From: Ylistrum balloti
Lineage: Eukaryota
NCBI RefSeq assembly: GCF_031769215.1
Contig: NW_026783079.1
Location: 1 to 62,940 of the forward strand
Length of the DNA: 62,940 nt
Reading direction: 5' to 3'
Position numbers and translations under genes: made by a program
In this document: one piece after another, positions 1-62,940 of the stretch
Numbering within the stretch: the first letter of the stretch is position 1
Layout: each line of letters begins with the position of its first letter
Notes under the pieces: generated by a model
Database searches by the model: none
The model's input: the letters and a program-made list of their open reading frames with translations, nothing else
Told to the model about the DNA's origin: nothing

Positions 1-444
1 TGCTTGAGGATGTGTTTCAGGGTAAGCTGCCACTTCGATATGAAACGTATCCTTTGTCTCTTCGCGAATAAAGTGGACGAGTTCATTTGCATAGTTAAAA
101 TCACCACGGTCAACACTACCTGAAGGTAGATCGCCACGTAGGGCTACTAGACGTTTGATTCCTAGGTTTTGGTAGTCAGATAAAATAGTTTGTATTTGTT
201 TACGTGTTGTTCCGATGCAAGATATGTGCGGAGCCATGTTTGCCCCTTTAGCTTTCAGCAGTTTTACGGTTTCGTAGGTACCATTTTGTGTACTGCCTCC
301 AGCGCCAAACGTTACAGAACAGTAAGTTGGGTTTAGGGTAGAAAGCTTATTATAGGCTCGTAGTAAACTCTCTTGTGCTTTTTGTGTTCGAGGAGGAAAA
401 AATTCGAAACTAAATTGCTTTGCCTGATTTTTAATGTCATTCAT
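1..444 (-). CDS. metF: Methylenetetrahydrofolate reductase, 5' part (runs off the window edge; absent from the ORF track)
   Basis: Manual translation of the minus strand from ATG at 444: MNDIKNQAKQFSFEFFPPRT...SVTFGAGGST...APHISCIG...LVALRGDLP...YANELVHFI...VAAYPETHPQA. All are hallmark MetF motifs. Confidence 0.93.
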   Translation of the reverse strand, partial: MNDIKNQAKQFSFEFFPPRTQKAQESLLRAYNKLSTLNPTYCSVTFGAGGSTQNGTYETVKLLKAKGANMAPHISCIGTTRKQIQTILSDYQNLGIKRLVALRGDLPSGSVDRGDFNYANELVHFIREETKDTFHIEVAAYPETHPQA

Positions 445-600
445 CTGTAAGTTTAGATAGTATATAGGCTTATTGTTGCGGGGATTAAGTTGACGCGATC
501 AGGATAACAATGGTGTTAGCTTATGTCGAGTTTTATTTGTTGCAACAACAGGTGTTGTTGATTACAGTGTAAACGCTCAATCGTCCTGAGAAGGGGGGAT

Positions 601-1533
601 GTGAGAAAGATTATGAATATTGATCAACCATGTCTTGGTATTGCACTTGGTGGTGGTGCTGCGCTGGGATATGCGCATTTAGGTATACTTGAAGTTCTTG
701 ATGTAGAGGGTATTTGTCCTGATTTGGTTGTTGGGACTAGTATGGGGGCTTTAGTTGGTGCAGCTTATGTATCTTGGCCAAATATAGGTGCAACTCAGCG
801 CAGGTTTCGTGTAGGTTTAGAAGACCCTTTTATTATGGGGCTTAATCTTGACTATTTAAAGTCGAAAACAGAGGCATCTTTTTGGGAACTGTTATTTGGT
901 AAGATTCGTCGTGGTTTGATGGTTACACAGTCTATGATTCGTGATAGTATTGTTGATGCAGAAGCATTCTCACGAATTTTAAGAAACTTGTTGCCTGACA
1001 GCGATATCGAGAATTTGCCACGTACCTTTGCTTGTATATCTGCAAATCTAAATGCAAAGCAGCATCGTCATTTATGGACGCAAGGAAGTTTGTTACAAGC
1101 TGCAGCTGCAAGCTGTGCGATTCCTGGTATTTTTCCTGCTCAAGAAATCAATGGTGATGTTCATGTCGATGGTGGGTCCGTTGAAAATATTCCGGTACCA
1201 GCTGCCAAAGAACTTGGTGCAACATTTATTATTGCTATTAATGTTGATGAAGAAGATACAGGACACCAGCCAGCGGTTGCTGCTGAATATTTTGTTGCTG
1301 CTAGTGAGCTAAGCCGTCGTAGTTTGACTGATTTACAAATTCGTGATGCGCAGGTTCTGCTTGCTCCGAAACTTAGTCAGTTTCATTGGGCAGATTTTCA
1401 AAAAATTGATGAAATTATTGAACAAGGTCGTGTTGCCGCAGATGCTCAGATTGATGAAATCCGCTATCTTTGGCAAGATCACCGCAAAGGTTTTCGTAAA
1501 GGGGTATGGGCATGGATGCGTACAGAAAAATAA
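601..1533 (+). CDS. Patatin-like phospholipase (RssA/NTE family)
   Basis: GGGAALG oxyanion loop, GTSMG nucleophile elbow, DGG catalytic Asp motif. Confidence 0.9.
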   Translation: MRKIMNIDQPCLGIALGGGAALGYAHLGILEVLDVEGICPDLVVGTSMGALVGAAYVSWPNIGATQRRFRVGLEDPFIMGLNLDYLKSKTEASFWELLFGKIRRGLMVTQSMIRDSIVDAEAFSRILRNLLPDSDIENLPRTFACISANLNAKQHRHLWTQGSLLQAAAASCAIPGIFPAQEINGDVHVDGGSVENIPVPAAKELGATFIIAINVDEEDTGHQPAVAAEYFVAASELSRRSLTDLQIRDAQVLLAPKLSQFHWADFQKIDEIIEQGRVAADAQIDEIRYLWQDHRKGFRKGVWAWMRTEK

Positions 1534-2150
1534 CAGCAATTATTCTTTTAGCATTAGTTTTTTGCTGGGGGTGTGATATTCAATCAACAGGAACAATGAT
1601 TCCAGAATTGAAACCAGAAGAAACACCGGTTTTTATTGCTGAAACAGTACTGGCCGAGCCAGAAACTGTACAGCCTAGTTATAGTTATCTTTGGGATTTA
1701 GAAACAGGTAAAAAGCTTGATATTGCTGTTGCAATGTCACCAACATTGATTTGGACACCGTATGTTGATTTTATATCAGATAGACAAGTAGGTTATGGTG
1801 ATGTTAATGGAGAAATTTTGCCAGTTAAGTTTAAGGTGGCAGAATCTGCAGGTTCTTGGGGGACTCTCGATGAATCAATTAATCCTTTAAAACCTCAGGC
1901 TGATGCTGTCATGCCGCAAGTAGGTCAACAGGTAATACGTGTCCAATGGTTAGACGGTGTGTTGTTTAAGGAGACCCTAGAAGTCATTGCACGTCTTGAA
2001 AAACAGATATTTGTTTCTTGTCCAAGAGTTGCTGCGGGGGCTGTTTTTAATGCTCATACAGGTGCTTGGCTTCCTATTGGTTGGGTTTCTGATCAGAGAG
2101 GTGCCTGTGCAAGTTTACGTTCTGTAAAAATTCCTAACGAACAACAGTGA
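1506..2150 (+). CDS. Hypothetical lipoprotein
   Basis: Basic N-terminus, hydrophobic stretch and lipobox-like FCWGC. Coupled to neighbours by overlaps. No family recognised. Confidence 0.55.
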   Translation: MGMDAYRKITAIILLALVFCWGCDIQSTGTMIPELKPEETPVFIAETVLAEPETVQPSYSYLWDLETGKKLDIAVAMSPTLIWTPYVDFISDRQVGYGDVNGEILPVKFKVAESAGSWGTLDESINPLKPQADAVMPQVGQQVIRVQWLDGVLFKETLEVIARLEKQIFVSCPRVAAGAVFNAHTGAWLPIGWVSDQRGACASLRSVKIPNEQQ

Positions 2151-3097
2151 CTTTTGTAAGAGATTCCTTATCTTTTTCTTGTATAGCTAGTGGCCGATTA
2201 GATACGTTACTATCGGAGATAACAAGCGATATCAGCCGTAGTCAATGGCAAAAAATGATTCGGCAAGGACATGTCTCTATTGATGGGGAAATAAATCTTA
2301 AACCTCGCCAATCCGTAGTTAAAGGCACTTTCGTAATGGCTCTTTTGCCTCCTCCTGTTCCTAGAAATTTGGTTGCTCAGCCAGTGCCATTTACCTGTCT
2401 ATATGCCGATGAGGCGATTATTGTTGTTGACAAACCCGCGGGTGTTATTGTTCATCCGGGAGCTTTGAATGAGCAAGGGACTCTTGTCCATGGCCTACTT
2501 CAAGATTTTCCAGATTTGCTTCAGATGGGAGTACAAGCGGATGGTAAACGGCCTGGTATTGTTCATCGTTTGGATAAAGGAACTAGCGGTGTTATGGTGG
2601 TCGCACGTACAGAAGCAGCCCGTCTGCAACTTATTGAACAATTTCAGTGTCGTGCCGTGAAGAAAATCTATATTGCTTGGGTTTGGGGAGAAACGCCTTG
2701 TGAAGGTCGCTGGGATGGTGCCATTGCACGCCATCCTAAACAGCGTAAAAAATTTACAGTTATTCCTCATGGAAAACCGTCTTTAACTCTATTTCGTACA
2801 ATTGCAAGGCATCCAACTTCAAGCAAGATAGAGTTAGATTTGTGTACTGGTAGAACGCATCAAATTCGTGTTCATGCGAGTCAGGCAGGATATCCACTTT
2901 TAGGGGACCCTCTTTATAAATCTCGGGGACGTATTGTCCAGCATAAGTTACAGGACTGGGGACCTGAGCGTGAGCGTCCTGCGTTACATGCTTTACAGTT
3001 GGCTTTTGTACATCCGACCCATGGGGAAAATATGGTTTTTACGGCACCTATTCCTAAAGATTTGCAGCAATTGGATTGTTTATATGAGTCTCTGTAG
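2147..3097 (+). CDS. rluD: RluA/RluD-family 23S rRNA pseudouridine synthase
   Basis: N-terminal S4-like RLD...SRSQWQK, VVDKPAG, GIVHRLDKGTSG (catalytic Asp), TGRTHQIRVH, LHALQLAFVHP. Followed by pgeF, the usual synteny. Confidence 0.9.
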   Translation: MTFVRDSLSFSCIASGRLDTLLSEITSDISRSQWQKMIRQGHVSIDGEINLKPRQSVVKGTFVMALLPPPVPRNLVAQPVPFTCLYADEAIIVVDKPAGVIVHPGALNEQGTLVHGLLQDFPDLLQMGVQADGKRPGIVHRLDKGTSGVMVVARTEAARLQLIEQFQCRAVKKIYIAWVWGETPCEGRWDGAIARHPKQRKKFTVIPHGKPSLTLFRTIARHPTSSKIELDLCTGRTHQIRVHASQAGYPLLGDPLYKSRGRIVQHKLQDWGPERERPALHALQLAFVHPTHGENMVFTAPIPKDLQQLDCLYESL

Positions 3098-3707
3098 TTC
3101 AGCGTTAAGCCAGTTAGGTATTGAGCATTGTTTTTTACGACCGATAGATTTTGTTGATGAACTATCTAAACAAGCGTCTTCTGATCAGATGCGTTTGGTT
3201 TTACCTCAGCAGGTTCATGGGTATCGTGTTGTACGACGATGTTATTTAGCAGACGGGCCTGCAGATGGTCTTTGGGATTATGGTTCAACAGCAAGGCTTG
3301 GTATTCGAACTGCAGATTGTATTCCAGTTTTGTTAGCGACTTCTACAGGCTATGTCGCAGCGATTCATGCTGGCTGGCGTGGTGTTGTTGCTTGTATTGT
3401 GGAGCGTTTTTTGCAACGTCAATTACGTTTTGGTCGAGAGCCGAAACAATGGACAGTTGCCTTAGGTCCTGCTGCTGGGGGGTGCTGTTATCAGGTTGGG
3501 CCAGAGGTCTGTGAAGCTCTTGGCTTAATAGCAGAGGAGAGATATCTTGATCTAAGGTTATTATTAGCAGAACGTTTGCAACAGCTAGGTGTCGGTATTA
3601 TAGATTTTGTTGGTCCTTGTACTATTTGTAGCAAAGATGGTTGGGCAAGTTACCGCCGTGAAGGGAAGCAAGCTGGCCGTAACCTTGCTTGGATTGGTGT
3701 TCCTTAA
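3084..3707 (+). CDS. pgeF: Polyphenol oxidase/laccase-domain protein (PgeF/YfiH family)
   Basis: QVHG, TADCIPVLL, AAIHAGWRG, GPAAGGCCYQVG, CTIC, SYRREG. Start moved to ATG 3084, overlapping the rluD end. Confidence 0.88.
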   Translation: MSLCSSALSQLGIEHCFLRPIDFVDELSKQASSDQMRLVLPQQVHGYRVVRRCYLADGPADGLWDYGSTARLGIRTADCIPVLLATSTGYVAAIHAGWRGVVACIVERFLQRQLRFGREPKQWTVALGPAAGGCCYQVGPEVCEALGLIAEERYLDLRLLLAERLQQLGVGIIDFVGPCTICSKDGWASYRREGKQAGRNLAWIGVP

Positions 3708-3753
3708 GTTGCAAGAGGAGCTTTACTTAAGAATTTTTTTGAAATTATAGTAT

Positions 3754-4482
3754 TTGAGAACGATTTTTTTTATGAATGTTAGATCTGATAGCTATATCAG
3801 GGGGTACTGGGTTAAGCGGTATAAACGTTTTTTTGTTGATGTTGAGCTTGAAGATGGACGTCTTGTCACGGCTCATTGTGCAAATACGGGTAGTATGAAA
3901 CGCTGCTTTGGGGTTGGTTGGCCTGTTCTTTTAAGTCAATCAGATAATCCTAAGCGTAAATTGCCCTATACCTTAGAATTTTCACATAATGGAGCGTCCT
4001 GGATTTGTGTCCATCCTGCATCTGCCAATCAACTTGTTGAAATGGCATTAAAGAAAAAAATGGTTGAGCCATTAGCAAGTTATACAACTTATCGGCGGGA
4101 AGTCCGATATGGTCAGGAGCAAAGCAGGATTGATTTTTTACTTGAGGGTAAAGGAGGGGCCTGTTGTTATGTTGAAGTCAAAAGCGTTTCGATGATTGAC
4201 GATACGGGACGTTTTGCTATTTTTCCGGATTCTATATCAAAGCGAGGTCAGAAGCATTTACGTGAGCTGATGTATTGTGTTGAGAAAGGTAGCTCAGCAG
4301 CAGCCTTGTTTGTGATTCAACGTACAGATATAGAGATGTTTCGTGCAGCTCAAGAGATTGACTCTGAGTATGCTAAGTTGCTGCTTGAGGCTAAAGACTT
4401 GGGGGTTCAGTTTTATGCTTACCAGACAACAGGAGATCCATTTGCATATGAACTTCAAACACCACTAAAGATTCAGTTTTAG
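3754..4482 (+). CDS. sfsA: Sugar fermentation stimulation protein A (PD-(D/E)xK-like)
   Basis: KRYKRFFVDV, AHCANTGSM, SRIDFLL, YVEVKSV, FPD...RGQKHLREL. Confidence 0.93.
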   Translation: MRTIFFMNVRSDSYIRGYWVKRYKRFFVDVELEDGRLVTAHCANTGSMKRCFGVGWPVLLSQSDNPKRKLPYTLEFSHNGASWICVHPASANQLVEMALKKKMVEPLASYTTYRREVRYGQEQSRIDFLLEGKGGACCYVEVKSVSMIDDTGRFAIFPDSISKRGQKHLRELMYCVEKGSSAAALFVIQRTDIEMFRAAQEIDSEYAKLLLEAKDLGVQFYAYQTTGDPFAYELQTPLKIQF

Positions 4483-4568
4483 GTTCGGATTTAATTCAGA
4501 AATAAAACGTAGCTATACGGTATAATCAGTAGAATTGTAGCTTTTAATTCCTAAGGAAGGTCAACATT

Positions 4569-5435
4569 ATGTCCTATCCCCAAGATATCAAGATTATTGA
4601 TCTTATGCTCAATATTCCTGGTGATGATAATAGTCAATGGTATGAACATATTAAACCTCTGCTGATGGATGAAGAGTCGCGGCACGCATTTAAGATGCCT
4701 GCCCAATATATGTTTAAAGATATTCCAGATACAGGAAAGCAAGCAGATTATATCGCCTATACCATTGATAAAATGGATGCCTTCCAGATCGAAAAAGCTA
4801 TGGTAGGGGTTGGTGGTGTCTATGACGGTAATTTAAAAGCAATTGAGCGTTATCCTGAACGTTTTTTTGCTTCTTATGCTGCTAATCCAAATAGAGGTAT
4901 GGAAGAAGTACGTCAAATTGAACATCTTTATAAAGATTACGGGCTGAAAGCGGTAACAGGGTTTCCTTCTGGATTGTGTCCTCAAGTACCTTTAAATGAT
5001 AAAAAATGGTATCCCATTTATGCCAAGTGTGTAGAATTAGATATTCCTATCTGTAGTTGTGTTGGTGTACCCGGGCCACGTCTACCGATGTATCCACAAA
5101 AAGTAGAACATCTAGATGAAATTTGTTGGTACTTTCCTGAGCTCAAATTTGTAATGTGCCATGGCGCATAACCATGGACAGATCTAGCTGTAAAATTGAT
5201 GCTAAAATACCCTAATTTGTATTATTCTACAAGTGCTTTTGCCCCGAAACACTATCCGACGGCAATTATTGATTATGCTAATACACGGGGTGCTGAAAAA
5301 GTTATGTATGCCGGATATTTCCCAATGGGATTGTCTCTAGAGCGTATCTTTAAGGATATGCCTAATGTTCCTTTTAAAGCAGAAGTTTGGCCTAGATTTT
5401 TACGAGATAATGCCAAACGTGTCTTTAAGGTCTAA
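4569..5435 (+). pseudogene. Amidohydrolase_2-family protein interrupted by an in-frame TAA at 5169-5171 (real nonsense mutation or sequence error)
   Basis: ORFs 4569-5171 and 5196-5435 are in the same frame. The junction reads ATG TGC CAT GGC GCA TAA CCA TGG = MCHGA*PW, where the family motif is HGxEPW (GAA to TAA). Confidence 0.8.
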
Positions 5436-5490
5436 AAATTATTATTTTTGTGTTAGCATTGACATCAATTAAGTCGTAAATCGTGTAGAT

Positions 5491-6453
5491 ATGCGGAGCC
5501 CTGTCCCTCTATTTTTGTCGTTTTTTGTTATTTTCTTTGTTATTACTACATTTCAAACCGTTCAGGCAGAGGAAAGAGGTGCTTCCAGTTTTAGGGATTG
5601 TCGTTATCAAGATTTTAGTACTGCATTGACGGCAGCTAATAAGACTGGTTCCGAGCGTACATTTATGCCCCGCCATGATGTATTTCGGCCACTTCTAGCA
5701 GATCCTCATGAACCTAGGTTTTATGCTAGTGGTAAGTTAAATATTTTTCTCGGACCAGGTGTACCAAAAGGTTGGAAAGATGCAAAAGCCATTTATACAC
5801 CCGTTGCATTTGGTGCTGTTATTGGGGTCTGGCGTAAACGGTTGGGACAAATTTGTGATGGGATTCAAATTAGTTTAGCTGGAGGTGTTTTTGCACAGTT
5901 AATCGTAAAAACAATAGATTCTCCGCTTGTGAATGCCGATTATGTCTTTGGCTTACCAATAACATTTCGTAAAGGTATACATTCGTTTCGTTTGTATATC
6001 TTTCATCAAAGTAGTCATTTAGGTGATGAATTTTTAGTTGAAAACCCAACGATTCCTCAAGATAATCTCAGTCTTGAAGCCTTTGACTTTATTTACTCTG
6101 TTCATCGGGACTGGTGGCGTGTTTATGCTGGTGGTAGTGTCTTGTTACATAATGTGACTAATTATAAACCATTAGGGTTTCAGGTTGGTACCGAATTTCG
6201 GCCCTATTATTGGTATGCTCGTAAGGTGTCTTCACTTAGATTTGGTATTGTTATTGGTATTGATTTACAAACAGTACAGGAACGTGGTTGGGCCGTTACG
6301 GGCAGCGGTAAAGCTGGCCTAGAGCTTCATTCTGCTGTTGGCGGTACGATGCGTTTTTTGTTTAGTACTTTACGGGGATATTTACCTTATGGACAGTTTG
6401 CTTATGACGAGCGTGTTCAGAATGTTGGTCTTGAATGGCAATATGAGTTTTAG
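5491..6453 (+). CDS. DUF1207-like outer-membrane protein
   Basis: Signal peptide, FRPLLADPHEPRF, LVNADY, FHQSSHLGDEF, C-terminal GLEWQYEF beta-signal. Confidence 0.72.
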   Translation: MRSPVPLFLSFFVIFFVITTFQTVQAEERGASSFRDCRYQDFSTALTAANKTGSERTFMPRHDVFRPLLADPHEPRFYASGKLNIFLGPGVPKGWKDAKAIYTPVAFGAVIGVWRKRLGQICDGIQISLAGGVFAQLIVKTIDSPLVNADYVFGLPITFRKGIHSFRLYIFHQSSHLGDEFLVENPTIPQDNLSLEAFDFIYSVHRDWWRVYAGGSVLLHNVTNYKPLGFQVGTEFRPYYWYARKVSSLRFGIVIGIDLQTVQERGWAVTGSGKAGLELHSAVGGTMRFLFSTLRGYLPYGQFAYDERVQNVGLEWQYEF

Positions 6454-6539
6454 GGGATTGTCTTTTGTAGCATTGGTATATTGATGATTTCTGTTTTTTT
6501 GCGAGCCATACCCAAAATCAAAAAATTGTCTATGTTGTA

Positions 6540-7361
6540 TTGATCGTAATTATTCCAATTATGCAGTTAAATTCACTTCAATTTGGTGATCCAAAAAATG
6601 AGGCTGTGCTTATTATTCATGGGCTTCTTGGGTCGGCACGTAATTGGATGGCTCGTGCTAAAGTACTTGCGGAGCATTATTTTGTTCTTGTTCCAGATCT
6701 TAGAAATCATGGTTACTCACCACATGTAGAGACGATGTCATATCCAGAAATTGTTGCAGATCTTGTAGAATTTTTGGAACAAAAACGCCGTAGTTGTGTT
6801 CATGTTATTGGCCATTCCATGGGTGGAAAATCTGCAATGGCGTTAGCGTTGTCTCAGCCGAATCTTGTTAGTTCACTGACTGTTATTGATATGGCTCCAA
6901 AGCGTTATGAACACCATTTAGGTCCATTACTCAAACAATTATCTAAGCTTGATATTGCTACAGCTAAGTCACGTTCAGAGGTCGAGATACGTTTACAGGA
7001 ATACGTTGAAGATAGATCATTCCGACTTTTTTTATTAACAAATTTAGCGAGTCTCAAACCCTATGGTTATGTTTGGAAACCAAACCTTATGGTACTAAAC
7101 GAAGCATATCCAGATTTAGCTGAAGCAGTCTCTTATTTTTATCCGAAGTTATCTTATTTAGGGCCTTGTTTGTTTTTAAGTGGTGCTGATTCTTCTTATG
7201 TCGCCCCTGATGATCGTGATGATATTTGTCGGTTATTTCCTAAGAGTCGTATGATTACGCTTAAAGATGCTGGACATTGGGTCCATGTAGACCAACCAGA
7301 TAGGTTTGATCAGAGTATTTTGAATTTTTTGAATGCAGCTAAAAATTTAGAATTTAGGTAA
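6540..7361 (+). CDS. Alpha/beta hydrolase (YbfF-like esterase)
   Basis: HGLLGS, DLRNHG, GHSMGG nucleophile, AGHWVH catalytic His. Confidence 0.9.
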   Translation: MIVIIPIMQLNSLQFGDPKNEAVLIIHGLLGSARNWMARAKVLAEHYFVLVPDLRNHGYSPHVETMSYPEIVADLVEFLEQKRRSCVHVIGHSMGGKSAMALALSQPNLVSSLTVIDMAPKRYEHHLGPLLKQLSKLDIATAKSRSEVEIRLQEYVEDRSFRLFLLTNLASLKPYGYVWKPNLMVLNEAYPDLAEAVSYFYPKLSYLGPCLFLSGADSSYVAPDDRDDICRLFPKSRMITLKDAGHWVHVDQPDRFDQSILNFLNAAKNLEFR

Positions 7362-7367
7362 AAAGAG

Positions 7368-8912
7368 GTGAGGGGTGTTAAGGTTTTCTGCATTATTGTT
7401 TGTCTAAAGGGATGCGCGTATTTATATCCTCCTTACAATCAATCACTTGTTATCCGAGAGTCTTTAGGTCCAACAGATTATACTTATGAAATTTTACGCT
7501 TACCTCGTGAAAAGCAGCAGGTTGATGTACTTTCAGCTTGGGTAGAAAATAGTAAAGCCCAAGATTTTTTGGTATCTGGTTCGTTACTTTTGTTTACTGG
7601 CTGGCAATCGGTGTGGCCGAATCAAGTTTTTGGATTTATGCCAGGGGGGGATACCTATGTTTCTTGGCATATTGATCCAAGTATTACAGCAACTCATCTT
7701 TTTGCTCAGCAGTTACAAGATTTTCCTGGTGTGCCTTTTCTTTTAACTAATCCAGAGTTGGAAAATGTTACTGCTGATACGAAAGATGTTCTTGCTAAGG
7801 TGACAGATCGTTGCCCTGGAAAAATATTACGTGCCGATATGCATATTCATAGTGCCCGCAGTCGTGATAGTACAACACCGATACGTGATATTTTAAGGAC
7901 AGCGCACGATCGAGAACTCGATGTAATTTCTGTGACTGATCATGATATGTTGAGTTATCGAGAAACTTTACGTACATATCAGGATATGAGAGCCAGGGCT
8001 GAATTGATAAGGCCAATGATCATTATTCCTGGCGTAGAAGTCTCTTCAGCAGATGGGCATATTCTTGCCTATTTTGTAAAAACACCCATTCCTCCGGGAT
8101 TGGCAGCACGAACGACGATTGAGTTGATACATCGGCAAGGAGGGCTAGCTGTTTTAGCGCATCCTCATAGTGCACGGGGTGGGGCTGGTGTTCCTGGTTC
8201 TTACGCGCGAAATTTACCAATTAATGGTGTAGAAAAATTTAATGGTCTAGAGTTTTTTCCACTTGCTTGGAAAGCCAACGATTATGAAGCGGAGGAATTG
8301 TCTCCAGTTCATTATGGTAATAGTGATGCCCATTTTGCACAATGGATTGGTTCTGCTTTTACAGAGTTAGCAGTTACAGAGGTGACATTAAAAGCTGTCA
8401 AAGCGGCAATGTTATCTGGTTGTACAAAAGCAAAGGTTGGTAATAGAGTTCTTAGAGGCTTTGATAAGGCTTTGAATGCTCCAGGAATTCATCAGGTATT
8501 TACCGCAGCACTGTGGCCACGGCGTATGTGGCAGAGGGCACGATCAAAGTTAGCAGCTGCGTTACATGTGGATGATGTTTATCTGTTTACGAGTTGGCGC
8601 GACATTTTTCGTGAAGCTTATTCTCTGAACGGTTTGTTAAAGTTACGTAAACATATTCGTAACCCTAACGATTTTATCCAAATAGCACCATTTCCTGTCG
8701 AACTTGGTATACGTGTTGGTGCAGCTAAATTGTTTGTTAAAGCACCAGTGTCATCGTTTAACGGCCGGCCAGCTTCTGTTTATGATCAACTGGTTTCTGA
8801 TCAGAAAATTTATGATGGGAGAACATTTGTTTGGGATAAACCGGTCAATGATGTTTTTTTTGTTTGGCCAACAGATATTATGGTTGGGCTTGAGTGGGAA
8901 TGGGTTTTCTAA
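7368..8912 (+). CDS. PHP-domain phosphoesterase with long N- and C-terminal extensions, possible lipoprotein
   Basis: DMHIHS, TDHD, IPGVEVSSADGHILAY, LAHPH, GNSDAH metal motifs. LKGC lipobox-like N-terminus. Confidence 0.8.
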   Translation: MRGVKVFCIIVCLKGCAYLYPPYNQSLVIRESLGPTDYTYEILRLPREKQQVDVLSAWVENSKAQDFLVSGSLLLFTGWQSVWPNQVFGFMPGGDTYVSWHIDPSITATHLFAQQLQDFPGVPFLLTNPELENVTADTKDVLAKVTDRCPGKILRADMHIHSARSRDSTTPIRDILRTAHDRELDVISVTDHDMLSYRETLRTYQDMRARAELIRPMIIIPGVEVSSADGHILAYFVKTPIPPGLAARTTIELIHRQGGLAVLAHPHSARGGAGVPGSYARNLPINGVEKFNGLEFFPLAWKANDYEAEELSPVHYGNSDAHFAQWIGSAFTELAVTEVTLKAVKAAMLSGCTKAKVGNRVLRGFDKALNAPGIHQVFTAALWPRRMWQRARSKLAAALHVDDVYLFTSWRDIFREAYSLNGLLKLRKHIRNPNDFIQIAPFPVELGIRVGAAKLFVKAPVSSFNGRPASVYDQLVSDQKIYDGRTFVWDKPVNDVFFVWPTDIMVGLEWEWVF

Positions 8913-9975
8913 ATGCAGATAGTGATTTTTAAATATTTGGTATTGAGTCTGTTTGCTCTATTTCCTCTATGGTTTGTACCAGGGGTAGGGCAAACAGATG
9001 GTCAGATAGATATAGAGCTTGGTAATGAGGATTTAGGTATCTTTGAAAAGTTTTTTTCGCCTGTTTTTCCAAATCACCCTAATGATGGACAACTGAGTGT
9101 TGCGTTTCGTATTGCTTATACACCAGACCAACTTGATCCAGCCTGGTTTCAGCCTCTTAAACGTTTTGTCTTTCTTTTGCGTGAGCCGGAGGCAGTTAAG
9201 TTAAGTTATGGTCTAGAACAAGATATTTTTACTCCCAGTTTTGCTGATACAGATAAAGAACACTTACAAGATAGACCATTTTCGGGGTTGCTTTTGTTAC
9301 AGTTTCGTGCCATTGCTAAGCAAACGTTATGCTATGAACAGCTAACCTGGATAGATCGGCTTAGTATTAATATTGGTCTTGTTGGACCAGCTTCTGGTGC
9401 CCAGGCGATTCAAAATGGTTTGCATCGTTTGGTAGGAATTCGTGAGCTTTCTTGGTCTCCCCAACTGCGTAATGAACCTATTTTTAATCTTAGTTATGAC
9501 AAAGGCCTGCGTTTTTTTGCTCCGAGAGCACAGTCGTTGGTTTAATCTTGAGTTATTTCCTGAGATTGGAATTGCTCTTGGAAATGGTTTTACCTATCTT
9601 CATGGAGCAGCTCATCTACGGGTAGGAGGCAATTTAGAGAGATCTTATGGGCCACCACGTACGAACCCATTATTGTCTGGTAGTAATTTTACACAGACAC
9701 ATCAATATCGTTCTTGGGATTTTTTTTATTGGAATATCTTTATTGGTTTTGATCAACGTTTGGTTTTGCGGAATATCTTTTTAGACGGTAATATACTACG
9801 GGCTAGTGCGCGCGTTTCTCGAAAATGGTGGATTTATGAATATCAATTGGGTCTTGAGCTCGGTTATGGTGCCTACCGTTTACGTCTGATGAATGTCTAT
9901 CGAGTACGTGAGTTTTTTACTCAGCCGTACCCTTCTCAGTATTTACGTGCAGCATTATCATTTGATTTTTTTTGA
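8913..9975 (+). pseudogene. Lipid A 3-O-deacylase LpxR family (DUF2219), split by a +1 frameshift in a T7 run (phase variation, decay or sequence error)
   Basis: YTPD, DRPFSG, GLVGPASGAQAIQNGLH and QLRNEP in ORF 8913-9545, then ALGN...YEYQLG...FDFF in ORF 9442-9975. The span is 1063 nt = 3n+1, with T7 at 9512-9518. Confidence 0.72.
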
Positions 9976-10106
9976 TCGTTCTAGCATTTACTTTTATCTC
10001 GATTTACTATATATCCTTACGTTGTCTGTGTCTTTGCTAAGATGATCCTACTCATTATAAGATTGACATTTTATGGACTATTCACAACTTTTACATTAGG
10101 GAGTTT

Positions 10107-11399
10107 ATGTCTTTTTTTAAAGAACTTGTATTACATCCAAACCTATTGGCAGGCATTGATGCTATTGGGTATCGTGAACCAACACCAATCCAGCAAGAAA
10201 CTTTGCCAATTACGACCCAAGGGGGAGATGTTATTGGGCAAGCTCAGACTGGATCTGGTAAAACAGCTGCTTTTCTAATTGCGGCCCTGCAGCAAGTATT
10301 AGCCTATAAAAAACAGTCAACAATGAATTCTCAAGACCCTAGTGTCTTAATCATTGCACCGACAAGAGAGCTTGTCCAACAAATTTCTGAAAATGCTCAC
10401 GGTCTCGCTAAACGTTGTCAGCTAAAAGTGCATACTGTTTTAGGAGGTGTTGATTATCAGGCTCAGAAAGATGCTTTTCGTGATGGTGTTGACATTTTAA
10501 TCGGTACACCGGGTAGGTTAATCGATTATTACAAACAACGTGTTTATTCTTTAAAGCAACTCAAAATGTTGGTTATCGACGAGTGTGACCGTATGTTTGA
10601 TCTTGGTTTTATTGCTGATTTACGTTGGTTAATTCGTCGTATGCCTAAGATGACAGAACGGCAGAATCTCTTGTTTAGTGCAACGGTTGACTATCGTGTG
10701 AAGGAACTTGCCTGGGAGTACATGAATGATCCACCAGTTGTGGCCGTCGACCATAATCACACACCACCACAGCAAATTAAACAATATATTTATCATGTAG
10801 CCTTAGATGAGAAAATAGCTTTACTTATAGGGCAACTAAAAAAATGGTCATTGTCCAAAGAACCTATGCGTGCCATTGTTTTTACTAACAGACGTCAGGC
10901 TTGTTTACGTATTTCGGATTATTTAACGGCGAATGGTTTGGAGGCTTTGGCGCTATCTGGAGCCTTAAATCAAAAGCAACGATTTCGAGCACTAGAAGCA
11001 TTTAAACAGGCTGAATCGACTATTATTGTGGCTACTGATGTTGCTAGTCGCGGTTTACATATTGACAACATTACGCATGTGATTAATTGGGATGTTCCAG
11101 CTAATGCAAAAGACTATATTCACCGTATTGGTCGTACCGCACGTGCTGGTGCTCAGGGATTAGCTATTACATTGGCGAGTGAAGATACGGTCGAAAATTT
11201 ACCAAATGTCGAAGAAGTTTTGGGTTGTAAAATAGATGTTCTTTGGGCTGCTGATGATGATTTTGTTCCTAATGTTAGACGGCCTCCTCAGAAAACTGAA
11301 GCATCTACTTTAGCTAGACGGTCAAGATCAAAACAGCAATATGGTAAAAAATCAAGAGGCCGACATCCATCTAAAAAAAATAATGATCGAAAGCGTTGA
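10107..11399 (+). CDS. rhlB: DEAD-box RNA helicase, RhlB-like
   Basis: Q motif, AQTGSGKT, PTREL, DECD, SAT, HRIGRTAR. The RMFDLGFIADLRWLIRRMP segment is RhlB-like. Confidence 0.75.
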   Translation: MSFFKELVLHPNLLAGIDAIGYREPTPIQQETLPITTQGGDVIGQAQTGSGKTAAFLIAALQQVLAYKKQSTMNSQDPSVLIIAPTRELVQQISENAHGLAKRCQLKVHTVLGGVDYQAQKDAFRDGVDILIGTPGRLIDYYKQRVYSLKQLKMLVIDECDRMFDLGFIADLRWLIRRMPKMTERQNLLFSATVDYRVKELAWEYMNDPPVVAVDHNHTPPQQIKQYIYHVALDEKIALLIGQLKKWSLSKEPMRAIVFTNRRQACLRISDYLTANGLEALALSGALNQKQRFRALEAFKQAESTIIVATDVASRGLHIDNITHVINWDVPANAKDYIHRIGRTARAGAQGLAITLASEDTVENLPNVEEVLGCKIDVLWAADDDFVPNVRRPPQKTEASTLARRSRSKQQYGKKSRGRHPSKKNNDRKR

Positions 11400-11518
11400 A
11401 AAAAGAGAATCGTATAAGATTTATATATCAATATTGGTTAATATATGAAGTAATGTAGACTATTCTGTTTAAAAGATGTAAAATAATCAACCTATCTATA
11501 TAAATTAAGTCAAGTTCA

Positions 11519-11568
11519 CCCTGCTTGCTCCTATTTGATATTAGGGGCTAGATATTCCACAAGGAGGG
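11519..11568 (+). promoter_or_regulatory. S6:S18 ribosomal-protein autoregulatory leader (rpsF 5' UTR)
   Basis: CCCUGCUU (11519-26) pairs 7/8 with the SD-containing AAGGAGGG (11561-68). Inner hairpin GCUCCUA/UAGGGGC (11527-33/11542-48). CCA lies just before the SD strand. Confidence 0.72.
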
Positions 11569-11574
11569 ATCATT

Positions 11575-12045
11575 ATGCGTAAATACGAAACAATTTTGTT
11601 GCTAGACGACGCGCTTAGTCAGGCAGATATCGATACATTTATTGATGAGCTTAAAGGGTTTGTTAATAAACATGGGGCTCAATCTAGTGAATCTCAGCCC
11701 TGGGGCCGTAAAAAACTTGCTTATGAAATTAAGAAAAAGCAGTATGCCCATTATGTTTTCTTTCGGTTTACTTCACCTGGGCAAACACCTCATGAATTAG
11801 AGCAGCTTTTGCGTATTGAGAAACGTGTTTTACGCTTCCAGACATACCTAGATAGTGGTGAGATTGAAGAAGAAGCTGTTCATTTTAAAAACTATCAAAA
11901 ATTAGCTACTTATCTGACGGCACGTGGGAAGATCCGTCCCTGCCGGACGACACGGTTTAATGCGGCGCAGCAACGTTTACTTTCTCAACAAATAAAACGT
12001 GCACGAGTATTAGGTCTTTTACCATTTACAACCGTTGGTGTTTAA
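11575..12045 (+). CDS. rpsF-rpsR: Fused 30S ribosomal proteins bS6-bS18
   Basis: aa1-93 are S6 (MRKYET, WGRKKLAYEIKK, HYV, LRIEKRVLRF). aa102-152 are the S18 core (HFKNYQKL..YLTARGKI.P.R.T....QQR.L...IKRARVLGLLPF). One reading frame, with no internal stop or ATG. Confidence 0.9.
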   Translation: MRKYETILLLDDALSQADIDTFIDELKGFVNKHGAQSSESQPWGRKKLAYEIKKKQYAHYVFFRFTSPGQTPHELEQLLRIEKRVLRFQTYLDSGEIEEEAVHFKNYQKLATYLTARGKIRPCRTTRFNAAQQRLLSQQIKRARVLGLLPFTTVGV

Positions 12046-12059
12046 GAAAGGGGCGTGTC

Positions 12060-12632
12060 ATGAAAGTACTTCTTATCGAATCCATAGAACATCTAGGTTT
12101 ACCTGGAGATATCGTTGATGTTAAACCAGGTTATGCTCGTAATTATTTATTACCGCACCGAAAGGCATTAAAAGCTACAGAGCATAATGTTGTAGAACTT
12201 GAGCATAAGCGACGCATTGCAAATAATCGAAGAAAGCAACTACTTAATGATCTTCGTGTTCGTTGTGAGACTCTAACCTCAGTTACCGTTTCGTTTGTAG
12301 AGCGTGTTACTGATCAAGGTAAACTGTATGGTTCTGTTACATCTCGTCGTATTGCTGATCAATTAAGTAATCAATATGGAGATGTTCCTGTTTCCTGGGT
12401 TAAGCTTGAAGAGACCATTAAGACGCCTGGTAGTTATGTTGTTGAACTTCATTTAGCTCCAGAATTGATAACATCTATTACAGTTGAGGTCATTGCAGAA
12501 GACGAGCCGACATTAGCTCCAACTGAAATATCTGACTCTTCAGCTGATTTAGATGAACAACCTACAGATTCAGTTGATACATTGAATTCTGCTGAATCTG
12601 AAATAGCATCACTTGAATCGGAAGCTGAATAA
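12060..12632 (+). CDS. rplI: 50S ribosomal protein bL9 with acidic C-terminal tail
   Basis: MKVLLIE..LG..GDIVDVKPGYARNYLLP and GKLYGSVT. Follows rpsF-rpsR. Confidence 0.96.
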   Translation: MKVLLIESIEHLGLPGDIVDVKPGYARNYLLPHRKALKATEHNVVELEHKRRIANNRRKQLLNDLRVRCETLTSVTVSFVERVTDQGKLYGSVTSRRIADQLSNQYGDVPVSWVKLEETIKTPGSYVVELHLAPELITSITVEVIAEDEPTLAPTEISDSSADLDEQPTDSVDTLNSAESEIASLESEAE

Positions 12633-12658
12633 GTAACTCTAGTTAGTAGGCAACATCT

Positions 12659-14504
12659 ATGTGTGGAATCGTTGGATATATTGGTACCCAATGTGCTACA
12701 GATATCCTTATAGATGGTTTAAAGAAGTTAGAGTATCGTGGTTATGATTCTGCAGGCATAGCTCTTCAAGAGTCTAAAACCCTTTCTATTTTTCGATGTA
12801 AAGGAAAAGTTCAAAATTTAGTACAGGAATTACCGGAGCCCAAACCCTCAGCGACTTCTGGTATTGGGCACACGCGTTGGGCGAACTCATGGTCGACCTA
12901 GTACAAAGAATGCCCATCCCCATCGTGTTAGAGATACTGTTGTTGTACATAATGGTATTATTGAAAACCATTTATCTTTACGTGAATCATTAGAATCAAT
13001 GTGTAGTCAGTTTCAGTCAGAAACTGATACCGAAATCTTTGCTCATCTCATTCAAAATGCTCTAGATAAAGCTACAGTTAATTCTGAGTGTGATTTTATT
13101 GCTGTTGTGCAAGAAGCTCTTCTACCTATTGAAGGTAATTATGCGTTAGGTATTCTCAATGTACAATACCCTGACCAGCTTCTGTTTATTCGTCAAGGTA
13201 GTCCTCTTATTATTGGTCTAGGAGATGATGCTTGTTTTGCTGCATCAGATATACCTGCAATTCTGAGTTATACACGCAGAATGCTAGTCCTTGAGGACGG
13301 TGATATTGCTCAATTAACTCGGAAAGGCGTTCTAGTCTATAATTCAAACGGTGACGAAGTTCAGCGTCCAATTAGTACTATTTCTTGGGATCCCATTCGG
13401 GCAGAGAAGGGGGGGTATCCTCACTTTATGCTTAAAGAGATTCATGAACAGCCCCGGGCTATTTCAGATACGCTTGCTGGTCGTCTTAGCTCAGAGCAGG
13501 GTCGTGTTTATTTTGAAACAGCATTTGTTCCAGACGATATCATCCTTAATATTGATCGAGTTTTGATTATTGCTTGTGGGACAAGTTTTCATGCTGGTCT
13601 GACATCTTGCTATGATTATGAACGTATTCTTGGTATTCCTACTTCTGCAGAGTTTGCCAGTGAATTTAGGTACCGTAATCCTATATTGAATGATAAAACA
13701 CTTGTTATTGCTATATCTCAAAGCGGAGAAACAGCTGATACACTGGCTGCTGTTGACCTTGCAAAACAGAAAGGCGCGACAGTTTTATCTGTATGTAATA
13801 TGATTGAATCAACTATTGTTCGTGCTAGTGATTATGTCATTTATACACATGCAGGACCAGAGATTAGTGTGGCTAGTACTAAAGCTTTTGTCACACAGTT
13901 AGTAAGCTTACAATTGATTCTGCTTTATATAGGAAAAAATCGTGGTATTCTTCGCAAAAAAGAATTACAGACGTTGACTCAAGATTTACTTCACCTTCCT
14001 ACGGTTGCCTCAAATTTATTGTCCTCTGAGCAGCAGATACAGCATATTGCTCGTAGGTATGCCTATGCTCAAAATATGCTATATCTCGGACGAGATATTC
14101 ATTATCCACTTGCTATGGAAGGTGCTCTGAAACTAAAAGAAATTAGTTATATTCATGCAGAGGCTTACCCTGCAGGTGAAATGAAGCATGGTCCAATTGC
14201 GCTTATAGATAAAGATGTACCTGTCTTTTTTATTATTCATGCTAGCTCTGTACGTGAAAAAGTTATCGCTAACATGGAGGAAATTAAAGCAAGAGATGGC
14301 AAAATTATTGCTTTAACTTTACCGCAAGATGAGGAGGTAAAAAGGGTTGCCGATCATGTAATAGAAGTCCCCAGTATAAGTCCCCATGTAGACTCTATTT
14401 TACTGTCTATACCATTACAGTTATTTGCTTATTATGTTGCTGTTCACCGAGGAACTGATGTGGATCAACCACGTAACCTTGCTAAGAGTGTTACGGTGGA
14501 ATAA
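12659..14504 (+). pseudogene. glmS: Glutamine-fructose-6-phosphate aminotransferase, split by a +1 frameshift at 12884-12885 (probably sequence error)
   Basis: MCGIVG, LEYRGYDSAG, GHTRWA then a shift to THGRPS..NAHPH, ending PRNLAKSVTVE. The span is 1846 nt = 3n+1. Confidence 0.92.
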
Positions 14505-14579
14505 ACGTTTTGCTTGTCTAAGTTAATCTTCTTCTAGTTTGCTCTTTTAAGTTTTAAAGCAAGGAAATTTATTTGGCAA

Positions 14580-16625
14580 ATGGCCTTAATATATCGTCCC
14601 GAAATTGATGGTTTACGCACAATAGCTGTAATGGCAGTTGTGCTATACCATGCGGAATTTGTTTGGCAAGGGGCCAACTTATTCAAGGGTGGGTTTATAG
14701 GTGTTGATATTTTTTTTGTGATTTCTGGATACTTGATTACCTCGATGATTCTTCAGGGTCTGAAAAGCGGTAGTTTTAGCTTTGTCAGTTTTTACGAAAG
14801 ACGGGCAAGGCGTATCTTGCCTGCTTTATTTGTTGTGATGTTTTCCTCTGTCCCTTTTGCCTGTATGTATATGCATCCAAAAGCGATGAAGGAGTATGCT
14901 GCTTCCGTTTTGTCCTCTTTGGTCTTTGGGTCAAATATTTGGTTTTGGCACGAAGATAGTTACACCGCAGAGCCTAGCCGCTTGAAACCATTTTTACACA
15001 CCTGGTCATTGTCACTTGAAGAACAATTCTATATATTATTTCCTATTTTTCTTGTCATTCTTTGGAAATTTGCAAAAAAATACCTGATCAGTATTTTTAT
15101 CCTGATATTTTTTTTATCGCTACAGCTGGCACATATTGGAAGTGCCAACTATATTGACGCTAGTTTTTACCTTCTTCCGACAAGAATTTGGGAACTACTT
15201 GCTGGGTCAATTTTGGCAAAATTAGAGATAGATAGAGGTCGTATTCGTCATCACTTTCTAGATACCGTTATGCCTGTATTGGGCCTGCTACTGATTTTGA
15301 GTACAGTTATATTCTTTAATGATCAGATGCAACATCCGTCTTACATCTCTTTATTGCCTGTTCTCGGAACGATGCTGCTTATTTGGTTCGGTAAAAAAGG
15401 GGAAATTGTCTCTGATATTTTAGCTAGTAAACCATTTGTTGCCATTGGATTAATATCCTACAGCTTTTATTTGTGGCATTTTCCTATTTTTGCTTTTTCG
15501 AGGATTAAAGACTTTATTCCTTCTGCAGCGGATAAGTTTTTATGTATCCTACTTGCCTTAAGTTTATCTACTTTTACTTATTTTTTAATTGAGAGACCAG
15601 CTCGTACTAAAACCAGACTTCATTTGAAGTATCGTTTACTTTTTATTGCCTTTTTAACACTTGTTACGATAAACGTACATTTTATCTGGTCAGAAGGGGC
15701 AAGTTATCGGTTTGATGATATTTTGTCAAAGATATTTTCAGAAATAGCTACAGAGCCTGTTGCTCAAAATGGTTATCTTTGCCATCATCGATCATTTTCT
15801 GATACCTGCGAATTCTTAGTTAAAGATGCAGCTTATACTGTTATTAATGTTGGAGATAGTCATGCAAATGTTTTAGGTGCAAGCATCAAAAAGTGGGCTA
15901 TGAAAAATGACTATTCTTATGTCCATATGACGAGAACGTCTTGTCCTTTTGTTTTGGGAGCGTACCGTTTTGATAACAAGAGAGTCGTTCATGGTTGCGA
16001 TGCACAAAGTCAACAGAGATGGTTAGAGAAAATCAATTCATACCCAAACCGAATTGTTATTTATTCTGCACGATTACCACTTTATATGTCAGGTAAAGGG
16101 TTTGATAATCGACTTGGTGGAGTAGAGGTAGATAATTTGGCAGAATCTTTGAGCATTAGTGCAACGTCAGACCCTGAACATACGATAGATATCTCACCTT
16201 TGGTACAGCATACAATTGAAATGATATCTGATACGTCAGAAAAAGTTGTTCTCATTTACCCCGTTCCTGAAGTTGGTTGGAATGTATCGCAGATTATTAT
16301 GGATACACTTAATGATATTCCAGCCAAAGAGCAATATATGCAATTTGTTGAATTTGAACTTAATACTTTGTTTAGTGTTTATAAAGAAAGAACTAAAAAA
16401 ACATATAAAATATTTGATTCTGTAAACTCACCAAATATTATTAGAATCTATCCCGCTAACCTATTCTGTAATTTAGAAACGAATCAATGTATAACAAAAA
16501 ATAAAAAGCAGGTATTCTATAGCGATGATGATCATGTATCCTCAGCTGGGGCGAATTTAATCGTAGAACAAATTACGCAGCAATTAGATGCCTTTACTTC
16601 AGCAACTATGAATACAAAAAATTGA
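14580..16625 (+). CDS. Acyltransferase-3 (OafA/OatA-like) O-acetyltransferase with C-terminal SGNH domain
   Basis: YRPEIDGLR, GGFIGVDIFFVISGYLI, RRARRILPAL, HTWSLSLEEQFY. SGNH motifs GDSHA and DDDH. Confidence 0.9.
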   Translation: MALIYRPEIDGLRTIAVMAVVLYHAEFVWQGANLFKGGFIGVDIFFVISGYLITSMILQGLKSGSFSFVSFYERRARRILPALFVVMFSSVPFACMYMHPKAMKEYAASVLSSLVFGSNIWFWHEDSYTAEPSRLKPFLHTWSLSLEEQFYILFPIFLVILWKFAKKYLISIFILIFFLSLQLAHIGSANYIDASFYLLPTRIWELLAGSILAKLEIDRGRIRHHFLDTVMPVLGLLLILSTVIFFNDQMQHPSYISLLPVLGTMLLIWFGKKGEIVSDILASKPFVAIGLISYSFYLWHFPIFAFSRIKDFIPSAADKFLCILLALSLSTFTYFLIERPARTKTRLHLKYRLLFIAFLTLVTINVHFIWSEGASYRFDDILSKIFSEIATEPVAQNGYLCHHRSFSDTCEFLVKDAAYTVINVGDSHANVLGASIKKWAMKNDYSYVHMTRTSCPFVLGAYRFDNKRVVHGCDAQSQQRWLEKINSYPNRIVIYSARLPLYMSGKGFDNRLGGVEVDNLAESLSISATSDPEHTIDISPLVQHTIEMISDTSEKVVLIYPVPEVGWNVSQIIMDTLNDIPAKEQYMQFVEFELNTLFSVYKERTKKTYKIFDSVNSPNIIRIYPANLFCNLETNQCITKNKKQVFYSDDDHVSSAGANLIVEQITQQLDAFTSATMNTKN

Positions 16626-16725
16626 ATTAGCTACCTAAGACCGTGGCTAATGCCATCGTGATTTGAGTAACAGGGAAAAAGGTTAATAGGTCTTAAGATG
16701 TGTAAAATATACAGAATTTAGAAAT

Positions 16726-16753
16726 CGTTTGTTGTGTGAATACACAACAAACG
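16726..16753. repeat. Perfect 12-bp inverted repeat (terminator or operator) between the acyltransferase and pcrA
   Basis: CGTTTGTTGTGT-GAAT-ACACAACAAACG followed by TTT. Confidence 0.6.
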
Positions 16754-16843
16754 TTTAGCATATTTCTGCGCAGAATGTATATATACTTTTGACTCTCCTG
16801 ATATTGTGTTTTTTAGCTGATCTTTATAAATTATGTAGGTTTT

Positions 16844-19009
16844 ATGTTTTCTGGTCTCAATCAACCTCAATTAGAAGCTGTTCAGCATACAGAAGGCCCT
16901 CTGTTAATTCTTGCTGGTGCTGGCAGTGGTAAAACACGTGTTTTAACACACCGTGCGGTTTATTTAATTGAGCAGGGTTTGGCTCGTCCTTCTGAAATTT
17001 TATGTATTACCTTTACGAATAAAGCCTGCCGGGAGATGGCTGACAGAATTAAAAAAATTAGAGGTTCTGGTGCTATTGATGTAAACGTACGTACGTTTCA
17101 TAGCTTCGGACTAGAGCTTATCCGTCGTAATGAAATATCAGTACCTGTCGATCGTTTTGCCTTGATTTATGATGATTCAGATCAACGACAACTGATGCGC
17201 GATGTAATGTCAACGCTCAAGGTTGATACGGAGCGTGTAACACCACGTAAAGTTTTAGGTTTAATTGAGTCATTTAAACGTCGTGCATTATTGGCTGAAG
17301 ACTTAGATACTGCAATGATTCCAATGACAGATTTTAATGTTGTCGAGTTATATGATGCTTACCAGAAGGCTTTAATCGCTGCGAATGCGCTTGATTTTGG
17401 AGATCTCTTACTATACCCCGTTCGAGCTTTAAAAAAATCCCCGATTGAACAGGAGCGATTACAAAAGCGATTTCGTTTTATTATGGTTGATGAATTTCAA
17501 GATACCAATCATATTCAATACGAGCTGATGCGTTTACTTGTCGATGACGTAGGTAATTTGGCTGTGGTCGGTGATGATGACCAGTCGATTTATGCCTGGC
17601 GTGGTGCTGATATCTCAAATATCCTTAACTTTGAACAAGATTATGCTTCAGCACGTGTGATTAAGCTGGAGCAAAATTATCGAAGTACAGAAGTTATCTT
17701 AAATGCTGCTTGGGAGGTTGTACGTCATAATATTCAACGTAAATCAAAGCGCCTTTGGACAGATAAGAAAGGGGGAGCTCTTATAAAACGTGCTGTTTTG
17801 AGTGATGAGCGTGAAGAAGGTAACTTTGTCGCTCAGCAAGTCAAAGTAAAGCTTACAGCAGGCGCCAAACCTTCAGAGATCGCTGTCTTTTATCGTACGA
17901 ATGCACAGAGTAGACCAATTGAAGAAGCGCTTAGGCAATTAGCCATTCCGTATCGTATTGTAGGCGCAACAGGATTTTATGCTCGTAAAGAAGTTAAAGA
18001 TGTGCTTGCTTATTTACGCCTAATACATAACGCTGCAGATGTTGTGGCATTTTCTCGTATTGTTAATGTTCCGCGCCGTGGTATTGGTAAAACAAGTCTA
18101 CAACGTGTTGTTGATGTTGCGTTAGAGGAAGGAGTAGATATACTCCAAGCTATAGACTTAGCCTGTGATACACGTATTTCTGGTAAGCCTGCTGCTAGTT
18201 TAAAGCGTTTCAAAGAATTTATTTTTTCATTTAAGAGGCGTGTTGAGCAAGACTCGATTACAAATCTGACAGCAGAGTTAATTCGTGTCTTAGATTTACG
18301 ACAAGCTTATTTACATGAAGGCGAGGAAATTGCGAGAGATCGTCGAGAAAACATTGATCAATTACTTGTATCAATGCAAGATTTTGAACAAGATACTAGT
18401 GATCCTAGTCTGGCAAATTATTTAGATCTTGTTTCTTTAGTCCAAGATGTAGACCAGGCTGAAGAATCAAGTGTACAATTGATGACTTTACATAGTGCAA
18501 AAGGGCTAGAGTTTGACATTGTACTTATGTGCGGATTGGAGTATGGCCTTTTACCCCATACGCGTTCAATTGATGAAGGATCTGAGGAAGAAGAGAGGCG
18601 TCTGTGTTATGTTGGAATGACAAGAGCGCGTCAAGAATTGTTTCTGACCCGTGCACGTACACGTCGTACCTTTGGCGCCAAATTAAGCCAACAAGCAAGT
18701 CCTTTTTTAACAGATATTCCGGCGGAGCTAACTCAGTCAATATCACCTCAAAGTAATCCAGAGCGTTTTCCTTACTCCGCACCAATGCGTTCTGTAAAGC
18801 GGCCAGATAATCGTTCTGCTGCTGTGGTAGCAGATGATATTCCTACACAATTTCAGCCAGGTGCTAGTGTAGTGCATCCTATTTTTGGTATTGGGCGTAT
18901 TGAATCTGCCCAAAAAGGTCCAAGAGGGCTAAAGCTTAAAATCTGCTTTACTGCAGGAACAAAGACAATTTTACCTAGTTATGTTGAGCTAAAGCCCGTA
19001 TCTAATTAG
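16844..19009 (+). CDS. pcrA: ATP-dependent DNA helicase PcrA/UvrD
   Basis: LAGAGSGKT, TFTNKA, DEFQDTN, VGDDDQSIY, LEQNYRS, TLHSAKGLEF, EERRLCYVGMTRA. Confidence 0.93.
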   Translation: MFSGLNQPQLEAVQHTEGPLLILAGAGSGKTRVLTHRAVYLIEQGLARPSEILCITFTNKACREMADRIKKIRGSGAIDVNVRTFHSFGLELIRRNEISVPVDRFALIYDDSDQRQLMRDVMSTLKVDTERVTPRKVLGLIESFKRRALLAEDLDTAMIPMTDFNVVELYDAYQKALIAANALDFGDLLLYPVRALKKSPIEQERLQKRFRFIMVDEFQDTNHIQYELMRLLVDDVGNLAVVGDDDQSIYAWRGADISNILNFEQDYASARVIKLEQNYRSTEVILNAAWEVVRHNIQRKSKRLWTDKKGGALIKRAVLSDEREEGNFVAQQVKVKLTAGAKPSEIAVFYRTNAQSRPIEEALRQLAIPYRIVGATGFYARKEVKDVLAYLRLIHNAADVVAFSRIVNVPRRGIGKTSLQRVVDVALEEGVDILQAIDLACDTRISGKPAASLKRFKEFIFSFKRRVEQDSITNLTAELIRVLDLRQAYLHEGEEIARDRRENIDQLLVSMQDFEQDTSDPSLANYLDLVSLVQDVDQAEESSVQLMTLHSAKGLEFDIVLMCGLEYGLLPHTRSIDEGSEEEERRLCYVGMTRARQELFLTRARTRRTFGAKLSQQASPFLTDIPAELTQSISPQSNPERFPYSAPMRSVKRPDNRSAAVVADDIPTQFQPGASVVHPIFGIGRIESAQKGPRGLKLKICFTAGTKTILPSYVELKPVSN

Positions 19010-19096
19010 ACTGTTAAGTTAGCGTATAAACAGTATCGTTTGAGTCGCAGATTATAGTATTTTTGGTAACATCGTCTACAATTTTTCACCTTATGT

Positions 19097-19501
19097 TTGG
19101 CTAACCTCATTGTCAGTCTTATCTTTTTACGCTTTTCTTCGATATGTTATCAGTATCTTAAAAAGGATTTTTTAGATATTTCAAGTGTTTTATTATTGGT
19201 AATACAACTGCCAGCTATGTGGTTTTTTGGGGCGATAGTAGCTATGTTCATGGTGCCTTCTATCCTGATATTTTTATTTCAGGCTTTATTTTCAGCTGAA
19301 CCTCAAGAGTTTGTACTTATAGTGATTTATGCGTTAGGTCTTTTTTTGTGTTTGTTTCTTCTCTATATTATTATTACAGTTCCCCAAAAGAAACCAGTTC
19401 CTGTTTGGTGGCAGCGTTATAAGATGTGGCTTGTTTTTTTTACAACGCTTTGCTGGAATTGTATTTTTCTACTGTGCTTCTTTGCTTCTATGTCTGTATA
19501 G
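19097..19501 (+). CDS. Hypothetical membrane protein (about 4 TM)
   Basis: 134-aa, highly hydrophobic ORF filling an intergenic gap. No family recognised. Confidence 0.45.
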   Translation: MANLIVSLIFLRFSSICYQYLKKDFLDISSVLLLVIQLPAMWFFGAIVAMFMVPSILIFLFQALFSAEPQEFVLIVIYALGLFLCLFLLYIIITVPQKKPVPVWWQRYKMWLVFFTTLCWNCIFLLCFFASMSV

Positions 19502-19561
19502 TCAAGGCGGATATCGTATTTTTCAATCTTATCAAAGAAGGTCTTTAGTACTTTTTTGTTA

Positions 19562-21118
19562 TCAACAATGTGTAGCAGGTTTTCTTTGATCTATGTGTCT
19601 TATCTTGTGCATTTTTAGCCCAGGTTGTTCCGAGTCGTTGATCGAGTCTAGAAATTCGAAGGCAGCCTGAAATGAACGTAAAAGGTGTTCTGCTAAGTCT
19701 CTTGTTAAATTGTTTTTGACAACAATTCTAAACATAGTTTGTGTTGCCTGTTCATCATATAAGAGTGGTGTTTTTTCTTCTGTCAAGGGGTGATCAAAAC
19801 TCATTTGGTAACCACTAACATACCAATGATGTTGAGAGAGTACATGTTGTAAATCAATATCGTCATAAGAAAAATTACAGGCTGGATTTAACATCGCGCT
19901 GACAACAGGTAGGCAATGTTTATCACCATGATCTAACAGGATAAAGCGGGGGATACCTTTATAAGTCATACTCTTTAGACCATCACGTAGGAATTTCGCG
20001 TTCTGCATCATATTGTCACAACACGTTTGATATCCTTTTTGGCCATAACGTAAAAATTTGTAGTACTGGACATAGACACCACTGGCAGGTCTCGAAAAAT
20101 TTAAGGTATAAGAGTCCGCTTTTCCGCCAAGATAAGTTACGGAGATAGCAATATGCTCACTTAAATTTTTACGTTGACGCCAGATGATCCAGCCAGTGCC
20201 GCAACAAGATTCACCATATTTATGCCCGCTACTTGAAATCGATAGCACATTTTTGAGGCGAAAATCCCAAGGCGGTAGGTCTCTTTGAAATGGAGCAATA
20301 AAACCTCCTGAAGCAGCATCTACATGAATGCCAACTTGATAAGATTGTTCTGTATTAATCTCTTCAATAACTTGATCTATTTCCCATACAGGATCATATT
20401 GTCCAGCATAGTGGTTGCCCATAATACAAACGACACCAATCGTTTTTTCATCAATCGCATTACGGACTTTTTGGGGGCATAGTGTGAAGTTCTCTACTGA
20501 TGGTTGAATAAATTTAGGCTCGATATCCATATATTTGAGTAGTTTTTCCCAAGCCGCTTGAAAGCAAGTTGATATAACTAGATTAGGGCGTATTGCTAGA
20601 ACTTCTTCTGTATTTAAATTGTTACGTTTCGCATACCAAGCTCGCCAGCGAAATTTGAGGGCTAAACCTGCTAATAAACAAGCTTCTGTAGATCCTACTG
20701 TTCCTGCCCCAGGGTAAGTACCATATTCGGAAAAATCTTCAGGTTCTGGGCAGTGCCATAGGCGGGCAATCATATTAACCACACTATTATGCATTTTGTA
20801 GGATTGGGGGTAGACTGTTTGATCTGCCAAATTGACGCGTAATCCCATTAAGGCTACAGCTTCTTCATCTTCTTCGAAGCTAACGTTTACATAAGATGAT
20901 GTATTTAACTGTTGGTTAAAATCTAAGGTATGTGTATTCTCAATGATTGTTTTTACGGTTTTTGATGCGTGTCCAGTTTCAGGAATTTGCATATTACCAA
21001 GCCAATTATGTTGAGCTGCACTTGAAACATAGTAGTTCTCATGACGCTGTTGTAGTTGGGCTAGTTGTGTGCGTAATGCTTTTATTTCAGCTTTTAATTT
21101 TTTAGTCTCCTCGGACAT
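19562..21118 (-). CDS. Glutamate decarboxylase (PLP-dependent, group II)
   Basis: GTVGSTEACLLAGLALK, IHVDAASGGFIAPF, SGHKYG (PLP Lys), TLNFSRPAS..YVQYYKFLRYG. Confidence 0.85.
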   Translation of the reverse strand: MSEETKKLKAEIKALRTQLAQLQQRHENYYVSSAAQHNWLGNMQIPETGHASKTVKTIIENTHTLDFNQQLNTSSYVNVSFEEDEEAVALMGLRVNLADQTVYPQSYKMHNSVVNMIARLWHCPEPEDFSEYGTYPGAGTVGSTEACLLAGLALKFRWRAWYAKRNNLNTEEVLAIRPNLVISTCFQAAWEKLLKYMDIEPKFIQPSVENFTLCPQKVRNAIDEKTIGVVCIMGNHYAGQYDPVWEIDQVIEEINTEQSYQVGIHVDAASGGFIAPFQRDLPPWDFRLKNVLSISSSGHKYGESCCGTGWIIWRQRKNLSEHIAISVTYLGGKADSYTLNFSRPASGVYVQYYKFLRYGQKGYQTCCDNMMQNAKFLRDGLKSMTYKGIPRFILLDHGDKHCLPVVSAMLNPACNFSYDDIDLQHVLSQHHWYVSGYQMSFDHPLTEEKTPLLYDEQATQTMFRIVVKNNLTRDLAEHLLRSFQAAFEFLDSINDSEQPGLKMHKIRHIDQRKPATHC

Positions 21119-21224
21119 CTCTAATTACCTTCCTAAAATTTGAATTATGAGCATAAAATTAATGATTTTATCTAGTTCTAGATTAGTGTAGGGGGGATTA
21201 TATTAAAATAGTAGTTTTTTTTGA

Positions 21225-21986
21225 TTATTTAGGTTTTTGCTGTCTTGGAAAAATATAAGATAGTAAGAAATTATGGGTTAAACTGCGACGTTGACCGCCA
21301 AAATCGTAGCCAAACTGAACACGATGGTATCTAATTCTGAAACCACCTCGAATGTAGGTTGTTATAATTGAGCCTTTATCGTCTAAAATACCAGGGTTAT
21401 TATTAAAAACAAAACGAAACCCTTGGTCAACACGTACTGTGATGTAAAAAATCCAGGGTCCATGTTTGCCTGCGGTTGTTCTTAGTAGTTCGTTAGACCA
21501 TTCTATAAAGGCATAGGGAGCGATAAATTTGAACTCAGCGTTTTGCATATAGGTAGTTGCTAAACCAAGAAAAAAAGCCGATTTAGTTGCTGTGCCTGGT
21601 AGTAACTGTACTGATAGCGCAAATGTCCCACTGCCTAAGCGCAGCTTTGGTTCATATCTAAACCCGGCCCCCAGTCGAAGTTTTTTTGCAAAACGTAGCC
21701 AAAATGCACTTGCAACGGTTGAAAGGGCTTTTGGGGTCTTACTAGAAAAATACGTATTCCAATGTGTCTGATCTTTTCTGAGATCTAGGAGTCGATATTC
21801 AAAAGCAATTGCGGCGGTTTCCCAATTTGTAGCGTAATGTAAACCAGAAAGAGGGAGAAATACAGTATTTCCTAAATCTTGATAAACAAGTTCCCATTGT
21901 TCTTGAGATAAGGTTGCAGAAAGTACTGGTGTTGACGTAAATAATAGCGTCAGACAGATAGATAATAATTTTATGTTGTAGGACAT
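21225..21986 (-). CDS. Hypothetical exported protein, possibly beta-barrel
   Basis: Signal peptide (..VLSA) and aromatic-rich alternating strands. No family recognised. Confidence 0.5.
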   Translation of the reverse strand: MSYNIKLLSICLTLLFTSTPVLSATLSQEQWELVYQDLGNTVFLPLSGLHYATNWETAAIAFEYRLLDLRKDQTHWNTYFSSKTPKALSTVASAFWLRFAKKLRLGAGFRYEPKLRLGSGTFALSVQLLPGTATKSAFFLGLATTYMQNAEFKFIAPYAFIEWSNELLRTTAGKHGPWIFYITVRVDQGFRFVFNNNPGILDDKGSIITTYIRGGFRIRYHRVQFGYDFGGQRRSLTHNFLLSYIFPRQQKPK

Positions 21987-22247
21987 ACGAAGGTCATTTT
22001 ACTGTATGTAGGATAAGAATTGCTTGATACACCTTGAGTAGCTAATAGATTTCAGTAGCTAATGGTCATTGCTTGAGGAAGGAGTAATCATAATTATGAC
22101 AAAATATCATTCGGGCTGATACAGAACTGTTAAGACTTAACTTTTTAGGTCCAAGTAGAATTTTTAAGAGTCTATGTTGTTTGCATGTGTTTTTTAAATG
22201 AAACATGATGAATATGTTTTATACATTGTTATGTAAAGGTATTATAG

Positions 22248-22610
22248 ATGATGTTTTGGGGCGTTGTTGGAGCTAGTTGTCTTTTTATAGGGGTGCTGTT
22301 GGGGGCTTTTGCTGCTCATGTTTTGAAAGAGCGTTTAAGCCCTGAATTACTAGCAATATTTGAAGTTGGTGTACGTTATCATATGTACCATGCTTTAGCT
22401 ATTTTATTTATCGCGGTGCAGGTTCAAAAAGATAAAGCATTTATTTGGGCTGGTGATTTTTACCTTGCAGGTATTGTTTTGTTTTCTGGCAGTTTGTATT
22501 TATTGTCATTGACGGGAGTTAGATGGTTAGGAGCTATTACACCTATTGGCGGTGTTTGTTTTTTGGTTGGACATGCTTTATTAGCTTGGGCGTTTATACG
22601 TGTAGGTTAA
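22248..22610 (+). CDS. DUF423/YgdD (TMEM256) membrane protein
   Basis: LGAFAAH, GVRYHMYHAL, LFSGSLYLL, GAITPIGG. Confidence 0.9.
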   Translation: MMFWGVVGASCLFIGVLLGAFAAHVLKERLSPELLAIFEVGVRYHMYHALAILFIAVQVQKDKAFIWAGDFYLAGIVLFSGSLYLLSLTGVRWLGAITPIGGVCFLVGHALLAWAFIRVG

Positions 22611-22625
22611 TAGGAGAGATTATTC

Positions 22626-23057
22626 TTGAAACGGAAAAAAAATACGGGTAAGTTAAGTCAAGAAGAAACGTTTTTATTTGAGGCACATCTTGATTATTAT
22701 CCGCCACGTCGTAGTTTAGAGTATCAAAAAGCGACGACTTCAATTCAGAGAACAAAAAGTTTGCAAACTTTAGTTAAACAGGGAATAACGCCTGTTGATT
22801 ATACAATAGATCTTCATGGGTTAACCTTGGTACAAGCAATGCAACGACTTCACCAGGTGTTTTTACGTGCACATCAAGCGGGTTGGCATATCATTCGTGT
22901 GGTGACTGGAAAAGGCTACCGTTCGCCAGGAGGTGAGGGGGTTTTATTACGTGAAGTTCCAGTAAAATTACGTTTAGATCCACGTGTTGCCGAAGTAATA
23001 CAGGCGATAAAACCTAAAGATGGTGGTCGTGGCGCCTGGTTTGTACGGTTAAAGTAA
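22626..23057 (+). CDS. Smr/MutS2 C-terminal domain protein
   Basis: IDLHGLT, VVTGKG, GGRGAWFV. Confidence 0.88.
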   Translation: MKRKKNTGKLSQEETFLFEAHLDYYPPRRSLEYQKATTSIQRTKSLQTLVKQGITPVDYTIDLHGLTLVQAMQRLHQVFLRAHQAGWHIIRVVTGKGYRSPGGEGVLLREVPVKLRLDPRVAEVIQAIKPKDGGRGAWFVRLK

Positions 23058-23071
23058 ACAAGCTGAACAGT

Positions 23072-23542
23072 TTATACAGTATTACCTTTTTCCAGCGAAT
23101 CAAATAAACCTTTAACACCAGACTCTACAAGTTTATAGACCTGTTCAAAACCGTCATCTCCACCATAATAAGGGTCTGGGACTTCTCGCTCGGGTCCGTT
23201 ATGGAAGTCTAAAAGTCTTACAATTTTTGCTTCTGGTCCTAAGATATTTTTCAGATTTTTTTTGTTACTGTTATCCATAGCAACAAAAAGATCAGTTGTG
23301 TGAATATCTTGTGCTTGTACTTGTGCTGCACGTCCATTACTAATATCTAGGCCCTGCTGTCTAGCTGTTTTTTGCATACGTTGGTCAGGTGGGGAACCAA
23401 TATGCCAGCCGCCTGTACCTGCAGAGGTAAGTGTTAGAGATAAATGACGTGATGTCATTTCTTTAAAAGCAAGGCCTTCTGCTAGGGGGCTACGGCAGAT
23501 ATTACCTAGACAGACAAAACAGATAGATTGGATACTATGCAT
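23072..23542 (-). CDS. Low-molecular-weight protein-tyrosine phosphatase
   Basis: CLGNICRS P-loop, SAGT, DPYYGG. Confidence 0.93.
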   Translation of the reverse strand: MHSIQSICFVCLGNICRSPLAEGLAFKEMTSRHLSLTLTSAGTGGWHIGSPPDQRMQKTARQQGLDISNGRAAQVQAQDIHTTDLFVAMDNSNKKNLKNILGPEAKIVRLLDFHNGPEREVPDPYYGGDDGFEQVYKLVESGVKGLFDSLEKGNTV

Positions 23543-23615
23543 CAGAATATTTAGAATCGTAGAAAAGTACCGCTGTTATAGTTTTTTTATAACAGCGGTG
23601 TTGAGTTAAGAATAT

Positions 23616-24764
23616 TTAAGCTTTTGCATAGGCTTGAATCAATAAGTCAGCGACTTCCGGGCGTGTGAATTCTTCTGGTGGGCGCTGGCCGTTGTCTAAC
23701 ATTTCACGTACTTTTGTACCACTTAAGAAAATACGTTCTTCGGGGCTGGAAGCAGTTGTTTTGGCAGTTGCCATTTGTTGTGTGCGTGTGCAATAAAAGG
23801 AATGTTCAAATTTTAGAATATGAATACCTAGATCATCAAAACTAAATTGGTTAAAGATGTCTTGAGCATCATAGGTGCCGTAGTAATCGCCAACTCCTGC
23901 ATGGTCACGCCCGACAATAAAATGGCTGCAGCCGTAGTTCTTGCGTGTTAACGCATGAAAAATTGCTTCACGTGGTCCAGCATAACGCATTGCTGCAGGA
24001 AACATCGCTAAAAGAACACGTTTGGGATTATAGTACTTTTCCATCATAATTTCGTAGCACTGAACACGAATATCTGCAGGGATATCACCTGGTTTTGTTG
24101 CGCCTACGAGTGGGTGAATTATGAGGCCGTCAACACCTTCTAAAGCAACTTTTGTTAGATACTCATGAGCACGGTGGATTGGGTTACGTGTTTGGAAAGC
24201 GACAACTGTTTCCCAACCACGTTTTTCAAATTCACTACGCGTCTGTGCTGGTGTTAAACGGTGATCTTGGTAGAGTTGCTCTGGTAATTCAAAAGTGTGT
24301 ACAGGGCCAGCAAGACGTTTTTCTGGGAGTCCTTGAACGTATTGTACACCAGGATGACTAGCATCATTTGTGCCAAAAACTGATGTTGTTTCACGTTCTA
24401 AATCTGGTTCATAAACTTCTTCAACTTCAACTAAGGCTATTTCACTCCCTTGGAAAGTTAATAAAATGGCGCCTACTGTTTGTGCGGCAGTGGCTGTGTC
24501 TTGATCGGCTGCTAACACAATTGGAAATGGCCAGACTAGGCCATTTGTTAAACGAATGTTGTCAATAATTGAATCGTAATCAGCTTTACCCACAAAACCA
24601 GTTAATGGTGCCATTGCACCAACTGCAAACATTTCGATGTCAGCAAATGTGTTTTCTGTAACCTCTATGACTGGCGCTTTGGGGTAGGTTTCTTTTAGTT
24701 TTTGTGCTTGCTCTTTAGAAACTGAACGGGGTGTTAATTGTCCACCATGTGGTGTCGCAACCAT
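23616..24764 (-). CDS. sat: Sulfate adenylyltransferase (ATP sulfurylase, Sat type)
   Basis: PHGG, AFQTRNPIHRAHE, MRYAGPREA, IVGRDHAGVG, LSGTKVR. Confidence 0.95.
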   Translation of the reverse strand: MVATPHGGQLTPRSVSKEQAQKLKETYPKAPVIEVTENTFADIEMFAVGAMAPLTGFVGKADYDSIIDNIRLTNGLVWPFPIVLAADQDTATAAQTVGAILLTFQGSEIALVEVEEVYEPDLERETTSVFGTNDASHPGVQYVQGLPEKRLAGPVHTFELPEQLYQDHRLTPAQTRSEFEKRGWETVVAFQTRNPIHRAHEYLTKVALEGVDGLIIHPLVGATKPGDIPADIRVQCYEIMMEKYYNPKRVLLAMFPAAMRYAGPREAIFHALTRKNYGCSHFIVGRDHAGVGDYYGTYDAQDIFNQFSFDDLGIHILKFEHSFYCTRTQQMATAKTTASSPEERIFLSGTKVREMLDNGQRPPEEFTRPEVADLLIQAYAKA

Positions 24765-24879
24765 TGAAGTATTTCCTTTCTTTAAGTGTCTTGTCTTAGA
24801 AGTAACTTAAGACAGATTTTTCAAAATATTCTGTTTGGAGTGTGATTTTTTTTGAGTTTTATGTGGCATATAATTTTTT

Positions 24880-25321
24880 CTAAGTGTCTATGAATTCGAC
24901 AATCATTTCTTTAAATTGTTCTGTCTCTTCATCAATTATCCAGGCTCGTACAGCTCCTGCTTTACCTTGGTCTACTCTATAGATGACCCAAACGAAACCA
25001 GGCCAATGTAGGGCAAATGTCCTATCTGTTTCACTAGCAATCTCTGGGCAGTCGGGGTGACTATGGAAAAAACCAATAACTTGTTCATCTGTGGCAAGTG
25101 CTTGTTCTGTTTTGTAATAAAATAATGGATCAATTTCAAAACGGTCATGACCACGTTCTTTATTTTGGTTTTCTGCTGTAACGATACGTGTGAGTACAGT
25201 ACTTTTGTCAGAAGTGTTGCCAATCATGCATACCGCATCCTTCATTAGGATAAGCAGGTTCTAGGTGGCGTTGCATCTCGTGATGCAAATTTTCTGGAAT
25301 GGATATTTTGTTTATCGGCAT
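24880..25321 (-). pseudogene. JAB/M67 metallopeptidase (Mec/CysO-cysteine peptidase-like), split by a +1 frameshift near 25228-25231
   Basis: ATG at 25321 overlaps the cysM stop (TAATG) and reads MPINKISIPENLHHEMQRHLEPAYPNEGCG. The sequence continues in another frame as MIGNTS...GFFHSHPD..ASETD (JAMM motif). The span is 442 nt = 3n+1. Confidence 0.82.
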
Positions 25322-26295
25322 TAGATGCCTCCTCCTTGCAGCTGTGCAGATTGCCAAACGCGTGTTGTTAGGTAACGTGTCCCATGGTCTGGAAGAATAA
25401 CAACAAAAACACCCTGCTTTACATCTTGTGATTTTTGTATAGATGCATTTAAGGCTGCTCCTCCGCTTGGGCAGGTCATTATACCTATTTCTTTTGCTAA
25501 TAGTTGTACCGTTTCATAAGCTGCTTCGGTTTCTACAGGTATTTTGTCATCTAAAAGGTCTTCTTGGTAGATACCAGGCACAATGCTTGACGCCATATGT
25601 TTTAAACCTTCAAGACCATGGAAAGCGTGATCAGGTTCTGCTGCGATTACTTGTGTTTTGGGGTGGATTTTGTCAAAACCAGCGCGTAAACCCATGGCTG
25701 TTCCTGATGTACCTAGAGAGGCAAATGTATGTGTCACACGGCCTTGTGTCTGTTCCCAAATTTCAGGTGCTGTTGTTTCTGCATGCGCTTTTGGGTTTGC
25801 TGGATTATTGTATTGATCTGGCTTCCAATATTTTTCCGGGTTTTCTGTTGCCATTTGTCGGCTAACAACAATAGCACCATCACTGCCTTCTAATGGATCT
25901 GTTAGGATCAGTTTTGCTCCGTAAGCTTTTAGAACAGAGATACGTTCTTTGCTTGCATTTTCAGGAATGCAGAGCGTTACGGGAAAGTTTAAGGCTGCAC
26001 CAATCATTGCGTATGCAATCCCCGTATTCCCACTCGTTGAATCCAGTAAAGTTTTTCCCCTGGTGAAATTTCCTGTCTCTAGACCATCGAGGACCATAGA
26101 GAGTGCCGCACGATCTTTTACTGAGCCTCCTGGGTTTGCTCCTTCAAGCTTGCATAAAATCTCTACATTCGGATTTGCTCCTAGACGTACTGGCCATTTT
26201 CCTAAATGTAGTAGGGGGGTATTACCGATGCATTCTAAAATGGTGCCACGGATTTTTTGAGCAGCTGGTCCAAATTGTAAAAAGCGAGATGTCAA
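25321..26295 (-). CDS. cysM: PLP-dependent cysteine synthase, CysM-like
   Basis: IGNTPL, KLEGANPGGSVKDRAA, STSGNTG, LGTSGT. Lies between a sulfur carrier and a JAB protease. Confidence 0.8.
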   Translation of the reverse strand: MTSRFLQFGPAAQKIRGTILECIGNTPLLHLGKWPVRLGANPNVEILCKLEGANPGGSVKDRAALSMVLDGLETGNFTRGKTLLDSTSGNTGIAYAMIGAALNFPVTLCIPENASKERISVLKAYGAKLILTDPLEGSDGAIVVSRQMATENPEKYWKPDQYNNPANPKAHAETTAPEIWEQTQGRVTHTFASLGTSGTAMGLRAGFDKIHPKTQVIAAEPDHAFHGLEGLKHMASSIVPGIYQEDLLDDKIPVETEAAYETVQLLAKEIGIMTCPSGGAALNASIQKSQDVKQGVFVVILPDHGTRYLTTRVWQSAQLQGGGI

Positions 26296-26327
26296 CAGAA
26301 ATGAGATGAAAAAAATAAGTTTATAGA

Positions 26328-26612
26328 TTAAGCTATATGACCACCTGCAATAGCAGGAATAATCGCAAGTTCATCGCCATCTTGTACTTCTGTATCTGGA
26401 CCGTTTTGAAAACGGACATCTTTATCGTTTAAGAATAGGTTGACAAAACGACGTACATCACCGTTTTGGTCTAATAATTGATTAGCTAAATCGCTATGTT
26501 GTTGAATTAGGTGACCAATGCATTGCCGTACGGTGGAACCCTCTACTGAAACAATATCTTGTTCTTGGGTGAATTTGCGTAACGGTGTTGGAATCCGAAT
26601 GTTAATAGCCAT
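26328..26612 (-). CDS. MoaD/ThiS-family sulfur carrier (CysO-like) with GG-HIA C-terminus
   Basis: IRIPTPLRKFT, RRFVNLFLNDKDVRF, IIPAIAGG followed by HIA*. Confidence 0.88.
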   Translation of the reverse strand: MAINIRIPTPLRKFTQEQDIVSVEGSTVRQCIGHLIQQHSDLANQLLDQNGDVRRFVNLFLNDKDVRFQNGPDTEVQDGDELAIIPAIAGGHIA

Positions 26613-26708
26613 TTAGATACTCCTTATAGTTTAGATGTTCTATATGTATATATAAGTATAGATGAAATTGATTGATGGTGTGTGACAACTTTATTGAATA
26701 TGACTTAG

Positions 26709-26734
26709 CCTTAGTGTAAAAAATTACACTAGGG
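26709..26734. promoter_or_regulatory. Palindrome in the divergent promoter region between the cysO operon and a sensor kinase
   Basis: CCT-TAGTGTAA-AAAA-TTACACTA-GGG. Confidence 0.4.
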
Positions 26735-26860
26735 TTACAACGGATAGCCTATTTAGTTTCCTTAAAATAATTATAAAAAGCATACATTATGTAGTTTATA
26801 GTTAGCTATTAGCTAACTATAAAAAAGATTAACAATTTTATTATAAAGTAGCGAATAGAA

Positions 26861-29040
26861 ATGAAAAAAAGATTAGCAGCGTTATATGCTCGTCTGTTGG
26901 ATATTGGTATCGATGTATCACTTCCTGAACGGCTTATGAGAATTCGTGCTCAATATAACATACTTTTTGTATCTAGTATGCTTACGTTGTGTAATGCTTT
27001 ACTTCTCTGGTGGTTTGAGAAAAAACAGCTAGCCTTTATTATATTTATTGCCGCGATAGTGTATCTAGGGTACTTCTTTTTGTTGTTGCTTCAGATTAAA
27101 CGTCTTTTTGATACATTCATTGTGTTTAATTTTCTATATTCGACAGCATTGATTTTGTTGATGGGAATTTTTTTGGGGCCAGCATTTGGTGTCCATTATT
27201 TATTTCTTTTTAATTGGATTTTTTGTACTTTATAGGACAGCCTCAAAGTTGGTTACCTTTATGTTATCTAATTATCTCATTATGTCTTTTTTATGTTGTT
27301 GAATTTGAGTGGGTACACTTTTTTATAGCAGTGCAACCGTTGTCACTAACAGTTCAGCAGGCAACAATATTGAAGGTAAGTGTTGCTGGCTCTCTTTTTT
27401 TGGGAGTTTATGTAACAACATCTATCTTTTTTAATACCATTAATCGTTATGCTAGAAAATTTGCAGAGATATTATATCAGCAGGAACTTACGGAGGCTGA
27501 GCTAAAGCGTAGTGAACACCGGTTTCGTAATGTTCTTCAGTTATTACCTTTAGGCATACATGTTTATCAACTAGAAAAAGGTACTACTTTACGATTAGTT
27601 GATTTTAACAAAGCAGCAGATACTATTTTAAATGTTGACCATCGCCGTTCTTATCTATATAAAACGATGGATGAAAGTTTTTCTCTTTCTCCAAAGGTTC
27701 TAGAAAATTGTTGTCGCATAGCTAGAGAAGGTGGTGTTTTAGAAACGCAAAATTATTCTTATCAGGATCAGAATATTTCCAGTATTTTTGATGGCTATAG
27801 TTTTCAAATAGCTCCCGATGAATTGAGTCTTGTTTTTCAAGATGTGTCAGCGCGTAAACAGGCGGAGTTAGAACTTCAGTTAGCTAAGGAGCAAGCTGAA
27901 TCAGCTAATGTAGCCAAGACGCAGTTTTTAGCTAATATGAGTCATGAAATCCGGACACCGCTTAATGCCATTGTTACGCTTAGTCAGATATTGTTGGAAA
28001 AAGTAGAACAACATTTATTAACAGAAAACACGATTTTTAATACAACGTGTAAACGTTACTTAGATAGTATCCAGTTGGCAGGCAAAGATCTAAGTAGTCT
28101 TTTAGGTAATGTTTTAGATTTTGCTAAAATTGAGTCTGGTTGTATGGATTTAGAAGAGGTTTTTTTTGAGCTGAGAGAATTTTTACAAGATCTGTGTCAA
28201 CTATATCAATTTGCCGCTGAAGAAAAGGGCATTACCTTAAGGCAAGAGGTCTCAGTTGATGTGCCCAATAATGTTTATCTAGATGAGGGGAAGCTGAGGC
28301 AAGTTTTGCTTAATCTGTTGAGTAATGCAATTAAATTTTCTCCTGAAAATAAATCTGTGACACTTCGTGTTGATAAACAAGGAGATCTTTTACAGTTTCA
28401 GGTTATTGATCAGGGAATTGGTATTTCTGAAACACAACAAAAAACTATTTTTGAGATGTTTGAGCAAGGGGATGCATCTCTTACAAGAAATTACACAGGA
28501 ACAGGTTTAGGGCTTGCTATTAGTAAAAAACTAGTAGAAATATTAAAGGGGAGCATTTTTGTAGAGAGTGTGATGCATCAAGGAGCTACATTTTCTATCC
28601 AGATTCCATTTTTAGAATCAAAAAAGGAAGAAAGCATTTCTTTTAGAGAAGAAAAAAGCCAATTTCAATTATCAAATGAAAGTCCAGTGATTCTGGTTGT
28701 TGAAGATAATAAACTCAACCAGTTAACAATTACAGCATTATTTGAGTTATTTAATTTAACTATTCATTTAGCCAGCAATGGGCAAGAGGCGATACAAAAA
28801 ACAAAGGTTTTAGATCCCGATTTAATTTTTTTGGATTTGCATATGCCAGATATGTCGGGTTTAGAGGTGATAGAGATATTACGTTCAATTACGGCATATC
28901 GTGATACGCCTATTATTATTTTATCGGCAGACGCTATAATTGAGCAGCAAGAAAAAGCTTTAGCTGTCGGTGCCTCTGCTTACCTGACAAAACCAATAGA
29001 GATCGATAAATTGTCTCTTTTATTAAAAAAATATCTATAA
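26861..29040 (+). pseudogene. Membrane-bound hybrid histidine kinase (TM-PAS-HisKA-HATPase-REC), split by a 1-nt deletion near 27228-27235
   Basis: ORFs 26861-27235 and 27214-29040. [35 protein letters not shown]. The span is 2180 nt = 3n+2, and the N-terminal part matches the TM region of the paralog at 30666. Confidence 0.78.
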
Positions 29041-29151
29041 GAAACTGCTATAAAATAATTGTACTTACCGATATATAATTCAAAATGTTTTTTTAGAACT
29101 GTTTGTTTTAGCTATTGTGAAAGTCTTGCTAAGATAGACGGCGTAATCTAC

Positions 29152-30081
29152 TTAGAATAAGTCTAAGCTTAAATAACGTTCGCCGGTATCACAGATAATG
29201 GTAATAACTGCTGTATCTGCTGGTAGGTCTGTTGCTACTTCTAGGGCAGCAACAACATTTGCGCCTGCACTAATACCGGCGAAGATACCAACTTCACGAG
29301 CGAGACGTCGTTGCATATCAATTGCTTCTTGGTCATCGACAAGTTCAATACGGTCAATTAGGTCCAGGTTGAGAATTTTAGGTATGAAACCAGCACCGAT
29401 ACCTTGGATATTATGATTGCCTGGTTTTCCTCCGGAAAGAACAGGACTTTTAGTCGGTTCTACGGCAACAATTGTTACATTTTCTTGTTGCTGTCTAAGG
29501 GTTTCACCAACACCGGTAAGGGTACCTCCTGTACCGACACCAGCAACAAATGCTGTAATTTCTAACCCCAGTTCTTGACTCGCTTGTAAGATTTCTGGAC
29601 CCGTGGTTAGACGATGTGCTTCAGGATTTGCCGGGTTTTCAAATTGTTGAGGCATAAAAGCACGTTCTCCGTAATGGGCCAATAGTTCTTCTGCCCGAAT
29701 AATAGCACTACCCATACCACCTTCATGCGGTGTTAGCTCTACGGTCGCACCAAAAGCTTGTAATAGTTGAATTCGTTCGGGGCTCATGCTTTCGGGCATG
29801 GTTAAGATACATTCGTAACCACGAGCTGCTGCAAGCCAAGCTAAACCGATACCTGTATTACCGCTTGTTGGTTCAATAATAATTGAGTCTGGTTGTAAGT
29901 TTCCTTTTGCTTCTGCCGCTAAGATCATACTACGACAAATTCGATCTTTAACACTGCCGCCTGGATTATGACTCTCTAACTTGGCATAAACGTGTGCACA
30001 CCCTTTGTTATTTAGCGGACCTAGGTCCAAAAGAGGTGTTTTTCCTACAAGGTCAATAGATGAAGATATGATTGGAGACAT
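29152..30081 (-). CDS. cysK: Cysteine synthase A
   Basis: KLESHNPGGSVKDRI, EPTSGNTGIG, GVGTGGT, HNIQGIGAGFIP, DTGERYLS. Confidence 0.92.
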   Translation of the reverse strand: MSPIISSSIDLVGKTPLLDLGPLNNKGCAHVYAKLESHNPGGSVKDRICRSMILAAEAKGNLQPDSIIIEPTSGNTGIGLAWLAAARGYECILTMPESMSPERIQLLQAFGATVELTPHEGGMGSAIIRAEELLAHYGERAFMPQQFENPANPEAHRLTTGPEILQASQELGLEITAFVAGVGTGGTLTGVGETLRQQQENVTIVAVEPTKSPVLSGGKPGNHNIQGIGAGFIPKILNLDLIDRIELVDDQEAIDMQRRLAREVGIFAGISAGANVVAALEVATDLPADTAVITIICDTGERYLSLDLF

Positions 30082-30101
30082 TGTAATGATGATCTTACCT
30101 G

Positions 30102-30539
30102 TTAAATGTAATACATTGTGTTGTTTTTTTGGCCACTACGTAAGTGTTTTTCTAATTTTTGGTCGATACATGTTGCCAGTGTTATTTGTTCTAATTGTGC
30201 CCAAATATGCTCTTGAGTACAAAAAATATAGTAAGCAAGGCCGTTTCCTTCGATCTGTGTCAGTTTTGTTATTGTTTGGGGCTCTAGTATTTTATACATA
30301 TCTGCAATAGATATATCTTCTGGGCGCAGTTTTAGTCGGTAGCCGCCATGGCTACCTCGTTTGCTTTCAAGTATACCGTGTTCTCTTAAAATAAGAAAAA
30401 TTTGTTCAAGAAAACGTTTAGGAACGTTTGTTTCAAGAGCTATCGTGCGTACTTGAGTAAATTGACGTGGGCGGAGATAGCTTAAAAAGTATAAACCGGC
30501 TAAAGCATATTCAATTTTTTTTGAGAATTTTAATCCCAT
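30102..30539 (-). CDS. Rrf2-family transcriptional regulator (CymR-like; no Fe-S Cys triad)
   Basis: YAL, FLEQIF..LR..G..ESKRGSHGGYRL. Directly upstream of cysK. Confidence 0.85.
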   Translation of the reverse strand: MGLKFSKKIEYALAGLYFLSYLRPRQFTQVRTIALETNVPKRFLEQIFLILREHGILESKRGSHGGYRLKLRPEDISIADMYKILEPQTITKLTQIEGNGLAYYIFCTQEHIWAQLEQITLATCIDQKLEKHLRSGQKNNTMYYI

Positions 30540-30665
30540 AATTTTCTAATATAGTTTCTAATATTAATATAAAATTATTTTTTGCTATAATTGGTATTTT
30601 ATTTTTAATTATGTTCTATGAATTATGAACATAGATCTACTTAATCCTAATTTACGAGGGCAATA

Positions 30666-32474
30666 ATGTCTAGTCTGAAGTTTTCAACGTTTTTTAAGAT
30701 TTTTCAGTTTTTTTATGAATTAGGTATTCAGGATGATACTTCTGTCAAAGATGCAGTGTTTATTAGAAGTATCAACTTTTTTTGTCTGATTACGATTTTT
30801 ACAACAGGTTTATATTTTTGGGTGGCTATAGGGTTACAGCTTTGGATTTTTTGTTTATTTGTAGCGATTTCGTTCATCTTGTTTTTAGGGATCGGAACTC
30901 TTAGCTATCTTGGCCGGCATCGCCAGTTGTTATTTTATTTATCTCTCTCTATCGACTTTGCAGTCTTAGGATGTTGTTTATTAATTGGGACAGAAACATA
31001 TATTTATTATGTACTAATAACGAAAATAGGATTACCTGCTATAGCGTTTAATCAGGTACATATTACGCGTCTTTGTTTTTTGTTAACTGTGACAAGTATC
31101 GTTTTTGTTTTTATAACATTGGGACCTATATCTTATTTAGAACCGGTTTTTTCTTTAACTTTTCAACAGCAATTGATATTTCGTATTGTCTCAATTTCGT
31201 CGATGCTTTTTGGTTTTATAACAATGAGTTTGCAAATTCAATCTGTTTATTATCAAATTATTAATAAGTTACAACGTCTGATTAAGCAGCAAAGTCATAC
31301 GCAGTCAGATTTACGTCAGGCTAAGGAGTTAGCAGAAGCTGCTAATATATCCAAAACGCATTTTTTGGCCAATATGAGTCATGAAATTCGAACCCCACTT
31401 AATTCAATTATTGGTCTTAGTCAAGTACTACTAAAGAAATCTACGCTATCTTCTTCAGATATATCTCAACATCATTTAGAAAGTATCCATGCTAGTGGGA
31501 AGAATCTGATGAAACTATTAAATAATATTTTAGATTTGTCTAAGATTGAAGCAGGGCATATGGAGCTGGTACAGGTGAATTTTCAGCTTGAAGAGTGGTT
31601 GCAAAGTCTGAGTGCTATCTATGGTGCTTCTGCTGAAGTCAAAGGTCTTATTTTTACGCAATTTATTTCTCCTAATGTTCCTCAGCGTATTTATACAGAC
31701 AGAGAAAAGCTAGGTCAAGTTTTATTGAATTTATTAGATAATGCAATTAAATTTACTCCTAGGGGTAAGAAAATTCGTTTAGAGGTTGACTATCAGGAAG
31801 AATTGTTGGCTTTTCATATTATTGATGAAGGTATTGGTATTTCTGAGATAGATCAAAAAAAGATTTTTGAAAAATTTGAACAGTTAGATGGGTCTCCAGG
31901 TCGTCTCTATCCTGGCGTTGGTTTGGGGTTAGCAATTAGTAAACAAATTGTTCATTTATTAGGCGGCTCATTAGACGTAAACAGCACACCTGGAAAAGGT
32001 TCTATTTTTTCTGTCAAGATACCGTTAGCTAATGTCCAAATTGATCATAAGCAAAATCGACTTTTCAAGATGCCAAATCAATTAGATAGTTTTTCAGAAG
32101 ATGCTGTTGTTCTTGTTGTAGAGGATAATCCTACTAATCAGGAAACATTTGTTGCGTTGTTTTCTGCATTAGGCGTTTCTATCCATCTTGCTAGCAATGG
32201 GCAAGAGAGTATCGAGCAGGCAAAAAAACTAACGCCAGATTTAATTTTTATGGATCTTCATATGCCAGGTATGTCTGGTATCGAAGCAATGCAGGAAATT
32301 CGTAAGCAAGAAAGTTGTCAACAAATACCTATTATTATTCTTTCTGCCGACGCTTTTCTTGAAAAACAGGAGAATGCGTTAGCTAAAGGTGCATCAGGTT
32401 ATCTAACAAAGCCGGTTGAATTGCTAAAATTACAGGCTACTCTTGCAACATATTTGCAATCAGGTACAAGCTAG
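30666..32474 (+). CDS. Membrane-bound hybrid histidine kinase (TM-HisKA-HATPase-REC)
   Basis: [38 protein letters not shown]. Confidence 0.92.
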
Positions 32475-32498
32475 TAGTGGTTTTTGTCTAATGTGTTT

Positions 32499-33539
32499 TT
32501 AGGGTGCTGGATTTGGTGTTTTTTGATGAATAGCTTCAATTTTTTGTAAAACTTCTGAAGGTAAACTTAGGTTTATGCTAGCAATATTGGCGCGTAATTG
32601 GTCAAGGGTTGTTGCGCCAATAATTGTTGATGTAACAAAAGGGCGTGAGTTTACATAAGCTAATGCCATTTGAGCGGGGTCGATATGGTATGTTTTTGCA
32701 AGTTCAACATAGGCTTTCGTAGCTTGTTGTGCTTGTTTATTACTATAGCGTTGGTAGTTAGGAAAACATGATAGTCGTGCCTGTTTCGGTTTTTTAGCGG
32801 CTAAATATTTGCCAGATAAAACACCAAAACCTAGTGGTGAATAAGCTAGTAAACCAATCTGTTCTCTTAGGCTTATTTCGGATAAACCTATTTCAAAAGA
32901 TCGATTCAACAAATTGTAAGGGTTTTGGATACTTTGTATACGTTGTAATTGGTTGATTTCTGAAAGTTTGATGTATTGCATCATACCCCAAGGTGTTTCA
33001 TTCGAGATCCCGATATAGCGGACTTTTCCTTGTTGAACTAGCTCGTTTAAACACTCAAGAGTTTCTGTGATTTGAATAGGGGTTTCATCTGCTTGGTGTT
33101 CATAATTGAGTTGACCAAAAAAATTCGTTGTTCTGTCAGGCCAATGGATTTGGTATAGATCAATGTAGTCTGTTTTGAGCCGTTTTAAGCTGCCATCAAT
33201 AGCTTGTAAAATTTGTTTACGGTTAGGGTGTGTTTTCCCATTACGGACCCAAGGCATCCAAGGAGCAGGCCCTAGCACTTTTGTCGCTAGTATAATTTGT
33301 TCTCTTGTTTGTCTCTTTTGTAGCCAGTGTCCAATTATTTCTTCTGTTTGAAACTGTTTTGCTGGAGTGGGGGGGATTGGGTACATTTCCGCAGTGTCAA
33401 TGAAGTTAACACCTTGAGCTAAGGCGTAGTCTAACTGTTGAAATGCCTCTTGTTGTGTATTTTGTTGTCCCCAGGTCATTGTTCCTAAACAAATAACGCT
33501 GACCTGTAGTTTTGTGTTACCTAAACGGCGATATTCCAT
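32499..33539 (-). CDS. tas: NADP(H)-dependent aldo-keto reductase, Tas-like
   Basis: MEYRRLG, CLGTMTWG, DTAEMYP, DLYQIHWPDR, SNETPWG, AYSPLGFG. Confidence 0.85.
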   Translation of the reverse strand: MEYRRLGNTKLQVSVICLGTMTWGQQNTQQEAFQQLDYALAQGVNFIDTAEMYPIPPTPAKQFQTEEIIGHWLQKRQTREQIILATKVLGPAPWMPWVRNGKTHPNRKQILQAIDGSLKRLKTDYIDLYQIHWPDRTTNFFGQLNYEHQADETPIQITETLECLNELVQQGKVRYIGISNETPWGMMQYIKLSEINQLQRIQSIQNPYNLLNRSFEIGLSEISLREQIGLLAYSPLGFGVLSGKYLAAKKPKQARLSCFPNYQRYSNKQAQQATKAYVELAKTYHIDPAQMALAYVNSRPFVTSTIIGATTLDQLRANIASINLSLPSEVLQKIEAIHQKTPNPAP

Positions 33540-33732
33540 AAGCCTAAATATGTTTTTCTAGATAGTTATGACGATGTTTTTTTATCATAGAATTTGTTTT
33601 TAATGAGTCTCGTGTTTTTAATGATCAGCTAAATCTAAATAAAATTAAATACATCTGACATTATAACGTGGTATTCTAGACAGAAATAATTCTCATCTAA
33701 CTCTCAGATACAGCTCAGATTATATCTTTCGT

Positions 33733-34323
33733 ATGTCGAAAAGAAAACAGATTTTAAAGGTAGCTGCAGATCAATTTGCTGCTAAAGGTTTTGAAGGTGC
33801 TTCTTTGCGTTCTATTGCATCAGCAGTTGGTATCCAAGCAGCGTCGATTTTTTACCATTTTCCTGAAGGTAAGGAGCAGTTATATAGTGAGATTATTCAG
33901 CAAGTTATTGATAAAATTACAGAAGATGTGATTCAGTGGCAAAGTCGATCAGATAGTCCTGTAACGACAGTTGTAGAATTGTGTATACGTTTATGGGATT
34001 ATTTTTCCTATCAAGAGGCCGCCGCCGCGGTTATTTTACGTAATACTCTAGAGCCTCAGAATACTCGTAGTAAATGGGCTTTTGAACAGGTCTATCAGAT
34101 AACACAGCTTGCAGAATCTTTTATCGAGGCAGCACAGCAGCGTAAAGAGTTACGACAATTTAGTGCTTCTTCATTTATGTTTTGGGCCTGTAGTTATATT
34201 CTTAGTTTTCATGGTGCAGCCGGTATTCGGGAATCTATTTGGGGTGGCTCTCAGGAAAAAAATAACAAAAGTATCGCTAAAGAGCAGTTTATAACGGAAT
34301 TAACGTATTATCTTACACCTTGA
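33733..34323 (+). CDS. TetR/AcrR-family regulator
   Basis: N-terminal HTH: ILKVAADQFAAKGFEGASLRSIASAVGIQAASIFYHF. Confidence 0.92.
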   Translation: MSKRKQILKVAADQFAAKGFEGASLRSIASAVGIQAASIFYHFPEGKEQLYSEIIQQVIDKITEDVIQWQSRSDSPVTTVVELCIRLWDYFSYQEAAAAVILRNTLEPQNTRSKWAFEQVYQITQLAESFIEAAQQRKELRQFSASSFMFWACSYILSFHGAAGIRESIWGGSQEKNNKSIAKEQFITELTYYLTP

Positions 34324-34333
34324 ATAAAAAAAC

Positions 34334-35209
34334 TTATGTAAAAAGTTGTTGAATATAGTCTTCTGAAAAGCGTTTAATAGCATCTTGTTTTTTCTCTAAG
34401 TCGCCAAGAGGCGGAACGCCATACAGTAGCCAGGGGACTGTAACAACATCTGTAATACCAATATCGCGTTGTGCTTTGTAACCATCTAAACCAAATTGGT
34501 CAATACAAACAGCTTGAATCTCAAATGAATCCTTCTGGCGCCCACGATCGTTGAGCAACGTGTGTAATTTTTCGATGGTTTCTTTTAGCTCTACTAGCGT
34601 CATCATCGCTGACGTCCAGCCATTACCATAGGTTACAGCGCGTTTTAAAGCTGGTAAAGAATGTCCGCCAATATAAATAGGTACGTTCTCTGATGGAGCT
34701 GGGCGCATTTTGATGCGACCAATATCAAAAAAATCACCGTGATATTCAAACCAATCGCCTGTGAGTAGACCTTGAATAATTTCTAAAGATTCATTGACCC
34801 GTTTGCCACGCTGTTTAAATTCTGTACCACACCATTTAAATTCTTCTGGGAGCCAACCAATGCCAGCGCCAAACCCAAAGCGATTCTGACTTAAAACGGC
34901 AAGCGAACCTAATTGTTTTGCCAGTAAAACAGGATTTCGAACACCTACCTTGATGACGCTGCTATAAAAGCGAATATGTGTCGTTGCTGCTGCGAGACTG
35001 GCTGCAGCAATCAGTGGTGACACAAAAGGTGTATCTTCGGTCCACATGCGTTTGCCGTCTGATGTATAAGGGTAGGCGGCAGATACTTCTTCTGAATAAA
35101 AAATAGAATCAGGTAGTGCAATTGATGTAAAACCATATTCTTCAGCGGTTTTAGCAAGCTCAATGTAGTGCTCAGGATTGGTCATTGCTAGTGACATTGT
35201 AAATTTCAT
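34334..35209 (-). CDS. LLM-class, probably F420-dependent oxidoreductase
   Basis: AKTAEEYGF..I.LPD, RNPVLLAKQ, GAGIGWLPEEF, PIYIGGHS.PALKRA. Co-operonic with cofGH. Confidence 0.82.
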   Translation of the reverse strand: MKFTMSLAMTNPEHYIELAKTAEEYGFTSIALPDSIFYSEEVSAAYPYTSDGKRMWTEDTPFVSPLIAAASLAAATTHIRFYSSVIKVGVRNPVLLAKQLGSLAVLSQNRFGFGAGIGWLPEEFKWCGTEFKQRGKRVNESLEIIQGLLTGDWFEYHGDFFDIGRIKMRPAPSENVPIYIGGHSLPALKRAVTYGNGWTSAMMTLVELKETIEKLHTLLNDRGRQKDSFEIQAVCIDQFGLDGYKAQRDIGITDVVTVPWLLYGVPPLGDLEKKQDAIKRFSEDYIQQLFT

Positions 35210-35251
35210 GTTTATTTCACCTCTTGTCTCAATGTATCAATCTTAAATATG

Positions 35252-36523
35252 TTATAGGGCATTTTCAAATTTATATGTAAATGTTTGATCTGTTGTTAAT
35301 TCTTGATAGGACCCAAAAATTTCTTGTGGGTGTTCAAGTTGTGACAGTGGATCTTGCTCTATTTCTTGTTCCTCTAGAACGCGGCTAAATTGACGGTGTA
35401 TTTCGTAGGTCGTACGACGTTCGACTGGAACTCTACCCGCATCACGAATGGCATGACGTAACATTGCTGGTGTCATGAGCTGGCCGTGGCTTGCACCTGC
35501 TGTTGTTGAAATGCTTTCATTCATTAAGGTGCCACCTAGGTCATTGACACCACAATTAAGTAGCCAAGATGCCATCCGTAATCCCTCTTTGACCCAAGAG
35601 GCTTGAATGTTTTTAATCGTAGCCCCCAACATAAGGCGTGCAATGGCATACATTCGAATAATATCATTGCCTGTAGGGCCTGGTTGAACACCTGTAATGT
35701 CTTGTTTTATAAATAGGGGGGCTTCTTGATGGACAAAGGATAAGGGAACGAATTCTGTAAACCCTCCTGTCTGTTTTTGAATATCTCGAAGCAGCGCCAT
35801 ATGCGCAGCACGTTCCTCTTTGGTTTCTACATGACCAAACATCATCGTTGATGTTGTCGGGATACCAAGCTTATGAGCTGTGGTAACAATTTGGATCCAC
35901 TCTTGTGTTGAAATACGACCAGGAGAAATACGTTTGCGCAGTGTATCATTTAAGATTTCTGCAGACGTACCTGGTAGAGAACCAATGCCAGCATCTTTTA
36001 GGGCTGATAAATAGTCGTAAAATGTGCGTTTCGAACGAATGGCACCATACTTTACCTCTTCTGGAGAAAAGGCATGTAAATGCAGTTTAGGTAGGGCTTG
36101 GTGCAACTCACGGCACAAATCAATATAGATTTCTCCGTCAATAGATGGTGCTAAACCTGCTTGTAAGCAGACTTCGGTTGCACCATAGGAGAGGGCTTCT
36201 TGAGCACGGCGAATAATTTCATCTGTCGGTAAAAAATAGCCTTCTTCTGAACGTAAATCTCGAGAAAATGCACAAAATTGACAGGTCTTGATACATACAT
36301 TGGTGAAATTGATATTTCGGTTGACCACATAGCTAACTTGATCTCCACACTGAAGTTCTCTGAGGTAATCTGCTGTTAGTACTAATGCTGTTAACTCAGG
36401 ACCTGTTACTGAAAACAGTGTAGTAGCATCGTCTTGCTTGAGTTCCTTACCTTCTAAGCAATGCTCAAGAATCGTACGGATGTTAGGTGTTATTGTTTGT
36501 AAAACGGATTGTAAATCTGTCAT
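35252..36523 (-). CDS. cofH: FO synthase subunit CofH
   Basis: NRNINFTNVC..TC.FC, LHLHAFSPEE, PGTSAEIL, TSTMMFGHVET, NIQASWVK, NDLGGTLMNESIS. Start taken as ATG 36523, just after the cofG stop. Confidence 0.92.
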   Translation of the reverse strand: MTDLQSVLQTITPNIRTILEHCLEGKELKQDDATTLFSVTGPELTALVLTADYLRELQCGDQVSYVVNRNINFTNVCIKTCQFCAFSRDLRSEEGYFLPTDEIIRRAQEALSYGATEVCLQAGLAPSIDGEIYIDLCRELHQALPKLHLHAFSPEEVKYGAIRSKRTFYDYLSALKDAGIGSLPGTSAEILNDTLRKRISPGRISTQEWIQIVTTAHKLGIPTTSTMMFGHVETKEERAAHMALLRDIQKQTGGFTEFVPLSFVHQEAPLFIKQDITGVQPGPTGNDIIRMYAIARLMLGATIKNIQASWVKEGLRMASWLLNCGVNDLGGTLMNESISTTAGASHGQLMTPAMLRHAIRDAGRVPVERRTTYEIHRQFSRVLEEQEIEQDPLSQLEHPQEIFGSYQELTTDQTFTYKFENAL

Positions 36524-36527
36524 ATCT

Positions 36528-37688
36528 TTAAGCTGCGGGCCTACCCATTTTTTGGGGTGGTACATCGAATAAGGTTTGTAATCGATAGGACTGTTTTTGG
36601 ACGTGTTCATGTAGGCTAGCATCTAACCATGTTGACGTCATATAACGTTCATATATCGGGAGACGTGGTTTAAGAGAAAACCCCATTTCTTGACACAGGT
36701 TACGTAGATGGTCAATCATTGGCCAGGGATGCGTATGATTAATATAATCTGGTGTTACTGGGGAAATACCGCCGAAATCATTAATACCAGCTGCAATTAA
36801 TGTTTGTATCGTGCTGGGATTTAAATTGGGTGGGGCCTGTACACTAATCTCGTCCTCTAAGATGAGGCGCGCAACTGCTACTGTCCAGGCAATATCCTGA
36901 GCATTAGGTTCTGGATATTCAGACATCGGTGTTGTTTCTTTGGCACGAAAGTTTTGGACAATGACCTCTTGAATATGACCGTAAGCACGGTGTAAGTCAC
37001 GAATAGCTAAGAGTGTGTCAATACGTTCCTGACGTGTCTCACCGATACCAATAAGTAAGCCCGATGTGAACGGAATACGTAGTTCTCCTGCTTGTTGTGT
37101 CATGTGTAGCCGGCGATCAGGGTGTTTATCTTTAGCACGATAATGGGGCATGCCTTTGCTGCAAAGTCTTAAGCTAACATTTTCTAGCATTAACCCTAAA
37201 CTAACATTGACTTCGCGTAGCTTCACCATATCGTCTTTTTTTAGGATGCCTGCATTTGTATGGGGCAGGAGGTTATGTGCTAATGCCTCTTTTGCTGACC
37301 AGTAGAGATAGTCAACCGTTGATTCAAACCCCCAGTTATGAAGTAACTTGGCATAGCTTTTAAATGTTGTTTCCGGTGTGTCTCCTAGACAAAGTAGGGC
37401 TTCTATACAGTTGTTTTCTTGTCCTTGTTGCAGGGCTGCTGTGATTTCACTGGGTGTCATTGTCCACTCTCCAACTTGTCCTGGAGAGCGCCGAAAAGAA
37501 CAATAGTCACAAAAGTTACGGCATAAATTTGTTACAGGTAAAAAGACTTTTGGTGAAAAGGTTAGTGTTTTTCCCCAGTAAGCTGTTCTACGTTTAGCTG
37601 CAGCGGTAAACAACTCTACTAAGTGTTTTTCTTTTACACCAGTTAAATCGTAAGCTGTCTCTTTAGAAATAGGACTTGAGAGATCCAT
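36528..37688 (-). CDS. cofG: FO synthase subunit CofG
   Basis: TFSPKVFLPVTNLCRNFCDYC, LPHTNAG, SLGLMLE, HIQEVIVQNFRAK, QAPPNL, NDFGGISP. Confidence 0.92.
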   Translation of the reverse strand: MDLSSPISKETAYDLTGVKEKHLVELFTAAAKRRTAYWGKTLTFSPKVFLPVTNLCRNFCDYCSFRRSPGQVGEWTMTPSEITAALQQGQENNCIEALLCLGDTPETTFKSYAKLLHNWGFESTVDYLYWSAKEALAHNLLPHTNAGILKKDDMVKLREVNVSLGLMLENVSLRLCSKGMPHYRAKDKHPDRRLHMTQQAGELRIPFTSGLLIGIGETRQERIDTLLAIRDLHRAYGHIQEVIVQNFRAKETTPMSEYPEPNAQDIAWTVAVARLILEDEISVQAPPNLNPSTIQTLIAAGINDFGGISPVTPDYINHTHPWPMIDHLRNLCQEMGFSLKPRLPIYERYMTSTWLDASLHEHVQKQSYRLQTLFDVPPQKMGRPAA

Positions 37689-37753
37689 ATTCGGTAAATC
37701 TTTCTAAAAATATCAGGGCAAACAGTAGCGAAGTATTAAGTAACCCTCATATC

Positions 37754-38563
37754 TTACGTATCTTTTTTAACAGATGCATCTGTTAAATTTTGTTCTACAT
37801 TTGCTGCGTCTAAAAATGCAGGACGCTCGCCAGCACCATGGGCAGTAATGCTGGTTCCACTTAGATAGCTGGCAGCATCTGAAGCTAAGTAAAGGCAAAT
37901 GCCTGCAATGTCTTGAGGTAGAGCTAAACGGCCTAGTGGTACAGTTGCAGCGACAGCGGCAATACCGTCTTCATCACCATAATGAAGATGAGATTGTTCT
38001 GTCAAAATCATGCCGGCTGTAATGGCATTGACTCTAACTTTAGGAGCCCATTCTACTGCCAACGATTGTGTTAAATTGAGTAAACCTGCTTTGGCTGCGC
38101 CATAAATTGCTGTACCTGGGGAAGGGCGCGTGCCGCTAACACTAGCGATATTGATAATACTTCCACCGTTTTCCTGTTGTTGCATCAAGGTATTTGCTGC
38201 TTGAGCACAGTAGAGTGGCCCAAGCAAATTTAAGGCAACAATTTTTTCAGAAAACCGTGGCGACATATCATCTGCTAAGGCAAAAGGTGTGCCTCCTGCA
38301 TTATTAATGAGGACATCTAAACGTTCGTAACGGTCTTTTATTTGTTGAATCGCTGATTCTATTTGTTGTGAGTCACGTACGTCCATGGCAATAAACGCTG
38401 CTTGGTTATCGCCAAAACTTGGTAGAGTTTCGGGCTTATTACGGCCGCTAACGATAACCGTTGCACCAGCCTGTAAGAATGCTTCAGCAATACCACGTCC
38501 AACACCTTTTGTACCGCCTGTGACCAAGATAACCTTAGCTGAGAAATCAAAATGGATGGTCAT
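37754..38563 (-). CDS. Short-chain dehydrogenase, resembling the mycobacterial steroid-cluster SDR Rv3549c
   Basis: TGGTKGVG, NNAGG, YGAAKAG, EWAPKVRVNAI, ATVPLGRLA. Confidence 0.85.
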   Translation of the reverse strand: MTIHFDFSAKVILVTGGTKGVGRGIAEAFLQAGATVIVSGRNKPETLPSFGDNQAAFIAMDVRDSQQIESAIQQIKDRYERLDVLINNAGGTPFALADDMSPRFSEKIVALNLLGPLYCAQAANTLMQQQENGGSIINIASVSGTRPSPGTAIYGAAKAGLLNLTQSLAVEWAPKVRVNAITAGMILTEQSHLHYGDEDGIAAVAATVPLGRLALPQDIAGICLYLASDAASYLSGTSITAHGAGERPAFLDAANVEQNLTDASVKKDT

Positions 38564-38570
38564 CGTGATG

Positions 38571-39059
38571 CTACGAGTTTCCTACCGTGTGGTAAGCACG
38601 GCGATAGTAAATAAGTGGTTGTTGCGTATCATCTGCAGCTGCTTCAATAACACGACCAATCGCAATGCAGTGGTCACCTTGAATGATAAGGTCATGAACG
38701 TCACAGGCCAGATAAGCCGCGCAATCAGGGATAATGGGTTGGTCATTTGTCGTTAACTTGCCTGCATACCCATCAAAATCTGGTGTTGGTTCGCGCCCGG
38801 GACGTGCAAAACTATTGGATATCTCTTCCTGTCCATGGGCTAAAATACTAACGGCAAATTGCTGAGATTCTTTTATCATTGATGGCAATCGGTTGGTACT
38901 AGCGAGACAAACAAGGACTAAAGGCGGTTCTAAGGAAAGTGAACTAAAGCTTGAAGCTGTCAGGCCATACATGTTGCCATCTAATTTTGTGCTGACAACT
39001 GTAACTCCTGATGCCCAAGAGGCGAGTGCTTGTTTAAATGCGTCTTGAATGGAAGCCAT
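38571..39059 (-). CDS. hsaB: Flavin reductase (HsaB-like partner of HsaA)
   Basis: FKQALASWASGVTVV, GLTASSFSSLSLEPPLV, GDH, PLIYYR. Confidence 0.7.
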   Translation of the reverse strand: MASIQDAFKQALASWASGVTVVSTKLDGNMYGLTASSFSSLSLEPPLVLVCLASTNRLPSMIKESQQFAVSILAHGQEEISNSFARPGREPTPDFDGYAGKLTTNDQPIIPDCAAYLACDVHDLIIQGDHCIAIGRVIEAAADDTQQPLIYYRRAYHTVGNS

Positions 39060-39065
39060 TGCTGT

Positions 39066-40208
39066 TTAATATCCTTTTAGTGTTGCTAAGCGGTTTTTAT
39101 GCCAGGCAGCATCGCCAAATAGGGTAGCTGCTGCACGAGCCCGTTTAAAGTAAAACCCAATATCATATTCATCTGTCACACCAACACCACCATGCATTTG
39201 GATACCTTCACTGGTAATTCGTTCAAAGGTGTCAGTCATTTTTGCTTTTGCTAGAGAGGCGAAGAGTGCAAGATCTTGATTTTTATTTCCCGCTGCTGCA
39301 GCTGCTGTTAAAACCGCAGATCGTGCTAAGGATAGATCTACAAATAGGCGCGCAGCCCGATGTTGTAATGCCTGAAAGGCTCCAATTGGCTGGTCAAATT
39401 GCTGGCGTTCTTTTAAATAATCCAGTGTTAAATCAAAAGCTGCTTGTGCAGCCCCCAGCATCTCAGCCGATAGTGCAATCGTTGCGAGATCAAAAATAGG
39501 GTCAAGTAGCGTTGCTGCCTCATTTTCTGACCCTAAACGTGCGCTCTCTTTTACGATTATATTTGTACATTCGATGATGGCGGTATTGCGGCCATCAATT
39601 TGGTGCTGCCTGGTTACCTTTAGGCCCGTCTGATCTTTTGGGACAAGAAATAGTGTCAGACCATCGCGGTCTTGAGTCTGGCCACCTGTGCGAAATAACA
39701 TAATATAGGTATCACTTATATGGCCGTCTAAAACGTGTGTTTTACGGCCGTTTAGCGTGTAGGTATCCCCTTCACGTTTGGCAGTCGCCTCAATATGGTA
39801 GCGATTATAGTGACTTTCTTGTTCTTGGTGGGCAAGGGTTATGATCAGGTTGCCGGTAGCAAGTTTTGGCAGGAATTCTTGACACAGCGTTTTATTGCCA
39901 GCCATTTTTAAGAGTTCCGTTGCTAGAATAGTCGTTGATAAAAGGGGCTCTGGCATTAATTTACTACCAGTCGCTTCTAAGAGTAAGCAAACTTCAAAAA
40001 AACTTAAATCTGCGCCACCATAGGTTTCCGGAATTGCCAGTCCTAAAAAGCCTAACTCTGCTAATTGTTGCCAAAGTTTTGGGTCATAGCCTGGTAAACT
40101 GCGGTCGTCACGGTAACGTCGTAGCGCCTCAATATCTACTTGCTCTTGAACAATTTTGGTGATGGTTTCAACAAGTAATTTTTGTTCTGTTGTTAATATC
40201 GTGTTCAT
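39066..40208 (-). CDS. Acyl-CoA dehydrogenase (likely beta subunit of a heteromeric pair)
   Basis: WQQLAELG, YLKERQQFDQPIGAFQALQHR, QMHGGVGVTDEY. Confidence 0.88.
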   Translation of the reverse strand: MNTILTTEQKLLVETITKIVQEQVDIEALRRYRDDRSLPGYDPKLWQQLAELGFLGLAIPETYGGADLSFFEVCLLLEATGSKLMPEPLLSTTILATELLKMAGNKTLCQEFLPKLATGNLIITLAHQEQESHYNRYHIEATAKREGDTYTLNGRKTHVLDGHISDTYIMLFRTGGQTQDRDGLTLFLVPKDQTGLKVTRQHQIDGRNTAIIECTNIIVKESARLGSENEAATLLDPIFDLATIALSAEMLGAAQAAFDLTLDYLKERQQFDQPIGAFQALQHRAARLFVDLSLARSAVLTAAAAAGNKNQDLALFASLAKAKMTDTFERITSEGIQMHGGVGVTDEYDIGFYFKRARAAATLFGDAAWHKNRLATLKGY

Positions 40209-40215
40209 ATGACAT

Positions 40216-41412
40216 TTATACCGACGGTAACCCTAAAACACGTTTGGCAATAATATTAAGCTGAATTTCTGAACTGCCACCTTCAATTGTACTGGCGCGG
40301 CTGCGTAACCAATCTCGTGTTGTCGCCTGTTCTTCGTCTGTAAATCCAGGACCTTCCCAACCTAGTGCTTGTGGGCCTGCGATTCGTGTTGCTAGATCAA
40401 AACGACGTTGTTTGAGTTCGCTGCCACATAATTTTAAGATTGAGCTTTCAGGGCCTGGTGCGGCACCTGCTGCCAACGTTTGCTGAATACGCTCGGTGGT
40501 TAAACCGTAGCACATTTCATCAATAGCGTAGTTGACAATGTCGCAGCGCAAAAACGGATCTTTCAGTGGGCCTTGTGGCGTATTTTGGTAGGTACGGGTA
40601 GCTTCAACGAGCTTCATTTCAGTACCAGTAAGTTGGGTACCAATAGATTTGCCAATCGTTGTACGCTCATAGCCTAGTAAGGCTTTTGCAACTTGCCAAC
40701 CGCTGTTTACCTGACCAACTATATTGTTGACATTAGCTGTCGCGTTATCTAAGAAAACTTCGCAAAAAGGTGAACTACCGCTAATCAAGGGAATCGGGCG
40801 TACAGAGATAGCATCTTGCAACATGTCAACCAAGATAAAGGTGATACCTGCTTGTTTTTTAACGGTTTTATCTGTACGGGTTAAACAGAAAATCCAGTCA
40901 GATTTATCGGCGTGGGAGGTCCAAACTTTTTGCCCGTTGATGATGACCTTATCGCCATCAATCTCAGCTGTTGTTTGCAAGCCAGCTAGATCAGAACCAG
41001 CTCCTGGTTCTGAATAACCTTGACACCAGCGGGTTTCGCCAGAAACAATTTTTGGTAAATGTTCTTTTTTTTGGGTTTCTGTACCGTAATCAAGTAGGGT
41101 TGGTCCAATCATCACCAGGCCAAAGCCCACAAGCGGTGGTGGTACTTTAAGACGCTCTAATTCTTGTTCAAGAATCTCTGCTTCATCGTGTGTTAAACCG
41201 CCTCCACCATACATGGTTGGCCAAGTTGGTGCTGTAAAGCCTTTTTCGAGACTCACCTCAAACCAGCGTTTGACGTCCGCTTCAGGCTCTGGGTGCAAGC
41301 GGCCGCCCCAAAAGCCGTCAAAGCGGCCTTTGCGTGTGCCATAAAGAGACTGCGGCACATTCGCTTTTAGCCAAGCTTGCAGGTCTTTACGAAATAGATC
41401 TAAATTGGCCAT
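40216..41412 (-). CDS. Acyl-CoA dehydrogenase (likely catalytic alpha subunit)
   Basis: WCQGYSEPGAGSDLA, NGQKVWTS, TIEGGSSEIQLNIIAKRVLGLP. Confidence 0.9.
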   Translation of the reverse strand: MANLDLFRKDLQAWLKANVPQSLYGTRKGRFDGFWGGRLHPEPEADVKRWFEVSLEKGFTAPTWPTMYGGGGLTHDEAEILEQELERLKVPPPLVGFGLVMIGPTLLDYGTETQKKEHLPKIVSGETRWCQGYSEPGAGSDLAGLQTTAEIDGDKVIINGQKVWTSHADKSDWIFCLTRTDKTVKKQAGITFILVDMLQDAISVRPIPLISGSSPFCEVFLDNATANVNNIVGQVNSGWQVAKALLGYERTTIGKSIGTQLTGTEMKLVEATRTYQNTPQGPLKDPFLRCDIVNYAIDEMCYGLTTERIQQTLAAGAAPGPESSILKLCGSELKQRRFDLATRIAGPQALGWEGPGFTDEEQATTRDWLRSRASTIEGGSSEIQLNIIAKRVLGLPSV

Positions 41413-41421
41413 ATTTGGTGT

Positions 41422-42420
41422 TTAAGCAGGTGCTCTGTTAGACGTTGGAGCTGTCGAAGCTTCGGAATAAAACTGTTTATACCATTTGCGTAATTTCATA
41501 ACAGGGCCGTCGTCACCGCATAAAAGTGGCACATCACGGTAACATTTGTTTTCCCAAATTTCGATATCTTCTAGAAAACCTGTGGTTAAGTTATCAATAT
41601 ACCCCTTAGAAAAGCTTTCGGTCTGTTTTGGGTCAGTACCTTTTTTGAGCATGACACCAAAGCGTAAATCTAAGCTATTTGCGTCGACCATTGTATGGGC
41701 ATTGATTAAGCGGCTTTCTAAGAAACCATTCATCACAGAAATTTGAAAGCCAGGGCCGTAATACGTTGCTGTTAGGTCGAAATAATCCTTACCGCCACCA
41801 CGGGGGTAAGCAACCCCTTTGTTATATTGAATCGCTTTATGCTCATTAAAATCATTGGAAAATTCTTCAATAATTGTGCCATGTACAGGTGCAAAATGGG
41901 CAATATCAACAACATTTTCGACGATTTCACGAGAATGGGTCTTGATATGAATTTTACTATGTTCCCAGTAGGTCCATTCTTCGGATTCAGATTCTGGCAG
42001 TAGTGGAATTTCAAAATCAGGTGCCTTGCCTTCGGGGTCAAACCAAAGGAAGATAACACCATTTTTTTCTTGTAACAGCCAAGTTGTTGTCCAAGAGCCA
42101 CTTGCTGCTCGTTTTGGGATATCTTGGCAATAAGGTATTTCTGTACACTCGCCTTGTCCATTAAACCGCCAAGAATGAAATGGGCATTCTAGGGTGTCTT
42201 CAATTACTTTGCCTTTACCTAAGTCCATCCCTAAATGTGGGCAATAGGCATCAATGACATGAAGGTCTCCAGATTGACCGCGAAAACAAACCAGCCGATG
42301 GCCAAAATAGGTCATCGATTTGACGTCCCCAGGTTGATATTCATTGGAAAACCCAATTACAAACCAACCGCGAGGAAATCCCTCTATACGATCTTTACGT
42401 CGTTCTGTACGTTGTTCCAT
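41422..42420 (-). CDS. kshA: Rieske oxygenase, 3-ketosteroid 9-alpha-hydroxylase KshA-like
   Basis: FPRGWF, Rieske CPH..CPFH, mononuclear-iron ENVVDIAHFAPVH, DIEIWENK, DGPVMKLRKWYKQFY. Steroid-cluster context. Confidence 0.7.
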   Translation of the reverse strand: MEQRTERRKDRIEGFPRGWFVIGFSNEYQPGDVKSMTYFGHRLVCFRGQSGDLHVIDAYCPHLGMDLGKGKVIEDTLECPFHSWRFNGQGECTEIPYCQDIPKRAASGSWTTTWLLQEKNGVIFLWFDPEGKAPDFEIPLLPESESEEWTYWEHSKIHIKTHSREIVENVVDIAHFAPVHGTIIEEFSNDFNEHKAIQYNKGVAYPRGGGKDYFDLTATYYGPGFQISVMNGFLESRLINAHTMVDANSLDLRFGVMLKKGTDPKQTESFSKGYIDNLTTGFLEDIEIWENKCYRDVPLLCGDDGPVMKLRKWYKQFYSEASTAPTSNRAPA

Positions 42421-42427
42421 AATCGCG

Positions 42428-42622
42428 TTACGACTCTTCTAAACGGATTGCTGCCCGTGGGCAATTTGCAACAGCTGATTCAAGCTGTTCACGTAGGGAT
42501 TCATCGGGATTTTCATTTAGAACGGTTAACGTGTCGTCTTCTTCTACGCGAAAAATCTCGGGTGCGATTTGTTCGCAAATGGCATTTGCTTCACAGGAAT
42601 CATAATCTATGATAATTTTCAT
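42428..42622 (-). CDS. Small [3Fe-4S]-type ferredoxin
   Basis: CEANAIC...CP (CxxNxxC, with Asn at the second Cys position). Confidence 0.88.
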   Translation of the reverse strand: MKIIIDYDSCEANAICEQIAPEIFRVEEDDTLTVLNENPDESLREQLESAVANCPRAAIRLEES

Positions 42623-43257
42623 GCAGCCTCCTCACTAGTCTGTTGTGGGCGTAACGATAAACCATGACGTTCTTCTAAATGTGCAGCGATTTTGTTGGCT
42701 AACTCTTCTGCTGCTGGCACAAGTGCTGGTTCGATCATCGCATTGACCATCGGTCCCATCGGGCCGCCAGCTTCCATGGCCAATGTAAAGGTTAGCTCTG
42801 TGGCATTATCTTGAATTTCAGAAGCGTCAAGTTGTTTGCGTTCTGTTGTTTCATTAAACCGTTTAAATAACAAGCGAAATAACCAAATCATAAAACGTTT
42901 GATGAGGCCTAGGCGCTTTGGGGCTTTGTTTTGTTCTGATGATTCTGTTTGTGTTGGGGGGGCACCGTAAGGGTACATTGTGAACTCGCCATTACCCTCA
43001 AGAGGCTCGGAGACGCCTTTTAAGGTAAAAGTTACTTTTTCTGGGCCTTGCCACTCTGTAATGTGTACTGCAAACTCAATGGTGCGTTGTAAAATGCCCA
43101 CATCTCCTTTGAGTGTCCAGGTCGAATCGGTCTCTGATTGCACCTCATGGCTTTGGTAGCCGGTTACAAAGGGTGCCCAGTTATTCATATCCTGGACAAA
43201 ATCCCAGATTTTGTCGCGATCTAAGTTTAGAACGGTACTGTATGTTGCCGCAGGCAC
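42619..43257 (-). CDS. SRPBCC/CoxG-family ligand-binding protein
   Basis: IWDFVQDMNNWAPFVTGY. GTG start overlaps the upstream TAG (TAGTG). Confidence 0.75.
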   Translation of the reverse strand: MPAATYSTVLNLDRDKIWDFVQDMNNWAPFVTGYQSHEVQSETDSTWTLKGDVGILQRTIEFAVHITEWQGPEKVTFTLKGVSEPLEGNGEFTMYPYGAPPTQTESSEQNKAPKRLGLIKRFMIWLFRLLFKRFNETTERKQLDASEIQDNATELTFTLAMEAGGPMGPMVNAMIEPALVPAAEELANKIAAHLEERHGLSLRPQQTSEEAA

Positions 43258-44918
43258 TAGAGAATGCCACACATATGTTGTGCCGCAACGTAGCCCCACG
43301 TCATATTACGTAAGTTCGACAGGCCACTTTGGTAGCCAGCCCCGGTATCTAGAGGTGCTGCCGCATTACCACAGGCATACAGGCCTTCAATCCCATGACC
43401 ACGTACATGTTGTACTTGGCCAGTGGCTGTGGTTTTCAGACCAACACAGTTGACACCAACACCAACTGGAATCAGCTTAATACCGTAATAAGGTGCTTTA
43501 TTGAGTGGGCCCATATTGGGGTTAGGGCGATCACGGTCACCAATAAACTTGGCAGCCCAAGGATAGGTGCCACGACCAAAGTCTGGATCTGTTTCACCAT
43601 CAGCAAAGCTGTTAAAGCGTTCTAGCGTTTCAACAAAATTATCGGCATCAATCCCCAGTTTTTCTGCTAATTCCCGCGGCGTGTCGGCTTTGACAATCAT
43701 TTCATCTGGGATTTGCATACCGGGTAAAAAGGTGGCAAAGCTATATTTTTCGCGGTAATTGCTATCAAAAATAAGGTAGGGGGGGTAGTTGGTATGTTGT
43801 TGTTTGACCCCGTCCCAGCCATGGACTTTCGGTAAGTATTCACGGTAGAAGGATTCGTCACAGAACCGCTTGCCTTCATCGTTGACCCAAATGGCATGGG
43901 GGTAACCGCCTTCCCATGAAGCGCGGCATAGTGGGTGCCCATCGTGTTCTTCACCAGGGATGGTATAGCCAAAAAACATACCTAAGTTATAGCTTGGTAC
44001 GCCACCAAGGGATGCGCCAACTTCACCACCAAGGACAATGTTATCGCCATGTAGATGAGGCTGACACATCGATTTCCATTCTGGCAGTCCTTCAAATTGA
44101 ATCGCCATTTCTTCATTCCAGTCATAGCCACCCACACCAAGCAGTACACCTTTATTTGCTTTGACAAAAAAGTCATTGCCATCAGCAGCTTCGGCGCGTA
44201 CGCCAATGACGCGACTGCCTTCTGTAATGAGTTCTCGCACGGGAGTTTCGACAAACGCTTGTGCGTTTGTGCGGTCAATCAGCGCTGCTTTGACGAAATA
44301 GCCCATCATACCCGGGCCCATCCCCCGTTGATCCGCACCAATTTGTTTGCCCATATGAGCAAAATCCCATTTGGTAACACAGGAAACACTGCCCCATTCA
44401 AACAAGGTGTCATGGTTGATGCCGGGCGGCATATGTGGGGTTAAATAGGTCTTTTTTTGCCATTCTTTTAGGTCAGGGCCATTAAAGAGTTCAACTTCTA
44501 GGTAGCGGCCTTCTGCAAGGGTACCTGGTGCATGGGGGTAATGGTAATCGGGAAAGCCTTTGATGGTTTTCCAGGCAATACCGGCTTTTTCGCCTAAATA
44601 CTCTGCTGCTTCACGGCCTTTATCAAATAAAATACGTTGTAGGGCTTTGTTGGCATAACCGCCAGCTAAGAAATCTAAATAGGCAAAGGCTTCTGTTTCG
44701 TTATCTTCTGTGCCCTCGGCAAGCATTTTGTAATTGCAGGGGACAAAGACCTCACCACCAGAGTAGGCACACACACCGCCTAATTTGGGGGCTTTTTCTA
44801 AGATTGCCACCTTTAGACCATTGTCCTGGGCAACGATTGCTGCACTCATGGCTCCTAAACCGGAACCGGCAATGACAACATCGACTTCTAAATTCCACTG
44901 TGCGGGTGCTGTGGCCAT
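43257..44918 (-). CDS. FAD-dependent 3-ketosteroid dehydrogenase-like (KstD/delta4 family)
   Basis: IAGSGLGA, EKAPKLGG..AYSGG, PDYHYP, DPDFGRG, GLYACGN. Confidence 0.75.
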   Translation of the reverse strand: MATAPAQWNLEVDVVIAGSGLGAMSAAIVAQDNGLKVAILEKAPKLGGVCAYSGGEVFVPCNYKMLAEGTEDNETEAFAYLDFLAGGYANKALQRILFDKGREAAEYLGEKAGIAWKTIKGFPDYHYPHAPGTLAEGRYLEVELFNGPDLKEWQKKTYLTPHMPPGINHDTLFEWGSVSCVTKWDFAHMGKQIGADQRGMGPGMMGYFVKAALIDRTNAQAFVETPVRELITEGSRVIGVRAEAADGNDFFVKANKGVLLGVGGYDWNEEMAIQFEGLPEWKSMCQPHLHGDNIVLGGEVGASLGGVPSYNLGMFFGYTIPGEEHDGHPLCRASWEGGYPHAIWVNDEGKRFCDESFYREYLPKVHGWDGVKQQHTNYPPYLIFDSNYREKYSFATFLPGMQIPDEMIVKADTPRELAEKLGIDADNFVETLERFNSFADGETDPDFGRGTYPWAAKFIGDRDRPNPNMGPLNKAPYYGIKLIPVGVGVNCVGLKTTATGQVQHVRGHGIEGLYACGNAAAPLDTGAGYQSGLSNLRNMTWGYVAAQHMCGIL

Positions 44919-44960
44919 CGTATAGAACTCCTAAATTCGTCGTATTTAATAAGAAATTTC

Positions 44961-44989
44961 ATAATAGAACACGTTTCACTGCGCTGCAA
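44961..44989 (-). promoter_or_regulatory. Sigma70-like promoter of the leftward steroid operon
   Basis: Minus strand TTGCAG-N17-TATTAT. SD AGGAG at 44932-44928. Confidence 0.55.
44965..44978. promoter_or_regulatory. KstR-type operator, left
   Basis: TAGAACACGTTTCA matches TnnAACnnGTTnnA exactly and overlaps the spacer and -10 of the promoter above. Confidence 0.72.
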
Positions 44990-45114
44990 ATAATCTGGGA
45001 GTTTTTGATTTGATATGGGGGTGGGGATTTTGTTTAGAATGGTTATGTGGGGAGAGAGTTAAGGGGGGAATGGGAGGTAACTTTTGGGTTGTTAGAGCTC
45101 TTAAGGAGACAATA

Positions 45115-46638
45115 GTGAAATCTGTGCTTGATAATCTTGCTAAAACTATTGATAGGGCATCCACTGAAAGAGATATTGATGTATTAAATGATTCTATTTT
45201 AAAAATCGAGGAGCTTCTAAGTCGAGAATTATCTCCGTTTGAAAAAGCTCAGCTCTATTTCTTCAGTGCAAATTGTTATTCAATGAAGAGAATCATTAAT
45301 GGAGATGTCTATGGATGGGCCTGGGAAGATGAAAATTTAGAAAAAGAGATATCTTATCTCAGGTACTCCTTAGCGGAATGTAAGTCTATTCCGTTCAAAA
45401 AAGATGGATCTGATTTAAGATTTAGGGTCGAAACGAATTTAGCTAATGCCCTAAACCATGTCGGACGTTTTGTTGAAGCTCTTGAGTCTTGGGGAAATGT
45501 TCTAAAGGATTCTCCTGAATACGCAATGGCTGTCGGAAACAGAGGGCATTGCCTTTTTTGGTATGCCAAATACTTATATGATCCAGGGCATCAATCTATT
45601 TTTCTGAATGAAAGCTACCAACAGATAAAAAGTGCATTAGACATTGGTGTAGAAGAACATGCAAAAAATGGGATGTGTAACTTGCTAAATTACCTTAAGT
45701 CATTGAATAACTGGAATGAGTTCGAATTTTATCCTGAAGAGGTCTCAAGAGGTAGGTCGAAGCTTGAGCGTTCCTATCGCACCTGGTGCATTAAAAAAAG
45801 GTTATTTTTAAATCCGCTTAATGATATTTGGAAACATGATATTGTCGCGAACGATATACTTACTTTTCCCTCTATTATTACACCTATAGTGGATCCAGAT
45901 AGTAACAATATATTTCCAGAGGTCTATGGCATATACAATCAGCTCAAACAGGAATTTGTATCTGCCCGCTATATTATGTTTGAAGCAATAGAGGAGTCAG
46001 AAAGTAGATTACATTTTTCAGATAAACGAGTAAAGCTATACGATATGTTAGATTATCGAAAATATCGATTATGGATAGAAAAACTAAAAATGGCTTTTCT
46101 ATCAGCGTATGCAATTTTTGACAAGATAGCGTATCTAATTAACGAGCATTGGCAGCTGTCGGTCGATACCCAGAGAGTCCAGTTTAATACGATATGGTAC
46201 AAATCAGTTAATCGTGGAAAAGGACTTTCTAGTCACTTTTCTGATTATGATAACTGGCCTCTCAGAGGCCTTTTTTGGCTAAGTAAAGATCTATACTTTA
46301 AGAACAACGAGAATAGCCCTATCGAGCCGGATGCTCGTCTTCTTAATCATATAAGAAATCATATTGCTCATAAATATCTTTGTGTATACGATAGGGTTTG
46401 AGTATACGATAGGGATTTAGATTTTAAGTGCTCTAGACAAAAAGGTAAGAATCATTTGGCATTTCGAATTACTGATGACGAATTTAAGTCTCAGTCAATA
46501 AAACTATTGAAGCTAGTTCGTAGTGCGTTAATTTATTTGTCTTTGGCAGCCCATAGCAAATCATCAGAAGAAAATATTAGAGAAAGGCGGATAATTAGAA
46601 TGGATCTCTATGAAATTGAAGATTCATTTAGGCTGTAG
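45115..46638 (+). pseudogene. LA2681-like HEPN-domain protein with TPR-like N-terminus and an in-frame TGA at 46399-46401
   Basis: FLNPLND, NQLKQEFVSARY, FDKIA, NWPLRGLFWLSKDL, RNHIAH (RxxxxH). The C-terminal helix KLLKLVRSALIYLSL is in the same frame after the stop. GTG start has SD AAGGAG. Confidence 0.78.
46381..46416 (+). repeat. 18-bp imperfect tandem repeat containing the HEPN stop codon
   Basis: TGTGTATACGATAGGGTT / TGAGTATACGATAGGGAT (16/18 identical). Confidence 0.8.
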
Positions 46639-46759
46639 CTTTAATAACGGAAGAAAAAAAGGATTGTTATATATCTACCTCTTGAAAGTTGTTTTTTATC
46701 TTGCAAAATCTATTTAAAATTGACAAAATGTAAACAAGTCGAAAACATGTTGATTGTCT

Positions 46760-47266
46760 ATGAATTATAAAGTTGTCCTCATTACTGTACTGACGATGCT
46801 TCCGTCATTGGCACTGGCCAGTGATAAAAGTGATCAGACGATCTCATTTGAGCAACGAGATAGAGATAATATCGAGCAAGTTGCAACAGATGTATATGCG
46901 ATAGATAAGCGTCTCATTCGTTTAGAGCAACGTTTCGATGTAATAGACGAGCGTTTTACATTTGTTGATCACCGTTTTAAGGCAATTGATCATCGTTTTG
47001 ATGCGGTGAATCAGCGTATTACAGATCTCAAAGATTCAATGCAGCAGCAGTTTCGTGATATTCGTGCTCTGCTTTATGTGCTACTGGCCGGTATGTTTAC
47101 CTTGGTTGGGTTTATTCTTTGGGACCGTCGTACAACCCTTGCGCCTGTGCAACGATTGCAAAGAGACCATGACGAGCAACTAACAAGCGTGCGAAACGTA
47201 TTACTCGAATGGGCTGCGGATCAACCAAAGCTTGCAGCAACGCTGAAGCGTTTTAATATCTTGTAA
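46760..47266 (+). CDS. Exported coiled-coil protein with C-terminal TM anchor
   Basis: Signal peptide ..SLALA, heptad RFxxxD repeats, TM followed by WDRRT. Confidence 0.65.
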   Translation: MNYKVVLITVLTMLPSLALASDKSDQTISFEQRDRDNIEQVATDVYAIDKRLIRLEQRFDVIDERFTFVDHRFKAIDHRFDAVNQRITDLKDSMQQQFRDIRALLYVLLAGMFTLVGFILWDRRTTLAPVQRLQRDHDEQLTSVRNVLLEWAADQPKLAATLKRFNIL

Positions 47267-47421
47267 TCTTTTAAATAGTTAAGTCAAAAGATCAGTATGC
47301 TGCTAAAAATGCTGCTACTGATATGGTTCTTTTGCGCTATGGTTCTCCTCTATATTAATGCTATGTTTCTGCTACGTAGGTTAAGACATCTATGAATGCA
47401 ATGTACATAAAAAAATAGAAC

Positions 47422-47435
47422 TAGAACGTGTTTCA
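47422..47435. promoter_or_regulatory. KstR-type operator, right
   Basis: TAGAACGTGTTTCA matches TnnAACnnGTTnnA, 61 bp before the hsaA start. An extra TAGAAC half-site lies at 47416-47421. Confidence 0.72.
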
Positions 47436-47496
47436 TATTTGGGATATTCTAAATACATAAAGAATTTGACAAATAAACATAATGAGGTCTGCAAAG

Positions 47497-48696
47497 ATGG
47501 CTGTAGCTGCACACACGTTAAATATTCCAACTCATGATGAACTTGTTTCCCGTGCACGAGATCTGGCGCCAAAGCTAAAAGAGCGGGCAGAGGCCGCAGA
47601 GGCTGCACGCTGTGTGCCTGAGCAAACGGTCGCAGAAATGCAAGAAGCTGGTTTTTTTCAGGTGCTACAGCCCAAAAAATGGGGCGGGTATGAGTGTGAA
47701 CCACGTACTTTTTTTGATATCCAAATGGAACTGGCGCGGGCCTGTCCATCAACAGCCTGGATTTATGGTGTTATTGGTATTCATCAATGGCAGATGGCTT
47801 TATTTCCTGAAGAGACACAACAAGAGGTTTGGGGAGAGGATCCTCGTGTACTGATTTCTTCCTCCTATATGCCTGTTGGTAAGGTCGAGCATACCGATGG
47901 TGGTGTGATTTTAAGTGGTCGTTGGGGGTTTTCTAGTGGCTGTGATCATTGTCAGTGGGTGTTTGTTGGTGGTTTTATTCCACCTAAAGATGGTGAAGGC
48001 TATCCTGATATGGTGACTTTTTTGGTACCACGTAGCGATTATGACTTTGATGATGACTGGCATGTCTCTGGTTTAAAAGCGACAGGTAGTAAGACGGTTA
48101 TTGTTGATAAAAAGTTTGTGCCTTGGCGTCGAATTCATAAATTTAGTGATGGATTTAAACAAGATAGCCCCGGTCATGCGGTTAATGATGCACCGCTATT
48201 TCGTCTCCCTTTTGGGCAAATTTTTGTTCGGGCGGTTTCTACAGGGACTATTGGGATGTTACAAGGTGCGTTAGATACCTACATCGAGGTGCAAAAGGAC
48301 CGTGTCCAACGTGGTAATGGTGAAGCCGTCTCTCAGCAAGCAAATGCGCAACAGGCGGTTGCTCATGCTGCAGCAACAATTGATATGTTAAAGCTCATAC
48401 TCTACCGCAGTTTTGATGAAATGATGGATTATGTGAGGCGCGGTGAAAAGATACCTGTTGAGCGTCGTGTTCATTTTCGTTATCAGTCCGCGTTGGTTGT
48501 TGAGTCTTGCTTAGAGGCTGCGACGAAATTATTAAACGAAAGTGGCGGTTCTGGGATCTTTTTAACCAATCCAATCAATAGCTATTTTCAAGATATACGT
48601 GCCGCGCGCGGACATTATGCCAATAATATGGATAAGCCTGGTAAAAACTTAGGTAGTGTCTTAATGGGCTTAAAAAATACAGATTTCTTTATTTAA
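47497..48696 (+). CDS. hsaA: Flavin-dependent monooxygenase oxygenase, HsaA-like
   Basis: AGFFQVLQPKKWGGYE, ACPSTAWIYGV, GRWGFSSGCDH, WHVSGLKATGS, FQDIRAARGH. Confidence 0.82.
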   Translation: MAVAAHTLNIPTHDELVSRARDLAPKLKERAEAAEAARCVPEQTVAEMQEAGFFQVLQPKKWGGYECEPRTFFDIQMELARACPSTAWIYGVIGIHQWQMALFPEETQQEVWGEDPRVLISSSYMPVGKVEHTDGGVILSGRWGFSSGCDHCQWVFVGGFIPPKDGEGYPDMVTFLVPRSDYDFDDDWHVSGLKATGSKTVIVDKKFVPWRRIHKFSDGFKQDSPGHAVNDAPLFRLPFGQIFVRAVSTGTIGMLQGALDTYIEVQKDRVQRGNGEAVSQQANAQQAVAHAAATIDMLKLILYRSFDEMMDYVRRGEKIPVERRVHFRYQSALVVESCLEAATKLLNESGGSGIFLTNPINSYFQDIRAARGHYANNMDKPGKNLGSVLMGLKNTDFFI

Positions 48697-48719
48697 ACGT
48701 AATCTAAAGGCCTCTAATA

Positions 48720-49631
48720 ATGACTGAAATTAAACAACTAGGCTACCTTGGTTTTGAGGTTGCCGATCTGAAAGCCTGGGAGCATTTTACAACCGACGTT
48801 CTTGGGTTAGGGCAAAGCCAACACTTTGCAAATGGTGGCTTTGCGCTACGTCTAGACGAATATCAACAACGTTTTATCATTCAGCCAGGTCAGGCAGATG
48901 ATCTTGTTTGTGTTGGCTTAGAAGTTGAAAATAAGGAAGCACTGACAGCGGTAATTTCTCGTGTACAGGCTGCGGGAATTGCTGTAGGCGAGGGCGACAG
49001 CAAACTGGTCGAGCAACGCCAAGTTGAGGCATTAACAACCTTTAAAGAGCCTGGTGGTGTGCAGTTTGAGGTATATTATGGGCCGCAAATGGCGGCGGAG
49101 CCATTTCAGTCGCAGGTGGTGGCTCATGGTTTTAAAGCTGGTGCCCTTGGTCTCGGTCATTTTGTTTTACGGGCTGGTGATTTAGAAGCATCACTAAAGT
49201 TTGTGACGGATGTTTTAGGATTTCGCTTAAGTGATCGTATTATTTGTGATATTGGTGGTTATCATGTCAATATTGCTTTTACGCACTGTAATCCACGGCA
49301 TCATTCGCTGGCCCTTGGAGAGAAATTGCCTAAACATATCCATCATTTTATGCTTGAAGTCAATGATATTGATGATGTCGGCCAGTGTTGGGACCGTGTT
49401 GTCAATGAAGGAATCACGGTTTGGAATGCTATTGGCCGGCATCCCAATGATCGTATGCTATCTTTTTATGCAGAAACCCCGTCAGGCTTTCAATTTGAAT
49501 TTGGTTGGGGGGGACGTGAAATTTTAGATGATGATACTTGGGATACTTATGTTTATGATCGTATTAGCGATTGGGGGCATGAACATCCAGCTCAAATGTT
49601 TAAGAAGATGTTTAAAAAACAGAAATCGTAG
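48720..49631 (+). CDS. hsaC: Extradiol (meta-cleavage) dioxygenase, HsaC/BphC-like
   Basis: LGYLGFE, LGLGHFVL, CNPRHHSLA, HHFMLEV, GRHPNDRMLSFY..TPSGFQFEFG. Confidence 0.8.
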   Translation: MTEIKQLGYLGFEVADLKAWEHFTTDVLGLGQSQHFANGGFALRLDEYQQRFIIQPGQADDLVCVGLEVENKEALTAVISRVQAAGIAVGEGDSKLVEQRQVEALTTFKEPGGVQFEVYYGPQMAAEPFQSQVVAHGFKAGALGLGHFVLRAGDLEASLKFVTDVLGFRLSDRIICDIGGYHVNIAFTHCNPRHHSLALGEKLPKHIHHFMLEVNDIDDVGQCWDRVVNEGITVWNAIGRHPNDRMLSFYAETPSGFQFEFGWGGREILDDDTWDTYVYDRISDWGHEHPAQMFKKMFKKQKS

Positions 49632-49675
49632 CAGCGCATTACCAACAAATAGACTAGGAAAATTAGAGACAAACA

Positions 49676-50515
49676 ATGACTGTAGTAGCCGCAGTGCCAG
49701 AAGGCAAATACGTTGATATTTTTGACGGTCACAAAATCCATTACCACGAAGCCGGTGAGGGCTTTCCTGTTATTTTTATTCATGGTAGTGGGCCTGGAGC
49801 CAGTGGTTGGAGTAACTTTAAAGGCAATTATGAAACCATTGCAAATTTAGCTAACTGTCGTTGCTTTGTGCCTGATTTGCTCGGGTATGGCTATTCTTCG
49901 ATGCCAGAAGAAGCGACCTTTACCTACGACGATTTAAAAAACGGTATTCAAGAATTTGCGAAGCAACTAGGGCTTAAGGAATATGCACTCGTTGGCAACT
50001 CGATGGGCGGCGCAATTGCGATTACCTTAGCACTAGAATGTCCTGAGCAGGTCAAGCAGTTAATTTTAATGGCACCTGGCGGCTTAGAAGCTAAAGAAGT
50101 TTATATGGAGATGAAAGGTATACGTACAATGATTCGGGCCATGTATGCGCCAGAAGGTATTACCCGTGAGTCGATGCGTAAAGTTTTTTCTCTACAATTG
50201 CATGACGCCAGTTTGATCACCGATGACATTATCGAAGAGCGGTTTCAGATTGCAGAGCAGCAGCCAAGAGGTATGTTCGAGAAAGTTATTGTTCCCAACC
50301 AAGCAGGTCAGCTTGCTGAGTTACAAATGCCTATTTTAGGGTTTTGGGGCGTAGATGATCAATTTTGTCCTGTTAGTGGTGCGATGATTGTTGCCAAAGA
50401 AGCTAGCCAAACGAAAATGACGATGCTAACAGAATGTGGACACTGGGTGATGGTGGAACATGAAGCGTACTTTAATCAGCAATGCGCAGATTTTGTGCGG
50501 CAAGAGACGGTGTAA
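49676..50515 (+). CDS. hsaD: Meta-cleavage product hydrolase, HsaD/BphD-like
   Basis: HGSGPGASGWSNF, GNSMGG, CGHWVMVE. Confidence 0.8.
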   Translation: MTVVAAVPEGKYVDIFDGHKIHYHEAGEGFPVIFIHGSGPGASGWSNFKGNYETIANLANCRCFVPDLLGYGYSSMPEEATFTYDDLKNGIQEFAKQLGLKEYALVGNSMGGAIAITLALECPEQVKQLILMAPGGLEAKEVYMEMKGIRTMIRAMYAPEGITRESMRKVFSLQLHDASLITDDIIEERFQIAEQQPRGMFEKVIVPNQAGQLAELQMPILGFWGVDDQFCPVSGAMIVAKEASQTKMTMLTECGHWVMVEHEAYFNQQCADFVRQETV

Positions 50516-50520
50516 AGACG

Positions 50521-51324
50521 ATGGCCCTAACAGAAGATAAAATTCGTTTTTATGGAGATGCCTTGTTTCAGGCATTACAAACACGCACAACCCTAAAGCC
50601 GCTGACCTCACAAGATAACTTAACCGTCGATGATGCCTATGCCATCTCTAAACATATGATTGCTTGTCGTGTCGAGGCCGGCGAGCGCATTATTGGAAAA
50701 AAAATTGGTGTTACCAGTGCACCTGTGCAAGATATGCTGAATGTTCGTACACCGGACTTTGGGTTTTTAACCGATGCAATGCACTATGAGCAAGGTCAAG
50801 AGATGCCCATTAGCAGTAACCTGATTCAGCCCCGCGCTGAGGGTGAATTGGCGTTTCGTTTGGCTAAAGATTTAACGGGTCCGGGTATTACGGCAGAAGA
50901 TGTACTGGCTGCTACCGATAGTGTCATGCCTTGTTTTGAAGTTGTTGATTCACGCATTGATAATTGGCAAATCAAGTATGAGGATACCGTTGCTGATAAT
51001 GCTTCTTCGGGGTTATACATTGTCGGAGAGCCTGTTTCTCCGCGTGGCATTGATTTGGCGACAGCTGAGATGGTTGTTGAAAAAAACGGCCAATTTCTAA
51101 GCCGTGGTAGTGGGGTTGAGGCTTTAACTGGAGAGCCAAAACTGGGCACACCTGTTAATTGTGTTGCTTGGCTTGCAAATACACTTGGTCATTATGGTAT
51201 TGAGTTACAGGCAGGAGATGTTATTCTTTCTGGTTCACTTGTTCCCCTAGAGCCTGTTGTATCCGGAGACCATATGCAGGTCACTATTGCTGGAGTTGGT
51301 ACATTGGGTGTACAGTTTGTCTGA
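50521..51324 (+). CDS. hsaE: 2-hydroxy-dienoate hydratase (HsaE/MhpD)
   Basis: GKKIGVTS, PDFGFLTD, QPRAEGE, EVVDSRI, VADNAS, ILSGSLVP. Confidence 0.82.
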   Translation: MALTEDKIRFYGDALFQALQTRTTLKPLTSQDNLTVDDAYAISKHMIACRVEAGERIIGKKIGVTSAPVQDMLNVRTPDFGFLTDAMHYEQGQEMPISSNLIQPRAEGELAFRLAKDLTGPGITAEDVLAATDSVMPCFEVVDSRIDNWQIKYEDTVADNASSGLYIVGEPVSPRGIDLATAEMVVEKNGQFLSRGSGVEALTGEPKLGTPVNCVAWLANTLGHYGIELQAGDVILSGSLVPLEPVVSGDHMQVTIAGVGTLGVQFV

Positions 51325-51481
51325 AAATATGAAGTATGTATATAGAGGCCTGATGAGTTGCTTTACTGCTACGCAGCCTTCGAGGATGTTTATTATATTG
51401 ATCTCGGAATTGCTTTGTAGTAAGACAAATAATCACCCTTATTTTTGTAGATGAATGAAAGTTGATTAAAGGTATGTTTTT

Positions 51482-52360
51482 ATGACAAAAATTAAAGCTG
51501 CTATTATCGGTTCCGGTAATATTGGTACAGATCTTTTATATAAAATGCAGCGTAGTGAAATACTCGAGCCTGCTTGGATGGTTGGTATTGATCCAGATTC
51601 TGATGGATTAAAGCGCGCTGCTGGTATGGGGTTAAAAACGACCTACGAAGGTGTTGATGGGCTTGTACCTCATATTCAGGATGACCAAATTCGGATTGCT
51701 TTTGATGCAACATCTGCTTATGTTCATGCAGAAAACTCACGCAAGGTCAATGAGCAAGGTGTTGTGATGGTTGACCTTACGCCTGCAGCGATTGGTCCCT
51801 ATTGTATTCCACCAGTGAACTTACAAGAACAAGTTGGTTCTAAGGTTATGAATATTAATATGGTGACCTGTGGTGGACAGGCTACGATTCCAATGGTTTA
51901 TGCGGTTAGTCGTGTACAACCAGTTGCTTACGGGGAAATCGTCGCAACGGTTTCCTCAAAATCTGCTGGTCCGGGTACACGTAAAAATATTGATGAGTTT
52001 ACGCGTACAACTGCAGGAGCTGTCGAGAAATTAGGTGGGGCGAAACAAGGTAAAGCGATTATTATCATTAATCCTGCAGAACCACCACTGATTATGCGTG
52101 ATACGATTCATTGTTTAACCGAAGAAGAGCCAGATCAAGCAGCGATTACTCAGTCTGTGCATGACATGATTGCGGCAGTGCAGCAATATGTTCCTGGTTA
52201 CACCCTAAAAAATGGCCCCGTTTTTGATGGCAAACGCGTTTCAATTTTTTTAGAGGTTGAAGGCTTAGGCGATTATTTACCTAAATATGCAGGTAACCTT
52301 GATATTATGACAGCTGCGGCTTTGCAAGCTGGTGAACTTTTTGCCAAAGAAATGTCATAA
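51482..52360 (+). CDS. hsaG: Acylating aldehyde dehydrogenase (HsaG/MhpF/DmpF)
   Basis: [53 protein letters not shown]. Confidence 0.88.
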
Positions 52361-52433
52361 AGACTGTAAAACCAAGATATAAATTCAGATTATTATTTGG
52401 AATTGTTGAAAAAATATAAAAAGTGAGACTGAT

Positions 52434-53465
52434 GTGGACATAACAGGTAAACAGGTCACATTGCATGACATGTCACTACGAGACGGTATGCATGCCAAAC
52501 GTCATCAAATAAGTATCGAGCAAATGGTACAAATCTCAACAGCGTTAGATGCCGCAGGTGTACCACTTATTGAAGTAACGCATGGAGATGGCATTTCTGG
52601 AGCCTCTGTGAACTATGGGTTTCCTGCTCATAGTGACCGTGAGTACCTTGAGGCTGTTATTCCCAAAATGAAGAACGCTAAAATTTCAGCACTACTGTTA
52701 CCTGGAATTGGGACGGTTGATGATCTTAAAATGGCTTATGATCTAGGGGTTTCAACCATCCGTATTGCGACACATTGTACGGAGGCTGATGTTGCTGAGC
52801 AGCATATTGGTATGGCTTCAGGGATGGCCGGTTTAGATGTTGTTGGGTTTTTAATGATGGCACATATGATTCCTGCGGAGCAGCTGTTAGAGCAAGCTCT
52901 ATTGCAGGAGAGTTATGGTGCAAATTGTATTTATGTTACGGATTCTGCTGGTGCAATGTTGCCTGATGAAGTTACAGAAAAAATTGCACTATTTCGTCGT
53001 GAACTTAAACCAGACACGGAAGTAGGTTTCCATGGTCATCATAATCTCGGTATGAGTATTGCCAATTCTCTTGCAGCAGTCGAGGCTGGAGCTATTCGTA
53101 TTGATGGCTCTGCCGCTGGTCTTGGTGCTGGTGCTGGTAATACACCGCTCGAAGTGTTTGTAGCCGTTCTTGATCGGATGGGGGCAACTCATGGTGTTGA
53201 CCTTTGGCAACTAACAGACGTGGCAGAAGATCTTATAGTGCCGCTGATGGATCAAGCTATCCGTATTGATCGTGATTCTTTGGTCCTTGGTTATGCTGGC
53301 GTGTATTCTTCCTTTTTACTCCATGCCAAGCGTGCTGCTGAGAAATATGGTCTTAGCTCACGTGATATCTTAGTTCGTCTAGGGGAAATGAAGACCGTTG
53401 GAGGCCAGGAAGATATGATTGAAGATGTCGCATTAACAATGTGTAAAGAACAACAATCTGCATAA
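52434..53465 (+). CDS. hsaF: 4-hydroxy-2-oxovalerate/hexanoate aldolase (HsaF/DmpG)
   Basis: [43 protein letters not shown]. Confidence 0.88.
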
Positions 53466-53478
53466 ACGGTAGTTATCT

Positions 53479-55194
53479 ATGACATCTACAGAGCATTCGT
53501 GGGATAAAGAAGTTGATTTACTTGTTGTTGGTTCTGGCGGTGGCGGTATGGCCGCGGCGCTTCGTGCCCATGATTTAGGTAGTGAGGTTCTGCTGATTGA
53601 AAAGGGTGACCTCTATGGCGGCTCAACAGCAATCTCTGGTGGTGTTTGTTGGGTTGGGAATAACCGGCATATGCCAAAAGCTGGTATTCAAGACAGTGAT
53701 GAAGAAACTCTGACCTACCTTAAACACATTACCAAAGGGGAGGTTGCTGAGGAAAAAATTACGACCTATGTTCGTGAATCTAATCGTGTTATCAACTATT
53801 TACATGACAACAGTCAGGTAAAATTTACAGCTGTTGCCAAGTATACAGACTATTATCCAGAAGCGCCCGGCGGTAAAATGGGCGCAAGGTCTATGGAATG
53901 CCCTAGGTTTAATGCAAAGGTTTTAGGACCACGTTTAATGGAACTGCAGCGGCCTCATATTCAATCTCAGATTATGGGTAAATTTGGCATTATGGCTGGA
54001 GAAGCGCATCAAGCGCTTGTTGGCAACTGGCGGACCAAGTTTTTTATGGTCTGGCAATTTATCAAATATCTGCTGCGTTCTGGTGCCCGTAAGCGTTGTG
54101 GTAGAGACACAAGTCTTACAGCAGGTAATTCGCTGATGGCGCGTTTTTTTACCTCGTTAATTGACCGTAATGTTGAGATGTGGAAGGAGTCTTCTGCTCA
54201 GGAACTTATTATTGAAGATGGGCATGTTCTTGGTGCACTTGTTGAAAAAACGGGACAAAGCTTACGCATTCGGGCACGTCAAGGTGTTGTACTTGCTGCT
54301 GGTGGATTTGAACATAATCAAGACATGCGAAACCAGTACCAGAAACAACCGATTAAGACAGAGTGGAATGTTGGTAATACATTAAACGTTGGTGATGGTA
54401 TTAAGCTAGGGCTTACTGCTGGTGGTACGTTAGACCTAATGGATGAAGCGTGGTGGACACCGATTTGTCAGGTGCCAGGTAAAACGCCAGCTTTTGTTTT
54501 AGTTGTTGAAAAAAGTCTTCCCCATGGCCTTTTTGTTAATAATCAAGCCAAACGTTTTACCAATGAAGCCGCGCCTTATATTGATGTTGTTCATGGTATT
54601 TATGGTGATGATGATGGACAAGGTAAAACGATTCCAGCCTGGCTTATTTTTGATGCTACCTTCAGGCAGCGGTTTCCTGTTGGGCCAGTACCTCCAGGGT
54701 ATGCTGCTTCAGATGGCGTGATGAAACGGTTTTTTAAGAATGGTTTTTTAACGAAAGCGGACAGTTTGACAGCACTGGCTGAAAAAATAGATCTCGATCC
54801 TGTGCAATTACAAGAGACGATTAATCGTTTTAATACCAATGCGCGTCAAGGGCTAGATCCGGATTTTGGCCGTGGTAAGAGTGCCTCTGATCGCTATTAT
54901 GGTGATCCTCGTGTGAAGCCCAATCCTTGTTTAGGTCCTGTTGAAACTGCACCATTTTATGCGATTCGTATCTATCCTGGTGATTTAGGTACCAAAGGTG
55001 GTCTCATTACCGATACGCAGTCACGTGTACTACGTGAAGATGGTACAGCAATTGCTGGCCTTTATGCGACAGGCAATTGTAGTGCTTCTATGATGGGGCG
55101 TACGTATCCTGGGGCAGGGGGAACAATCGGTCCTGCGATTACTTTTGGCTTTTTAGCGGCAGAAGCTGCTGCTCAGGATACAACCGGAGGTTAA
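53479..55194 (+). CDS. kstD: 3-ketosteroid delta1-dehydrogenase
   Basis: VVGSGGGGM, GGSTAISGG, YTDYYPE, DFGRG.SA.DRYYGDP, PGDLGTKGGL, YPGAGGTIG. Confidence 0.8.
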   Translation: MTSTEHSWDKEVDLLVVGSGGGGMAAALRAHDLGSEVLLIEKGDLYGGSTAISGGVCWVGNNRHMPKAGIQDSDEETLTYLKHITKGEVAEEKITTYVRESNRVINYLHDNSQVKFTAVAKYTDYYPEAPGGKMGARSMECPRFNAKVLGPRLMELQRPHIQSQIMGKFGIMAGEAHQALVGNWRTKFFMVWQFIKYLLRSGARKRCGRDTSLTAGNSLMARFFTSLIDRNVEMWKESSAQELIIEDGHVLGALVEKTGQSLRIRARQGVVLAAGGFEHNQDMRNQYQKQPIKTEWNVGNTLNVGDGIKLGLTAGGTLDLMDEAWWTPICQVPGKTPAFVLVVEKSLPHGLFVNNQAKRFTNEAAPYIDVVHGIYGDDDGQGKTIPAWLIFDATFRQRFPVGPVPPGYAASDGVMKRFFKNGFLTKADSLTALAEKIDLDPVQLQETINRFNTNARQGLDPDFGRGKSASDRYYGDPRVKPNPCLGPVETAPFYAIRIYPGDLGTKGGLITDTQSRVLREDGTAIAGLYATGNCSASMMGRTYPGAGGTIGPAITFGFLAAEAAAQDTTGG

Positions 55195-55197
55195 ATA

Positions 55198-55674
55198 ATG
55201 ACGATATCTGATTTAATTCAAGCACCGCTACAGTTTGATTTGTCCTGCACACTTGCAGCCACCCCAGATGAGGTTTTTACATTTATTACAGATTTTGAGG
55301 GAATGCCAGGTTGGATGCCACTGATGAAGCGTGTTGAGGTTGATAATACAAAGGCACAGGCACCTGGTGAAGTTGGAGCTGTACGGGTCATTTATCCACC
55401 AGTTGGTAGCGCTACCTATGAAGAAGTACGCGTTTTTGAACGCCCAAATCTACTGGCCTATAGTGCTAGCGATGACTCTTTAATGGGGATGTATACAAAC
55501 CATATCGGCGTTTTAACTTGTGAAGCTACAGGGGAAGAGCATACGCTATTTTCCTGGCGTACCTACGCTGATCCCGGTAAAAATGTGATTATGCGCTTTT
55601 TTGGGCGTTTGGTGTTTGGCTATGTTTTTCGTCATAGCTTTAAGAAATTAAAGCAGCGTTTTCCGGTTTCCTGA
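55198..55674 (+). CDS. SRPBCC (polyketide cyclase/START-like) protein
   Basis: PDEVFTFITD...PGW, GAVRVI. Confidence 0.75.
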   Translation: MTISDLIQAPLQFDLSCTLAATPDEVFTFITDFEGMPGWMPLMKRVEVDNTKAQAPGEVGAVRVIYPPVGSATYEEVRVFERPNLLAYSASDDSLMGMYTNHIGVLTCEATGEEHTLFSWRTYADPGKNVIMRFFGRLVFGYVFRHSFKKLKQRFPVS

Positions 55675-55704
55675 GTAGATATTGTTAATAAACTAGGAGC
55701 AGAC

Positions 55705-56157
55705 ATGGCACAAAAACACGTGGAACCAAAGCAAATCATTGCTGCAAAAGAAGGTTGGTATAACCTTAATCCAGATAATCCACATCTGCTGGGCAGTCAA
55801 TGTAAACAGTGTGGGACCTACAGCTTTCCGGCAGAGACGCTTTACTGTAAAAATCCGGCCTGTGATAGTACGTCATTCGAGGAGGTTGCTCTAAGTCGTC
55901 GGGGGAGCATTTGGTCTTATACCAATGCCTGTTATCAGCCACCAGCTCCGTATATCGCTACGACGGATCCTTATGAGCCTTTTACCTTAGCAGCCGTAAA
56001 GCTAGAAAAAGAAGGATTAATTATTCTTGGACAAGTAACCTCTGGGGTTACGGTTGATGATTTACAGATTGGTATGGAGGTTCAGTTGGTGCTCGATACG
56101 CTTTTAGAGACCAATGAGACGAAGCAGGTCATTTGGCGCTGGCAGTTAGTTGCCTAG
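55705..56157 (+). CDS. DUF35 Zn-ribbon/OB-fold thiolase partner
   Basis: CKQC..YSFP....C....C, GSIWSYT, PF, IGMEV. Confidence 0.88.
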   Translation: MAQKHVEPKQIIAAKEGWYNLNPDNPHLLGSQCKQCGTYSFPAETLYCKNPACDSTSFEEVALSRRGSIWSYTNACYQPPAPYIATTDPYEPFTLAAVKLEKEGLIILGQVTSGVTVDDLQIGMEVQLVLDTLLETNETKQVIWRWQLVA

Positions 56158-56208
56158 CTAAAAGTAATTTTGGAGATTTATTATTTCGTTGTTTCTTAAG
56201 GGGGATCT

Positions 56209-57003
56209 ATGAATAGGCAAAAAGATCACAATAACTTTATTAGTTTCTATGTCGTTATTCTGCTGCTTTTAATAACGAGTCATCAGGCTCTGGCCTCTCC
56301 AGCAGATGACATGATTTCTTTGTTACGCAAAATAACTGTTTCGACAGGAAAAAAGCCAGCGATTTTACTTATTGATATGCATGTTGAGGATCTTGTCTAT
56401 GACCGAAAACTAAAGGCATATTTTTATGAGTTTCCTGGTAATACCAAACTATATGCGGAGCAGAAGCGTGTTATTGAATTTGGACTAGATAATGGCTATG
56501 ACGTTTATGATATTAATTTTATGGGTAGTAATATGTCTAAAAGGGGTAAATTTAATTTTTTACTTGAACGAAAAGCACGAGGGACTGCTACATTTGAAGA
56601 TATCGTTGACCTTAAATATAGTCGGGGAGGAGCTGCCAATTACCATAATATACTGAAGCCAGAGAATGACTCTTTTACAAAGACGACATTAACAGCAGAC
56701 TTAGAAAACACGGATAATGTTGTTGTAATGGGATTTGAAACGGAGATATGTTGCCGAGAGACAGTAGAGAGTGCTCTTAAACAAGGAAAAAAGGTGATTG
56801 TTGATCGACGACTGACATCGACAGAATTACAACGTAACCTTACAGGAAGATCTGCCGATACTGAATATCCTGTCTGGAAACCAGGTGATACTGAATGGGA
56901 TGCTAAGTGGCAGGAGCTTAAAGAACAATATGGAGATCAGTTATTACTAACAGATCAAGAAACAACTTCTTACGATGATGTTCAATTACCAGCTTGTGAG
57001 TAG
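56209..57003 (+). CDS. Exported isochorismatase-like cysteine hydrolase
   Basis: Signal peptide ..QALA. ILLIDM (Asp), KPENDSF (Lys), VMGFETEICC.ETV..A (Cys). Confidence 0.6.
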   Translation: MNRQKDHNNFISFYVVILLLLITSHQALASPADDMISLLRKITVSTGKKPAILLIDMHVEDLVYDRKLKAYFYEFPGNTKLYAEQKRVIEFGLDNGYDVYDINFMGSNMSKRGKFNFLLERKARGTATFEDIVDLKYSRGGAANYHNILKPENDSFTKTTLTADLENTDNVVVMGFETEICCRETVESALKQGKKVIVDRRLTSTELQRNLTGRSADTEYPVWKPGDTEWDAKWQELKEQYGDQLLLTDQETTSYDDVQLPACE

Positions 57004-57095
57004 CTTTTTTTGAGTATGGATTTTAGGACACTAACTAAATTAATTAACGAAAAGTAAATTTATGTTTAGCGTTTTGATTGAAAAATGGAGTGAAT

Positions 57096-58289
57096 ATGCC
57101 CGTAGGTGAAGTAGCTATTTTAGGTGTTGGGATGCATCCCTGGGGAAAATGGGGACGCAATTTTGTTGAATATGGTGTCCAGGCTGCCCGCGAGGCATTA
57201 AACGACGCGGGTGTGGCTTGGCAAGATATTCAATTTGTCGCGGGTGCCAATACGATTCGCAATGGTTATCCTGGTCAAGTCTCTGGGGCGACCTTTGCCC
57301 AGGCTCTTGGGTGGAATGGTTGCCGAATCTCAAGTTCCTATGCTGCTTGTGCTTCTGGGTCTATGGCGCTCAATTCTGCGCGTACACAAATTTTAGCTGG
57401 ACTTGCAGATGTAGCACTTGTCATTGGTGCGGATACCACACCAAAAGGTTTTTTAGCACCTACTGGCGGTGATCGTCCCGATGATCCTGATTGGTTAAGG
57501 TTTCGTTTGCAAGGGGTTACTAATCCTGCTTATTTTGCTTTTGCTGCTCGTCGGCGTATGGATTTATATGGTATGACCGAAGATGATTTAGCACAAGTAA
57601 AAATCAAAAATGCCAAGCATGGTTTGCATAATCCCAATGCTCGCTACAAAAAAGCCTTTACCAAAGAAGATGTTCTTGCTTCACCTATGGTTGCAGACCC
57701 TTTGCGACTACTACATATTTGTGCCACAAGCGATGGGGCAGCAGCACTCGTTATTTGTAGTTTAGATTATGCCAAAAAATTAGGAGTGCAAAACCCTGTA
57801 CGCATTGCTGCAATATCTACAGCAACGCCGACATATCCTAGTACGCAAGTTGAAATGCCTGATTTAGCGACAGATTCAAGTTTTGTTGTACCTGAGCCAA
57901 GTGCCCAGTTTAAGAAGGCTGTTGTTGATGCTGCTTATGAAGAAGCGGGATTAGGGCCAGAGGATATTGATTTAGCTGAAGTGTATGACTTAAGTTTAGC
58001 CATGGAGTTAGATTGGGTTGAAAACATTGGTTTTGCTAAAGAAGGGCAGGCCGAGCAGTTACTTCGCAGTGGTGATACCTCAATTGGTGGTAAAAAACCT
58101 GTCAATACAAGTGGTGGACTGGGATGTTTTGGGGAGGCTGTACCGGCTCAGGCAATTGCTCAGGTTTGTGAACTAACCTGGCAGCTACGGGGGCAGTCTG
58201 GAAGGCGTCAAGTCGAGAATGCCAATGTGGGGATTACTGCCAATCAAGGTCTTTTTGGTCATGGATCATCGGTGATTGTGAAAAAATAA
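57096..58289 (+). CDS. SCP2-type thiolase/lipid-transfer protein (Ltp/BbsB-like)
   Basis: AACASG, VKIKN..HG..NPNA, SDGAAA, AEVYD, VNTSGGL, NQGLFGHG. Confidence 0.88.
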   Translation: MPVGEVAILGVGMHPWGKWGRNFVEYGVQAAREALNDAGVAWQDIQFVAGANTIRNGYPGQVSGATFAQALGWNGCRISSSYAACASGSMALNSARTQILAGLADVALVIGADTTPKGFLAPTGGDRPDDPDWLRFRLQGVTNPAYFAFAARRRMDLYGMTEDDLAQVKIKNAKHGLHNPNARYKKAFTKEDVLASPMVADPLRLLHICATSDGAAALVICSLDYAKKLGVQNPVRIAAISTATPTYPSTQVEMPDLATDSSFVVPEPSAQFKKAVVDAAYEEAGLGPEDIDLAEVYDLSLAMELDWVENIGFAKEGQAEQLLRSGDTSIGGKKPVNTSGGLGCFGEAVPAQAIAQVCELTWQLRGQSGRRQVENANVGITANQGLFGHGSSVIVKK

Positions 58290-58311
58290 CGTAACAAGGA
58301 TTAGATCAACG

Positions 58312-59091
58312 ATGGATTTTCAGATTCCGCGTCTGGTTATTTTTTTTGTCGTTTATCTTGTTTTATTACTGTTAGAAACCAAGTTTCCGCGGCGTCCCGT
58401 TGTTGAAAGAGTGTCTATACACCAAATACGTAATCTAGCATTGGGGTTGCTTGATACGGTAATTGTGCGGTTGCTATTACCTATTGTTCCTGTTGGCGTT
58501 GCCCTAAAATGTGCCCAGATGGAGCAAGGCTTTTTTTATTGGCTAGGAGTTACGGGGTGGGTTGCTGTTGTTCTGACTGTTATTATTTTTGACTTTGCGA
58601 TTTATCTTCAGCATGTTTTTTTTCATAAGGTCCCGTTTTTATGGCAACTCCACGCTGTACACCATAGTGATATAGATTTAGATGCCAGTAGTGGAGTACG
58701 GTTTCATCCTATAGAAATACTGCTTTCTCTATTATTTAAAGTTGTTTTAGTTATTCTTCTCGGCGTGCCTGCGGTCGGTGTATTGTTCTTTGAAATTATC
58801 CTGAACGTGACTGCAATGTTTAATCATGCGAACTTGCGATTACCTAAGTTAATAGACTGCTTTTTACGTTATATTCTAGTTACACCAGACATGCACCGTA
58901 TACATCATTCTGTCCATCAAGATGAGACAGATAGTAATTTTGGCTTCAATTTGTCTTGTTGGGACCGTCTGTTTACAACATACCGTGCTGAGCCTCGAGA
59001 TGGTCATCAAGATATGCTGACTGGTGTTTGCGAGCTTCCCCAGCATCCTAAAACGTTATTAGGCTTGTTGTTGATGCCTTTTAAAAGATGA
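58312..59091 (+). CDS. Sterol desaturase/fatty-acid hydroxylase family
   Basis: His boxes HVFFH, HAVHH, HRIHH, plus RFHPIE and NFGFNLS.WDRLF. Confidence 0.88.
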   Translation: MDFQIPRLVIFFVVYLVLLLLETKFPRRPVVERVSIHQIRNLALGLLDTVIVRLLLPIVPVGVALKCAQMEQGFFYWLGVTGWVAVVLTVIIFDFAIYLQHVFFHKVPFLWQLHAVHHSDIDLDASSGVRFHPIEILLSLLFKVVLVILLGVPAVGVLFFEIILNVTAMFNHANLRLPKLIDCFLRYILVTPDMHRIHHSVHQDETDSNFGFNLSCWDRLFTTYRAEPRDGHQDMLTGVCELPQHPKTLLGLLLMPFKR

Positions 59092-59140
59092 GAAACAAAG
59101 AATATGATTAAGGCCAGACGTTAGATCTTTTTTTGTATAG

Positions 59141-59701
59141 CTAATTTGTTTCTCTTTCTTGGACATAGCTATATAACGTTGGTTTGGAAATATTAAATAG
59201 TTCGCAAAGTTCGTTGATGTTATGTGATTTTTCTTTATATAAGTTTCGTAATAAAGTTGCTTTTTTGTCATCAAGCTTTGGCCTTCTTCCTCCATGACGG
59301 CCGCGGGCGCGTGCAGCGTTTAAACCTAACGTGGTACGTTCTTGAATTAAATTATGTTCAAAATCAGCTAGTGCATTAAAAATATGTAATGTTTGCTTAC
59401 CTGCAGCAGTTTGTGTGTCGATCATATCTTGTAGACTTTTAAAACCGACGCCACGATTTTCTAAATCACTAATAATTTCTATTAAATGTTTTAGGGAACG
59501 TCCTAAACAGTCTAAACGCCAGATGACAAATGTATCACCAAAACGAACATATTCTAGAGCTTCTTCTAAAGCTGGTCGTGGCATTTGGGTTGTTGTTGTG
59601 TGATCAGTGAATATTTTTTTACAGCCAAGATCTTTCAATGCTTTTTTTTGCAGATCTAGAGTTTGAAGACAGGTTGAATGCCGTGTGTAACCAATTAACA
59701 T
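59141..59701 (-). mobile_element. Orphan serine recombinase (resolvase/invertase, Hin/Pin-like)
   Basis: MLIGYTRHST (catalytic Ser10), RP.L..AL, VIWRLD.LGRS, ERT..GL.AARARGR.GGR, C-terminal HTH. Confidence 0.88.
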
Positions 59702-59863
59702 TAGTAAAAATACCCTCTTTTTTTGTCAAAAAAATAAAAAAACAGTCTAAATTTTTATGAAATTATTAATATAAAAAACATAATTAAATTGTTGTTTTTA
59801 TTAGGGAAATAAAATTTTTTAATTAATTTATTAACTTAAAAATTAACTCCGATTCCTATTTTT

Positions 59864-59903
59864 AAGATAGGTAAAGAAATTATACCATTTGTTTACCTAT
59901 CTT
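59864..59903. repeat. Inverted repeat upstream of the recombinase and FadR
   Basis: AAGATAGGTAAA (59864-75) and TTTACCTATCTT (59892-903) form a perfect 12-bp pair with a 16-nt spacer. Confidence 0.75.
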
Positions 59904-60071
59904 GTTGTTTTGGTTACTTATGCGGATGAGAAGATTATTTTATAGAAATAGGATTAAATAACTACTAGATGAATAGTTTGTGTTTTTTATAAAACATATG
60001 TGATAAATTTGAATTCATGTCCAGGAGCTAAAAAATATTGTTTTTTGGTGGTTTGTGTATAGAGAATTATC

Positions 60072-60791
60072 TTGGTAGATAAAAAAATAAAAACACGTGT
60101 TAATGAGCTTGTCCAAGAGCTTGCAGCGCAAATTATATCTGGTCTTTGGCACAGTGGGAAGGTTTTACCTCCTGAGCGTCAGTTGTCAGAAGATTTTTCT
60201 GTTAGCCGTCCGACGTTACGTGAAGCGTTACGGCAGTTGGAGCAGATGGGGTTAGTTGTTAGCCGACGAGGCTCTGGAACAACAGTTTTACCTTGGCAAG
60301 AAACTGCACTTATTGATGTTTTTTCGATATATTTGAATCAAATTATTGGTACTAAAGATTTTTTTATTACTCTTGAGTCGTCGTTAAAGATACGACAGGC
60401 CCTTATTGTTGAGGTTGTTCGTTGGTTAGCGTTGCCAGAAAAAGAGATTAATTATCTTTCTTTAAGGCAAGAATTATTTAAAGTCTGGGAGCAACGAGAA
60501 GACCCTGTTGTTTTTGTTGTTCAAGATTTTGAATGGATGAAGGTTTTGACTCTTGCTAGTGGTTACTATCCTGCATTATGGATGATGAATGCCTTTATCT
60601 CTAACTATATAGAGATTATTAAAAATGTTGGAGTTTCTCCTCCTCCGCTATTAGATTATTATGAAATCTGGACACAAATTTTAGATGCTTGTAAACAAGC
60701 TAAGTCTGAGTTAGCTATTAAGCTAACTCAAGCATATTTTCTCAAGCATGATCAAGCTCTTTTAAAGTTTCTTGGAGAATCTGATACTTAA
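60072..60791 (+). CDS. GntR/FadR-family regulator
   Basis: LPPERQLSEDFSVSRPTLREAL..LEQMGLV...GSGT. Confidence 0.88.
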   Translation: MVDKKIKTRVNELVQELAAQIISGLWHSGKVLPPERQLSEDFSVSRPTLREALRQLEQMGLVVSRRGSGTTVLPWQETALIDVFSIYLNQIIGTKDFFITLESSLKIRQALIVEVVRWLALPEKEINYLSLRQELFKVWEQREDPVVFVVQDFEWMKVLTLASGYYPALWMMNAFISNYIEIIKNVGVSPPPLLDYYEIWTQILDACKQAKSELAIKLTQAYFLKHDQALLKFLGESDT

Positions 60792-60810
60792 TTGATCTGA
60801 ATTGATCTGA
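60790..60810 (+). repeat. 10-bp perfect tandem duplication after the FadR stop
   Basis: AATTGATCTG x2. Confidence 0.7.
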
Positions 60811-60835
60811 AAAAATTTAAGGAGACATAGACACT

Positions 60836-61807
60836 ATGTCTAGTTTTGGCTTATTTTTTATTGGAGGCTTCCTTTTATTTATTGGAGCTGAATTACTTGT
60901 TGCAAGTGCTTCAAGTATTGCAAGACGTTTTGGTATTTCTGCTGTAACTATTGGCTTGACGATAGTTGCTTATGGGACAAGTTTACCTGAATTGATCGTT
61001 TCTGTTCGATCTGTTTTGAGCGGTAATAGCGGTGTTGCTTTTGGCAATGTCTTAGGAAGTAATATTTGTAATATCGCTTTAATTTTAGGTACTGCTGCGA
61101 TTTTACGACCGTTAGTTCTGCATGAACAATTAATCAAGAGAGAGATACCATTTTTATTATTCATTTCGTTGGTTGTTGTTGTTTTTGTTACCAATGGTAA
61201 ACTTGGGCGTTTTGAAGGCGCTTTTTTAATAATTACTGGTTTGTTTTTTATCTGGGCGTTATTTCGTGATGCTGTTCAAGGTGACCAAGAGGCATTAGGT
61301 ATTAAGGTAGAGGACATTCGTATTTCACGTCTAGGCGTTTTACAAGATAGTGTTCTTATTCTTGTCGGTTGCCTTGCTTTAATATTTGGAGGTTCTTGGT
61401 TTGTTGACGGTGCCGTTGAATTGGCTCAGCAGTTTGGTGTAAGCCAGACGATAATCGGTCTTTCTTTAGTTGCTTTTGGAACTAGTGTTCCAGAACTTAT
61501 CACGGTTATTGTTGCGGTACGCCGTGGTGAATATGATATTGGTGTCGGCAATATTATTGGGTCAAACATTTTCAATTTGACTACAGTTCTTGGTTCTGCG
61601 TCAGTTATCTCTCCGTTGCCTTTTGGTGGAAATCAGGCGTGGCTAGATTTAGCAGTTGCTTTGGGGTTACCATTGTTACTTATTCCGGCATTTAAAGGAA
61701 AATTGCGTATAGAGCGTTGGCAAGGGATAAGTCTTGTTACAGGATATGGTTTATTGATGTTGTTTTACTTTTTTGTAGAACAGCGTTTCTTTACAGAGGG
61801 TGGATAA
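60836..61807 (+). CDS. Calcium/sodium antiporter (YrbG-like)
   Basis: Two alpha repeats: GTSLPEL...GNVLGSNI and GTSVPEL...GNIIGSNI. Confidence 0.92.
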   Translation: MSSFGLFFIGGFLLFIGAELLVASASSIARRFGISAVTIGLTIVAYGTSLPELIVSVRSVLSGNSGVAFGNVLGSNICNIALILGTAAILRPLVLHEQLIKREIPFLLFISLVVVVFVTNGKLGRFEGAFLIITGLFFIWALFRDAVQGDQEALGIKVEDIRISRLGVLQDSVLILVGCLALIFGGSWFVDGAVELAQQFGVSQTIIGLSLVAFGTSVPELITVIVAVRRGEYDIGVGNIIGSNIFNLTTVLGSASVISPLPFGGNQAWLDLAVALGLPLLLIPAFKGKLRIERWQGISLVTGYGLLMLFYFFVEQRFFTEGG

Positions 61808-61877
61808 TCTTGTATTATTTAACCTCACTAAAATACTCATCCTAGATTGTATGAAAATTGTTGTTAGGAGATTGATG

Positions 61878-62759
61878 ATGGGGTGTTTTGTTCGTAATTT
61901 TAGTTTAATTATGTGTAGTTTTTTCTTATTGGCATGTAGTGCAAAGAGGACTCAAGGTTGGCAATTAGCTATTCAGAAAAAAGATGGTAGTATTGTCGAA
62001 GTTTTTGCTGAGGCAGAGAGAGCTTGGGAAAACCGTGAAAGTCCAGAACAGTTACAGCAAGCTATTACGTTATACGAGCAAGCCATTGCGATTCAGGCAA
62101 ACAGAGTCGATATTATGTCTCGTTTGGCACGAGCTTATTATTTTTTATCTGATGGCTATCATCGAGGAGATACGGAGGCTCAGATACGTTTATATAATCA
62201 GGCTGCGCAGTGGGGGGAACGAGCAATGGCCTTACATCAAGAATTTGCTGAACGTGTAAAAGACCGTGGAGAAACTATAGAAGATGCGGTTAATGTTCTT
62301 GATTCTGATTATGTAGCGGCTGTCTATTGGACTGCCTCTGCAATCGGTAAATGGGCACGCCTAAAAGGCTTTGTCACGTTATTGGCTCAGAAAAGCCGCA
62401 TTAAGAAACTGATGACCTGGGTTACGGAGCAAGATGCTAATTTTTATTATTCAGGGCCATTGCGTTATTGGGGGGCATATTATTCTATTGCACCGGCATT
62501 TGCTGGCGGTGATTTGATCTTGTCAGAGCAAAAATATAAAGAAAGTTTAGAGATTGCCCCTGGTTTTTTAGGTACAAAAGTATTAATGGCTGATACCTAT
62601 GCTACAAAGAGCCAAGATCGTGAACTCTATATTAAACTTCTTACAGAAGTCGTAGAGGCTGACCCTAGAGATATTCCTGAGATTGCCCCAGAGCAAAAAG
62701 TCGAGCAAGCAAAAGCAGCCGAAATGTTAGCTATTGTAAACGATAAATTTGCCAATTAA
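61878..62759 (+). CDS. TPR-like lipoprotein resembling the TRAP-T (TatT) component
   Basis: Lipobox LLAC with SD AGGAG upstream. YW.A...G, Y..G..R..G.YY...P..AGGD, KV..A..YA pattern. Confidence 0.6.
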   Translation: MGCFVRNFSLIMCSFFLLACSAKRTQGWQLAIQKKDGSIVEVFAEAERAWENRESPEQLQQAITLYEQAIAIQANRVDIMSRLARAYYFLSDGYHRGDTEAQIRLYNQAAQWGERAMALHQEFAERVKDRGETIEDAVNVLDSDYVAAVYWTASAIGKWARLKGFVTLLAQKSRIKKLMTWVTEQDANFYYSGPLRYWGAYYSIAPAFAGGDLILSEQKYKESLEIAPGFLGTKVLMADTYATKSQDRELYIKLLTEVVEADPRDIPEIAPEQKVEQAKAAEMLAIVNDKFAN

Positions 62760-62881
62760 AAATCTCACTACAAAACTGCTGCAATTTGATAAAACGTTAC
62801 TAAAAGAATGTTTTTGTCTATGTCTTTTAGTTCTTTAGTTGCTTGAATTTAATGAATTAAACCCTTATGGAGATTCAGTTT

Positions 62882-62940
62882 ATGTTAAGACATATAGGTC
62901 TTTTTCTTAGTGTCTTTCTTTTTACGGTGACGTTAGCTCA
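62882..62940 (+). CDS. 5' end of an exported protein (possibly a TRAP/TatP substrate-binding protein), truncated by the window
   Basis: GGAG SD, then MLRHIGLFLSVFLFTVTLA, a classic signal peptide. Identity is inferred from position only. Confidence 0.45.
   Translation, partial: MLRHIGLFLSVFLFTVTLA

Follow-up and report, generated by a model that had tools for sequence, protein, structure and literature searches.

Ribosomal proteins bS6 and bS18 dimerize before binding 16S rRNA, and it is the dimer, and neither protein alone, that acts as the feedback repressor of rpsF. In the contig analyzed here, which was assembled together with the genome of Ylistrum balloti (NW_026783079.1, 62,940 nucleotides, hereafter, the window), a single open reading frame (ORF) appears to encode both proteins. 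This raises the question whether the two obligate partners are indeed produced as one chain in some bacteria, or the ORF is a dispensable copy, a precursor of two separate proteins, or a product of faulty assembly.

The ORF (11575..12045, plus strand) starts with ATG, contains 156 codons with no internal stops, and ends with TAA. It encodes a full bS6 domain followed by an acidic linker of 9 residues and then by the bS18 core (aa 102-152; Table 1). Both domains are recognized well above the curated cut-offs: Pfam Ribosomal_S6 covers aa 3-90 (E = 7.9e-25, 87.3 bits, cut-off 27) and Ribosomal_S18 covers aa 100-149 (E = 1.5e-14, 54.3 bits, cut-off 21), and the NCBIfam equivalogs TIGR00166 (S6) and TIGR00165 (S18) score 78.4 and 47 bits, against cut-offs of 42.9 and 38.75, respectively. 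The first-pass annotation, which described a single-chain S6-linker-S18 ORF, thus was accurate. A tblastn search detected no second S6 or S18 in the window.

Table 1. Features of the fused gene, its leader and the adjacent region (window coordinates)
Feature	Position	Strand	Evidence or remarks
Sigma-70-like promoter candidate (TAGACT, 17 nt, TAAAAT)	11456..11484	+	Consensus scan, 9/12 matches; upstream of leader
RpsF_leader-like 5' UTR hairpin	11517..11574	+	Near-invariant in six fusion lineages
P1 outer helix	11519-11526 with 11561-11568	+	3' strand holds the Shine-Dalgarno sequence AAGGAGGG
P2 inner helix	11527-11531 with 11544-11548	+	Pairing in leader hairpin
3' internal loop	11549-11560	+	Invariant CC at 11557-11558
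bS6 domain of fused gene (aa 1-92)	11575..11850	+	Pfam PF01250, NCBIfam TIGR00166, AlphaFold2/Foldseek
Acidic linker DSGEIEEEA (aa 93-101)	11851..11877	+	Length kept, sequence variable across six lineages
bS18 core (aa 102-156) and TAA stop	11878..12045	+	Pfam PF01084, NCBIfam TIGR00165
rplI (L9)	12060..12632	+	Pfam L9 N- and C-terminal domains; 14 nt downstream of fusion

The S18 part of the fusion aligns with residues 19-71 of E. coli S18 and residues 32-83 of T. thermophilus S18 in the solved structures. Because the alignment begins only at these positions, the N-terminal arm of S18 is absent from the fused protein, which bears out the proposed loss of this arm together with its CxxC motif; the basic arm typical of free S18 is missing in all six lineages that share the junction of the window gene (see below). 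At the position where the S18 of a member of Calditrichia, which contains CxxC, reads TSGTCAKHQ, the fused domain reads TTRFNAAQQ. The claim that the fused protein is zinc-independent is true but trivial, given that many S18 proteins, including that of E. coli, lack the Cys motif; we dismissed zinc loss as a notable trait because the presence of this motif in S18 is lineage-specific.

A fused ORF could result from an assembly or gene-calling artifact, that is, a deletion or mis-join that merged separate rpsF and rpsR genes in this particular contig. The contig does contain single-base frameshifts, in glmS (12884/12885) and in LpxR (T7 homopolymer, 9512-9518), and the contigs from public sequencing runs do not cover the segment 11540-12030 that includes the junction. 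In the best of these runs, only about 10% of the sampled words are present, and the corresponding contigs span 10800-11535 and 12030-12290, leaving the fused gene uncovered. These contigs are short and low-depth, are 95-100% identical to the respective parts of the window, and come from macroalgae and marine metagenome runs and from one organism-labelled run; given this level of identity, close strains of this bacterium occur in marine samples that are unconnected with the host assembly. The in-frame loss of roughly 200 nt, however, cannot come from single-base indels, and the same in-frame junction, with a linker of 9-11 aa, recurs in six diverged lineages that were sampled and assembled independently. 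Specifically, when 5.8 billion protein clusters were searched by shared words, a 157-aa two-domain ortholog, 56% identical over the full length, was retrieved on an independent ENA metagenome contig, and four further full-length relatives (156-159 aa, E below 1e-30) came from an exhaustive HMMER search, which covered 1.84 billion representatives. Altogether, at least six diverged lineages, 36-58% identical and sampled in independent metagenomes, have the same junction, on contigs produced by different studies with different assemblers (ENA, JGI, Logan, NCBI). An artifact is extremely unlikely.

Same-length fusions in related genomes, which had been put forward as a check, thus do exist (156-159 aa), including one in a metagenome-assembled genome (MAG) with the same synteny, that of 'Candidatus Dadabacteria bacterium' (GCA_003695505.1, contig RFIY01000260.1; locus L089, 3815-4288), where the fused protein consists of 157 aa and is 58% identical to that of the window. 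This MAG shares with the window the junction, the leader, and the neighborhood (PHP, DEAD helicase, fusion, L9, GlmS, PcrA). In contrast to the window, it represents a separate species-level lineage, in which the fusion is separated from the DEAD helicase by a Polyketide_cyc2 gene and GlmS is intact. The window gene order (DEAD helicase, fusion, L9, GlmS, PcrA) is found also in loci L082-L084, with the PHP-domain protein on L089, and the window PcrA is 60% identical to that of the MAG. Candidatus Dadabacteria is classified as a class of Thermodesulfobacteriota in the NCBI taxonomy, and the next-best matches of the window S6 domain are in Desulfobacterales, consistent with such placement. Among the matches listed for GTDB species representatives, there were only unfused rpsF loci, with 44% identity or less. 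We consider it very likely that the window carries a genuine, functional rpsF-rpsR fusion of a Dadabacteria-like bacterium, the contig of which was assembled with the host genome; the product would presumably be incorporated into the ribosome.

The pattern of sequence conservation points to selection on the fused gene. Across eight family members from the six lineages, the mean pairwise identity is 44% for the S6 part, 26% for the linker and 60% for the S18 part; although variable in sequence, the linker is acidic and 9-11 aa long in all six lineages. The two closest sequenced genes, those of L001 and L089, differ by 64.5 synonymous and 18.5 non-synonymous changes (dN/dS 0.05), and in another lineage, the three loci L086, L087 and L088 differ only synonymously. 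Judging from these substitutions, the fused gene is under purifying selection; the fusion is a conserved, selected feature that is typical of the Dadabacteria-like clade. Furthermore, K141 and R144 of the fused S18 part, the counterparts of K60 and R63 of E. coli S18, are invariant across 33 aligned fusion proteins. In E. coli, K60 and R63 form hydrogen bonds with C719/C720 of 16S rRNA and are required for leader binding (PMC4647458).

The AlphaFold2 model of the fused protein, computed with the alignment of the 33 fusions as input, is compact (mean pLDDT 93.0, pTM 0.83, pLDDT of about 87 for the linker) and consists of the S6 beta-alpha-beta-beta-alpha-beta fold followed by the three S18 helices; the ESM Atlas model has a pTM of 0.80. 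In Foldseek searches, the model matched the S6 chains of many ribosomes, with target-normalized TM scores of 0.8-0.92. No PDB chain containing both domains was found by sequence or by fold; these searches yielded only separate S6 and S18 chains. Compared with the canonical bS6:bS18 heterodimer (PDB 1G1X, 1FJG, 4YBB), the fusion retains both folds, the residues that contact C719/C720 of 16S rRNA (E. coli K60, R63), and the aromatic-basic pair at the S6 interface (Y23/K24 in E. coli, F104/K105 in the fusion). The differences are that the canonical S6 and S18 are two chains, whereas the window protein is one polypeptide, and that the N-terminal arm of canonical S18, which comprises about 18 residues by E. 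coli numbering, and the long acidic tail of S6 are replaced by the 9-aa acidic linker.

A genuine fused gene could still be an extra or decaying paralog, with the ribosome supplied by separate rpsF and rpsR genes located elsewhere. Some bacteria carry S18 paralogs, for example, pairs of Zn-dependent and Zn-independent forms, and only 63 kb of the genome are visible, so that such a copy could lie beyond the window. A decaying or superfluous gene, however, would not be expected to show a dN/dS of 0.05 and invariant rRNA-contact residues, a strong Shine-Dalgarno sequence and an RpsF_leader-like hairpin ahead of it, and a location at the canonical site, before rplI, in all relatives. In addition, in a search of 5.8 billion clusters for stand-alone proteins of 34-107 aa sharing three 5-residue words with the fused S18 domain, none was found, which is weak evidence against a separate S18. 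We therefore regard the paralog explanation as unlikely.

Even if the fused gene is the source of both proteins, the mature ribosome could hold two of them, should the linker be cleaved after synthesis or S18 be produced by internal initiation. Within the protein, the linker shows the lowest conservation and the greatest exposure, but it contains no conserved cleavage motif, is only 5 aa long in some fusions, and is modeled with confidence by AlphaFold2. As for internal initiation, the ORF contains no in-frame ATG, GTG or TTG downstream of aa 79, and no start codon is conserved at the junctions of the relatives. Production of two separate proteins from this gene thus is very improbable.

The 175-nt region upstream of the fused gene ends in a hairpin that is near-invariant across the six fusion loci while the proteins themselves are only about half identical. 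Rfam searches yielded nothing on the whole window or on the UTR, and the RpsF_leader model RF02893 gave no match up to E 10 on 11380-11640; as a control, the region upstream of E. coli rpsF scored 110 bits for RF02893, with the same layout and very similar strands. In E. coli, RpsF_leader (Rfam RF02893) is the element to which S6:S18 binds to repress the translation of rpsF (PMC4647458). We then relied on a covariance model, R1, for which the six fusion loci were the sole input, with unfused rpsF loci from GTDB serving as controls. In 17 other genomes, R1 matched sequences that extend up to the start codon of an unfused rpsF (E = 5e-5 to 0.07), and the E. coli RpsF_leader is matched weakly (15.3 bits, E = 0.1-0.2) and exactly in register. 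In a 23-sequence leader alignment, which was fitted to the model, 93.8% of the cells are paired, compared to 41-64% for slid controls; in the same fitted alignment, 8 pairs show compensatory changes, and none of 500 shuffles reaches the observed values.

Like RF02893, the window hairpin is located directly upstream of the start codon, sequesters the Shine-Dalgarno sequence in its outer helix, and presents CC in the 3' internal loop; the inner helix, GCUCC/GGGGC (5-6 bp), resembles GCCUCC/GGAGGC of E. coli. Unlike in RF02893, to which the hairpin gives no match even at permissive E-values, the apical part is a mere 12-nt loop. We read the hairpin as a diverged RpsF_leader and, given this reading, the fused protein probably represses its own translation, such that feedback control probably has been retained, with a single chain in place of the heterodimer that is the effector in E. 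coli. The most divergent member of the family (P0124, 159 aa; L090, 476-955) lacks the conserved leader motif upstream, and accordingly, feedback control might have been lost or replaced in that lineage.

A likely ancestral arrangement is seen in a relative from Calditrichia, where an 18-nt spacer separates rpsF (146 aa, with a long acidic tail) from rpsR (75 aa, with an arm containing CxxC), and rplI comes next. The ancestor of the fused gene would have been such an adjacent rpsF-rpsR pair from which, most likely, an in-frame deletion removed the codons of the acidic C-terminal tail of S6, the stop codon, the short spacer, and the codons of the basic N-terminal arm of S18. The product of such a deletion would consist of the S6 fold, about 9 acidic residues and the S18 core, and the acidic linker would be a remnant of the S6 tail. 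The parts that the fusion lacks, the S18 arm and the acidic tail of S6, form the lining of the platform pocket that surrounds the anti-Shine-Dalgarno helix in the ribosome. Functionally, the single chain would be a ready-made S6:S18 heterodimer that should bind the central domain of 16S rRNA (h22-h23a, next to S15) without a separate dimerization step. The fusion would also enforce a fixed 1:1 stoichiometry of the two proteins, which may be beneficial. The leader hairpin, by pairing with the Shine-Dalgarno sequence and displaying a CC loop that mimics C719/C720 of 16S rRNA, would allow surplus fused protein to repress translation not only of its own gene but, probably, also of the coupled rplI.

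Contrary to the rarity implied by the first-pass annotation, S6-S18 fusions are less unusual than they seemed: they recur in several lineages and already have been annotated automatically. Among the 150 best database representatives, both domains were detected in 48, the linker length ranging from 5 to 154 residues, although a few high-GC entries in this set look like frameshift artifacts; three such high-GC 'fusions' (P0131, P0147, P0163), with Arg/Ala-rich linkers that resemble products of frameshift or read-through, were not counted as real. The remaining fusions are well represented. The 169-aa protein P0272 (family P0126/P0272, 168-169 aa) is encoded on 20 contigs, two of these over 50 kb, beside L9 and L19. 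The P0166 cluster (207-211 aa) is represented on dozens of contigs of up to 295 kb and is labelled Gemmatimonadota/Longimicrobiales at NCBI (HIF39402.1) and 'ribosomal protein S18/ribosomal protein S6' in IMG. In the ESM Atlas, at least four clusters of 55-90 members contain both Pfam families, one of these under the name 'Multifunctional fusion protein'. The 169-aa fusion on these 20 contigs, which come from several samples, belongs to a family distinct from that of the window, has a linker of 24-26 aa, and lies in an operon with L9 and L19 (L091/L092, 10001-11373); upstream of this gene, there is a similar hairpin that pairs with the Shine-Dalgarno sequence and carries a CCC loop, as judged by eye only.

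Like the window gene, the other public fusion families encode S6 followed by S18, are represented by many independent contigs and usually precede rplI; unlike the window protein, they have much longer linkers (24-60+ aa), and some retain the N-terminal arm of S18. These families probably originated in independent fusion events. In a tree of the S6 domain (91 columns), the fused state requires 14 changes, with at least 2 forced by well-supported branches, and the window protein groups exclusively with P0002 and P0121-P0123, all of which are fused. This tree, inferred from 91 columns, suggests several origins of fusion overall and a single one for the window clade. The initial suggestion that the fusion marks a lineage is supported, in that the junction is conserved in six diverged relatives, and the fusion could serve as a simple sequence marker of the respective lineages; nevertheless, it is not exclusive to the window lineage, given the recurrence of S6-S18 fusions in others.

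Full-text literature searches, which included a paper on marine Dadabacteria, found no description of an S6-S18 fusion, although such fusions are already in public databases under automatically assigned names. At NCBI, the fused S6-S18 proteins in the MAG records MDO8494431.1 and HIF39402.1 bear the name of just one of their two components, 'S6' or 'S18'. Such single-domain naming makes the fusions easy to overlook and may distort marker-gene counts. This should be a warning to annotators and developers of marker-gene tools: where S18 or S6 is called 'missing' in such a MAG, the gap may be an artifact of how a fusion was named.

We lean, if only slightly, towards a broader interpretation, in which the fused chain, devoid of the S18 arm and the S6 tail, is the only form of bS6 and bS18 in the Dadabacteria-like clade and is regulated via an RpsF_leader, with the same solution reached independently in at least three bacterial lineages. 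If so, these bacteria would be a natural proof that covalently joined S6:S18 functions as a single unit in autoregulation as well as in the assembly of the 30S subunit. The retention of the single chain in an uncultured Dadabacteria-like class and, independently, in Gemmatimonadota and others implies that the covalent form is viable and selectable. Given that fusion of adjacent genes for interacting partners is an unsurprising event, the value of the finding is moderate. In practical terms, the fused protein is a ready-made reagent for assembly and leader-binding studies that would make co-expression unnecessary.

A DEAD-box helicase gene is located upstream in the window, and rplI is the downstream neighbor of the fusion in all relatives; no terminator-like site was detected between the fused gene and rplI, which probably are co-transcribed. 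The promoter candidate upstream of the leader (Table 1) is weak evidence because it comes from a consensus scan only and the region holds fewer such sites than its shuffles. The absence of ssb/priB, to which attention had been drawn, is correct for this locus, where rplI follows at 12060, but is not notable: the order rpsF-rpsR-rplI without ssb is ordinary, given that unfused relatives show it as well.

Further away from the fused gene, two genes are broken. A single additional A at 12884/12885 divides the window glmS (12659-14504) into two ORFs: the window reads GCGAACT where the relatives read GCG ACT, and the GlmS orthologs of L082 and L089 are intact (614 aa). The split reflects either a sequencing indel or a recent pseudogene. 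The gene for LpxR, an outer-membrane lipid A deacylase (8913-9975), likewise consists of two ORFs, which match positions 37-179 and 180-322 of the Pfam profile; the location of the break at the T7 homopolymer suggests a homopolymer-length error in the assembly. With at least these two single-base frameshifts, the base-level quality of the contig is imperfect.

The distal part of the window (39066-58289) contains a steroid-catabolism-like gene cluster, which is unusual for a Dadabacteria-like genome. It encodes a KshA-type Rieske oxygenase, two KstD-like flavoproteins and a BphC/HsaC-like dioxygenase, along with an acetaldehyde dehydrogenase and an HMGL-like aldolase, several acyl-CoA dehydrogenases, and a thiolase-like protein. 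The two halves of this cluster flank a gene (45010-46401) for a protein of 463 aa that contains an LA2681-like HEPN domain (E = 1.9e-54).

Follow-up and report, generated by a model that had tools for sequence, protein, structure and literature searches.

The combination of KshA, KstD and HsaA is specific to the 9,10-seco route of steroid degradation, whose characterised enzymes come from Mycobacterium/Rhodococcus and Comamonas; by homology to these we infer the order of steps given below. We analysed a window (the whole stretch of DNA, 62,940 nucleotides) of contig JAUZWB010000974.1 from the assembly of the scallop Ylistrum balloti, a contig that is bacterial throughout. Positions 34334-59091 hold two divergent gene blocks with steroid ring A/B genes, one on the minus strand (34334-44918) and one on the plus strand (47482-59091). 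A preliminary description of the sequence had proposed two divergent operons forming a 9,10-seco-type A/B-ring cluster; the blocks and all of its gene families, KshA, KstD, HsaA-type and HsaD/E/F/G among them, were recovered in place by NCBIfam/Pfam profiles, while its gene list had omitted the isochorismatase-like gene between DUF35 and thiolase. We consider it likely that the region is a chromosomal aerobic 9,10-seco steroid-nucleus catabolic cluster of an uncultured Dadabacteria-related diderm, co-assembled with Y. balloti. The features are as follows.

33733..34323, plus: TetR-family regulator, convergent with the LLM gene (generic TetR matches only in NCBIfam)
34334..35209, minus: F420-class LLM oxidoreductase, TIGR03619 (Rv2161c-type; 192.7 bits, trusted cut-off 166.9)
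35252..36622, minus: CofH, FO synthase subunit (TIGR03551, 466 bits, cut-off 374)
36528..37688, minus: CofG, FO synthase subunit (TIGR03550, 430 bits, cut-off 213)
37754..38563, minus: SDR of PRK07856 type, formerly 'Rv3549c-like' (391 bits, cut-off 255)
38571..39059, minus: flavin reductase (HpaC_Thermus 144 bits, HsaB 104 bits, each under its own cut-off)
39066..40208, minus: acyl-CoA dehydrogenase (ACAD), small (beta-type) subunit (pimD_small 246 bits, IpdE2 172 bits)
40216..41412, minus: ACAD, large (alpha-type) subunit (pimC_large 278 bits)
41422..42420, minus: KshA-type Rieske oxygenase, 'short' form, 332 aa (Pfam KshA_C 203 bits, and Rieske)
42619..43299, minus: SRPBCC-fold protein 1 (weak Pfam COXG, Polyketide_cyc2 and Polyketide_cyc)
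43257..44918, minus: distant KstD-family flavoprotein (PRK12844 309 bits, cut-off 789)
44965..44978: KstR-type operator 1, TAGAACACGTTTCA (14-mer motif match)
45010..46401, plus: HEPN_LA2681-domain protein (Pfam PF18733, 185 bits)
46754..47266, plus: 170-aa ORF (no family match above threshold)
47422..47435: KstR-type operator 2, TAGAACGTGTTTCA (14-mer motif match, 46 bp 5' of hsaA)
47482..48696, plus: HsaA-type oxygenase, 3-HSA hydroxylase (NF045629 402 bits, cut-off 450; next family 251 bits)
48720..49631, plus: type I extradiol dioxygenase in the HsaC/TesB functional position (TIGR03213, BphC, 304 bits; HsaC 231)
49676..50515, plus: HsaD/TesD-type meta-cleavage product hydrolase (HsaD 174 bits, BphD 147 bits)
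50482..51324, plus: HsaE, 2-oxopent-4-enoate-type hydratase (TIGR03220, 363 bits)
51482..52360, plus: HsaG, acylating aldehyde dehydrogenase (TIGR03215, 472 bits)
52434..53465, plus: HsaF, 4-hydroxy-2-oxoacid aldolase (TIGR03217, 538 bits)
53479..55194, plus: KstD, 3-ketosteroid delta-1-dehydrogenase (PRK12844/PRK07843 598 bits, cut-offs 788-789)
55198..55674, plus: SRPBCC-fold protein 2 (Pfam Polyketide_cyc2, 57 bits)
55705..56157, plus: DUF35 protein, ChsH2 C-terminal OB fold and zinc ribbon (Pfam PF01796, PF12172)
56209..57003, plus: isochorismatase-like protein (Pfam PF00857, 34 bits)
57078..58289, plus: SCP2-type thiolase-like 'lipid-transfer protein' (PRK06059 696 bits, cut-off 424)
58312..59091, plus: FA_hydroxylase / sterol desaturase-family di-iron membrane enzyme (Pfam PF04116, 105 bits)
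59141..59701, minus: serine recombinase (resolvase) at the right cluster edge (Pfam Resolvase 120 bits, and HTH_7)

One relative MAG has the same divergent synteny: in the related locus L081 (57% GC), the genes SRPBCC-KstD-HsaF-G-E-D-dioxygenase-HsaA lie on one strand, divergent from KshA-ACAD-ACAD, with 59-82% identity to those studied here. The nearest named relatives of both KshA (74-77% identity) and the LLM protein (73-76%) are Candidatus Dadabacteria MAGs. PcrA, encoded in the flank, shares 60% identity with its best match, from a Dadabacteria MAG, with three further matches at 51-55% and the rest at 45% or below. Diderm markers are present, namely LpxR (split into two ORFs), DUF1207 and an RhlB-type DEAD-box helicase. 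The Gram-negative, AT-rich and little-studied host proposed earlier is upheld: it does not belong to Actinomycetota, and the contig is not chimeric. The PcrA flank and the cluster genes both point to Dadabacteria. The strain itself was found in no independent sample; a second steroid locus is located on another contig (40% GC) of the same Y. balloti assembly.

Side-chain removal would be completed by the ACAD pair together with the aldolase-type DUF35/SCP2-thiolase pair. The large ACAD subunit (66% identical to its syntenic L081 counterpart) has as best PDB matches the steroid alpha2beta2 ACADs Tcur3483 (144 bits) and ChsE4-ChsE5 (4X28, 132 bits), and the small subunit matches Tcur3481 with 119 bits. 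The DUF35 protein shares 51-57% identity with homologues of proteobacterial steroid loci, and the thiolase 68-70% with the DUF35-adjoining homologues there. KstD is predicted to introduce the delta-1 double bond; the plus-block protein, 73% identical to that of L081, aligns over its full length with PDB 7P18 (471 bits) and only from residue 213 with 4C3X, while the distant KstD, whose GC3 (0.43) exceeds that of every other cluster gene, matches 7P18 with 170 bits. Hydroxylation at C9 by the short KshA, with a reductase that the window does not encode, would be followed by opening of ring B and aromatisation of ring A. KshA matches the KshA structures 4QDC and 2ZYL with 246 and 241 bits (next unrelated match, 81 bits), its Rieske Cys/His ligands and His-His-Asp iron ligands align, and phylogenetically it belongs to a 'short KshA' clade of its own, outside proteobacterial and actinobacterial KshA; short-KshA homologues of other lineages are part of steroid-type loci.

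HsaA and the flavin reductase, its likely partner, would then produce the catechol. The reductase had been called HsaB; it is present, but generic HpaC-type by profile scores. HsaA forms its own clade adjoining proteobacterial HsaA, with identities of 70% to L081, up to 56% to Proteobacteria and 40% at most to Actinomycetota. Ring A would be cleaved by the BphC-like extradiol dioxygenase, the TesD-like hydrolase would yield the C/D-ring acid and the dienoate, and HsaE/F/G would turn the dienoate into pyruvate and propionyl-CoA. Among the remaining genes, the SDR has homologues (at least 60% coverage) in 52 of 80 proteobacterial HsaA loci, the best at 55-59% identity, and SRPBCC protein 2 is 59% identical to the L081 gene in the same post-kstD position; SRPBCC protein 1 and the isochorismatase-like protein had no homologue among the fetched loci.

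The 2.5 kb between the blocks are occupied by the HEPN_LA2681 gene (GC 0.366), absent from L081, and the 170-aa ORF, without homologue among the fetched loci; neither is a steroid gene, and the two are an insert outside the pathway. GC3 is 0.29-0.43 in the cluster versus 0.23-0.31 outside it. The scan outside the cluster and its edge genes covered 22 of 28 listed ORFs of at least 100 aa, most of the others lying inside larger ORFs; these 22 gave no match to KshB, IpdAB, EchA20 or CofC/D/E, in line with the lack of C/D-ring genes noted before. KshB, 3-beta-HSD, cholesterol oxidase, MaoC hydratase, transporter and C/D-ring genes were not found within the window, a point against the proposed reading.

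The KstR-type operators of the preliminary description were borne out as two 14-mers, TAGAAC-NN-GTTTCA, ahead of the two blocks. Operator 1 lies between both hexamers of a promoter-like minus-strand site and recurs as an identical 14-mer in L081, where the promoter region is likewise divergent, and motifs related to operator 2 are found 5' of steroid operons in L084 and L082; the operator is kept in promoter regions of all three relatives across 40-62% GC. Repression of the two blocks probably acts via this TetR-type operator, one copy lying in each promoter. A candidate repressor is the TetR-family regulator, which showed no specific KstR similarity against PDB (KstR2, 30 bits, HTH only); a 51%-identical TetR has the same convergent position adjoining the LLM gene in L093.

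The cofG-cofH-LLM tail of the minus block is a lineage-typical module, its order being conserved in L092 and L093. The preliminary description regarded F420 genes here as odd; they are present, but less odd given that F420 biosynthesis genes are known from Dadabacteria (PMC8498797). We lean towards the tail, possibly with the TetR gene, being an independent neighbour that makes FO/F420 for unrelated uses and lies 3' of the steroid operon by chance: besides being a known Dadabacteria trait, the module is a unit with differing downstream genes in L092 and L093, non-steroid genes lie 5' of cofG in L095, and the one Pseudonocardiaceae LLM locus read (57% identity, among the nearest non-Dadabacteria homologues; family range 55-60%) has a non-steroid context. 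Coupling of the tail to steroid breakdown, with the LLM protein as a deazaflavin-dependent steroid oxidoreductase, is a possible and only slightly less probable alternative. It is favoured by the codirectional arrangement of SDR, cofG (65 bp 3' of the SDR), cofH and, after a 42-bp gap, LLM, and by metagenome contig L096 (73% GC), where a steroid-type CoA transferase is followed by SDR-cofG-cofH. Five proteobacterial steroid loci also carry TIGR03619 LLMs (38-40% identity; those scanned, L016 and L041, exceed the cut-off) no more than about 4 kb away from the orthologous SDR, which likewise favours coupling and makes F420 genes less odd here than the preliminary description had supposed.

For the cluster as a whole, it is very improbable that the substrate is not a steroid but, for example, an aromatic resembling biphenyl or a different polycyclic lipid, and that the enzymes are merely steroid-like. 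HsaA, HsaD and both KstD proteins score under the NCBIfam equivalog cut-offs, KshA belongs to an uncharacterised clade, and the dioxygenase, although it had been named HsaC, scores higher as BphC, also in PDB (BphC 1HAN 243 bits, Mtb HsaC 2ZI8 183 bits); with its L081, L082 and L084 counterparts it forms a clade beside BphC references, outside HsaC/TesB (AU p = 0.045). The preliminary description had held that grouping with biphenyl enzymes would speak against its reading; such grouping was found for the dioxygenase, so that the objection applies in part and to that enzyme only. KshA has its own clade, and HsaD lies inside proteobacterial TesD, adjoining Comamonadaceae, in the tree rooted on BphD. 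Moreover, a bph-type ring-hydroxylating dioxygenase alpha/beta pair and a dihydrodiol dehydrogenase are absent, proteobacterial steroid loci contain the same ACAD pair, DUF35-thiolase pair and SDR, and the KstR-type operator and the joint presence of KshA, KstD and HsaA argue for steroids.

Also very improbable is a cluster that remodels or turns over the bacterium's self-made sterols, instead of using external steroids as food. Dadabacteria are reported to have genes of a eukaryote-like sterol biosynthesis pathway (PMC8237579), and the plus block ends with the FA_hydroxylase / sterol desaturase-family gene, whose neighbours in the Atlas are generic bacterial FA_hydroxylase clusters. Against this, sterol synthesis genes are missing within the window, and meta-cleavage with the HsaEFG steps would break the nucleus down to central metabolites, which means catabolism and not modification. 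Least credible is a recent horizontal import or assembly chimera from Proteobacteria/Actinomycetota, uninformative on the host lineage, for which one could cite GC3 above that of the scanned left-flank genes (0.23-0.30), the resolvase at the edge and the HEPN gene mid-cluster, but the cluster genes find their nearest homologues in Dadabacteria MAGs (64-82% identity, same synteny), proteobacterial/actinobacterial homologues of the pathway-specific enzymes reach only 30-56%, PcrA likewise points to Dadabacteria, and the relatives are GC-rich (56-64%), so that the higher GC3 can be explained by within-lineage transfer or incomplete AT drift.

Describing the cluster as actinobacterial in style is apt only for its KstR-type operator and for the F420-class LLM, the only cluster protein closest to actinobacterial ones; proteobacterial homologues are clearly nearer in the case of HsaA, HsaD, HsaEFG, SDR and thiolase, HsaA and HsaEFG being closest to proteobacterial proteins and HsaD nesting within TesD. 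The dioxygenase groups alongside BphC, apart from HsaC/TesB, and KshA represents a third clade. The cluster is best read as a third lineage of this A/B-ring 9,10-seco pathway for steroids, in a Dadabacteria-like host outside the two phyla from which the literature found describes it.

The steroid genes are arranged in two divergent blocks, and there is no N in the window. The elements of the cluster and of its edges are:

33733-34323, plus strand: TetR-type regulator gene at the left edge, convergent with the neighbouring LLM gene
34334-44918, minus strand, in operon order from 44918 to 34334: distant KstD-family flavoprotein, SRPBCC protein, Rieske protein with KshA C-terminal domain (KshA), large and small acyl-CoA dehydrogenase (ACAD) subunits, flavin reductase, PRK07856-type (Rv3549c-like) SDR, CofG, CofH, and TIGR03619 F420-class luciferase-like oxidoreductase (LLM)
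44965-44978: operator 1, TAGAACACGTTTCA, before the minus block
45010-47266: HEPN_LA2681 gene and a 170-aa ORF of no known function, not steroid-related
47422-47435: operator 2, TAGAACGTGTTTCA, before the plus block
47482-59091, plus strand: HsaA, type I extradiol dioxygenase, HsaD, HsaE, HsaG, HsaF, KstD, second SRPBCC protein, DUF35 protein, isochorismatase-like protein, SCP2-type thiolase, and FA_hydroxylase-family enzyme
59141-59701: serine recombinase (resolvase), adjoining the cluster on its right, at a fall in GC3

The gene list of the preliminary description was borne out by ORF listing and family scans, except that it had lacked the isochorismatase-like gene of the plus block. Its statement that the C/D-ring genes lie outside the window was also correct: the window holds no C/D-ring gene, and no KshB, MaoC-type hydratase, transporter or enzyme for the first 3-beta-hydroxysteroid oxidation. 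No match of the ferredoxin-reductase type that would partner KshA was found among the window ORFs scanned, and KshB may be encoded elsewhere in the genome. The neighbours of the FA_hydroxylase-family enzyme in the protein Atlas were generic bacterial clusters only.

The window makes up the whole of contig JAUZWB010000974.1 of GCA_031769215.1, as a look-up of its KshA showed, and is bacterial throughout, with genes for RluD, a bS6-bS18 fusion, L9, GlmS, PcrA, sulfate assimilation, cysteine synthases and two hybrid histidine kinases. So dense a bacterial gene content over 62.9 kb points to a co-assembled bacterium, and a horizontal transfer into the scallop genome is ruled out by the same ribosomal, GlmS, PcrA and cysteine genes. 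The two hybrid histidine kinase/response regulator genes (27214-29040 and 30666-32474) give the same family matches and flank cysK and an Rrf2-type regulator. The best match of PcrA, at 60% identity, is from a Candidatus Dadabacteria bacterium; three more matches fall at 51-55% and all others at or below 45%. KshA (74%) and the LLM (73%) likewise have their nearest named matches in Dadabacteria metagenome-assembled genomes (MAGs). Dadabacteria are a class of Thermodesulfobacteriota in the NCBI taxonomy. A spirochaete host such as Leptospira, to which the family name HEPN_LA2681 and the 40% GC might point, is ruled out by the PcrA, KshA and LLM matches. A Gram-negative host had been proposed earlier, and the presence of DUF1207 and LpxR, the latter split in two ORFs, indeed favours a diderm envelope. 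The two overlapping LpxR ORFs, at 8913-9975, correspond to Pfam profile positions 37-179 and 180-322, a split that reflects either an assembly frameshift or a pseudogene. Since the flank, through PcrA, and the cluster genes point to one lineage, a chimeric contig, which the preliminary description had named among the findings that would overturn its reading, is unlikely. A search of sequencing runs for the window returned only a macroalgal metagenome with 6% of its words, the contigs of which aligned to the window in three spurious pieces of about 40-50 bases, and provided no independent sample of the strain.

The 9,10-seco route is recognised by KstD, KshA and HsaA occurring together with a meta-cleavage module, as here. 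KshA, of 332 aa, scored 203 bits to Pfam KshA_C, and 246 (4QDC) and 241 bits to solved KshA structures over nearly its full length, compared with 81 bits for the next unrelated Rieske protein; the Rieske ligands CxH...CxxH and the iron ligands of the His-His-Asp type (DxxHxxxxH and D) were all aligned. In the tree it belongs to a clade of short proteins (approximately 300-340 aa) split from the proteobacterial and actinobacterial KshA with support of 99/97. This clade is uncharacterised, and homologues at 52-60% identity to the short KshA, mainly from metagenome sources, made up most of the 120 matches listed. The plus-strand KstD (53479-55194) has PRK12844/PRK07843 as its best-scoring family (598 bits, below the equivalog cut-off of 788-789) and matched PDB 7P18 over its full length with 471 bits; the KstD tree, with too few rows and very long branches, was uninformative. 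HsaA obtained 402 bits from the HsaA model, whose cut-off is 450, and 251 bits from the next family; the flavin reductase, its putative partner, matched HpaC better than HsaB. HsaD, in a tree rooted on BphD, was placed inside proteobacterial TesD, beside Comamonadaceae proteins. HsaG and HsaF exceeded their cut-offs; HsaE obtained 363 bits against a cut-off of 409. The best solved matches of the large ACAD subunit were the heteromeric steroid ACADs Tcur3481/3483 and ChsE4-ChsE5, which also gave one of the top solved matches of the small subunit. The SDR, DUF35 protein and thiolase are 52-70% identical to proteins encoded alongside hsaA in steroid loci of Proteobacteria. Cholesterol, other sterols of the scallop or of algae, or smaller steroids would be the substrates.

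The gene of the ring-cleavage dioxygenase lies between hsaA and hsaD, a position kept in the relative locus L081, and had been described as HsaC-like. In the tree, the protein and its counterparts from three relative loci (L081, L082 and L084) formed one clade (100/99) that neighbours four BphC references (99/93) and is excluded from the group of actinobacterial HsaC and proteobacterial TesB-type enzymes (100/94). Long branches in this tree were flagged by the program, and an alternative topology with all steroid-context enzymes together was rejected only marginally by the AU test (p = 0.045). The HsaC assignment is not borne out by the tree.

L081, a MAG contig of 57% GC, carries the order SRPBCC-KstD-HsaF-HsaG-HsaE-HsaD-dioxygenase-HsaA and, on its divergent side, an ORF of no known function, KshA and two ACADs, with identities to the window of 59-82%. 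Between its blocks a single, unrelated 413-aa ORF of no known function occupies the site held in the window by the HEPN_LA2681 gene and the 170-aa ORF. L084 (JAUZWB010000104.1, 7467-13118, 39.8% GC), from the Ylistrum balloti assembly itself (GCA_031769215.1), encodes a P450, two KshA paralogues, an HsaA paralogue and a BphC-like dioxygenase; L082, from a Dadabacteria MAG (62% GC), has the same arrangement plus a ferredoxin. Because L084 and the window share the assembly, an unusual GC content and the lineage, both probably come from the same bacterium, which would then possess at least two steroid loci. One of the KshA homologues of L084 (P0139, 10001-11020), on a bacterial contig, has been deposited in NCBI and UniRef as a Ylistrum balloti protein, so bacterial contigs of this assembly have entered eukaryotic protein sets. 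Further homologues of the short KshA were detected in a Myxococcales MAG (L100, 10001-11726; 59% identity), by genes for Steroid_dh (3-oxo-5-alpha-steroid 4-dehydrogenase family), Amidohydro_2 and an ACAD pair, and on a large contig of unassigned taxon, near an MlaE-type permease, a P450, acyl-CoA synthetases, SCP2 and NMO.

The KstR-type operators of the preliminary description were recovered, one before each block, and these two are the only matches of the window to TnnAACnnGTTnnA. For this degenerate consensus approximately 2 chance matches are expected per window, and the site count alone therefore proves nothing. However, both operators are identical at 12 of 12 specified bases; with one mismatch allowed, 0.36 sites were expected, and two were reached in 7 of 100 shuffles. 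The motif recurs in promoters of all three relatives: the divergent promoter region of L081 holds a 14-mer identical to operator 1, L084 has the perfect palindrome TAGAACACGTTCTA upstream of its P450 operon, and L082 has AAGAACGTGTTTCA upstream of the equivalent operon. These motif-bearing loci span 40 to 62% GC. This conservation is a phylogenetic footprint, and we take the motif for a genuine operator. Among 80 proteobacterial loci with HsaA (L001-L080), the motif TnGAACnnGTTnnA was present in nine, once each, counted irrespective of gene position. In a promoter and terminator scan of the window, in which counts did not exceed the shuffled expectation, the one result relied on is that operator 1 falls between the two hexamers of a promoter-like minus-strand site. 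The TetR beside the cluster, kept at 51% identity and in the same position in the relative locus L093, displayed generic similarity to solved TetR proteins and nothing specific to KstR structures. Its assignment as a KstR orthologue is unsupported by this structure comparison.

GC3 in the cluster is 0.29-0.43, with the peak in the distant KstD and first SRPBCC genes, versus 0.23-0.30 in the scanned flanking genes to the left, and relatives sharing the cluster have 56-64% GC. Either a GC-richer relative within the lineage was the source of the cluster, or the composition of the cluster trails an AT drift of the host genome; the resolvase and the HEPN insert testify to rearrangement of the region. 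The idea of an import from Proteobacteria or Actinomycetota finds no support. In the HsaA tree the Dadabacteria-like proteins formed a clade of their own, near the proteobacterial and far from the actinobacterial sequences. The best 80 loci of an HsaA scan (one genome per species) were all proteobacterial, with 43-56% identity, in what is an incomplete census, as the search patterns favour close relatives.

At the far end of the minus block, cofG, cofH and the LLM gene form a tail in which intact CofG and CofH pass their cut-offs and the LLM reaches 192.7 bits against a TIGR03619 trusted cut-off of 166.9. By this subfamily model the LLM is predicted to be an F420-class oxidoreductase, with F420 as its putative cofactor. 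No match to CofC, CofD or CofE was found among the window ORFs scanned. According to a review, F420 biosynthesis is encoded in the genomes of Dadabacteria, one of several such phyla (PMC8498797), and the presence of F420 genes is therefore a trait of the lineage. Outside it, the nearest LLM homologues are from Pseudonocardiaceae (55-60% identity). Two relatives, L092 and L093, show cofG-cofH-LLM in this order, on contigs that both start inside cofG.

Three observations speak for a link of the tail with steroid breakdown. In the window it is spaced tightly, with gaps of 65 and 42 bp. The metagenome contig L096 (Ga0075421_100044003, 73% GC) carries at 1002-5653 a CoA-transferase-domain ORF followed by the orthologous SDR gene (63.5%), cofG and cofH; its CoA-transferase ORF is about 50% identical to one adjoining the dioxygenase in proteobacterial steroid loci. 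A homologous LLM (38-40%) is found approximately 4 kb from the orthologous SDR in five proteobacterial loci (L003, L012, L015, L016 and L041), and the two scanned, those of L016 and L041, exceeded the TIGR03619 cut-off. Against the connection stand the contig L095, with non-steroid genes upstream of cofG, and the non-steroid context of the Pseudonocardiaceae LLM homologue examined. On balance, a functional coupling of cofG-cofH-LLM to steroid breakdown appears a tentative but serious possibility, which we hold a little below an even chance. As observations in their own right, L096 is a second, unrelated case of an FO synthase attached to steroid genes, and the five loci are Steroidobacteraceae-like and other uncultured proteobacterial ones with the LLM gene at about 800-2500 in each.

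A wider reading, which we consider rather unlikely as a whole, would join a deazaflavin-dependent step in steroid-ring catabolism with a 9,10-seco route assembled independently for a third time, in a sterol-making, scallop-associated and sterol-feeding lineage. The TIGR03619 LLM, which recurs among the steroid genes of both Steroidobacteraceae-like Proteobacteria and the Dadabacteria-like lineage, would oxidise or reduce a steroid intermediate with FO or F420, and the operon would make its cofactor supply itself through cofG-cofH. The third version would include the short KshA and a recruited BphC-like dioxygenase, and a bacterial lineage that makes sterols would live with the scallop and feed on host or algal sterols. 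Sterol biosynthesis has been reported for Dadabacteria (PMC8237579).

In genomic and metagenomic surveys, aerobic steroid degradation was ascribed to Actinobacteria and Proteobacteria alone (PMC5790920; PMC4810484); in sponge bins, the metagenome survey also described KshA and HsaC clusters that were divergent (PMC5790920). Among the papers listed by our literature searches, none combined Dadabacteria with the steroid-catabolism terms used, and a search on KshA in other phyla and one sponge-symbiont paper yielded nothing on steroid catabolism. Database records already name Dadabacteria proteins 3-ketosteroid 9-alpha-hydroxylase, so the genes themselves had been seen before. The novelty lies in their joint picture: a conserved, putatively operator-controlled cluster of this lineage that combines a short KshA with a BphC-like dioxygenase and to which an FO synthase and LLM are attached. 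A syntenic version of the pathway is thereby placed in a Dadabacteria-like lineage (Thermodesulfobacteriota in the NCBI taxonomy). For two key enzymes, another lineage of the same family appears able to step in: the short form for KshA and a BphC-like one for the dioxygenase. Profile surveys with strict cut-offs would therefore miss such degraders. For a role of F420 or FO in degrading steroids in bacteria other than Actinomycetota, the tail offers a concrete candidate. Of practical note, contigs of bacterial origin in the Ylistrum balloti assembly are annotated as scallop proteins.

Among known systems, the AcmB protein of Sterolibacterium denitrificans, a cholest-4-en-3-one delta-1-dehydrogenase that we take to be the protein of PDB 7P18, aligned with the window KstD over the full length, including a region uncovered by the Rhodococcus KstD1 structure 4C3X. 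AcmB acts in an oxygen-independent cholesterol pathway, whereas the window gene, of predicted KstD function, sits among oxygenases. With the biphenyl system the window shares a dioxygenase that is 40-44% identical to, and groups beside, BphC of Pseudomonas KF715, Polaromonas CJ2 and Rhodococcus (pBD2/pRHL1), and HsaE, HsaG and HsaF are family equivalents of BphH, BphJ and BphI of the lower pathway. Unlike that system, the window lacks BphA and BphB, its hydrolase is of the TesD and not the BphD type, and the surrounding genes are steroid-specific.

The cholesterol cluster and KstR regulon of M. tuberculosis and R. jostii RHA1 (kstD, kshA, hsaACDB, hsaEFG, chsE, ltp2-chsH2, Rv3549c, Rv3520c) have in common with the window the enzyme families and inferred step order, the TnnAACnnGTTnnA operator before operons, the heteromeric ACAD pair, the DUF35 protein with SCP2 thiolase and, presumably, an F420-class LLM near steroid genes, which we take Rv3520c to be. 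However, the window HsaA, dioxygenase, HsaD and KshA are only 31-40% identical to their counterparts (HsaA 37-40%, HsaD 31-32%, KshA 36% and dioxygenase 38% against two actinobacterial steroid loci on plasmid records). KshA is about 55 residues shorter and in another clade, the dioxygenase is outside the HsaC clade, no KstR orthologue was recognised in the window, and the host is diderm; the LLM belongs to TIGR03619, not TIGR03559, and the FO synthase is encoded within the operon by two genes, cofG and cofH.

Closest outside the lineage for most window genes are the proteobacterial clusters (Comamonas testosteroni tes; Steroidobacteraceae-, Nevskiaceae-, Halieaceae- and sphingomonad-type loci), with best identities of 56% for HsaA, 48% for HsaD, 58% for HsaE, 80% for HsaG, 72% for HsaF, 59% for the SDR, 70% for the thiolase and 57% for the DUF35 protein; the five with a TIGR03619-type LLM hold nearly the whole gene set of the cluster. 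By contrast, identity to the proteobacterial proteins is only 38% for KshA and for the dioxygenase, which fall in other clades, and cofG or cofH occurs within 10 kb in none of the 80 loci. Of the 'actinobacterial-style' character first ascribed to the cluster, the LLM, with its Pseudonocardiaceae relatives, retains a trace, while HsaA, KshA, the dioxygenase and HsaD are not actinobacterial-like. Judged by these mixed protein affinities, the cluster is a third lineage of mosaic composition.

Follow-up and report, generated by a model that had tools for sequence, protein, structure and literature searches.

Why should genes for making a deazaflavin lie at the end of an operon for degrading steroids? 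FO synthase, whose substrates are tyrosine and 5-amino-6-ribitylaminouracil, carries out a costly radical-SAM reaction that commits the cell to deazaflavin synthesis, and its product FO needs CofC, CofD and CofE for conversion to F420. To our knowledge, no F420 biosynthesis gene has been described in the mycobacterial KstR regulon. The role of F420-type LLM enzymes in cholesterol regulons has been a standing question since that regulon was defined in 2007, the case in point being Rv3520c. This gene encodes an F420-class LLM behind a validated KstR operator in the cholesterol regulon of M. tuberculosis (PMC1995591), and it has been listed among F420-dependent cholesterol enzymes. Steroid regulons with an F420-type LLM are therefore known already; what is new at the locus described here is the embedding of the FO synthase genes themselves.

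An earlier note on this DNA had proposed that deazaflavin synthesis is co-induced with steroid catabolism, such that the LLM protein acts on a steroid intermediate with F420 or FO. The genomic coupling in this proposal is strongly supported by synteny, by the F420 pathway and Fno of relatives, by phyletic profile and by a KstR-linked LLM orthogroup, whereas the enzymatic step is advanced here at lesser strength. Specifically, we judge it reasonably probable that cofG, cofH and the TIGR03619-class LLM gene constitute a conserved 3′ module of a KstR-boxed steroid operon and serve an F420-dependent steroid step.

A bacterial contig in a scallop assembly

The stretch of DNA analyzed (62,940 nt; hereafter the window) is an entire bacterial contig within the 648-Mb assembly of the scallop Ylistrum balloti (GCF_031769215.1 NW_026783079.1; G000). 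Its source is a marine bacterium that has not been cultured; the closest relatives with a name are MAGs labelled Candidatus Dadabacteria. The cofC, cofD and cofE genes, which the earlier note had reported as missing from the window, have no match there or anywhere in the assembly. However, this is a host genome that contains no bacterial rpoB and only one LLM gene, that of the window, so the missing genes are uninformative about the bacterium. The earlier note, which implied that an ordinary bacterial genome was at hand to be searched, was mistaken on this point, and its suggestion that absence of cofC/D/E would count against F420 use is thus inapplicable here.

Organization and predicted control of the operon

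Gene families were assigned from HMM scores against curated NCBIfam cut-offs, plus Pfam (Table 1). As the earlier note described, the SDR, cofG, cofH and LLM genes run in one direction, and all four exceed their NCBIfam cut-offs. The CofG and CofH matches span the full TIGR03550 and TIGR03551 profiles, and the radical-SAM CxxxCxxC [4Fe-4S] motif is intact in both proteins (CRNFCDYC and CIKTCQFC, respectively).

Table 1. Features of the window discussed in the text, in order of position.
Feature	Position	Strand	Remarks
TetR-family regulator	33733..34323	+	convergent with LLM, 10-nt gap
TIGR03619-family F420-class LLM oxidoreductase	34334..35209	-	final gene of run; 192.7 bits vs cut-off 166.9
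CofH, FO synthase subunit 2 (radical SAM)	35252..36523	-	longest ORF to 36622; TIGR03551 466.1 bits vs cut-off 374.1
CofG, FO synthase subunit 1 (radical SAM)	36528..37688	-	TIGR03550 429.6 bits vs cut-off 213.35
SDR oxidoreductase (PRK07856 equivalog)	37754..38563	-	390.6 bits vs cut-off 255; 66-67% identity in G001, G007
Flavin reductase, likely HsaB-equivalent partner of HsaA	38571..39059	-	Pfam Flavin_Reduct; HpaC, HsaB, StyB models under cut-off
Acyl-CoA dehydrogenase (ACAD), small (PimD/IpdE2-like) subunit	39066..40208	-	
Acyl-CoA dehydrogenase (ACAD), large (PimC-like) subunit	40216..41412	-	
KshA-type Rieske 3-ketosteroid 9-alpha-hydroxylase oxygenase	41422..42420	-	Pfam KshA_C 203.5 bits + Rieske; 70-72% identity to syntenic genes in G001, G007
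SRPBCC (CoxG / polyketide-cyclase-like) lipid-binding protein	42619..43299	-	
KstD-like FAD-dependent dehydrogenase	43257..44918	-	leftward operon gene 1; Pfam FAD_binding_2; NCBIfam 3-ketosteroid-delta-1-dehydrogenase models 310 bits, under their cut-offs
KstR-type operator TAGAACACGTTTCA	44965..44978		divergent promoter region; overlaps minus-strand promoter-like site 44990-44961
Second KstR-type operator TAGAACGTGTTTCA	47422..47435		47 nt upstream of hsaA
hsaA, hsaC, hsaD, hsaE, hsaG, hsaF, kstD	47482..55194	+	identical order in G007 contig C33
SRPBCC, DUF35 (ChsH2-type), isochorismatase-like, Ltp-type thiolase (PRK06059), FA_hydroxylase genes	55198..59091	+	continuation of rightward operon

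From strand, gaps and the absence of terminators, and of a second operator between kshA and the LLM gene, the run from the kstD-like gene to the LLM gene is predicted to be a single, co-transcribed operon. A search for RNA runs that contain this DNA found none, and contigs from environmental DNA fall short of spanning the gene junctions. A gap of 198 nt precedes kshA, and from kshA to the LLM gene the successive gaps are 9, 7, 6, 7, 65, ~4 and 42 nt, in keeping with the short spacing noted earlier for the tail of this operator-headed operon. The 4-nt value presumes that CofH starts at 36523, since the longest ORF would overlap cofG by 95 nt; this start, 4 nt past the cofG stop, is the probable one, and alignments with the CofH proteins of relatives begin at residues 22-39 of the long ORF.

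The window contains precisely two perfect TnnAACnnGTTnnA boxes, one ahead of each of the divergent steroid operons. Two are also expected by chance, yet both lie in promoter regions and are conserved in relatives, where boxes of this type occur in the KshA/HsaA intergenic regions of two genomes (G001 and G007). The two window boxes differ at only 2 of 14 positions, where the central dinucleotide is swapped, and TAGAACACGTTTCA exactly matches the reverse complement of the Rv3545c/Rv3546 operator validated in M. tuberculosis (PMC1995591). No KstR orthologue is present in the window, whose sole TetR is generic: it matches other TetRs only in the HTH region, and in a PDB search KstR is missing from its best matches while KstR2 appears at E 5e-6. 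We therefore rejected this protein as KstR or KstR2, and the gene for a KstR-type repressor may lie outside the contig.

A competing explanation is that cofG, cofH and the LLM gene form a separate housekeeping unit for general FO/F420 supply, whose position was inherited in one lineage and has no tie to steroids. Several features of the layout favor this alternative. No gap from kshA onward exceeds the 65 nt ahead of cofG, no operator precedes cofG, and promoter-like matches inside the SDR gene (38005-37976; 10 of 12) and just ahead of the LLM gene (35268-35240) make internal promoters possible. Overall, promoter-like sites are fewer than in shuffled sequence. Against a separate unit, the intergenic gaps of the kshA-LLM run contain no terminator-like site on the minus strand.

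Conservation of the module in relatives

The recurrence of this synteny in other genomes, which the earlier note had proposed as a check, is found in both G001 and G007. Pieced together from their contigs, the order is KshA, ACAD, ACAD, flavin reductase, SDR, a second SDR that follows the first in both genomes, CofG, CofH and LLM. Most of these proteins are 56-75% identical to those of the window (41-63% for the small ACAD). LLM orthologues (71-76% identity) follow cofH in G001 and in a Logan contig (L010), whereas in G007 the orthologue is found at the beginning of a short contig of its own. The Logan contig carries CofG, CofH, LLM and a convergent TetR, the last being an orthologue of the window TetR (51% identical) in the same convergent position. 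All three genomes with this synteny are members of the same lineage, so the arrangement may reflect a single evolutionary event, and this relatedness is a further point for a housekeeping unit. Nevertheless, the module has been kept together with the SDR and flavin reductase genes despite rearrangement of both flanks of the KshA-LLM run in G001 and G007 and a GC shift of about 20 points (40% on the window contig vs 57-65% at the syntenic loci).

The remainder of the F420 pathway is also present in these relatives. A cofE-cofD-cofC cluster is found in G001, and G001 and G007 each carry cofD, an Fno above its cut-off, six LLM genes and 5-6 KshA genes. We infer from these relatives that the window organism likewise possesses cofC/D/E and fno. 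The additional LLMs mean that G001 and G007 have other users of F420, as expected if supply were general. However, in both genomes Fno is itself embedded in a catabolic operon, where it follows an Rv3520c-family LLM gene at the end of a second operon with ACAD and SDR genes (and a thiolase gene in G007). Moreover, cofG, cofD and the LLM orthologue are all missing from the other three species of the phylum, so that the F420 profile is all-or-none and F420 genes occur only in steroid-gene-bearing members. The LLM orthologue follows suit in this small sample of five species, being found in the two cofD/cofG-positive genomes and in 0/3 negative ones.

Outside this lineage, cofG-cofH loci of Myxococcota MAGs resemble that of the window in having split, adjacent radical-SAM subunits (55-66% identity) with cofC/D/E elsewhere. 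Unlike the window, they have no steroid genes or LLM orthologue within 10 kb, as a housekeeping role would predict. Furthermore, the LLM orthologue is missing from four Myxococcota genomes that are F420-positive, two of them with KshA-like genes, which indicates that the link between F420, LLM and steroids is accessory rather than universal.

A figure legend, from which the likeness to the window is drawn, lists cofC, cofD and cofE homologues of Sterolibacterium denitrificans (SEDNCHOL_10763-10765) as immediate neighbors of steroid-catabolic genes (ACS3, steroid delta-isomerase, hydratase, SDR and ACADs). In this case the genes so placed are those of the other half of the pathway, cofC/D/E rather than cofG/H, and the organism is an anaerobic betaproteobacterium. 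In the accessible part of the literature on its cholesterol cluster, no discussion of an F420 role for these genes was found.

The LLM orthogroup in other KstR-type regulons

A further argument against a housekeeping unit is that the LLM orthogroup belongs to the KstR regulon in another lineage. In Kutzneria albida (CP007155), an orthologous LLM (57% identity, same NCBIfam family) is encoded in a DUF35-ltp4-ltp3-LLM(TIGR03619)-SnoaL operon with the same operator type as the window, and with P450, FadA5-type thiolase, KshA and HsaFG genes nearby. Its neighbors score as an Rv3520c-family LLM, lipid-transfer proteins and a steroid 3-ketoacyl-CoA thiolase, and a sequence identical to TAGAACGTGTTTCA sits between the Rv3520c-family LLM and DUF35 genes.

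Similar contexts are common among 80 actinobacterial-type metagenome loci with LLM orthologues of 52-60% identity. An Ltp3-type gene lies immediately upstream of the LLM in 44 of the 80, and in 20 further loci the LLM gene has a KstR box to itself, 22-59 nt upstream, such that one or the other applies to 64 of the 75 informative loci. KstR boxes number 107 in these loci, compared with 1.1 in shuffles. Neither cofG nor cofH is found near the LLM orthologue in any of the 80 loci. Thus, in the actinobacterial operon the LLM gene stands between the Ltp3-type and SnoaL genes with FO synthase elsewhere, whereas in the window lineage it follows cofH, and the DUF35-ltp4-ltp3 operon of G007 terminates with other genes. 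Taken with the layout and conservation of the module, these data lead us to consider a housekeeping unit unlikely, although it is the alternative that retains the most weight.

The M. tuberculosis precedent resembles the window LLM in its F420-assigned LLM class, its place in a steroid catabolic cluster beside DUF35/ltp genes and its KstR operator. It differs in LLM subfamily, the true Rv3520c-family gene being the one found elsewhere in G001 and G007, beside Fno. The window LLM was rejected as an Rv3520c orthologue because it scores only 30.9 bits against TIGR03559 (cut-off 335).

The probable cofactor of the LLM protein

The LLM gene has a strong SD (AGAGGTGA), and the MKFT N-terminus of its product is conserved. 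By family the protein is F420-class, and F420 is its probable cofactor: the three NCBIfam families that score best after TIGR03619 are likewise F420-class. A second alternative, which we regard as improbable, is that the enzyme works as a two-component monooxygenase with FMNH2 supplied by the flavin reductase of the same operon, whose gene is four genes upstream, and that it performs a steroid hydroxylation or Baeyer-Villiger-type oxidation and neighbors cofG-cofH for some other reason. Its best sequence and fold matches in the PDB are compatible with this possibility, as they include SfnG, RutA, SsuD and MsuD; in profile and Foldseek searches (AlphaFold model pLDDT 90), FMN-dependent SfnG, RutA and SsuD score level with F420-dependent Mer, FGD2 and Adf. 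The family scores speak against it: all four top NCBIfam families are F420-class, and the highest-scoring FMN-type model, SfnG, gives 73 bits (cut-off 383). The published F420 assignment of these LLM families rests on phylogenetic profiling and cofactor-site signatures. In addition, the conserved neighbor of the gene is FO synthase, and its named orthologues come from Actinomycetota, a phylum known for F420, and from Dadabacteria-labelled MAGs that carry cofD. HsaA already gives the flavin reductase a likely role, as no hsaB is present in the rightward hsa operon of the window.

It is very improbable that the bacterium makes FO only (for example, as a photolyase antenna) and that its LLM uses FO directly or has no connection to deazaflavins, because the absence of cofC/D/E from the scallop assembly, which might suggest this, comes from essentially one contig of the bacterium, whereas cofD and Fno occur in both syntenic relatives and the complete cofE-cofD-cofC cluster in G001.

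A proposed F420-dependent step and its implications

If the module does serve an F420-dependent steroid step, then steroid would relieve repression and the ring-opening enzymes and FO synthase would be produced simultaneously. CofC/D/E, whose genes would lie at another site as they do in the syntenic relatives, would convert FO to F420, Fno would cycle F420 with NADPH, and the LLM would employ F420 or F420H2 for hydride transfer on a steroid intermediate. The reaction would most likely be a redox change at an alcohol/ketone group or a C=C bond of a side-chain or CoA-ester intermediate, a substrate we propose because the actinobacterial LLM orthologues sit in the DUF35-ltp4-ltp3 side-chain operon.

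More tentatively, F420 chemistry might be a widespread and ancestral part of KstR-type sterol degradation, acting through the Rv3520c family and the TIGR03619 subgroup, probably in the route for C24-branched side chains, which involves Ltp3/Ltp4. By the same speculative extension, the whole F420 economy of the Dadabacteria-labelled lineage, with FO synthase beside one LLM and Fno beside the other, could be wired into steroid/lipid operons and largely maintained for this purpose.

The locus constitutes unusually direct genomic evidence that ties the deazaflavin itself, and not only a look-alike enzyme, to steroid catabolism. The comparison with other genomes also brings out another LLM orthogroup, which is widely conserved and, in actinomycetes that can be cultured (Kutzneria albida, for example), is encoded within the ltp3/ltp4 side-chain operon. 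The locus further adds a little-known marine lineage to those with aerobic 9,10-seco steroid degradation, KstR-type operators and F420 use.

Genes for FO synthesis lie at the end of a predicted steroid operon

The minus-strand run encodes, in order, a KstD-like dehydrogenase, an SRPBCC protein, KshA, two ACAD subunits, a flavin reductase, an SDR, the FO synthase subunits CofG and CofH, and a luciferase-like oxidoreductase (LLM). The last four exceed curated NCBIfam cut-offs, and radical-SAM motifs are intact in both CofG and CofH. The CofH reading frame probably begins 4 nt past the cofG stop, and the LLM gene has a strong ribosome-binding site. From kshA to the LLM gene the gaps are 9, 7, 6, 7, 65, approximately 4, and 42 nt. 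Thus, coordinates, family scores, and gaps of 4 to 65 nt agree in confirming the earlier note's gene-level observation that SDR, cofG, cofH and the LLM gene lie co-directionally at the tail of the steroid operon. The leftward genes are putatively co-transcribed, and no minus-strand terminator-like sites were found between them. A search of RNA runs yielded none that contains this stretch. A promoter-like match lies inside the SDR gene and another before the LLM gene, although such matches are no commoner than in shuffled sequence.

Features of the window and of one related contig, with family scores
Position	Strand	Feature	Family and score
11575-12045		156-aa ORF with ribosomal S6 and S18 Pfam domains
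27214-29040		Hybrid histidine kinase/response regulator
30666-32474		Hybrid histidine kinase/response regulator
34334-35209	-	LLM	TIGR03619, 192.7 bits (cut-off 166.9)
36523 (probable start)	-	CofH	TIGR03551, 466 bits (above curated cut-off)
	-	CofG	TIGR03550, 430 bits (above curated cut-off)
	-	SDR	PRK07856, 391 bits (above curated cut-off)
45010-46401		463-aa protein, LA2681-like HEPN domain
46754-47266		170-aa ORF, function not assigned
	+	Rightward operon: HsaA, HsaC, HsaD, HsaE, HsaG, HsaF, KstD, then SRPBCC, DUF35, isochorismatase-like, Ltp-type, FA_hydroxylase proteins
56209-59091	+	Isochorismatase-like and FA_hydroxylase region of the rightward operon
59141-59701		Small serine recombinase, resolvase/invertase type
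3322-3801 of L010		PNPOx-like protein

Only two perfect TnnAACnnGTTnnA boxes occur in the window, one ahead of each of the two divergent steroid operons. One of these overlaps a promoter-like site, and its reverse complement is a KstR operator validated in M. tuberculosis. A search for degenerate operators before cofG, the LLM gene or the TetR gene yielded none that is convincing, as 3-mismatch matches are barely above chance and fall within coding sequence. The convergent TetR beside the LLM is a generic TetR protein, and its identification as KstR or KstR2 is not supported. In the rightward operon, the isochorismatase-like and FA_hydroxylase (sterol-desaturase superfamily, OlsE-like) proteins adjoin DUF35 and the Ltp-type thiolase.

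The arrangement recurs in related bacteria

The closest CofG relatives are found in Myxococcota MAGs and in G001, a Candidatus Dadabacteria-labelled MAG. Overlapping contigs of G001 and of G007, a second species of the same five-species phylum, rebuild the order KshA, ACAD-large, ACAD-small, flavin reductase, SDR, SDR2, CofG, CofH and LLM, with the G007 LLM placed in this order from a separate short contig. The synteny of cofGH, LLM and steroid genes is therefore seen in other genomes, a recurrence for which the earlier note had suggested looking. In both species the run is divergent from hsaACD, with KstR-type boxes in between. Most of the proteins are 56-75% identical to those of the window, GC content is 57-65%, and both flanks are different, indicating that the module has outlived long divergence and local rearrangement. 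The HEPN protein and the 170-aa ORF, which lie between the divergent operons of the window, have no homologues where kshA faces hsaA in G001 and G007; the G007 spacer is ~1.9 kb and unannotated.

A contig of the closest Logan relative, L010, whose LLM is 76% identical, keeps both CofG-CofH-LLM and the convergent TetR. After this TetR, L010 encodes a PNPOx-like protein; the window, in which no equivalent was found, has an aldo/keto reductase at that place. The PNPOx-like fold includes F420H2-dependent reductases.

Genes for the conversion of FO to F420 (cofC, cofD, cofE) gave no matches in the scallop assembly (648.5 Mb, 1372 contigs), of which the window is the entire contig C1222. We dropped this absence as evidence because the 648-Mb scallop genome yielded no bacterial rpoB, with only eukaryotic polymerase fragments matching, and a single luciferase-like gene, the window's own LLM. 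The bacterium is thus represented by little beyond this contig. In G001 a cofE-cofD-cofC cluster lies on another contig, and both G001 and G007 carry cofG/H, cofD and an Fno (NADPH:F420 oxidoreductase) that scores above cut-off. Each of the two also encodes six LLMs and 5-6 paralogues of KshA, as well as an Ltp3-type gene and a member of the Rv3520c family of LLMs. The remaining three species of the phylum yielded no cofG, cofD, LLM orthologue or Rv3520c family; one has a single weak KshA-like match and another a single unrelated LLM.

Furthermore, an Rv3520c-family LLM followed directly by Fno closes an ACAD/SDR operon on G001:C225 and G007:C168, the latter also including a thiolase. With the cofGH-LLM run, catabolic operons therefore include the genes for FO synthesis as well as the gene for F420 reduction, next to an LLM in each case. 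The cofG-cofH loci of Myxococcota were rejected as further instances, having neither steroid or LLM neighbours nor an LLM orthologue. The orthologue is missing from four Myxococcota genomes that are F420-positive, even though two of them carry KshA-like genes.

Actinobacterial orthologues of the LLM mostly lie in KstR-boxed loci

Orthologues of the window's LLM, 52-60% identical to it, form a large orthogroup that is tightly conserved in Pseudonocardiaceae and soil metagenomes. In Kutzneria albida (CP007155), the orthologue is translationally coupled after DUF35, an Ltp protein (PRK07937) and a thiolase-domain protein (PRK08313), and is followed by SnoaL. An Rv3520c-family LLM lies divergent on the far side of a KstR box with the same sequence as the window's hsaA box, and a second KstR box separates a P450 gene from a gene for a steroid 3-ketoacyl-CoA thiolase.

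The same context is found among 80 metagenomic loci of actinobacterial type, five of which are cut by contig ends. An Ltp3-type gene lies directly upstream of the LLM in 44 of the 80, and in a further 20 the LLM start is preceded, at a distance of 22-59 nt, by a KstR box of its own. Thus, in 64 of 75 informative loci the LLM resides in a KstR-boxed DUF35-ltp4-ltp3-LLM-SnoaL operon or behind its own KstR box; 11 of the 80 have neither feature, most with <450 nt of upstream sequence. KstR boxes number 107 over all loci versus 1.1 in shuffles. SnoaL follows the LLM in 54 of 80, KshA or HsaFG is often nearby, and cofG or cofH is nearby in none. A minority of LLM genes lie beside an MMPL and sulfotransferase-SDR block, still with a KstR box ahead. 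In a quick tree, the orthologues from Dadabacteria-labelled MAGs form one clade, placed together with two long-branch sequences; the tree does not indicate which way the gene was transferred.

According to a review, Ltp3-Ltp4 remove the C24 branch of phytosterol side chains aldolytically, in a route some of whose steps are uncharacterised. In the literature searched, we found no link of this orthogroup to ltp3/ltp4, and ltp3/ltp4 appear with F420 only in gene lists.

Cofactor of the LLM and comparison with known systems

We hypothesize that the LLM uses F420, based on its TIGR03619 score, its next-best NCBIfam families (all F420-class), its phyletic pattern and its adjacency to FO synthase. 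The published F420 assignment of such families was made by phylogenetic profiling and cofactor-site signatures. Searches of the PDB by phmmer and profile, and by Foldseek with a pLDDT-90 model, place the FMN enzymes SfnG, RutA and SsuD level with the F420 enzymes Mer, FGD2 and Adf. The flavin reductase encoded in the same operon gives a legitimate rival, an FMNH2-dependent monooxygenase. However, this reductase is already explained by HsaA, as there is no hsaB beside hsaA.

Rv3520c already provides a case of an F420-class LLM within a steroid regulon: a validated KstR operator precedes it, and it has been catalogued among the F420-dependent oxidoreductases of cholesterol degradation, its reaction undefined; the LLM described here is not of that family. 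F420-biosynthesis genes beside steroid genes also have a precedent in Sterolibacterium denitrificans, known from a figure legend rather than from sequence: the legend (PMC6678751) names SEDNCHOL_10763-10765 as cofC, cofD and cofE homologues, adjoining ACS3, a steroid delta-isomerase, a hydratase, an SDR and ACADs. The literature searched contained no discussion of this adjacency and no link of cofG or cofH to steroid catabolism.

The organism and its sterol biology

The window is gene-dense bacterial DNA (GC ~40%), an isolated contig from either a contaminant or an associate. Its housekeeping genes encode ribosomal proteins S6, S18 and L9, GlmS, UvrD and LpxR, with S6 and S18 apparently fused. 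UvrD has its best named relative in a Candidatus Dadabacteria-labelled MAG (60% identity, all others falling to ~44%), placing the organism nearest G001 and G007. Marine and macroalgal metagenome runs, which may share data, contain ~250-nt contigs matching the SDR and flavin-reductase genes with 0-1 differences, indicating that the organism is environmental; these contigs inform on habitat but not on how the operon is built. Between the two paralogous hybrid kinase genes lie those for an Rrf2 regulator and a PLP-dependent enzyme, and the AKR and TetR genes follow immediately to the right. The serine recombinase just past the steroid cluster could point to a mobile or invertible segment.

The earlier note proposed that deazaflavin synthesis is co-induced with steroid catabolism for an F420- or FO-dependent step by the LLM. 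Comparative genomics substantially supports this coupling, which for expression, cofactor and substrate is a working hypothesis. The link of deazaflavin synthesis and the LLM to steroid genes appears not to be universal, judging from Myxococcota without an orthologue and from actinobacterial-type loci without cofG/cofH nearby. What is new here, from the gene content, is a putative KstR-type steroid cluster outside Actinobacteria that took in FO synthase genes and an F420-class LLM. Eukaryote-like genes for sterol biosynthesis have been reported from Dadabacteria-labelled bacteria, and a predicted catabolic cluster in a related lineage would fit such sterol-centred biology.

Follow-up and report, generated by a model that had tools for sequence, protein, structure and literature searches.

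KstR, a switch for cholesterol catabolism genes in the tuberculosis bacterium, has until now been treated as an actinobacterial regulator, and the operator of KstR2 has the consensus AnCAAGnnCTTGnT. The operator and regulon of KstR (Rv3574) in Mycobacterium and Rhodococcus were described by Kendall et al. (2007, PMC1995591), and in M. tuberculosis two boxes lie between hsaA (Rv3570c) and Rv3571 (PMC1995591). The operator of PsrA in Pseudomonas follows the pattern C/GAAAC-N2-4-GTTTG/C (PMC13104628). Here we describe a steroid catabolism cluster in a 62.9 kb stretch of DNA of an uncultured, Dadabacteria-like bacterium, hereafter the window, in which one 14 bp box of the KstR type (box 1) was located upstream of a kstD-like/kshA operon and another (box 2) upstream of an hsaACD operon. 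A search of sequencing runs returned one macroalgae metagenome with 7 % of words, too few to name a habitat.

Operators, promoters and steroid operons of the window

The steroid genes are organized as two operons on opposite strands, and their coordinates and those of the regulatory features are collected in Table 1. Besides the kstD-like gene and kshA, Pfam and NCBIfam scans of the minus-strand operon identified an SRPBCC gene, two acyl-CoA dehydrogenases, a flavin reductase, an SDR, two radical-SAM CofH/CofG-like genes and a luciferase-like monooxygenase. The plus-strand operon comprised hsaA, hsaC, hsaD, a hydratase, an acetaldehyde dehydrogenase and an aldolase, along with kstD and SRPBCC, ChsH2-like, isochorismatase-like, thiolase-like and fatty-acid-hydroxylase-family genes. 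The start of hsaA was assigned to the second ATG, which has a GAGG ribosome-binding site upstream and yields a product of 399 aa (P0001). An equal distance of 46 nt between each box and its start codon was rejected, as the true hsaA start is at 47497.

Both 14-mers singled out in an earlier note on this DNA were recovered, and the core TnnAACnnGTTnnA matched nowhere else in the window (0 mismatches in each box). They are identical at 12 of 14 positions, the central dinucleotide being the sole difference, and the exact 12-base frame TAGAAC-NN-GTTTCA was likewise confined to these two sites. The earlier note had called them perfect operators, a description that holds against the degenerate consensus but not for their symmetry: each is an imperfect palindrome with one TAGAAC and one TGAAAC half-site, matching 10 of the 12 specified bases of the full palindrome TAGAAC(N2)GTTCTA. 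The extra TAGAAC that it reported beside the right box is present, and its estimate of about two chance matches per 63 kb was accurate. The loose KstR consensus was found twice in the window against a shuffle mean of 1.99, and at least two matches were obtained in 59 of 100 shuffles of the window. Because of this chance level, a match to the degenerate consensus carries no significance by itself and was rejected as stand-alone evidence; the significance of the boxes comes from their conservation and not from the consensus match. KstR2-type operators were also rejected, since AnCAAGnnCTTGnT had no match at the steroid promoters of the window; the single exact match fell within the coding sequence of kstD, with the remaining matches scattered in unrelated genes.

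The claim that the left box sits inside a promoter with −35 and −10 elements 17 nt apart was upheld, on the minus strand. Of the 14 nt of box 1, 12 fall in the spacer and 2 in the −10 element, and a promoter scan reported the same site in a TTTGCA-18-TATTAT register. The left promoter of related loci has the same geometry, with the −35 elements TTGCAA, TTGCTT and TTGACA at an unchanged distance from the box. No recognizable sigma-70 promoter was found at box 2 in the window, the hsaA-side −35 element not being recognizable; the right-side promoter of relatives reads TTGACA-N17-TTCAAT and is overlapped by the box.

A low-GC insert with two ORFs lies between the boxes, which in relatives lacking the insert are 23–255 nt apart. 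We propose that ancestrally the two boxes shared a single short control region between divergent kshA and hsaA, and that an insert of about 2.4 kb separated them, splitting the ancestral divergent promoter region. A target-site duplication around the insert was considered and rejected, as only an 8 bp repeat was found (extra half-site region versus left box), which is within chance. The resolvase at the edge of the cluster is a possible mark of horizontal acquisition.

Table 1. Positions of operators, promoter, operons and neighbouring features in the window
Feature	Position	Strand	Remarks
Box 1, TAGAACACGTTTCA	44965..44978	none	minus-strand operon operator; lies 46 nt ahead of the kstD-like start codon
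Box 2, TAGAACGTGTTTCA	47422..47435	none	hsaA-side operator; ends 61 nt before the 47497 start codon
Extra TAGAAC half-site	47416..47421	+	abuts box 2 directly; not conserved
Sigma-70-type promoter of minus-strand operon	44961..44989	-	-35 TTGCAG 44989-44984, 17 nt spacer, -10 TATTAT 44966-44961
Minus-strand steroid operon	34334..44918	-	Pfam and NCBIfam scans
kstD-like gene, minus-strand operon	43257-44918	-	Pfam/NCBIfam
kshA, minus-strand operon	41422-42420	-	Pfam/NCBIfam
Plus-strand steroid operon	47497..59091	+	domain scans; hsaA start from P0001
kstD, plus-strand operon	53479-55194	+	
Low-GC insert between boxes	45010..47266	+	34-37 % GC
HEPN_LA2681 ORF in insert	45010-46401	+	stop falls inside a near-tandem 18 bp duplication
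Coiled-coil ORF in insert	46754-47266	+	
Serine recombinase (resolvase)	59141..59701	-	right edge of the higher-GC steroid cluster
TetR gene of the window	33733..34323	+	sole TetR-family gene in the window; abuts the cluster at the far end of the minus-strand operon

Conservation of the boxes in related loci

The window was compared with four Dadabacteria loci (L153–L156; HsaA 70–75 % identical, GC content 40–62 %). The same boxes were present at the corresponding promoters of all four despite diverged flanking DNA, and the strict motif occurred 10 times in 87 kb against an expectation of 0.14, an approximately 70-fold excess. Box 1 together with its −10 flank was identical to L154 at 20/20 positions and to L155 at 19/19, whilst the position orthologous to box 2 reads TGAAACGTGTTTCA in L153/L154, L155 and L156. 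Box 1 (alignment A1) and box 2 (alignment A2) were the only invariant blocks, mean column identity otherwise being 50–62 %; the extra TAGAAC half-site was absent from every relative compared. At the level of sequence, these alignments show the boxes to be under purifying selection. In the Dadabacteria boxes the TGAAAC half-site predominates, and the C/G flanks that extend the motif in its actinobacterial and Myxococcota-type versions are missing.

The next-closest HsaA relatives were found in Myxococcota-type MAGs, in which the strict motif occurred 14 times in 105 kb where 0.01 would be expected, mostly in the canonical form TAGAAC-NN-GTTCTA and at steroid-gene promoters. Box placement was judged by called-gene tables, because a count of sites outside long ORFs is unreliable in high-GC DNA. 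By these tables all boxes were intergenic or at the 5' edge of a gene, and the adjoining genes were kshA, hsaA, kstD, P450, fadD-type and SDR genes. The earlier note held that genuine operators should be enriched at steroid genes and kept in relatives; enrichment was observed in both the Dadabacteria and Myxococcota-type loci, and four Dadabacteria lineages had retained the boxes while their flanks diverged. A set of 152 proteobacterial hsaA loci from genome and metagenome collections (1.59 Mb) displayed no enrichment of the loose motif (7 matches against 5.75 expected), and the motif was therefore rejected as a general feature of hsaA loci. In a tree without actinobacterial sequences, the box-bearing loci formed one HsaA clade (SH-aLRT 99). 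Import of the boxes along with the cluster would fit this clade, and also the raised GC content of the cluster and the presence of a resolvase where it ends.

The proposed repressor and competing explanations

The KstR orthologue that the earlier note proposed to look for was not found by tblastn or with a family HMM in the 62.9 kb window or in the four Dadabacteria loci. Among the best 120 KstR-like proteins, where a Dadabacteria KstR was sought by name and by AT-biased amino-acid composition, none was labelled Dadabacteria; P0159, P0152 and P0241 were rejected as candidates, their contigs having a GC content of 56–66 % and not being Dadabacteria-like. The ESM Atlas returned Myxococcota and Actinomycetota clusters only. 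KstR homologues with the domains TetR_N and TetR_C_20 adjoin boxes in three Myxococcota-type loci (L162, L167 and L169). For the TetR protein of L162 (16767–17363), chains of M. tuberculosis KstR were the top four solved-structure matches (E 5e-17, residues 2–180), and its gene is adjacent to twin boxes in the hsaA control region; full-length similarity to Rv3574 and this linkage to boxes place it in the KstR family. The gene for the L169 homologue is itself preceded by a TGAAAC-type box. The KstR-like gene of one Myxococcota-type locus is flanked by the hsa operon on one side and by a series of sterol-biosynthesis-type genes on the other.

Judged by comparison of the sequences, a KstR-type regulon outside Actinomycetota is real, because the boxes are conserved, because box 1 is the same as the M. 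tuberculosis site between Rv3545c and Rv3546 for which KstR binding was verified by EMSA (PMC1995591), and because Myxococcota-type MAGs pair boxes with KstR homologues. These grounds sustain the operator half of the regulon proposed in the earlier note, whereas the repressor half has no homologue in the window or the four loci. The boxes probably function as operators for a TetR repressor of the KstR family whose gene lies elsewhere in the Dadabacteria-like genome. A dimer of this repressor on box 1 would cover the spacer and −10 element of the minus-strand promoter and so block RNA polymerase; on box 2 it would likewise block the hsaA promoter, or form a roadblock. Release of the repressor by a steroid-CoA catabolite would be expected from the analogy with KstR. 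We infer the KstR homologue in this organism, its binding to the boxes and its ligand. Since the Dadabacteria boxes favour TGAAAC and are without C/G flanks, the box-binding protein may have diverged from KstR or may be a different TetR.

A PsrA-type TetR sensing fatty acids or lipids, or a member of another TetR subfamily encoded elsewhere, might bind the boxes in place of a KstR homologue. The Dadabacteria-dominant form TGAAAC-NN-GTTTCA, as found in the boxes of relatives, formally fits C/GAAAC-N2-4-GTTTG/C (PMC13104628), and none of the four Dadabacteria loci holds a KstR homologue. The TAGAAC half-sites of the window, however, do not fit that pattern, and box 1, which retains one, has the sequence of a verified KstR site. 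In the sister clade these same boxes, among them TGAAAC forms, occur together with KstR homologues; no PsrA-like protein was found either, and the motif is missing from proteobacterial steroid loci, where PsrA-type regulators live. We consider binding by such a protein unlikely. It is still harder to credit that the repressor is the TetR protein of the window itself, although it is the only one there and its gene abuts the cluster. This protein scored 15 bits on the KstR-family HMM against approximately 290 bits for true members, Pfam assigned it TetR_N only, and KstR was absent from its top 60 solved-structure matches, on which grounds it was rejected as a KstR homologue. Its recognition helix is unlike that of KstR, and it is a near-orphan with three homologues in 5.8 billion proteins, each encoded on a contig of about 1 kb. 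It is unrelated to the TetR protein of L156 (19 % identity), yet both genomes keep identical boxes, and its own upstream region contains neither a box nor a palindrome. It is therefore probably not the cognate repressor. The L156 protein was likewise rejected as a KstR homologue; no autoregulatory box was found upstream of its gene, which has its own, different palindrome instead.

That the boxes are chance matches, or imported relics no longer bound by any protein, would accord with the chance-level degenerate consensus in the window and with the finding of no cognate repressor gene nearby. Against this, the boxes are invariant over lineages that are 25–30 % apart in HsaA protein and 22 points apart in GC content, with diverged flanks, and the strict motif exceeds expectation by the margin given above. 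A relic spread by recent transfer of one DNA segment is also at odds with the flank divergence of the related loci, and we find this explanation very hard to sustain. The favoured reading remains a KstR-family repressor acting on both boxes from elsewhere in the genome.

Implications and comparison with known systems

These results extend KstR-type control beyond the phylum of its description, with a full ring-opening cluster and operators in Dadabacteria, and with sister clusters in Myxococcota-type genomes that hold both operators and KstR homologues. Among bacteria, eukaryote-like sterol biosynthesis has been reported only for Dadabacteria and Myxococcota (PMC8237579). We tentatively raise the possibility, which we hold with considerable doubt, that the two share an old KstR-controlled ring-cleavage module for the turnover of their own and of host or environmental sterols. 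If true, Actinomycetota would not have invented the KstR regulon, which would instead belong to a broader sterol-metabolism toolkit subject to exchange. The combination of a short operator and a defined repressor family provides a testable handle for mapping the steroid regulons of bacteria that are uncultured and possibly animal-associated, and for tracing the spread of the pathway and its switch across phyla.

Of the described systems, KstR2 is comparable as the second TetR repressor of actinobacterial steroid catabolism, but its motif differs from the boxes of the window. PsrA shares with them a TetR-family operator with GAAAC/GTTTC half-sites, control of lipid catabolism and overlap with the promoter; in contrast, its operator usually has a centre of 4 nt in P. 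aeruginosa, it senses long-chain fatty acids and it is not tied to steroid ring genes. The likeness to KstR of Mycobacterium and Rhodococcus extends to the 14 bp palindrome and its core, a box overlapping the promoter −10 element, two boxes in a divergent hsaA control region, and the targets hsaACD, kshA and kstD. Unlike that system, the host here is a Dadabacteria-like diderm and not a member of Actinomycetota, and the Dadabacteria half-site is mostly TGAAAC rather than TAGAAC, with no flanking C/G. In mycobacteria kstR is an autoregulated gene within the cholesterol region, whereas no kstR is present in or near the cluster described here. The Myxococcota-type KstR-like loci differ in having the repressor gene next to the boxes, most of which are canonical TAGAAC-NN-GTTCTA, yet they belong to the same HsaA clade as the window. 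L162 has the twin-box layout of the window in its divergent hsaA region, L167 has the same kshA-ACAD-ACAD gene order, and L162 and L169 both carry TGAAAC-type boxes like those of Dadabacteria.

Steroid cluster and its paired boxes

The two KstR-type operator-like boxes were flanked on both sides by a true steroid-ring degradation cluster (table). GC content of the cluster (34334-59701) was 41-48 %, compared with 31-40 % in the flanks, which together with the serine recombinase at its end fits an island gained by horizontal transfer. The called HsaA product comprised 399 residues, and the hsaA start is therefore the second ATG (47497). The minus-operon tail (35252-37688) carried two CofH/CofG (FO synthase)-type radical-SAM genes and a luciferase-like monooxygenase gene, a combination that hints at a deazaflavin-dependent step. 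The last gene of the plus-strand operon (58312-59091) belonged to the fatty-acid-hydroxylase family, the superfamily of sterol desaturase and C-4 methyl oxidase enzymes; a gene of a homologous family was also observed near the cluster of the Dadabacteria locus L156 (13721-14650), adjoining a TetR gene.

Features of the steroid cluster region in the window
Feature	Coordinates	Strand	Content or sequence
TetR gene, sole one in window	33733-34323		
Minus-strand steroid operon	from 44918	-	kstD-like flavoprotein, SRPBCC protein, kshA, two acyl-CoA dehydrogenases
Minus-strand steroid operon, further genes		-	flavin reductase, SDR, two radical-SAM CofH/CofG-like, luciferase-like monooxygenase
Box 1	44965-44978		TAGAACACGTTTCA
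Box 2	47422-47435		TAGAACGTGTTTCA
Plus-strand steroid operon		+	hsaA, hsaC, hsaD, hydratase/dehydrogenase/aldolase trio, second kstD
Plus-strand steroid operon, further genes		+	SRPBCC, ChsH2-like, thiolase-like, fatty-acid-hydroxylase-family
Serine recombinase (resolvase)	59141-59701		right end of cluster

An earlier note had described the boxes as twin perfect operators. Both 14-mers were present where it placed them and both matched TnnAACnnGTTnnA, but neither is a perfect palindrome, the two half-sites of each being TAGAAC and TGAAAC. They were the only TnnAACnnGTTnnA matches in the 62.9-kb window, a count equal to chance (shuffle mean 1.99; at least two in 59/100 shuffles) and in line with the note's estimate of around two chance matches per 63 kb; the consensus match alone therefore proves nothing. 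The exact frame TAGAAC-NN-GTTTCA likewise occurred in the window at box 1 and box 2 only. The left promoter read TTGCAG, a 17-nt spacer and TATTAT on the minus strand, agreeing with the note's placement of the left box inside it, and box 1 occupied 12 nt of the spacer with a 2-nt overlap with the -10 element. The KstR2-type pattern AnCAAGnnCTTGnT was found 11 times in the whole window at one mismatch or fewer (3 expected; 0/100 shuffles reached 11), mostly within unrelated coding regions; two neighbouring sites (25072 and 25093) were intergenic, upstream of gene 23616-24764.

Conservation and spread of the boxes

In a 5.8-billion-protein index, HsaA had its closest relatives at 70-75 % identity, one of them from an NCBI MAG named Candidatus Dadabacteria. 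In all three relatives (Dadabacteria loci L153/L154, L155 and L156) kshA and hsaA were divergent, with a kshA-side box of TAGAACACGTTTCA in L154 and L155 and TGAAACACGTTTCA in L156, and an hsaA-side box of TGAAACGTGTTTCA in 3/3. These loci ranged from 40 to 62 % GC with diverged flanks (mean column identity 62 % and 50 % in two promoter-region alignments), and in both alignments the boxes were the only invariant runs. Local search of the relatives' intergenic DNA against that of the window returned a sole significant similarity, which covered box 1 and the -10 flank (20/20 bases identical in L154, 19/19 in L155). The relatives' -35 hexamers lay at a constant distance from the box (kshA side TTGCAA, TTGCTT and TTGACA; hsaA side TTGACA and TTGCGG), and their -10 elements were TATTAT or TTCAAT. 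In the Dadabacteria DNA (87 kb) the strict motif was found 10 times, where 0.14 were expected and none of 200 shuffles gave more than two. The two promoters of L156 are separated by a 399-aa ORF of unknown family, which is why this locus has four boxes. One of these (4588-4601) precedes the ORF, which has no Pfam family, and a third lies immediately 3' of it, inside a 22-bp perfect GC-clamped palindrome (3180-3207) that could act as a terminator hairpin, as an operator or in both roles.

Motif enrichment was absent from 152 proteobacterial hsaA loci (1.59 Mb) drawn from species-representative genomes and JGI metagenomes, with 7 matches against 5.75 expected. The HsaA relatives next after Dadabacteria were 57-61 % identical, and protein clusters neighbouring them were named Myxococcota, Bradymonadia, Deltaproteobacteria and Polyangia. 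Unlike the proteobacterial loci, these Myxococcota-type loci, one of which encoded a FadL-type outer-membrane channel, carried canonical TAGAAC-NN-GTTCTA boxes and TGAAAC variants preceding hsaA, kstD, P450, fadD-type and SDR genes (14 boxes in 105 kb of 59-72 % GC, 0.01 expected). The divergent hsaA region of one, L162, displayed the twin layout, with TAGAACGTGTTTCA and TGAAACACGTTTCA. Two canonical boxes in tandem with a 2-base overlap were observed between divergent fadD-type and P450 genes in L159 (2295-2320, equivalent to L160 9932-9957); abutting half-sites like the window's extra TAGAAC therefore do occur among these boxes. In a 136-sequence HsaA tree, the nine loci whose steroid promoters carry boxes formed one clade (SH-aLRT 99), apart from all proteobacterial clades and with Dadabacteria as a nested subclade. 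Two sphingomonad loci also labelled box-bearing had a single site each, far from hsaA, which we took for chance. The tree contains no actinobacterial sequences and is therefore silent on the donor.

Start to start, the boxes were 23 nt (L162), 51 nt (L155) and 255 nt (L154) apart in uninterrupted loci and 2,457 nt apart in the window, where a low-GC stretch (34-37 % GC, the cluster being at 42-48 %) contained an HEPN_LA2681 ORF and a coiled-coil ORF. At the position of the relatives' hsaA -35 hexamer, the window displayed an A run followed by the extra TAGAAC; scans identified no plus-strand promoter at its hsaA-side box and no terminator 3' of the coiled-coil ORF. In this strain, hsaA may be transcribed in part by read-through out of the insert, to which box 2 could be a roadblock. 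The HEPN_LA2681 ORF (45010-46640 region) ended at a TGA stop within a near-tandem 18-bp duplication (approximately 46385-46420), past which the frame was open to approximately 46638, and its Pfam match ended at profile position 159/204, which points either to recent disruption of a defence-type gene or to an assembly error.

Candidate repressors

In L162, a TetR gene follows the hsa operon. The best four solved-structure matches of its product were M. tuberculosis KstR chains (residues 2-180, E 5e-17), and its recognition helix was very similar to that of KstR. Its family comprised 1,420 matches at E 1e-10 or better, most with TetR_C_20 and some named cholesterol catabolism regulator by JGI. 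KstR-like genes were also found in two further box-bearing loci: in L167 a perfect box separates the gene from the divergent kshA-ACAD-ACAD, and in L169 the gene lies 123 nt downstream of a TGAAACATGTTTCA box, while another box precedes a ChsH2-type operon. Against a profile built from 120 family members these three genes scored approximately 290 bits; the corresponding scores were 31 bits for the TetR of L156 and 15 bits for that of the window. No further matches were found in the window or the four Dadabacteria loci, nor was a Dadabacteria KstR found among the family members listed.

These data show that the boxes are cis-elements under selection, in repressor position, and that the sister group combines the same elements with KstR homologs. 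Their conservation contradicts a reading as unbound relics. Alternatively, the local TetR might act on them; its solved-structure matches were confined to the generic helix-turn-helix, KstR was not among the top 60, only three homologs were present in the 5.8-billion-protein index, and no box or palindrome lay upstream. The L156 TetR was 19 % identical to it and had its own unrelated palindrome. A PsrA-like or other TetR is a further alternative, as the PsrA consensus C/GAAAC-N2-4-GTTTG/C (PMC13104628) accommodates TGAAAC-NN-GTTTCA as well. The most economical reading, which we consider fairly probable, is a KstR-family repressor encoded elsewhere that would act on box 1 and box 2. The proposal of a KstR-type regulon outside Actinomycetota is thus upheld by the conserved boxes and the adjacent homologs in L162, L167 and L169, but not by any homolog in the window or Dadabacteria loci.

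In L162, the KstR-like gene had the hsa operon on one side and, on the other, a series of genes of the squalene/phytoene synthase, 3-beta-HSD-like, Rieske (VanA_C) and HMG-CoA reductase types (15704-21197), which places genes of sterol-synthesis type next to those for ring cleavage in this locus. The two groups in which eukaryote-like sterol synthesis has been reported are the myxobacteria and Dadabacteria (Hoshino and Gaucher 2021, PMC8237579), which makes a link with sterol synthesis worth following.

Comparison with known operators

Two surveys confine the 9,10-seco pathway to Actinobacteria and Proteobacteria, and a literature search, weak in that subscription journals were mostly outside its reach, turned up neither KstR nor the pathway for Myxococcota or Dadabacteria. 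The mechanism itself is already known. KstR recognizes the palindrome TAGAAC(N2)GTTCTA, which partially overlaps the -10 element; EMSA-positive M. tuberculosis sites include one between Rv3545c and Rv3546, and two motif copies lie between Rv3570c (hsaA) and Rv3571 (Kendall et al. 2007, PMC1995591). The 14-mer between Rv3545c and Rv3546 is identical to box 1. The extended KstR motif, with flanking C and G, is common to the Myxococcota-type boxes but absent from the Dadabacteria boxes, which prefer TGAAAC in contrast to the TAGAAC half-site of the KstR palindrome.
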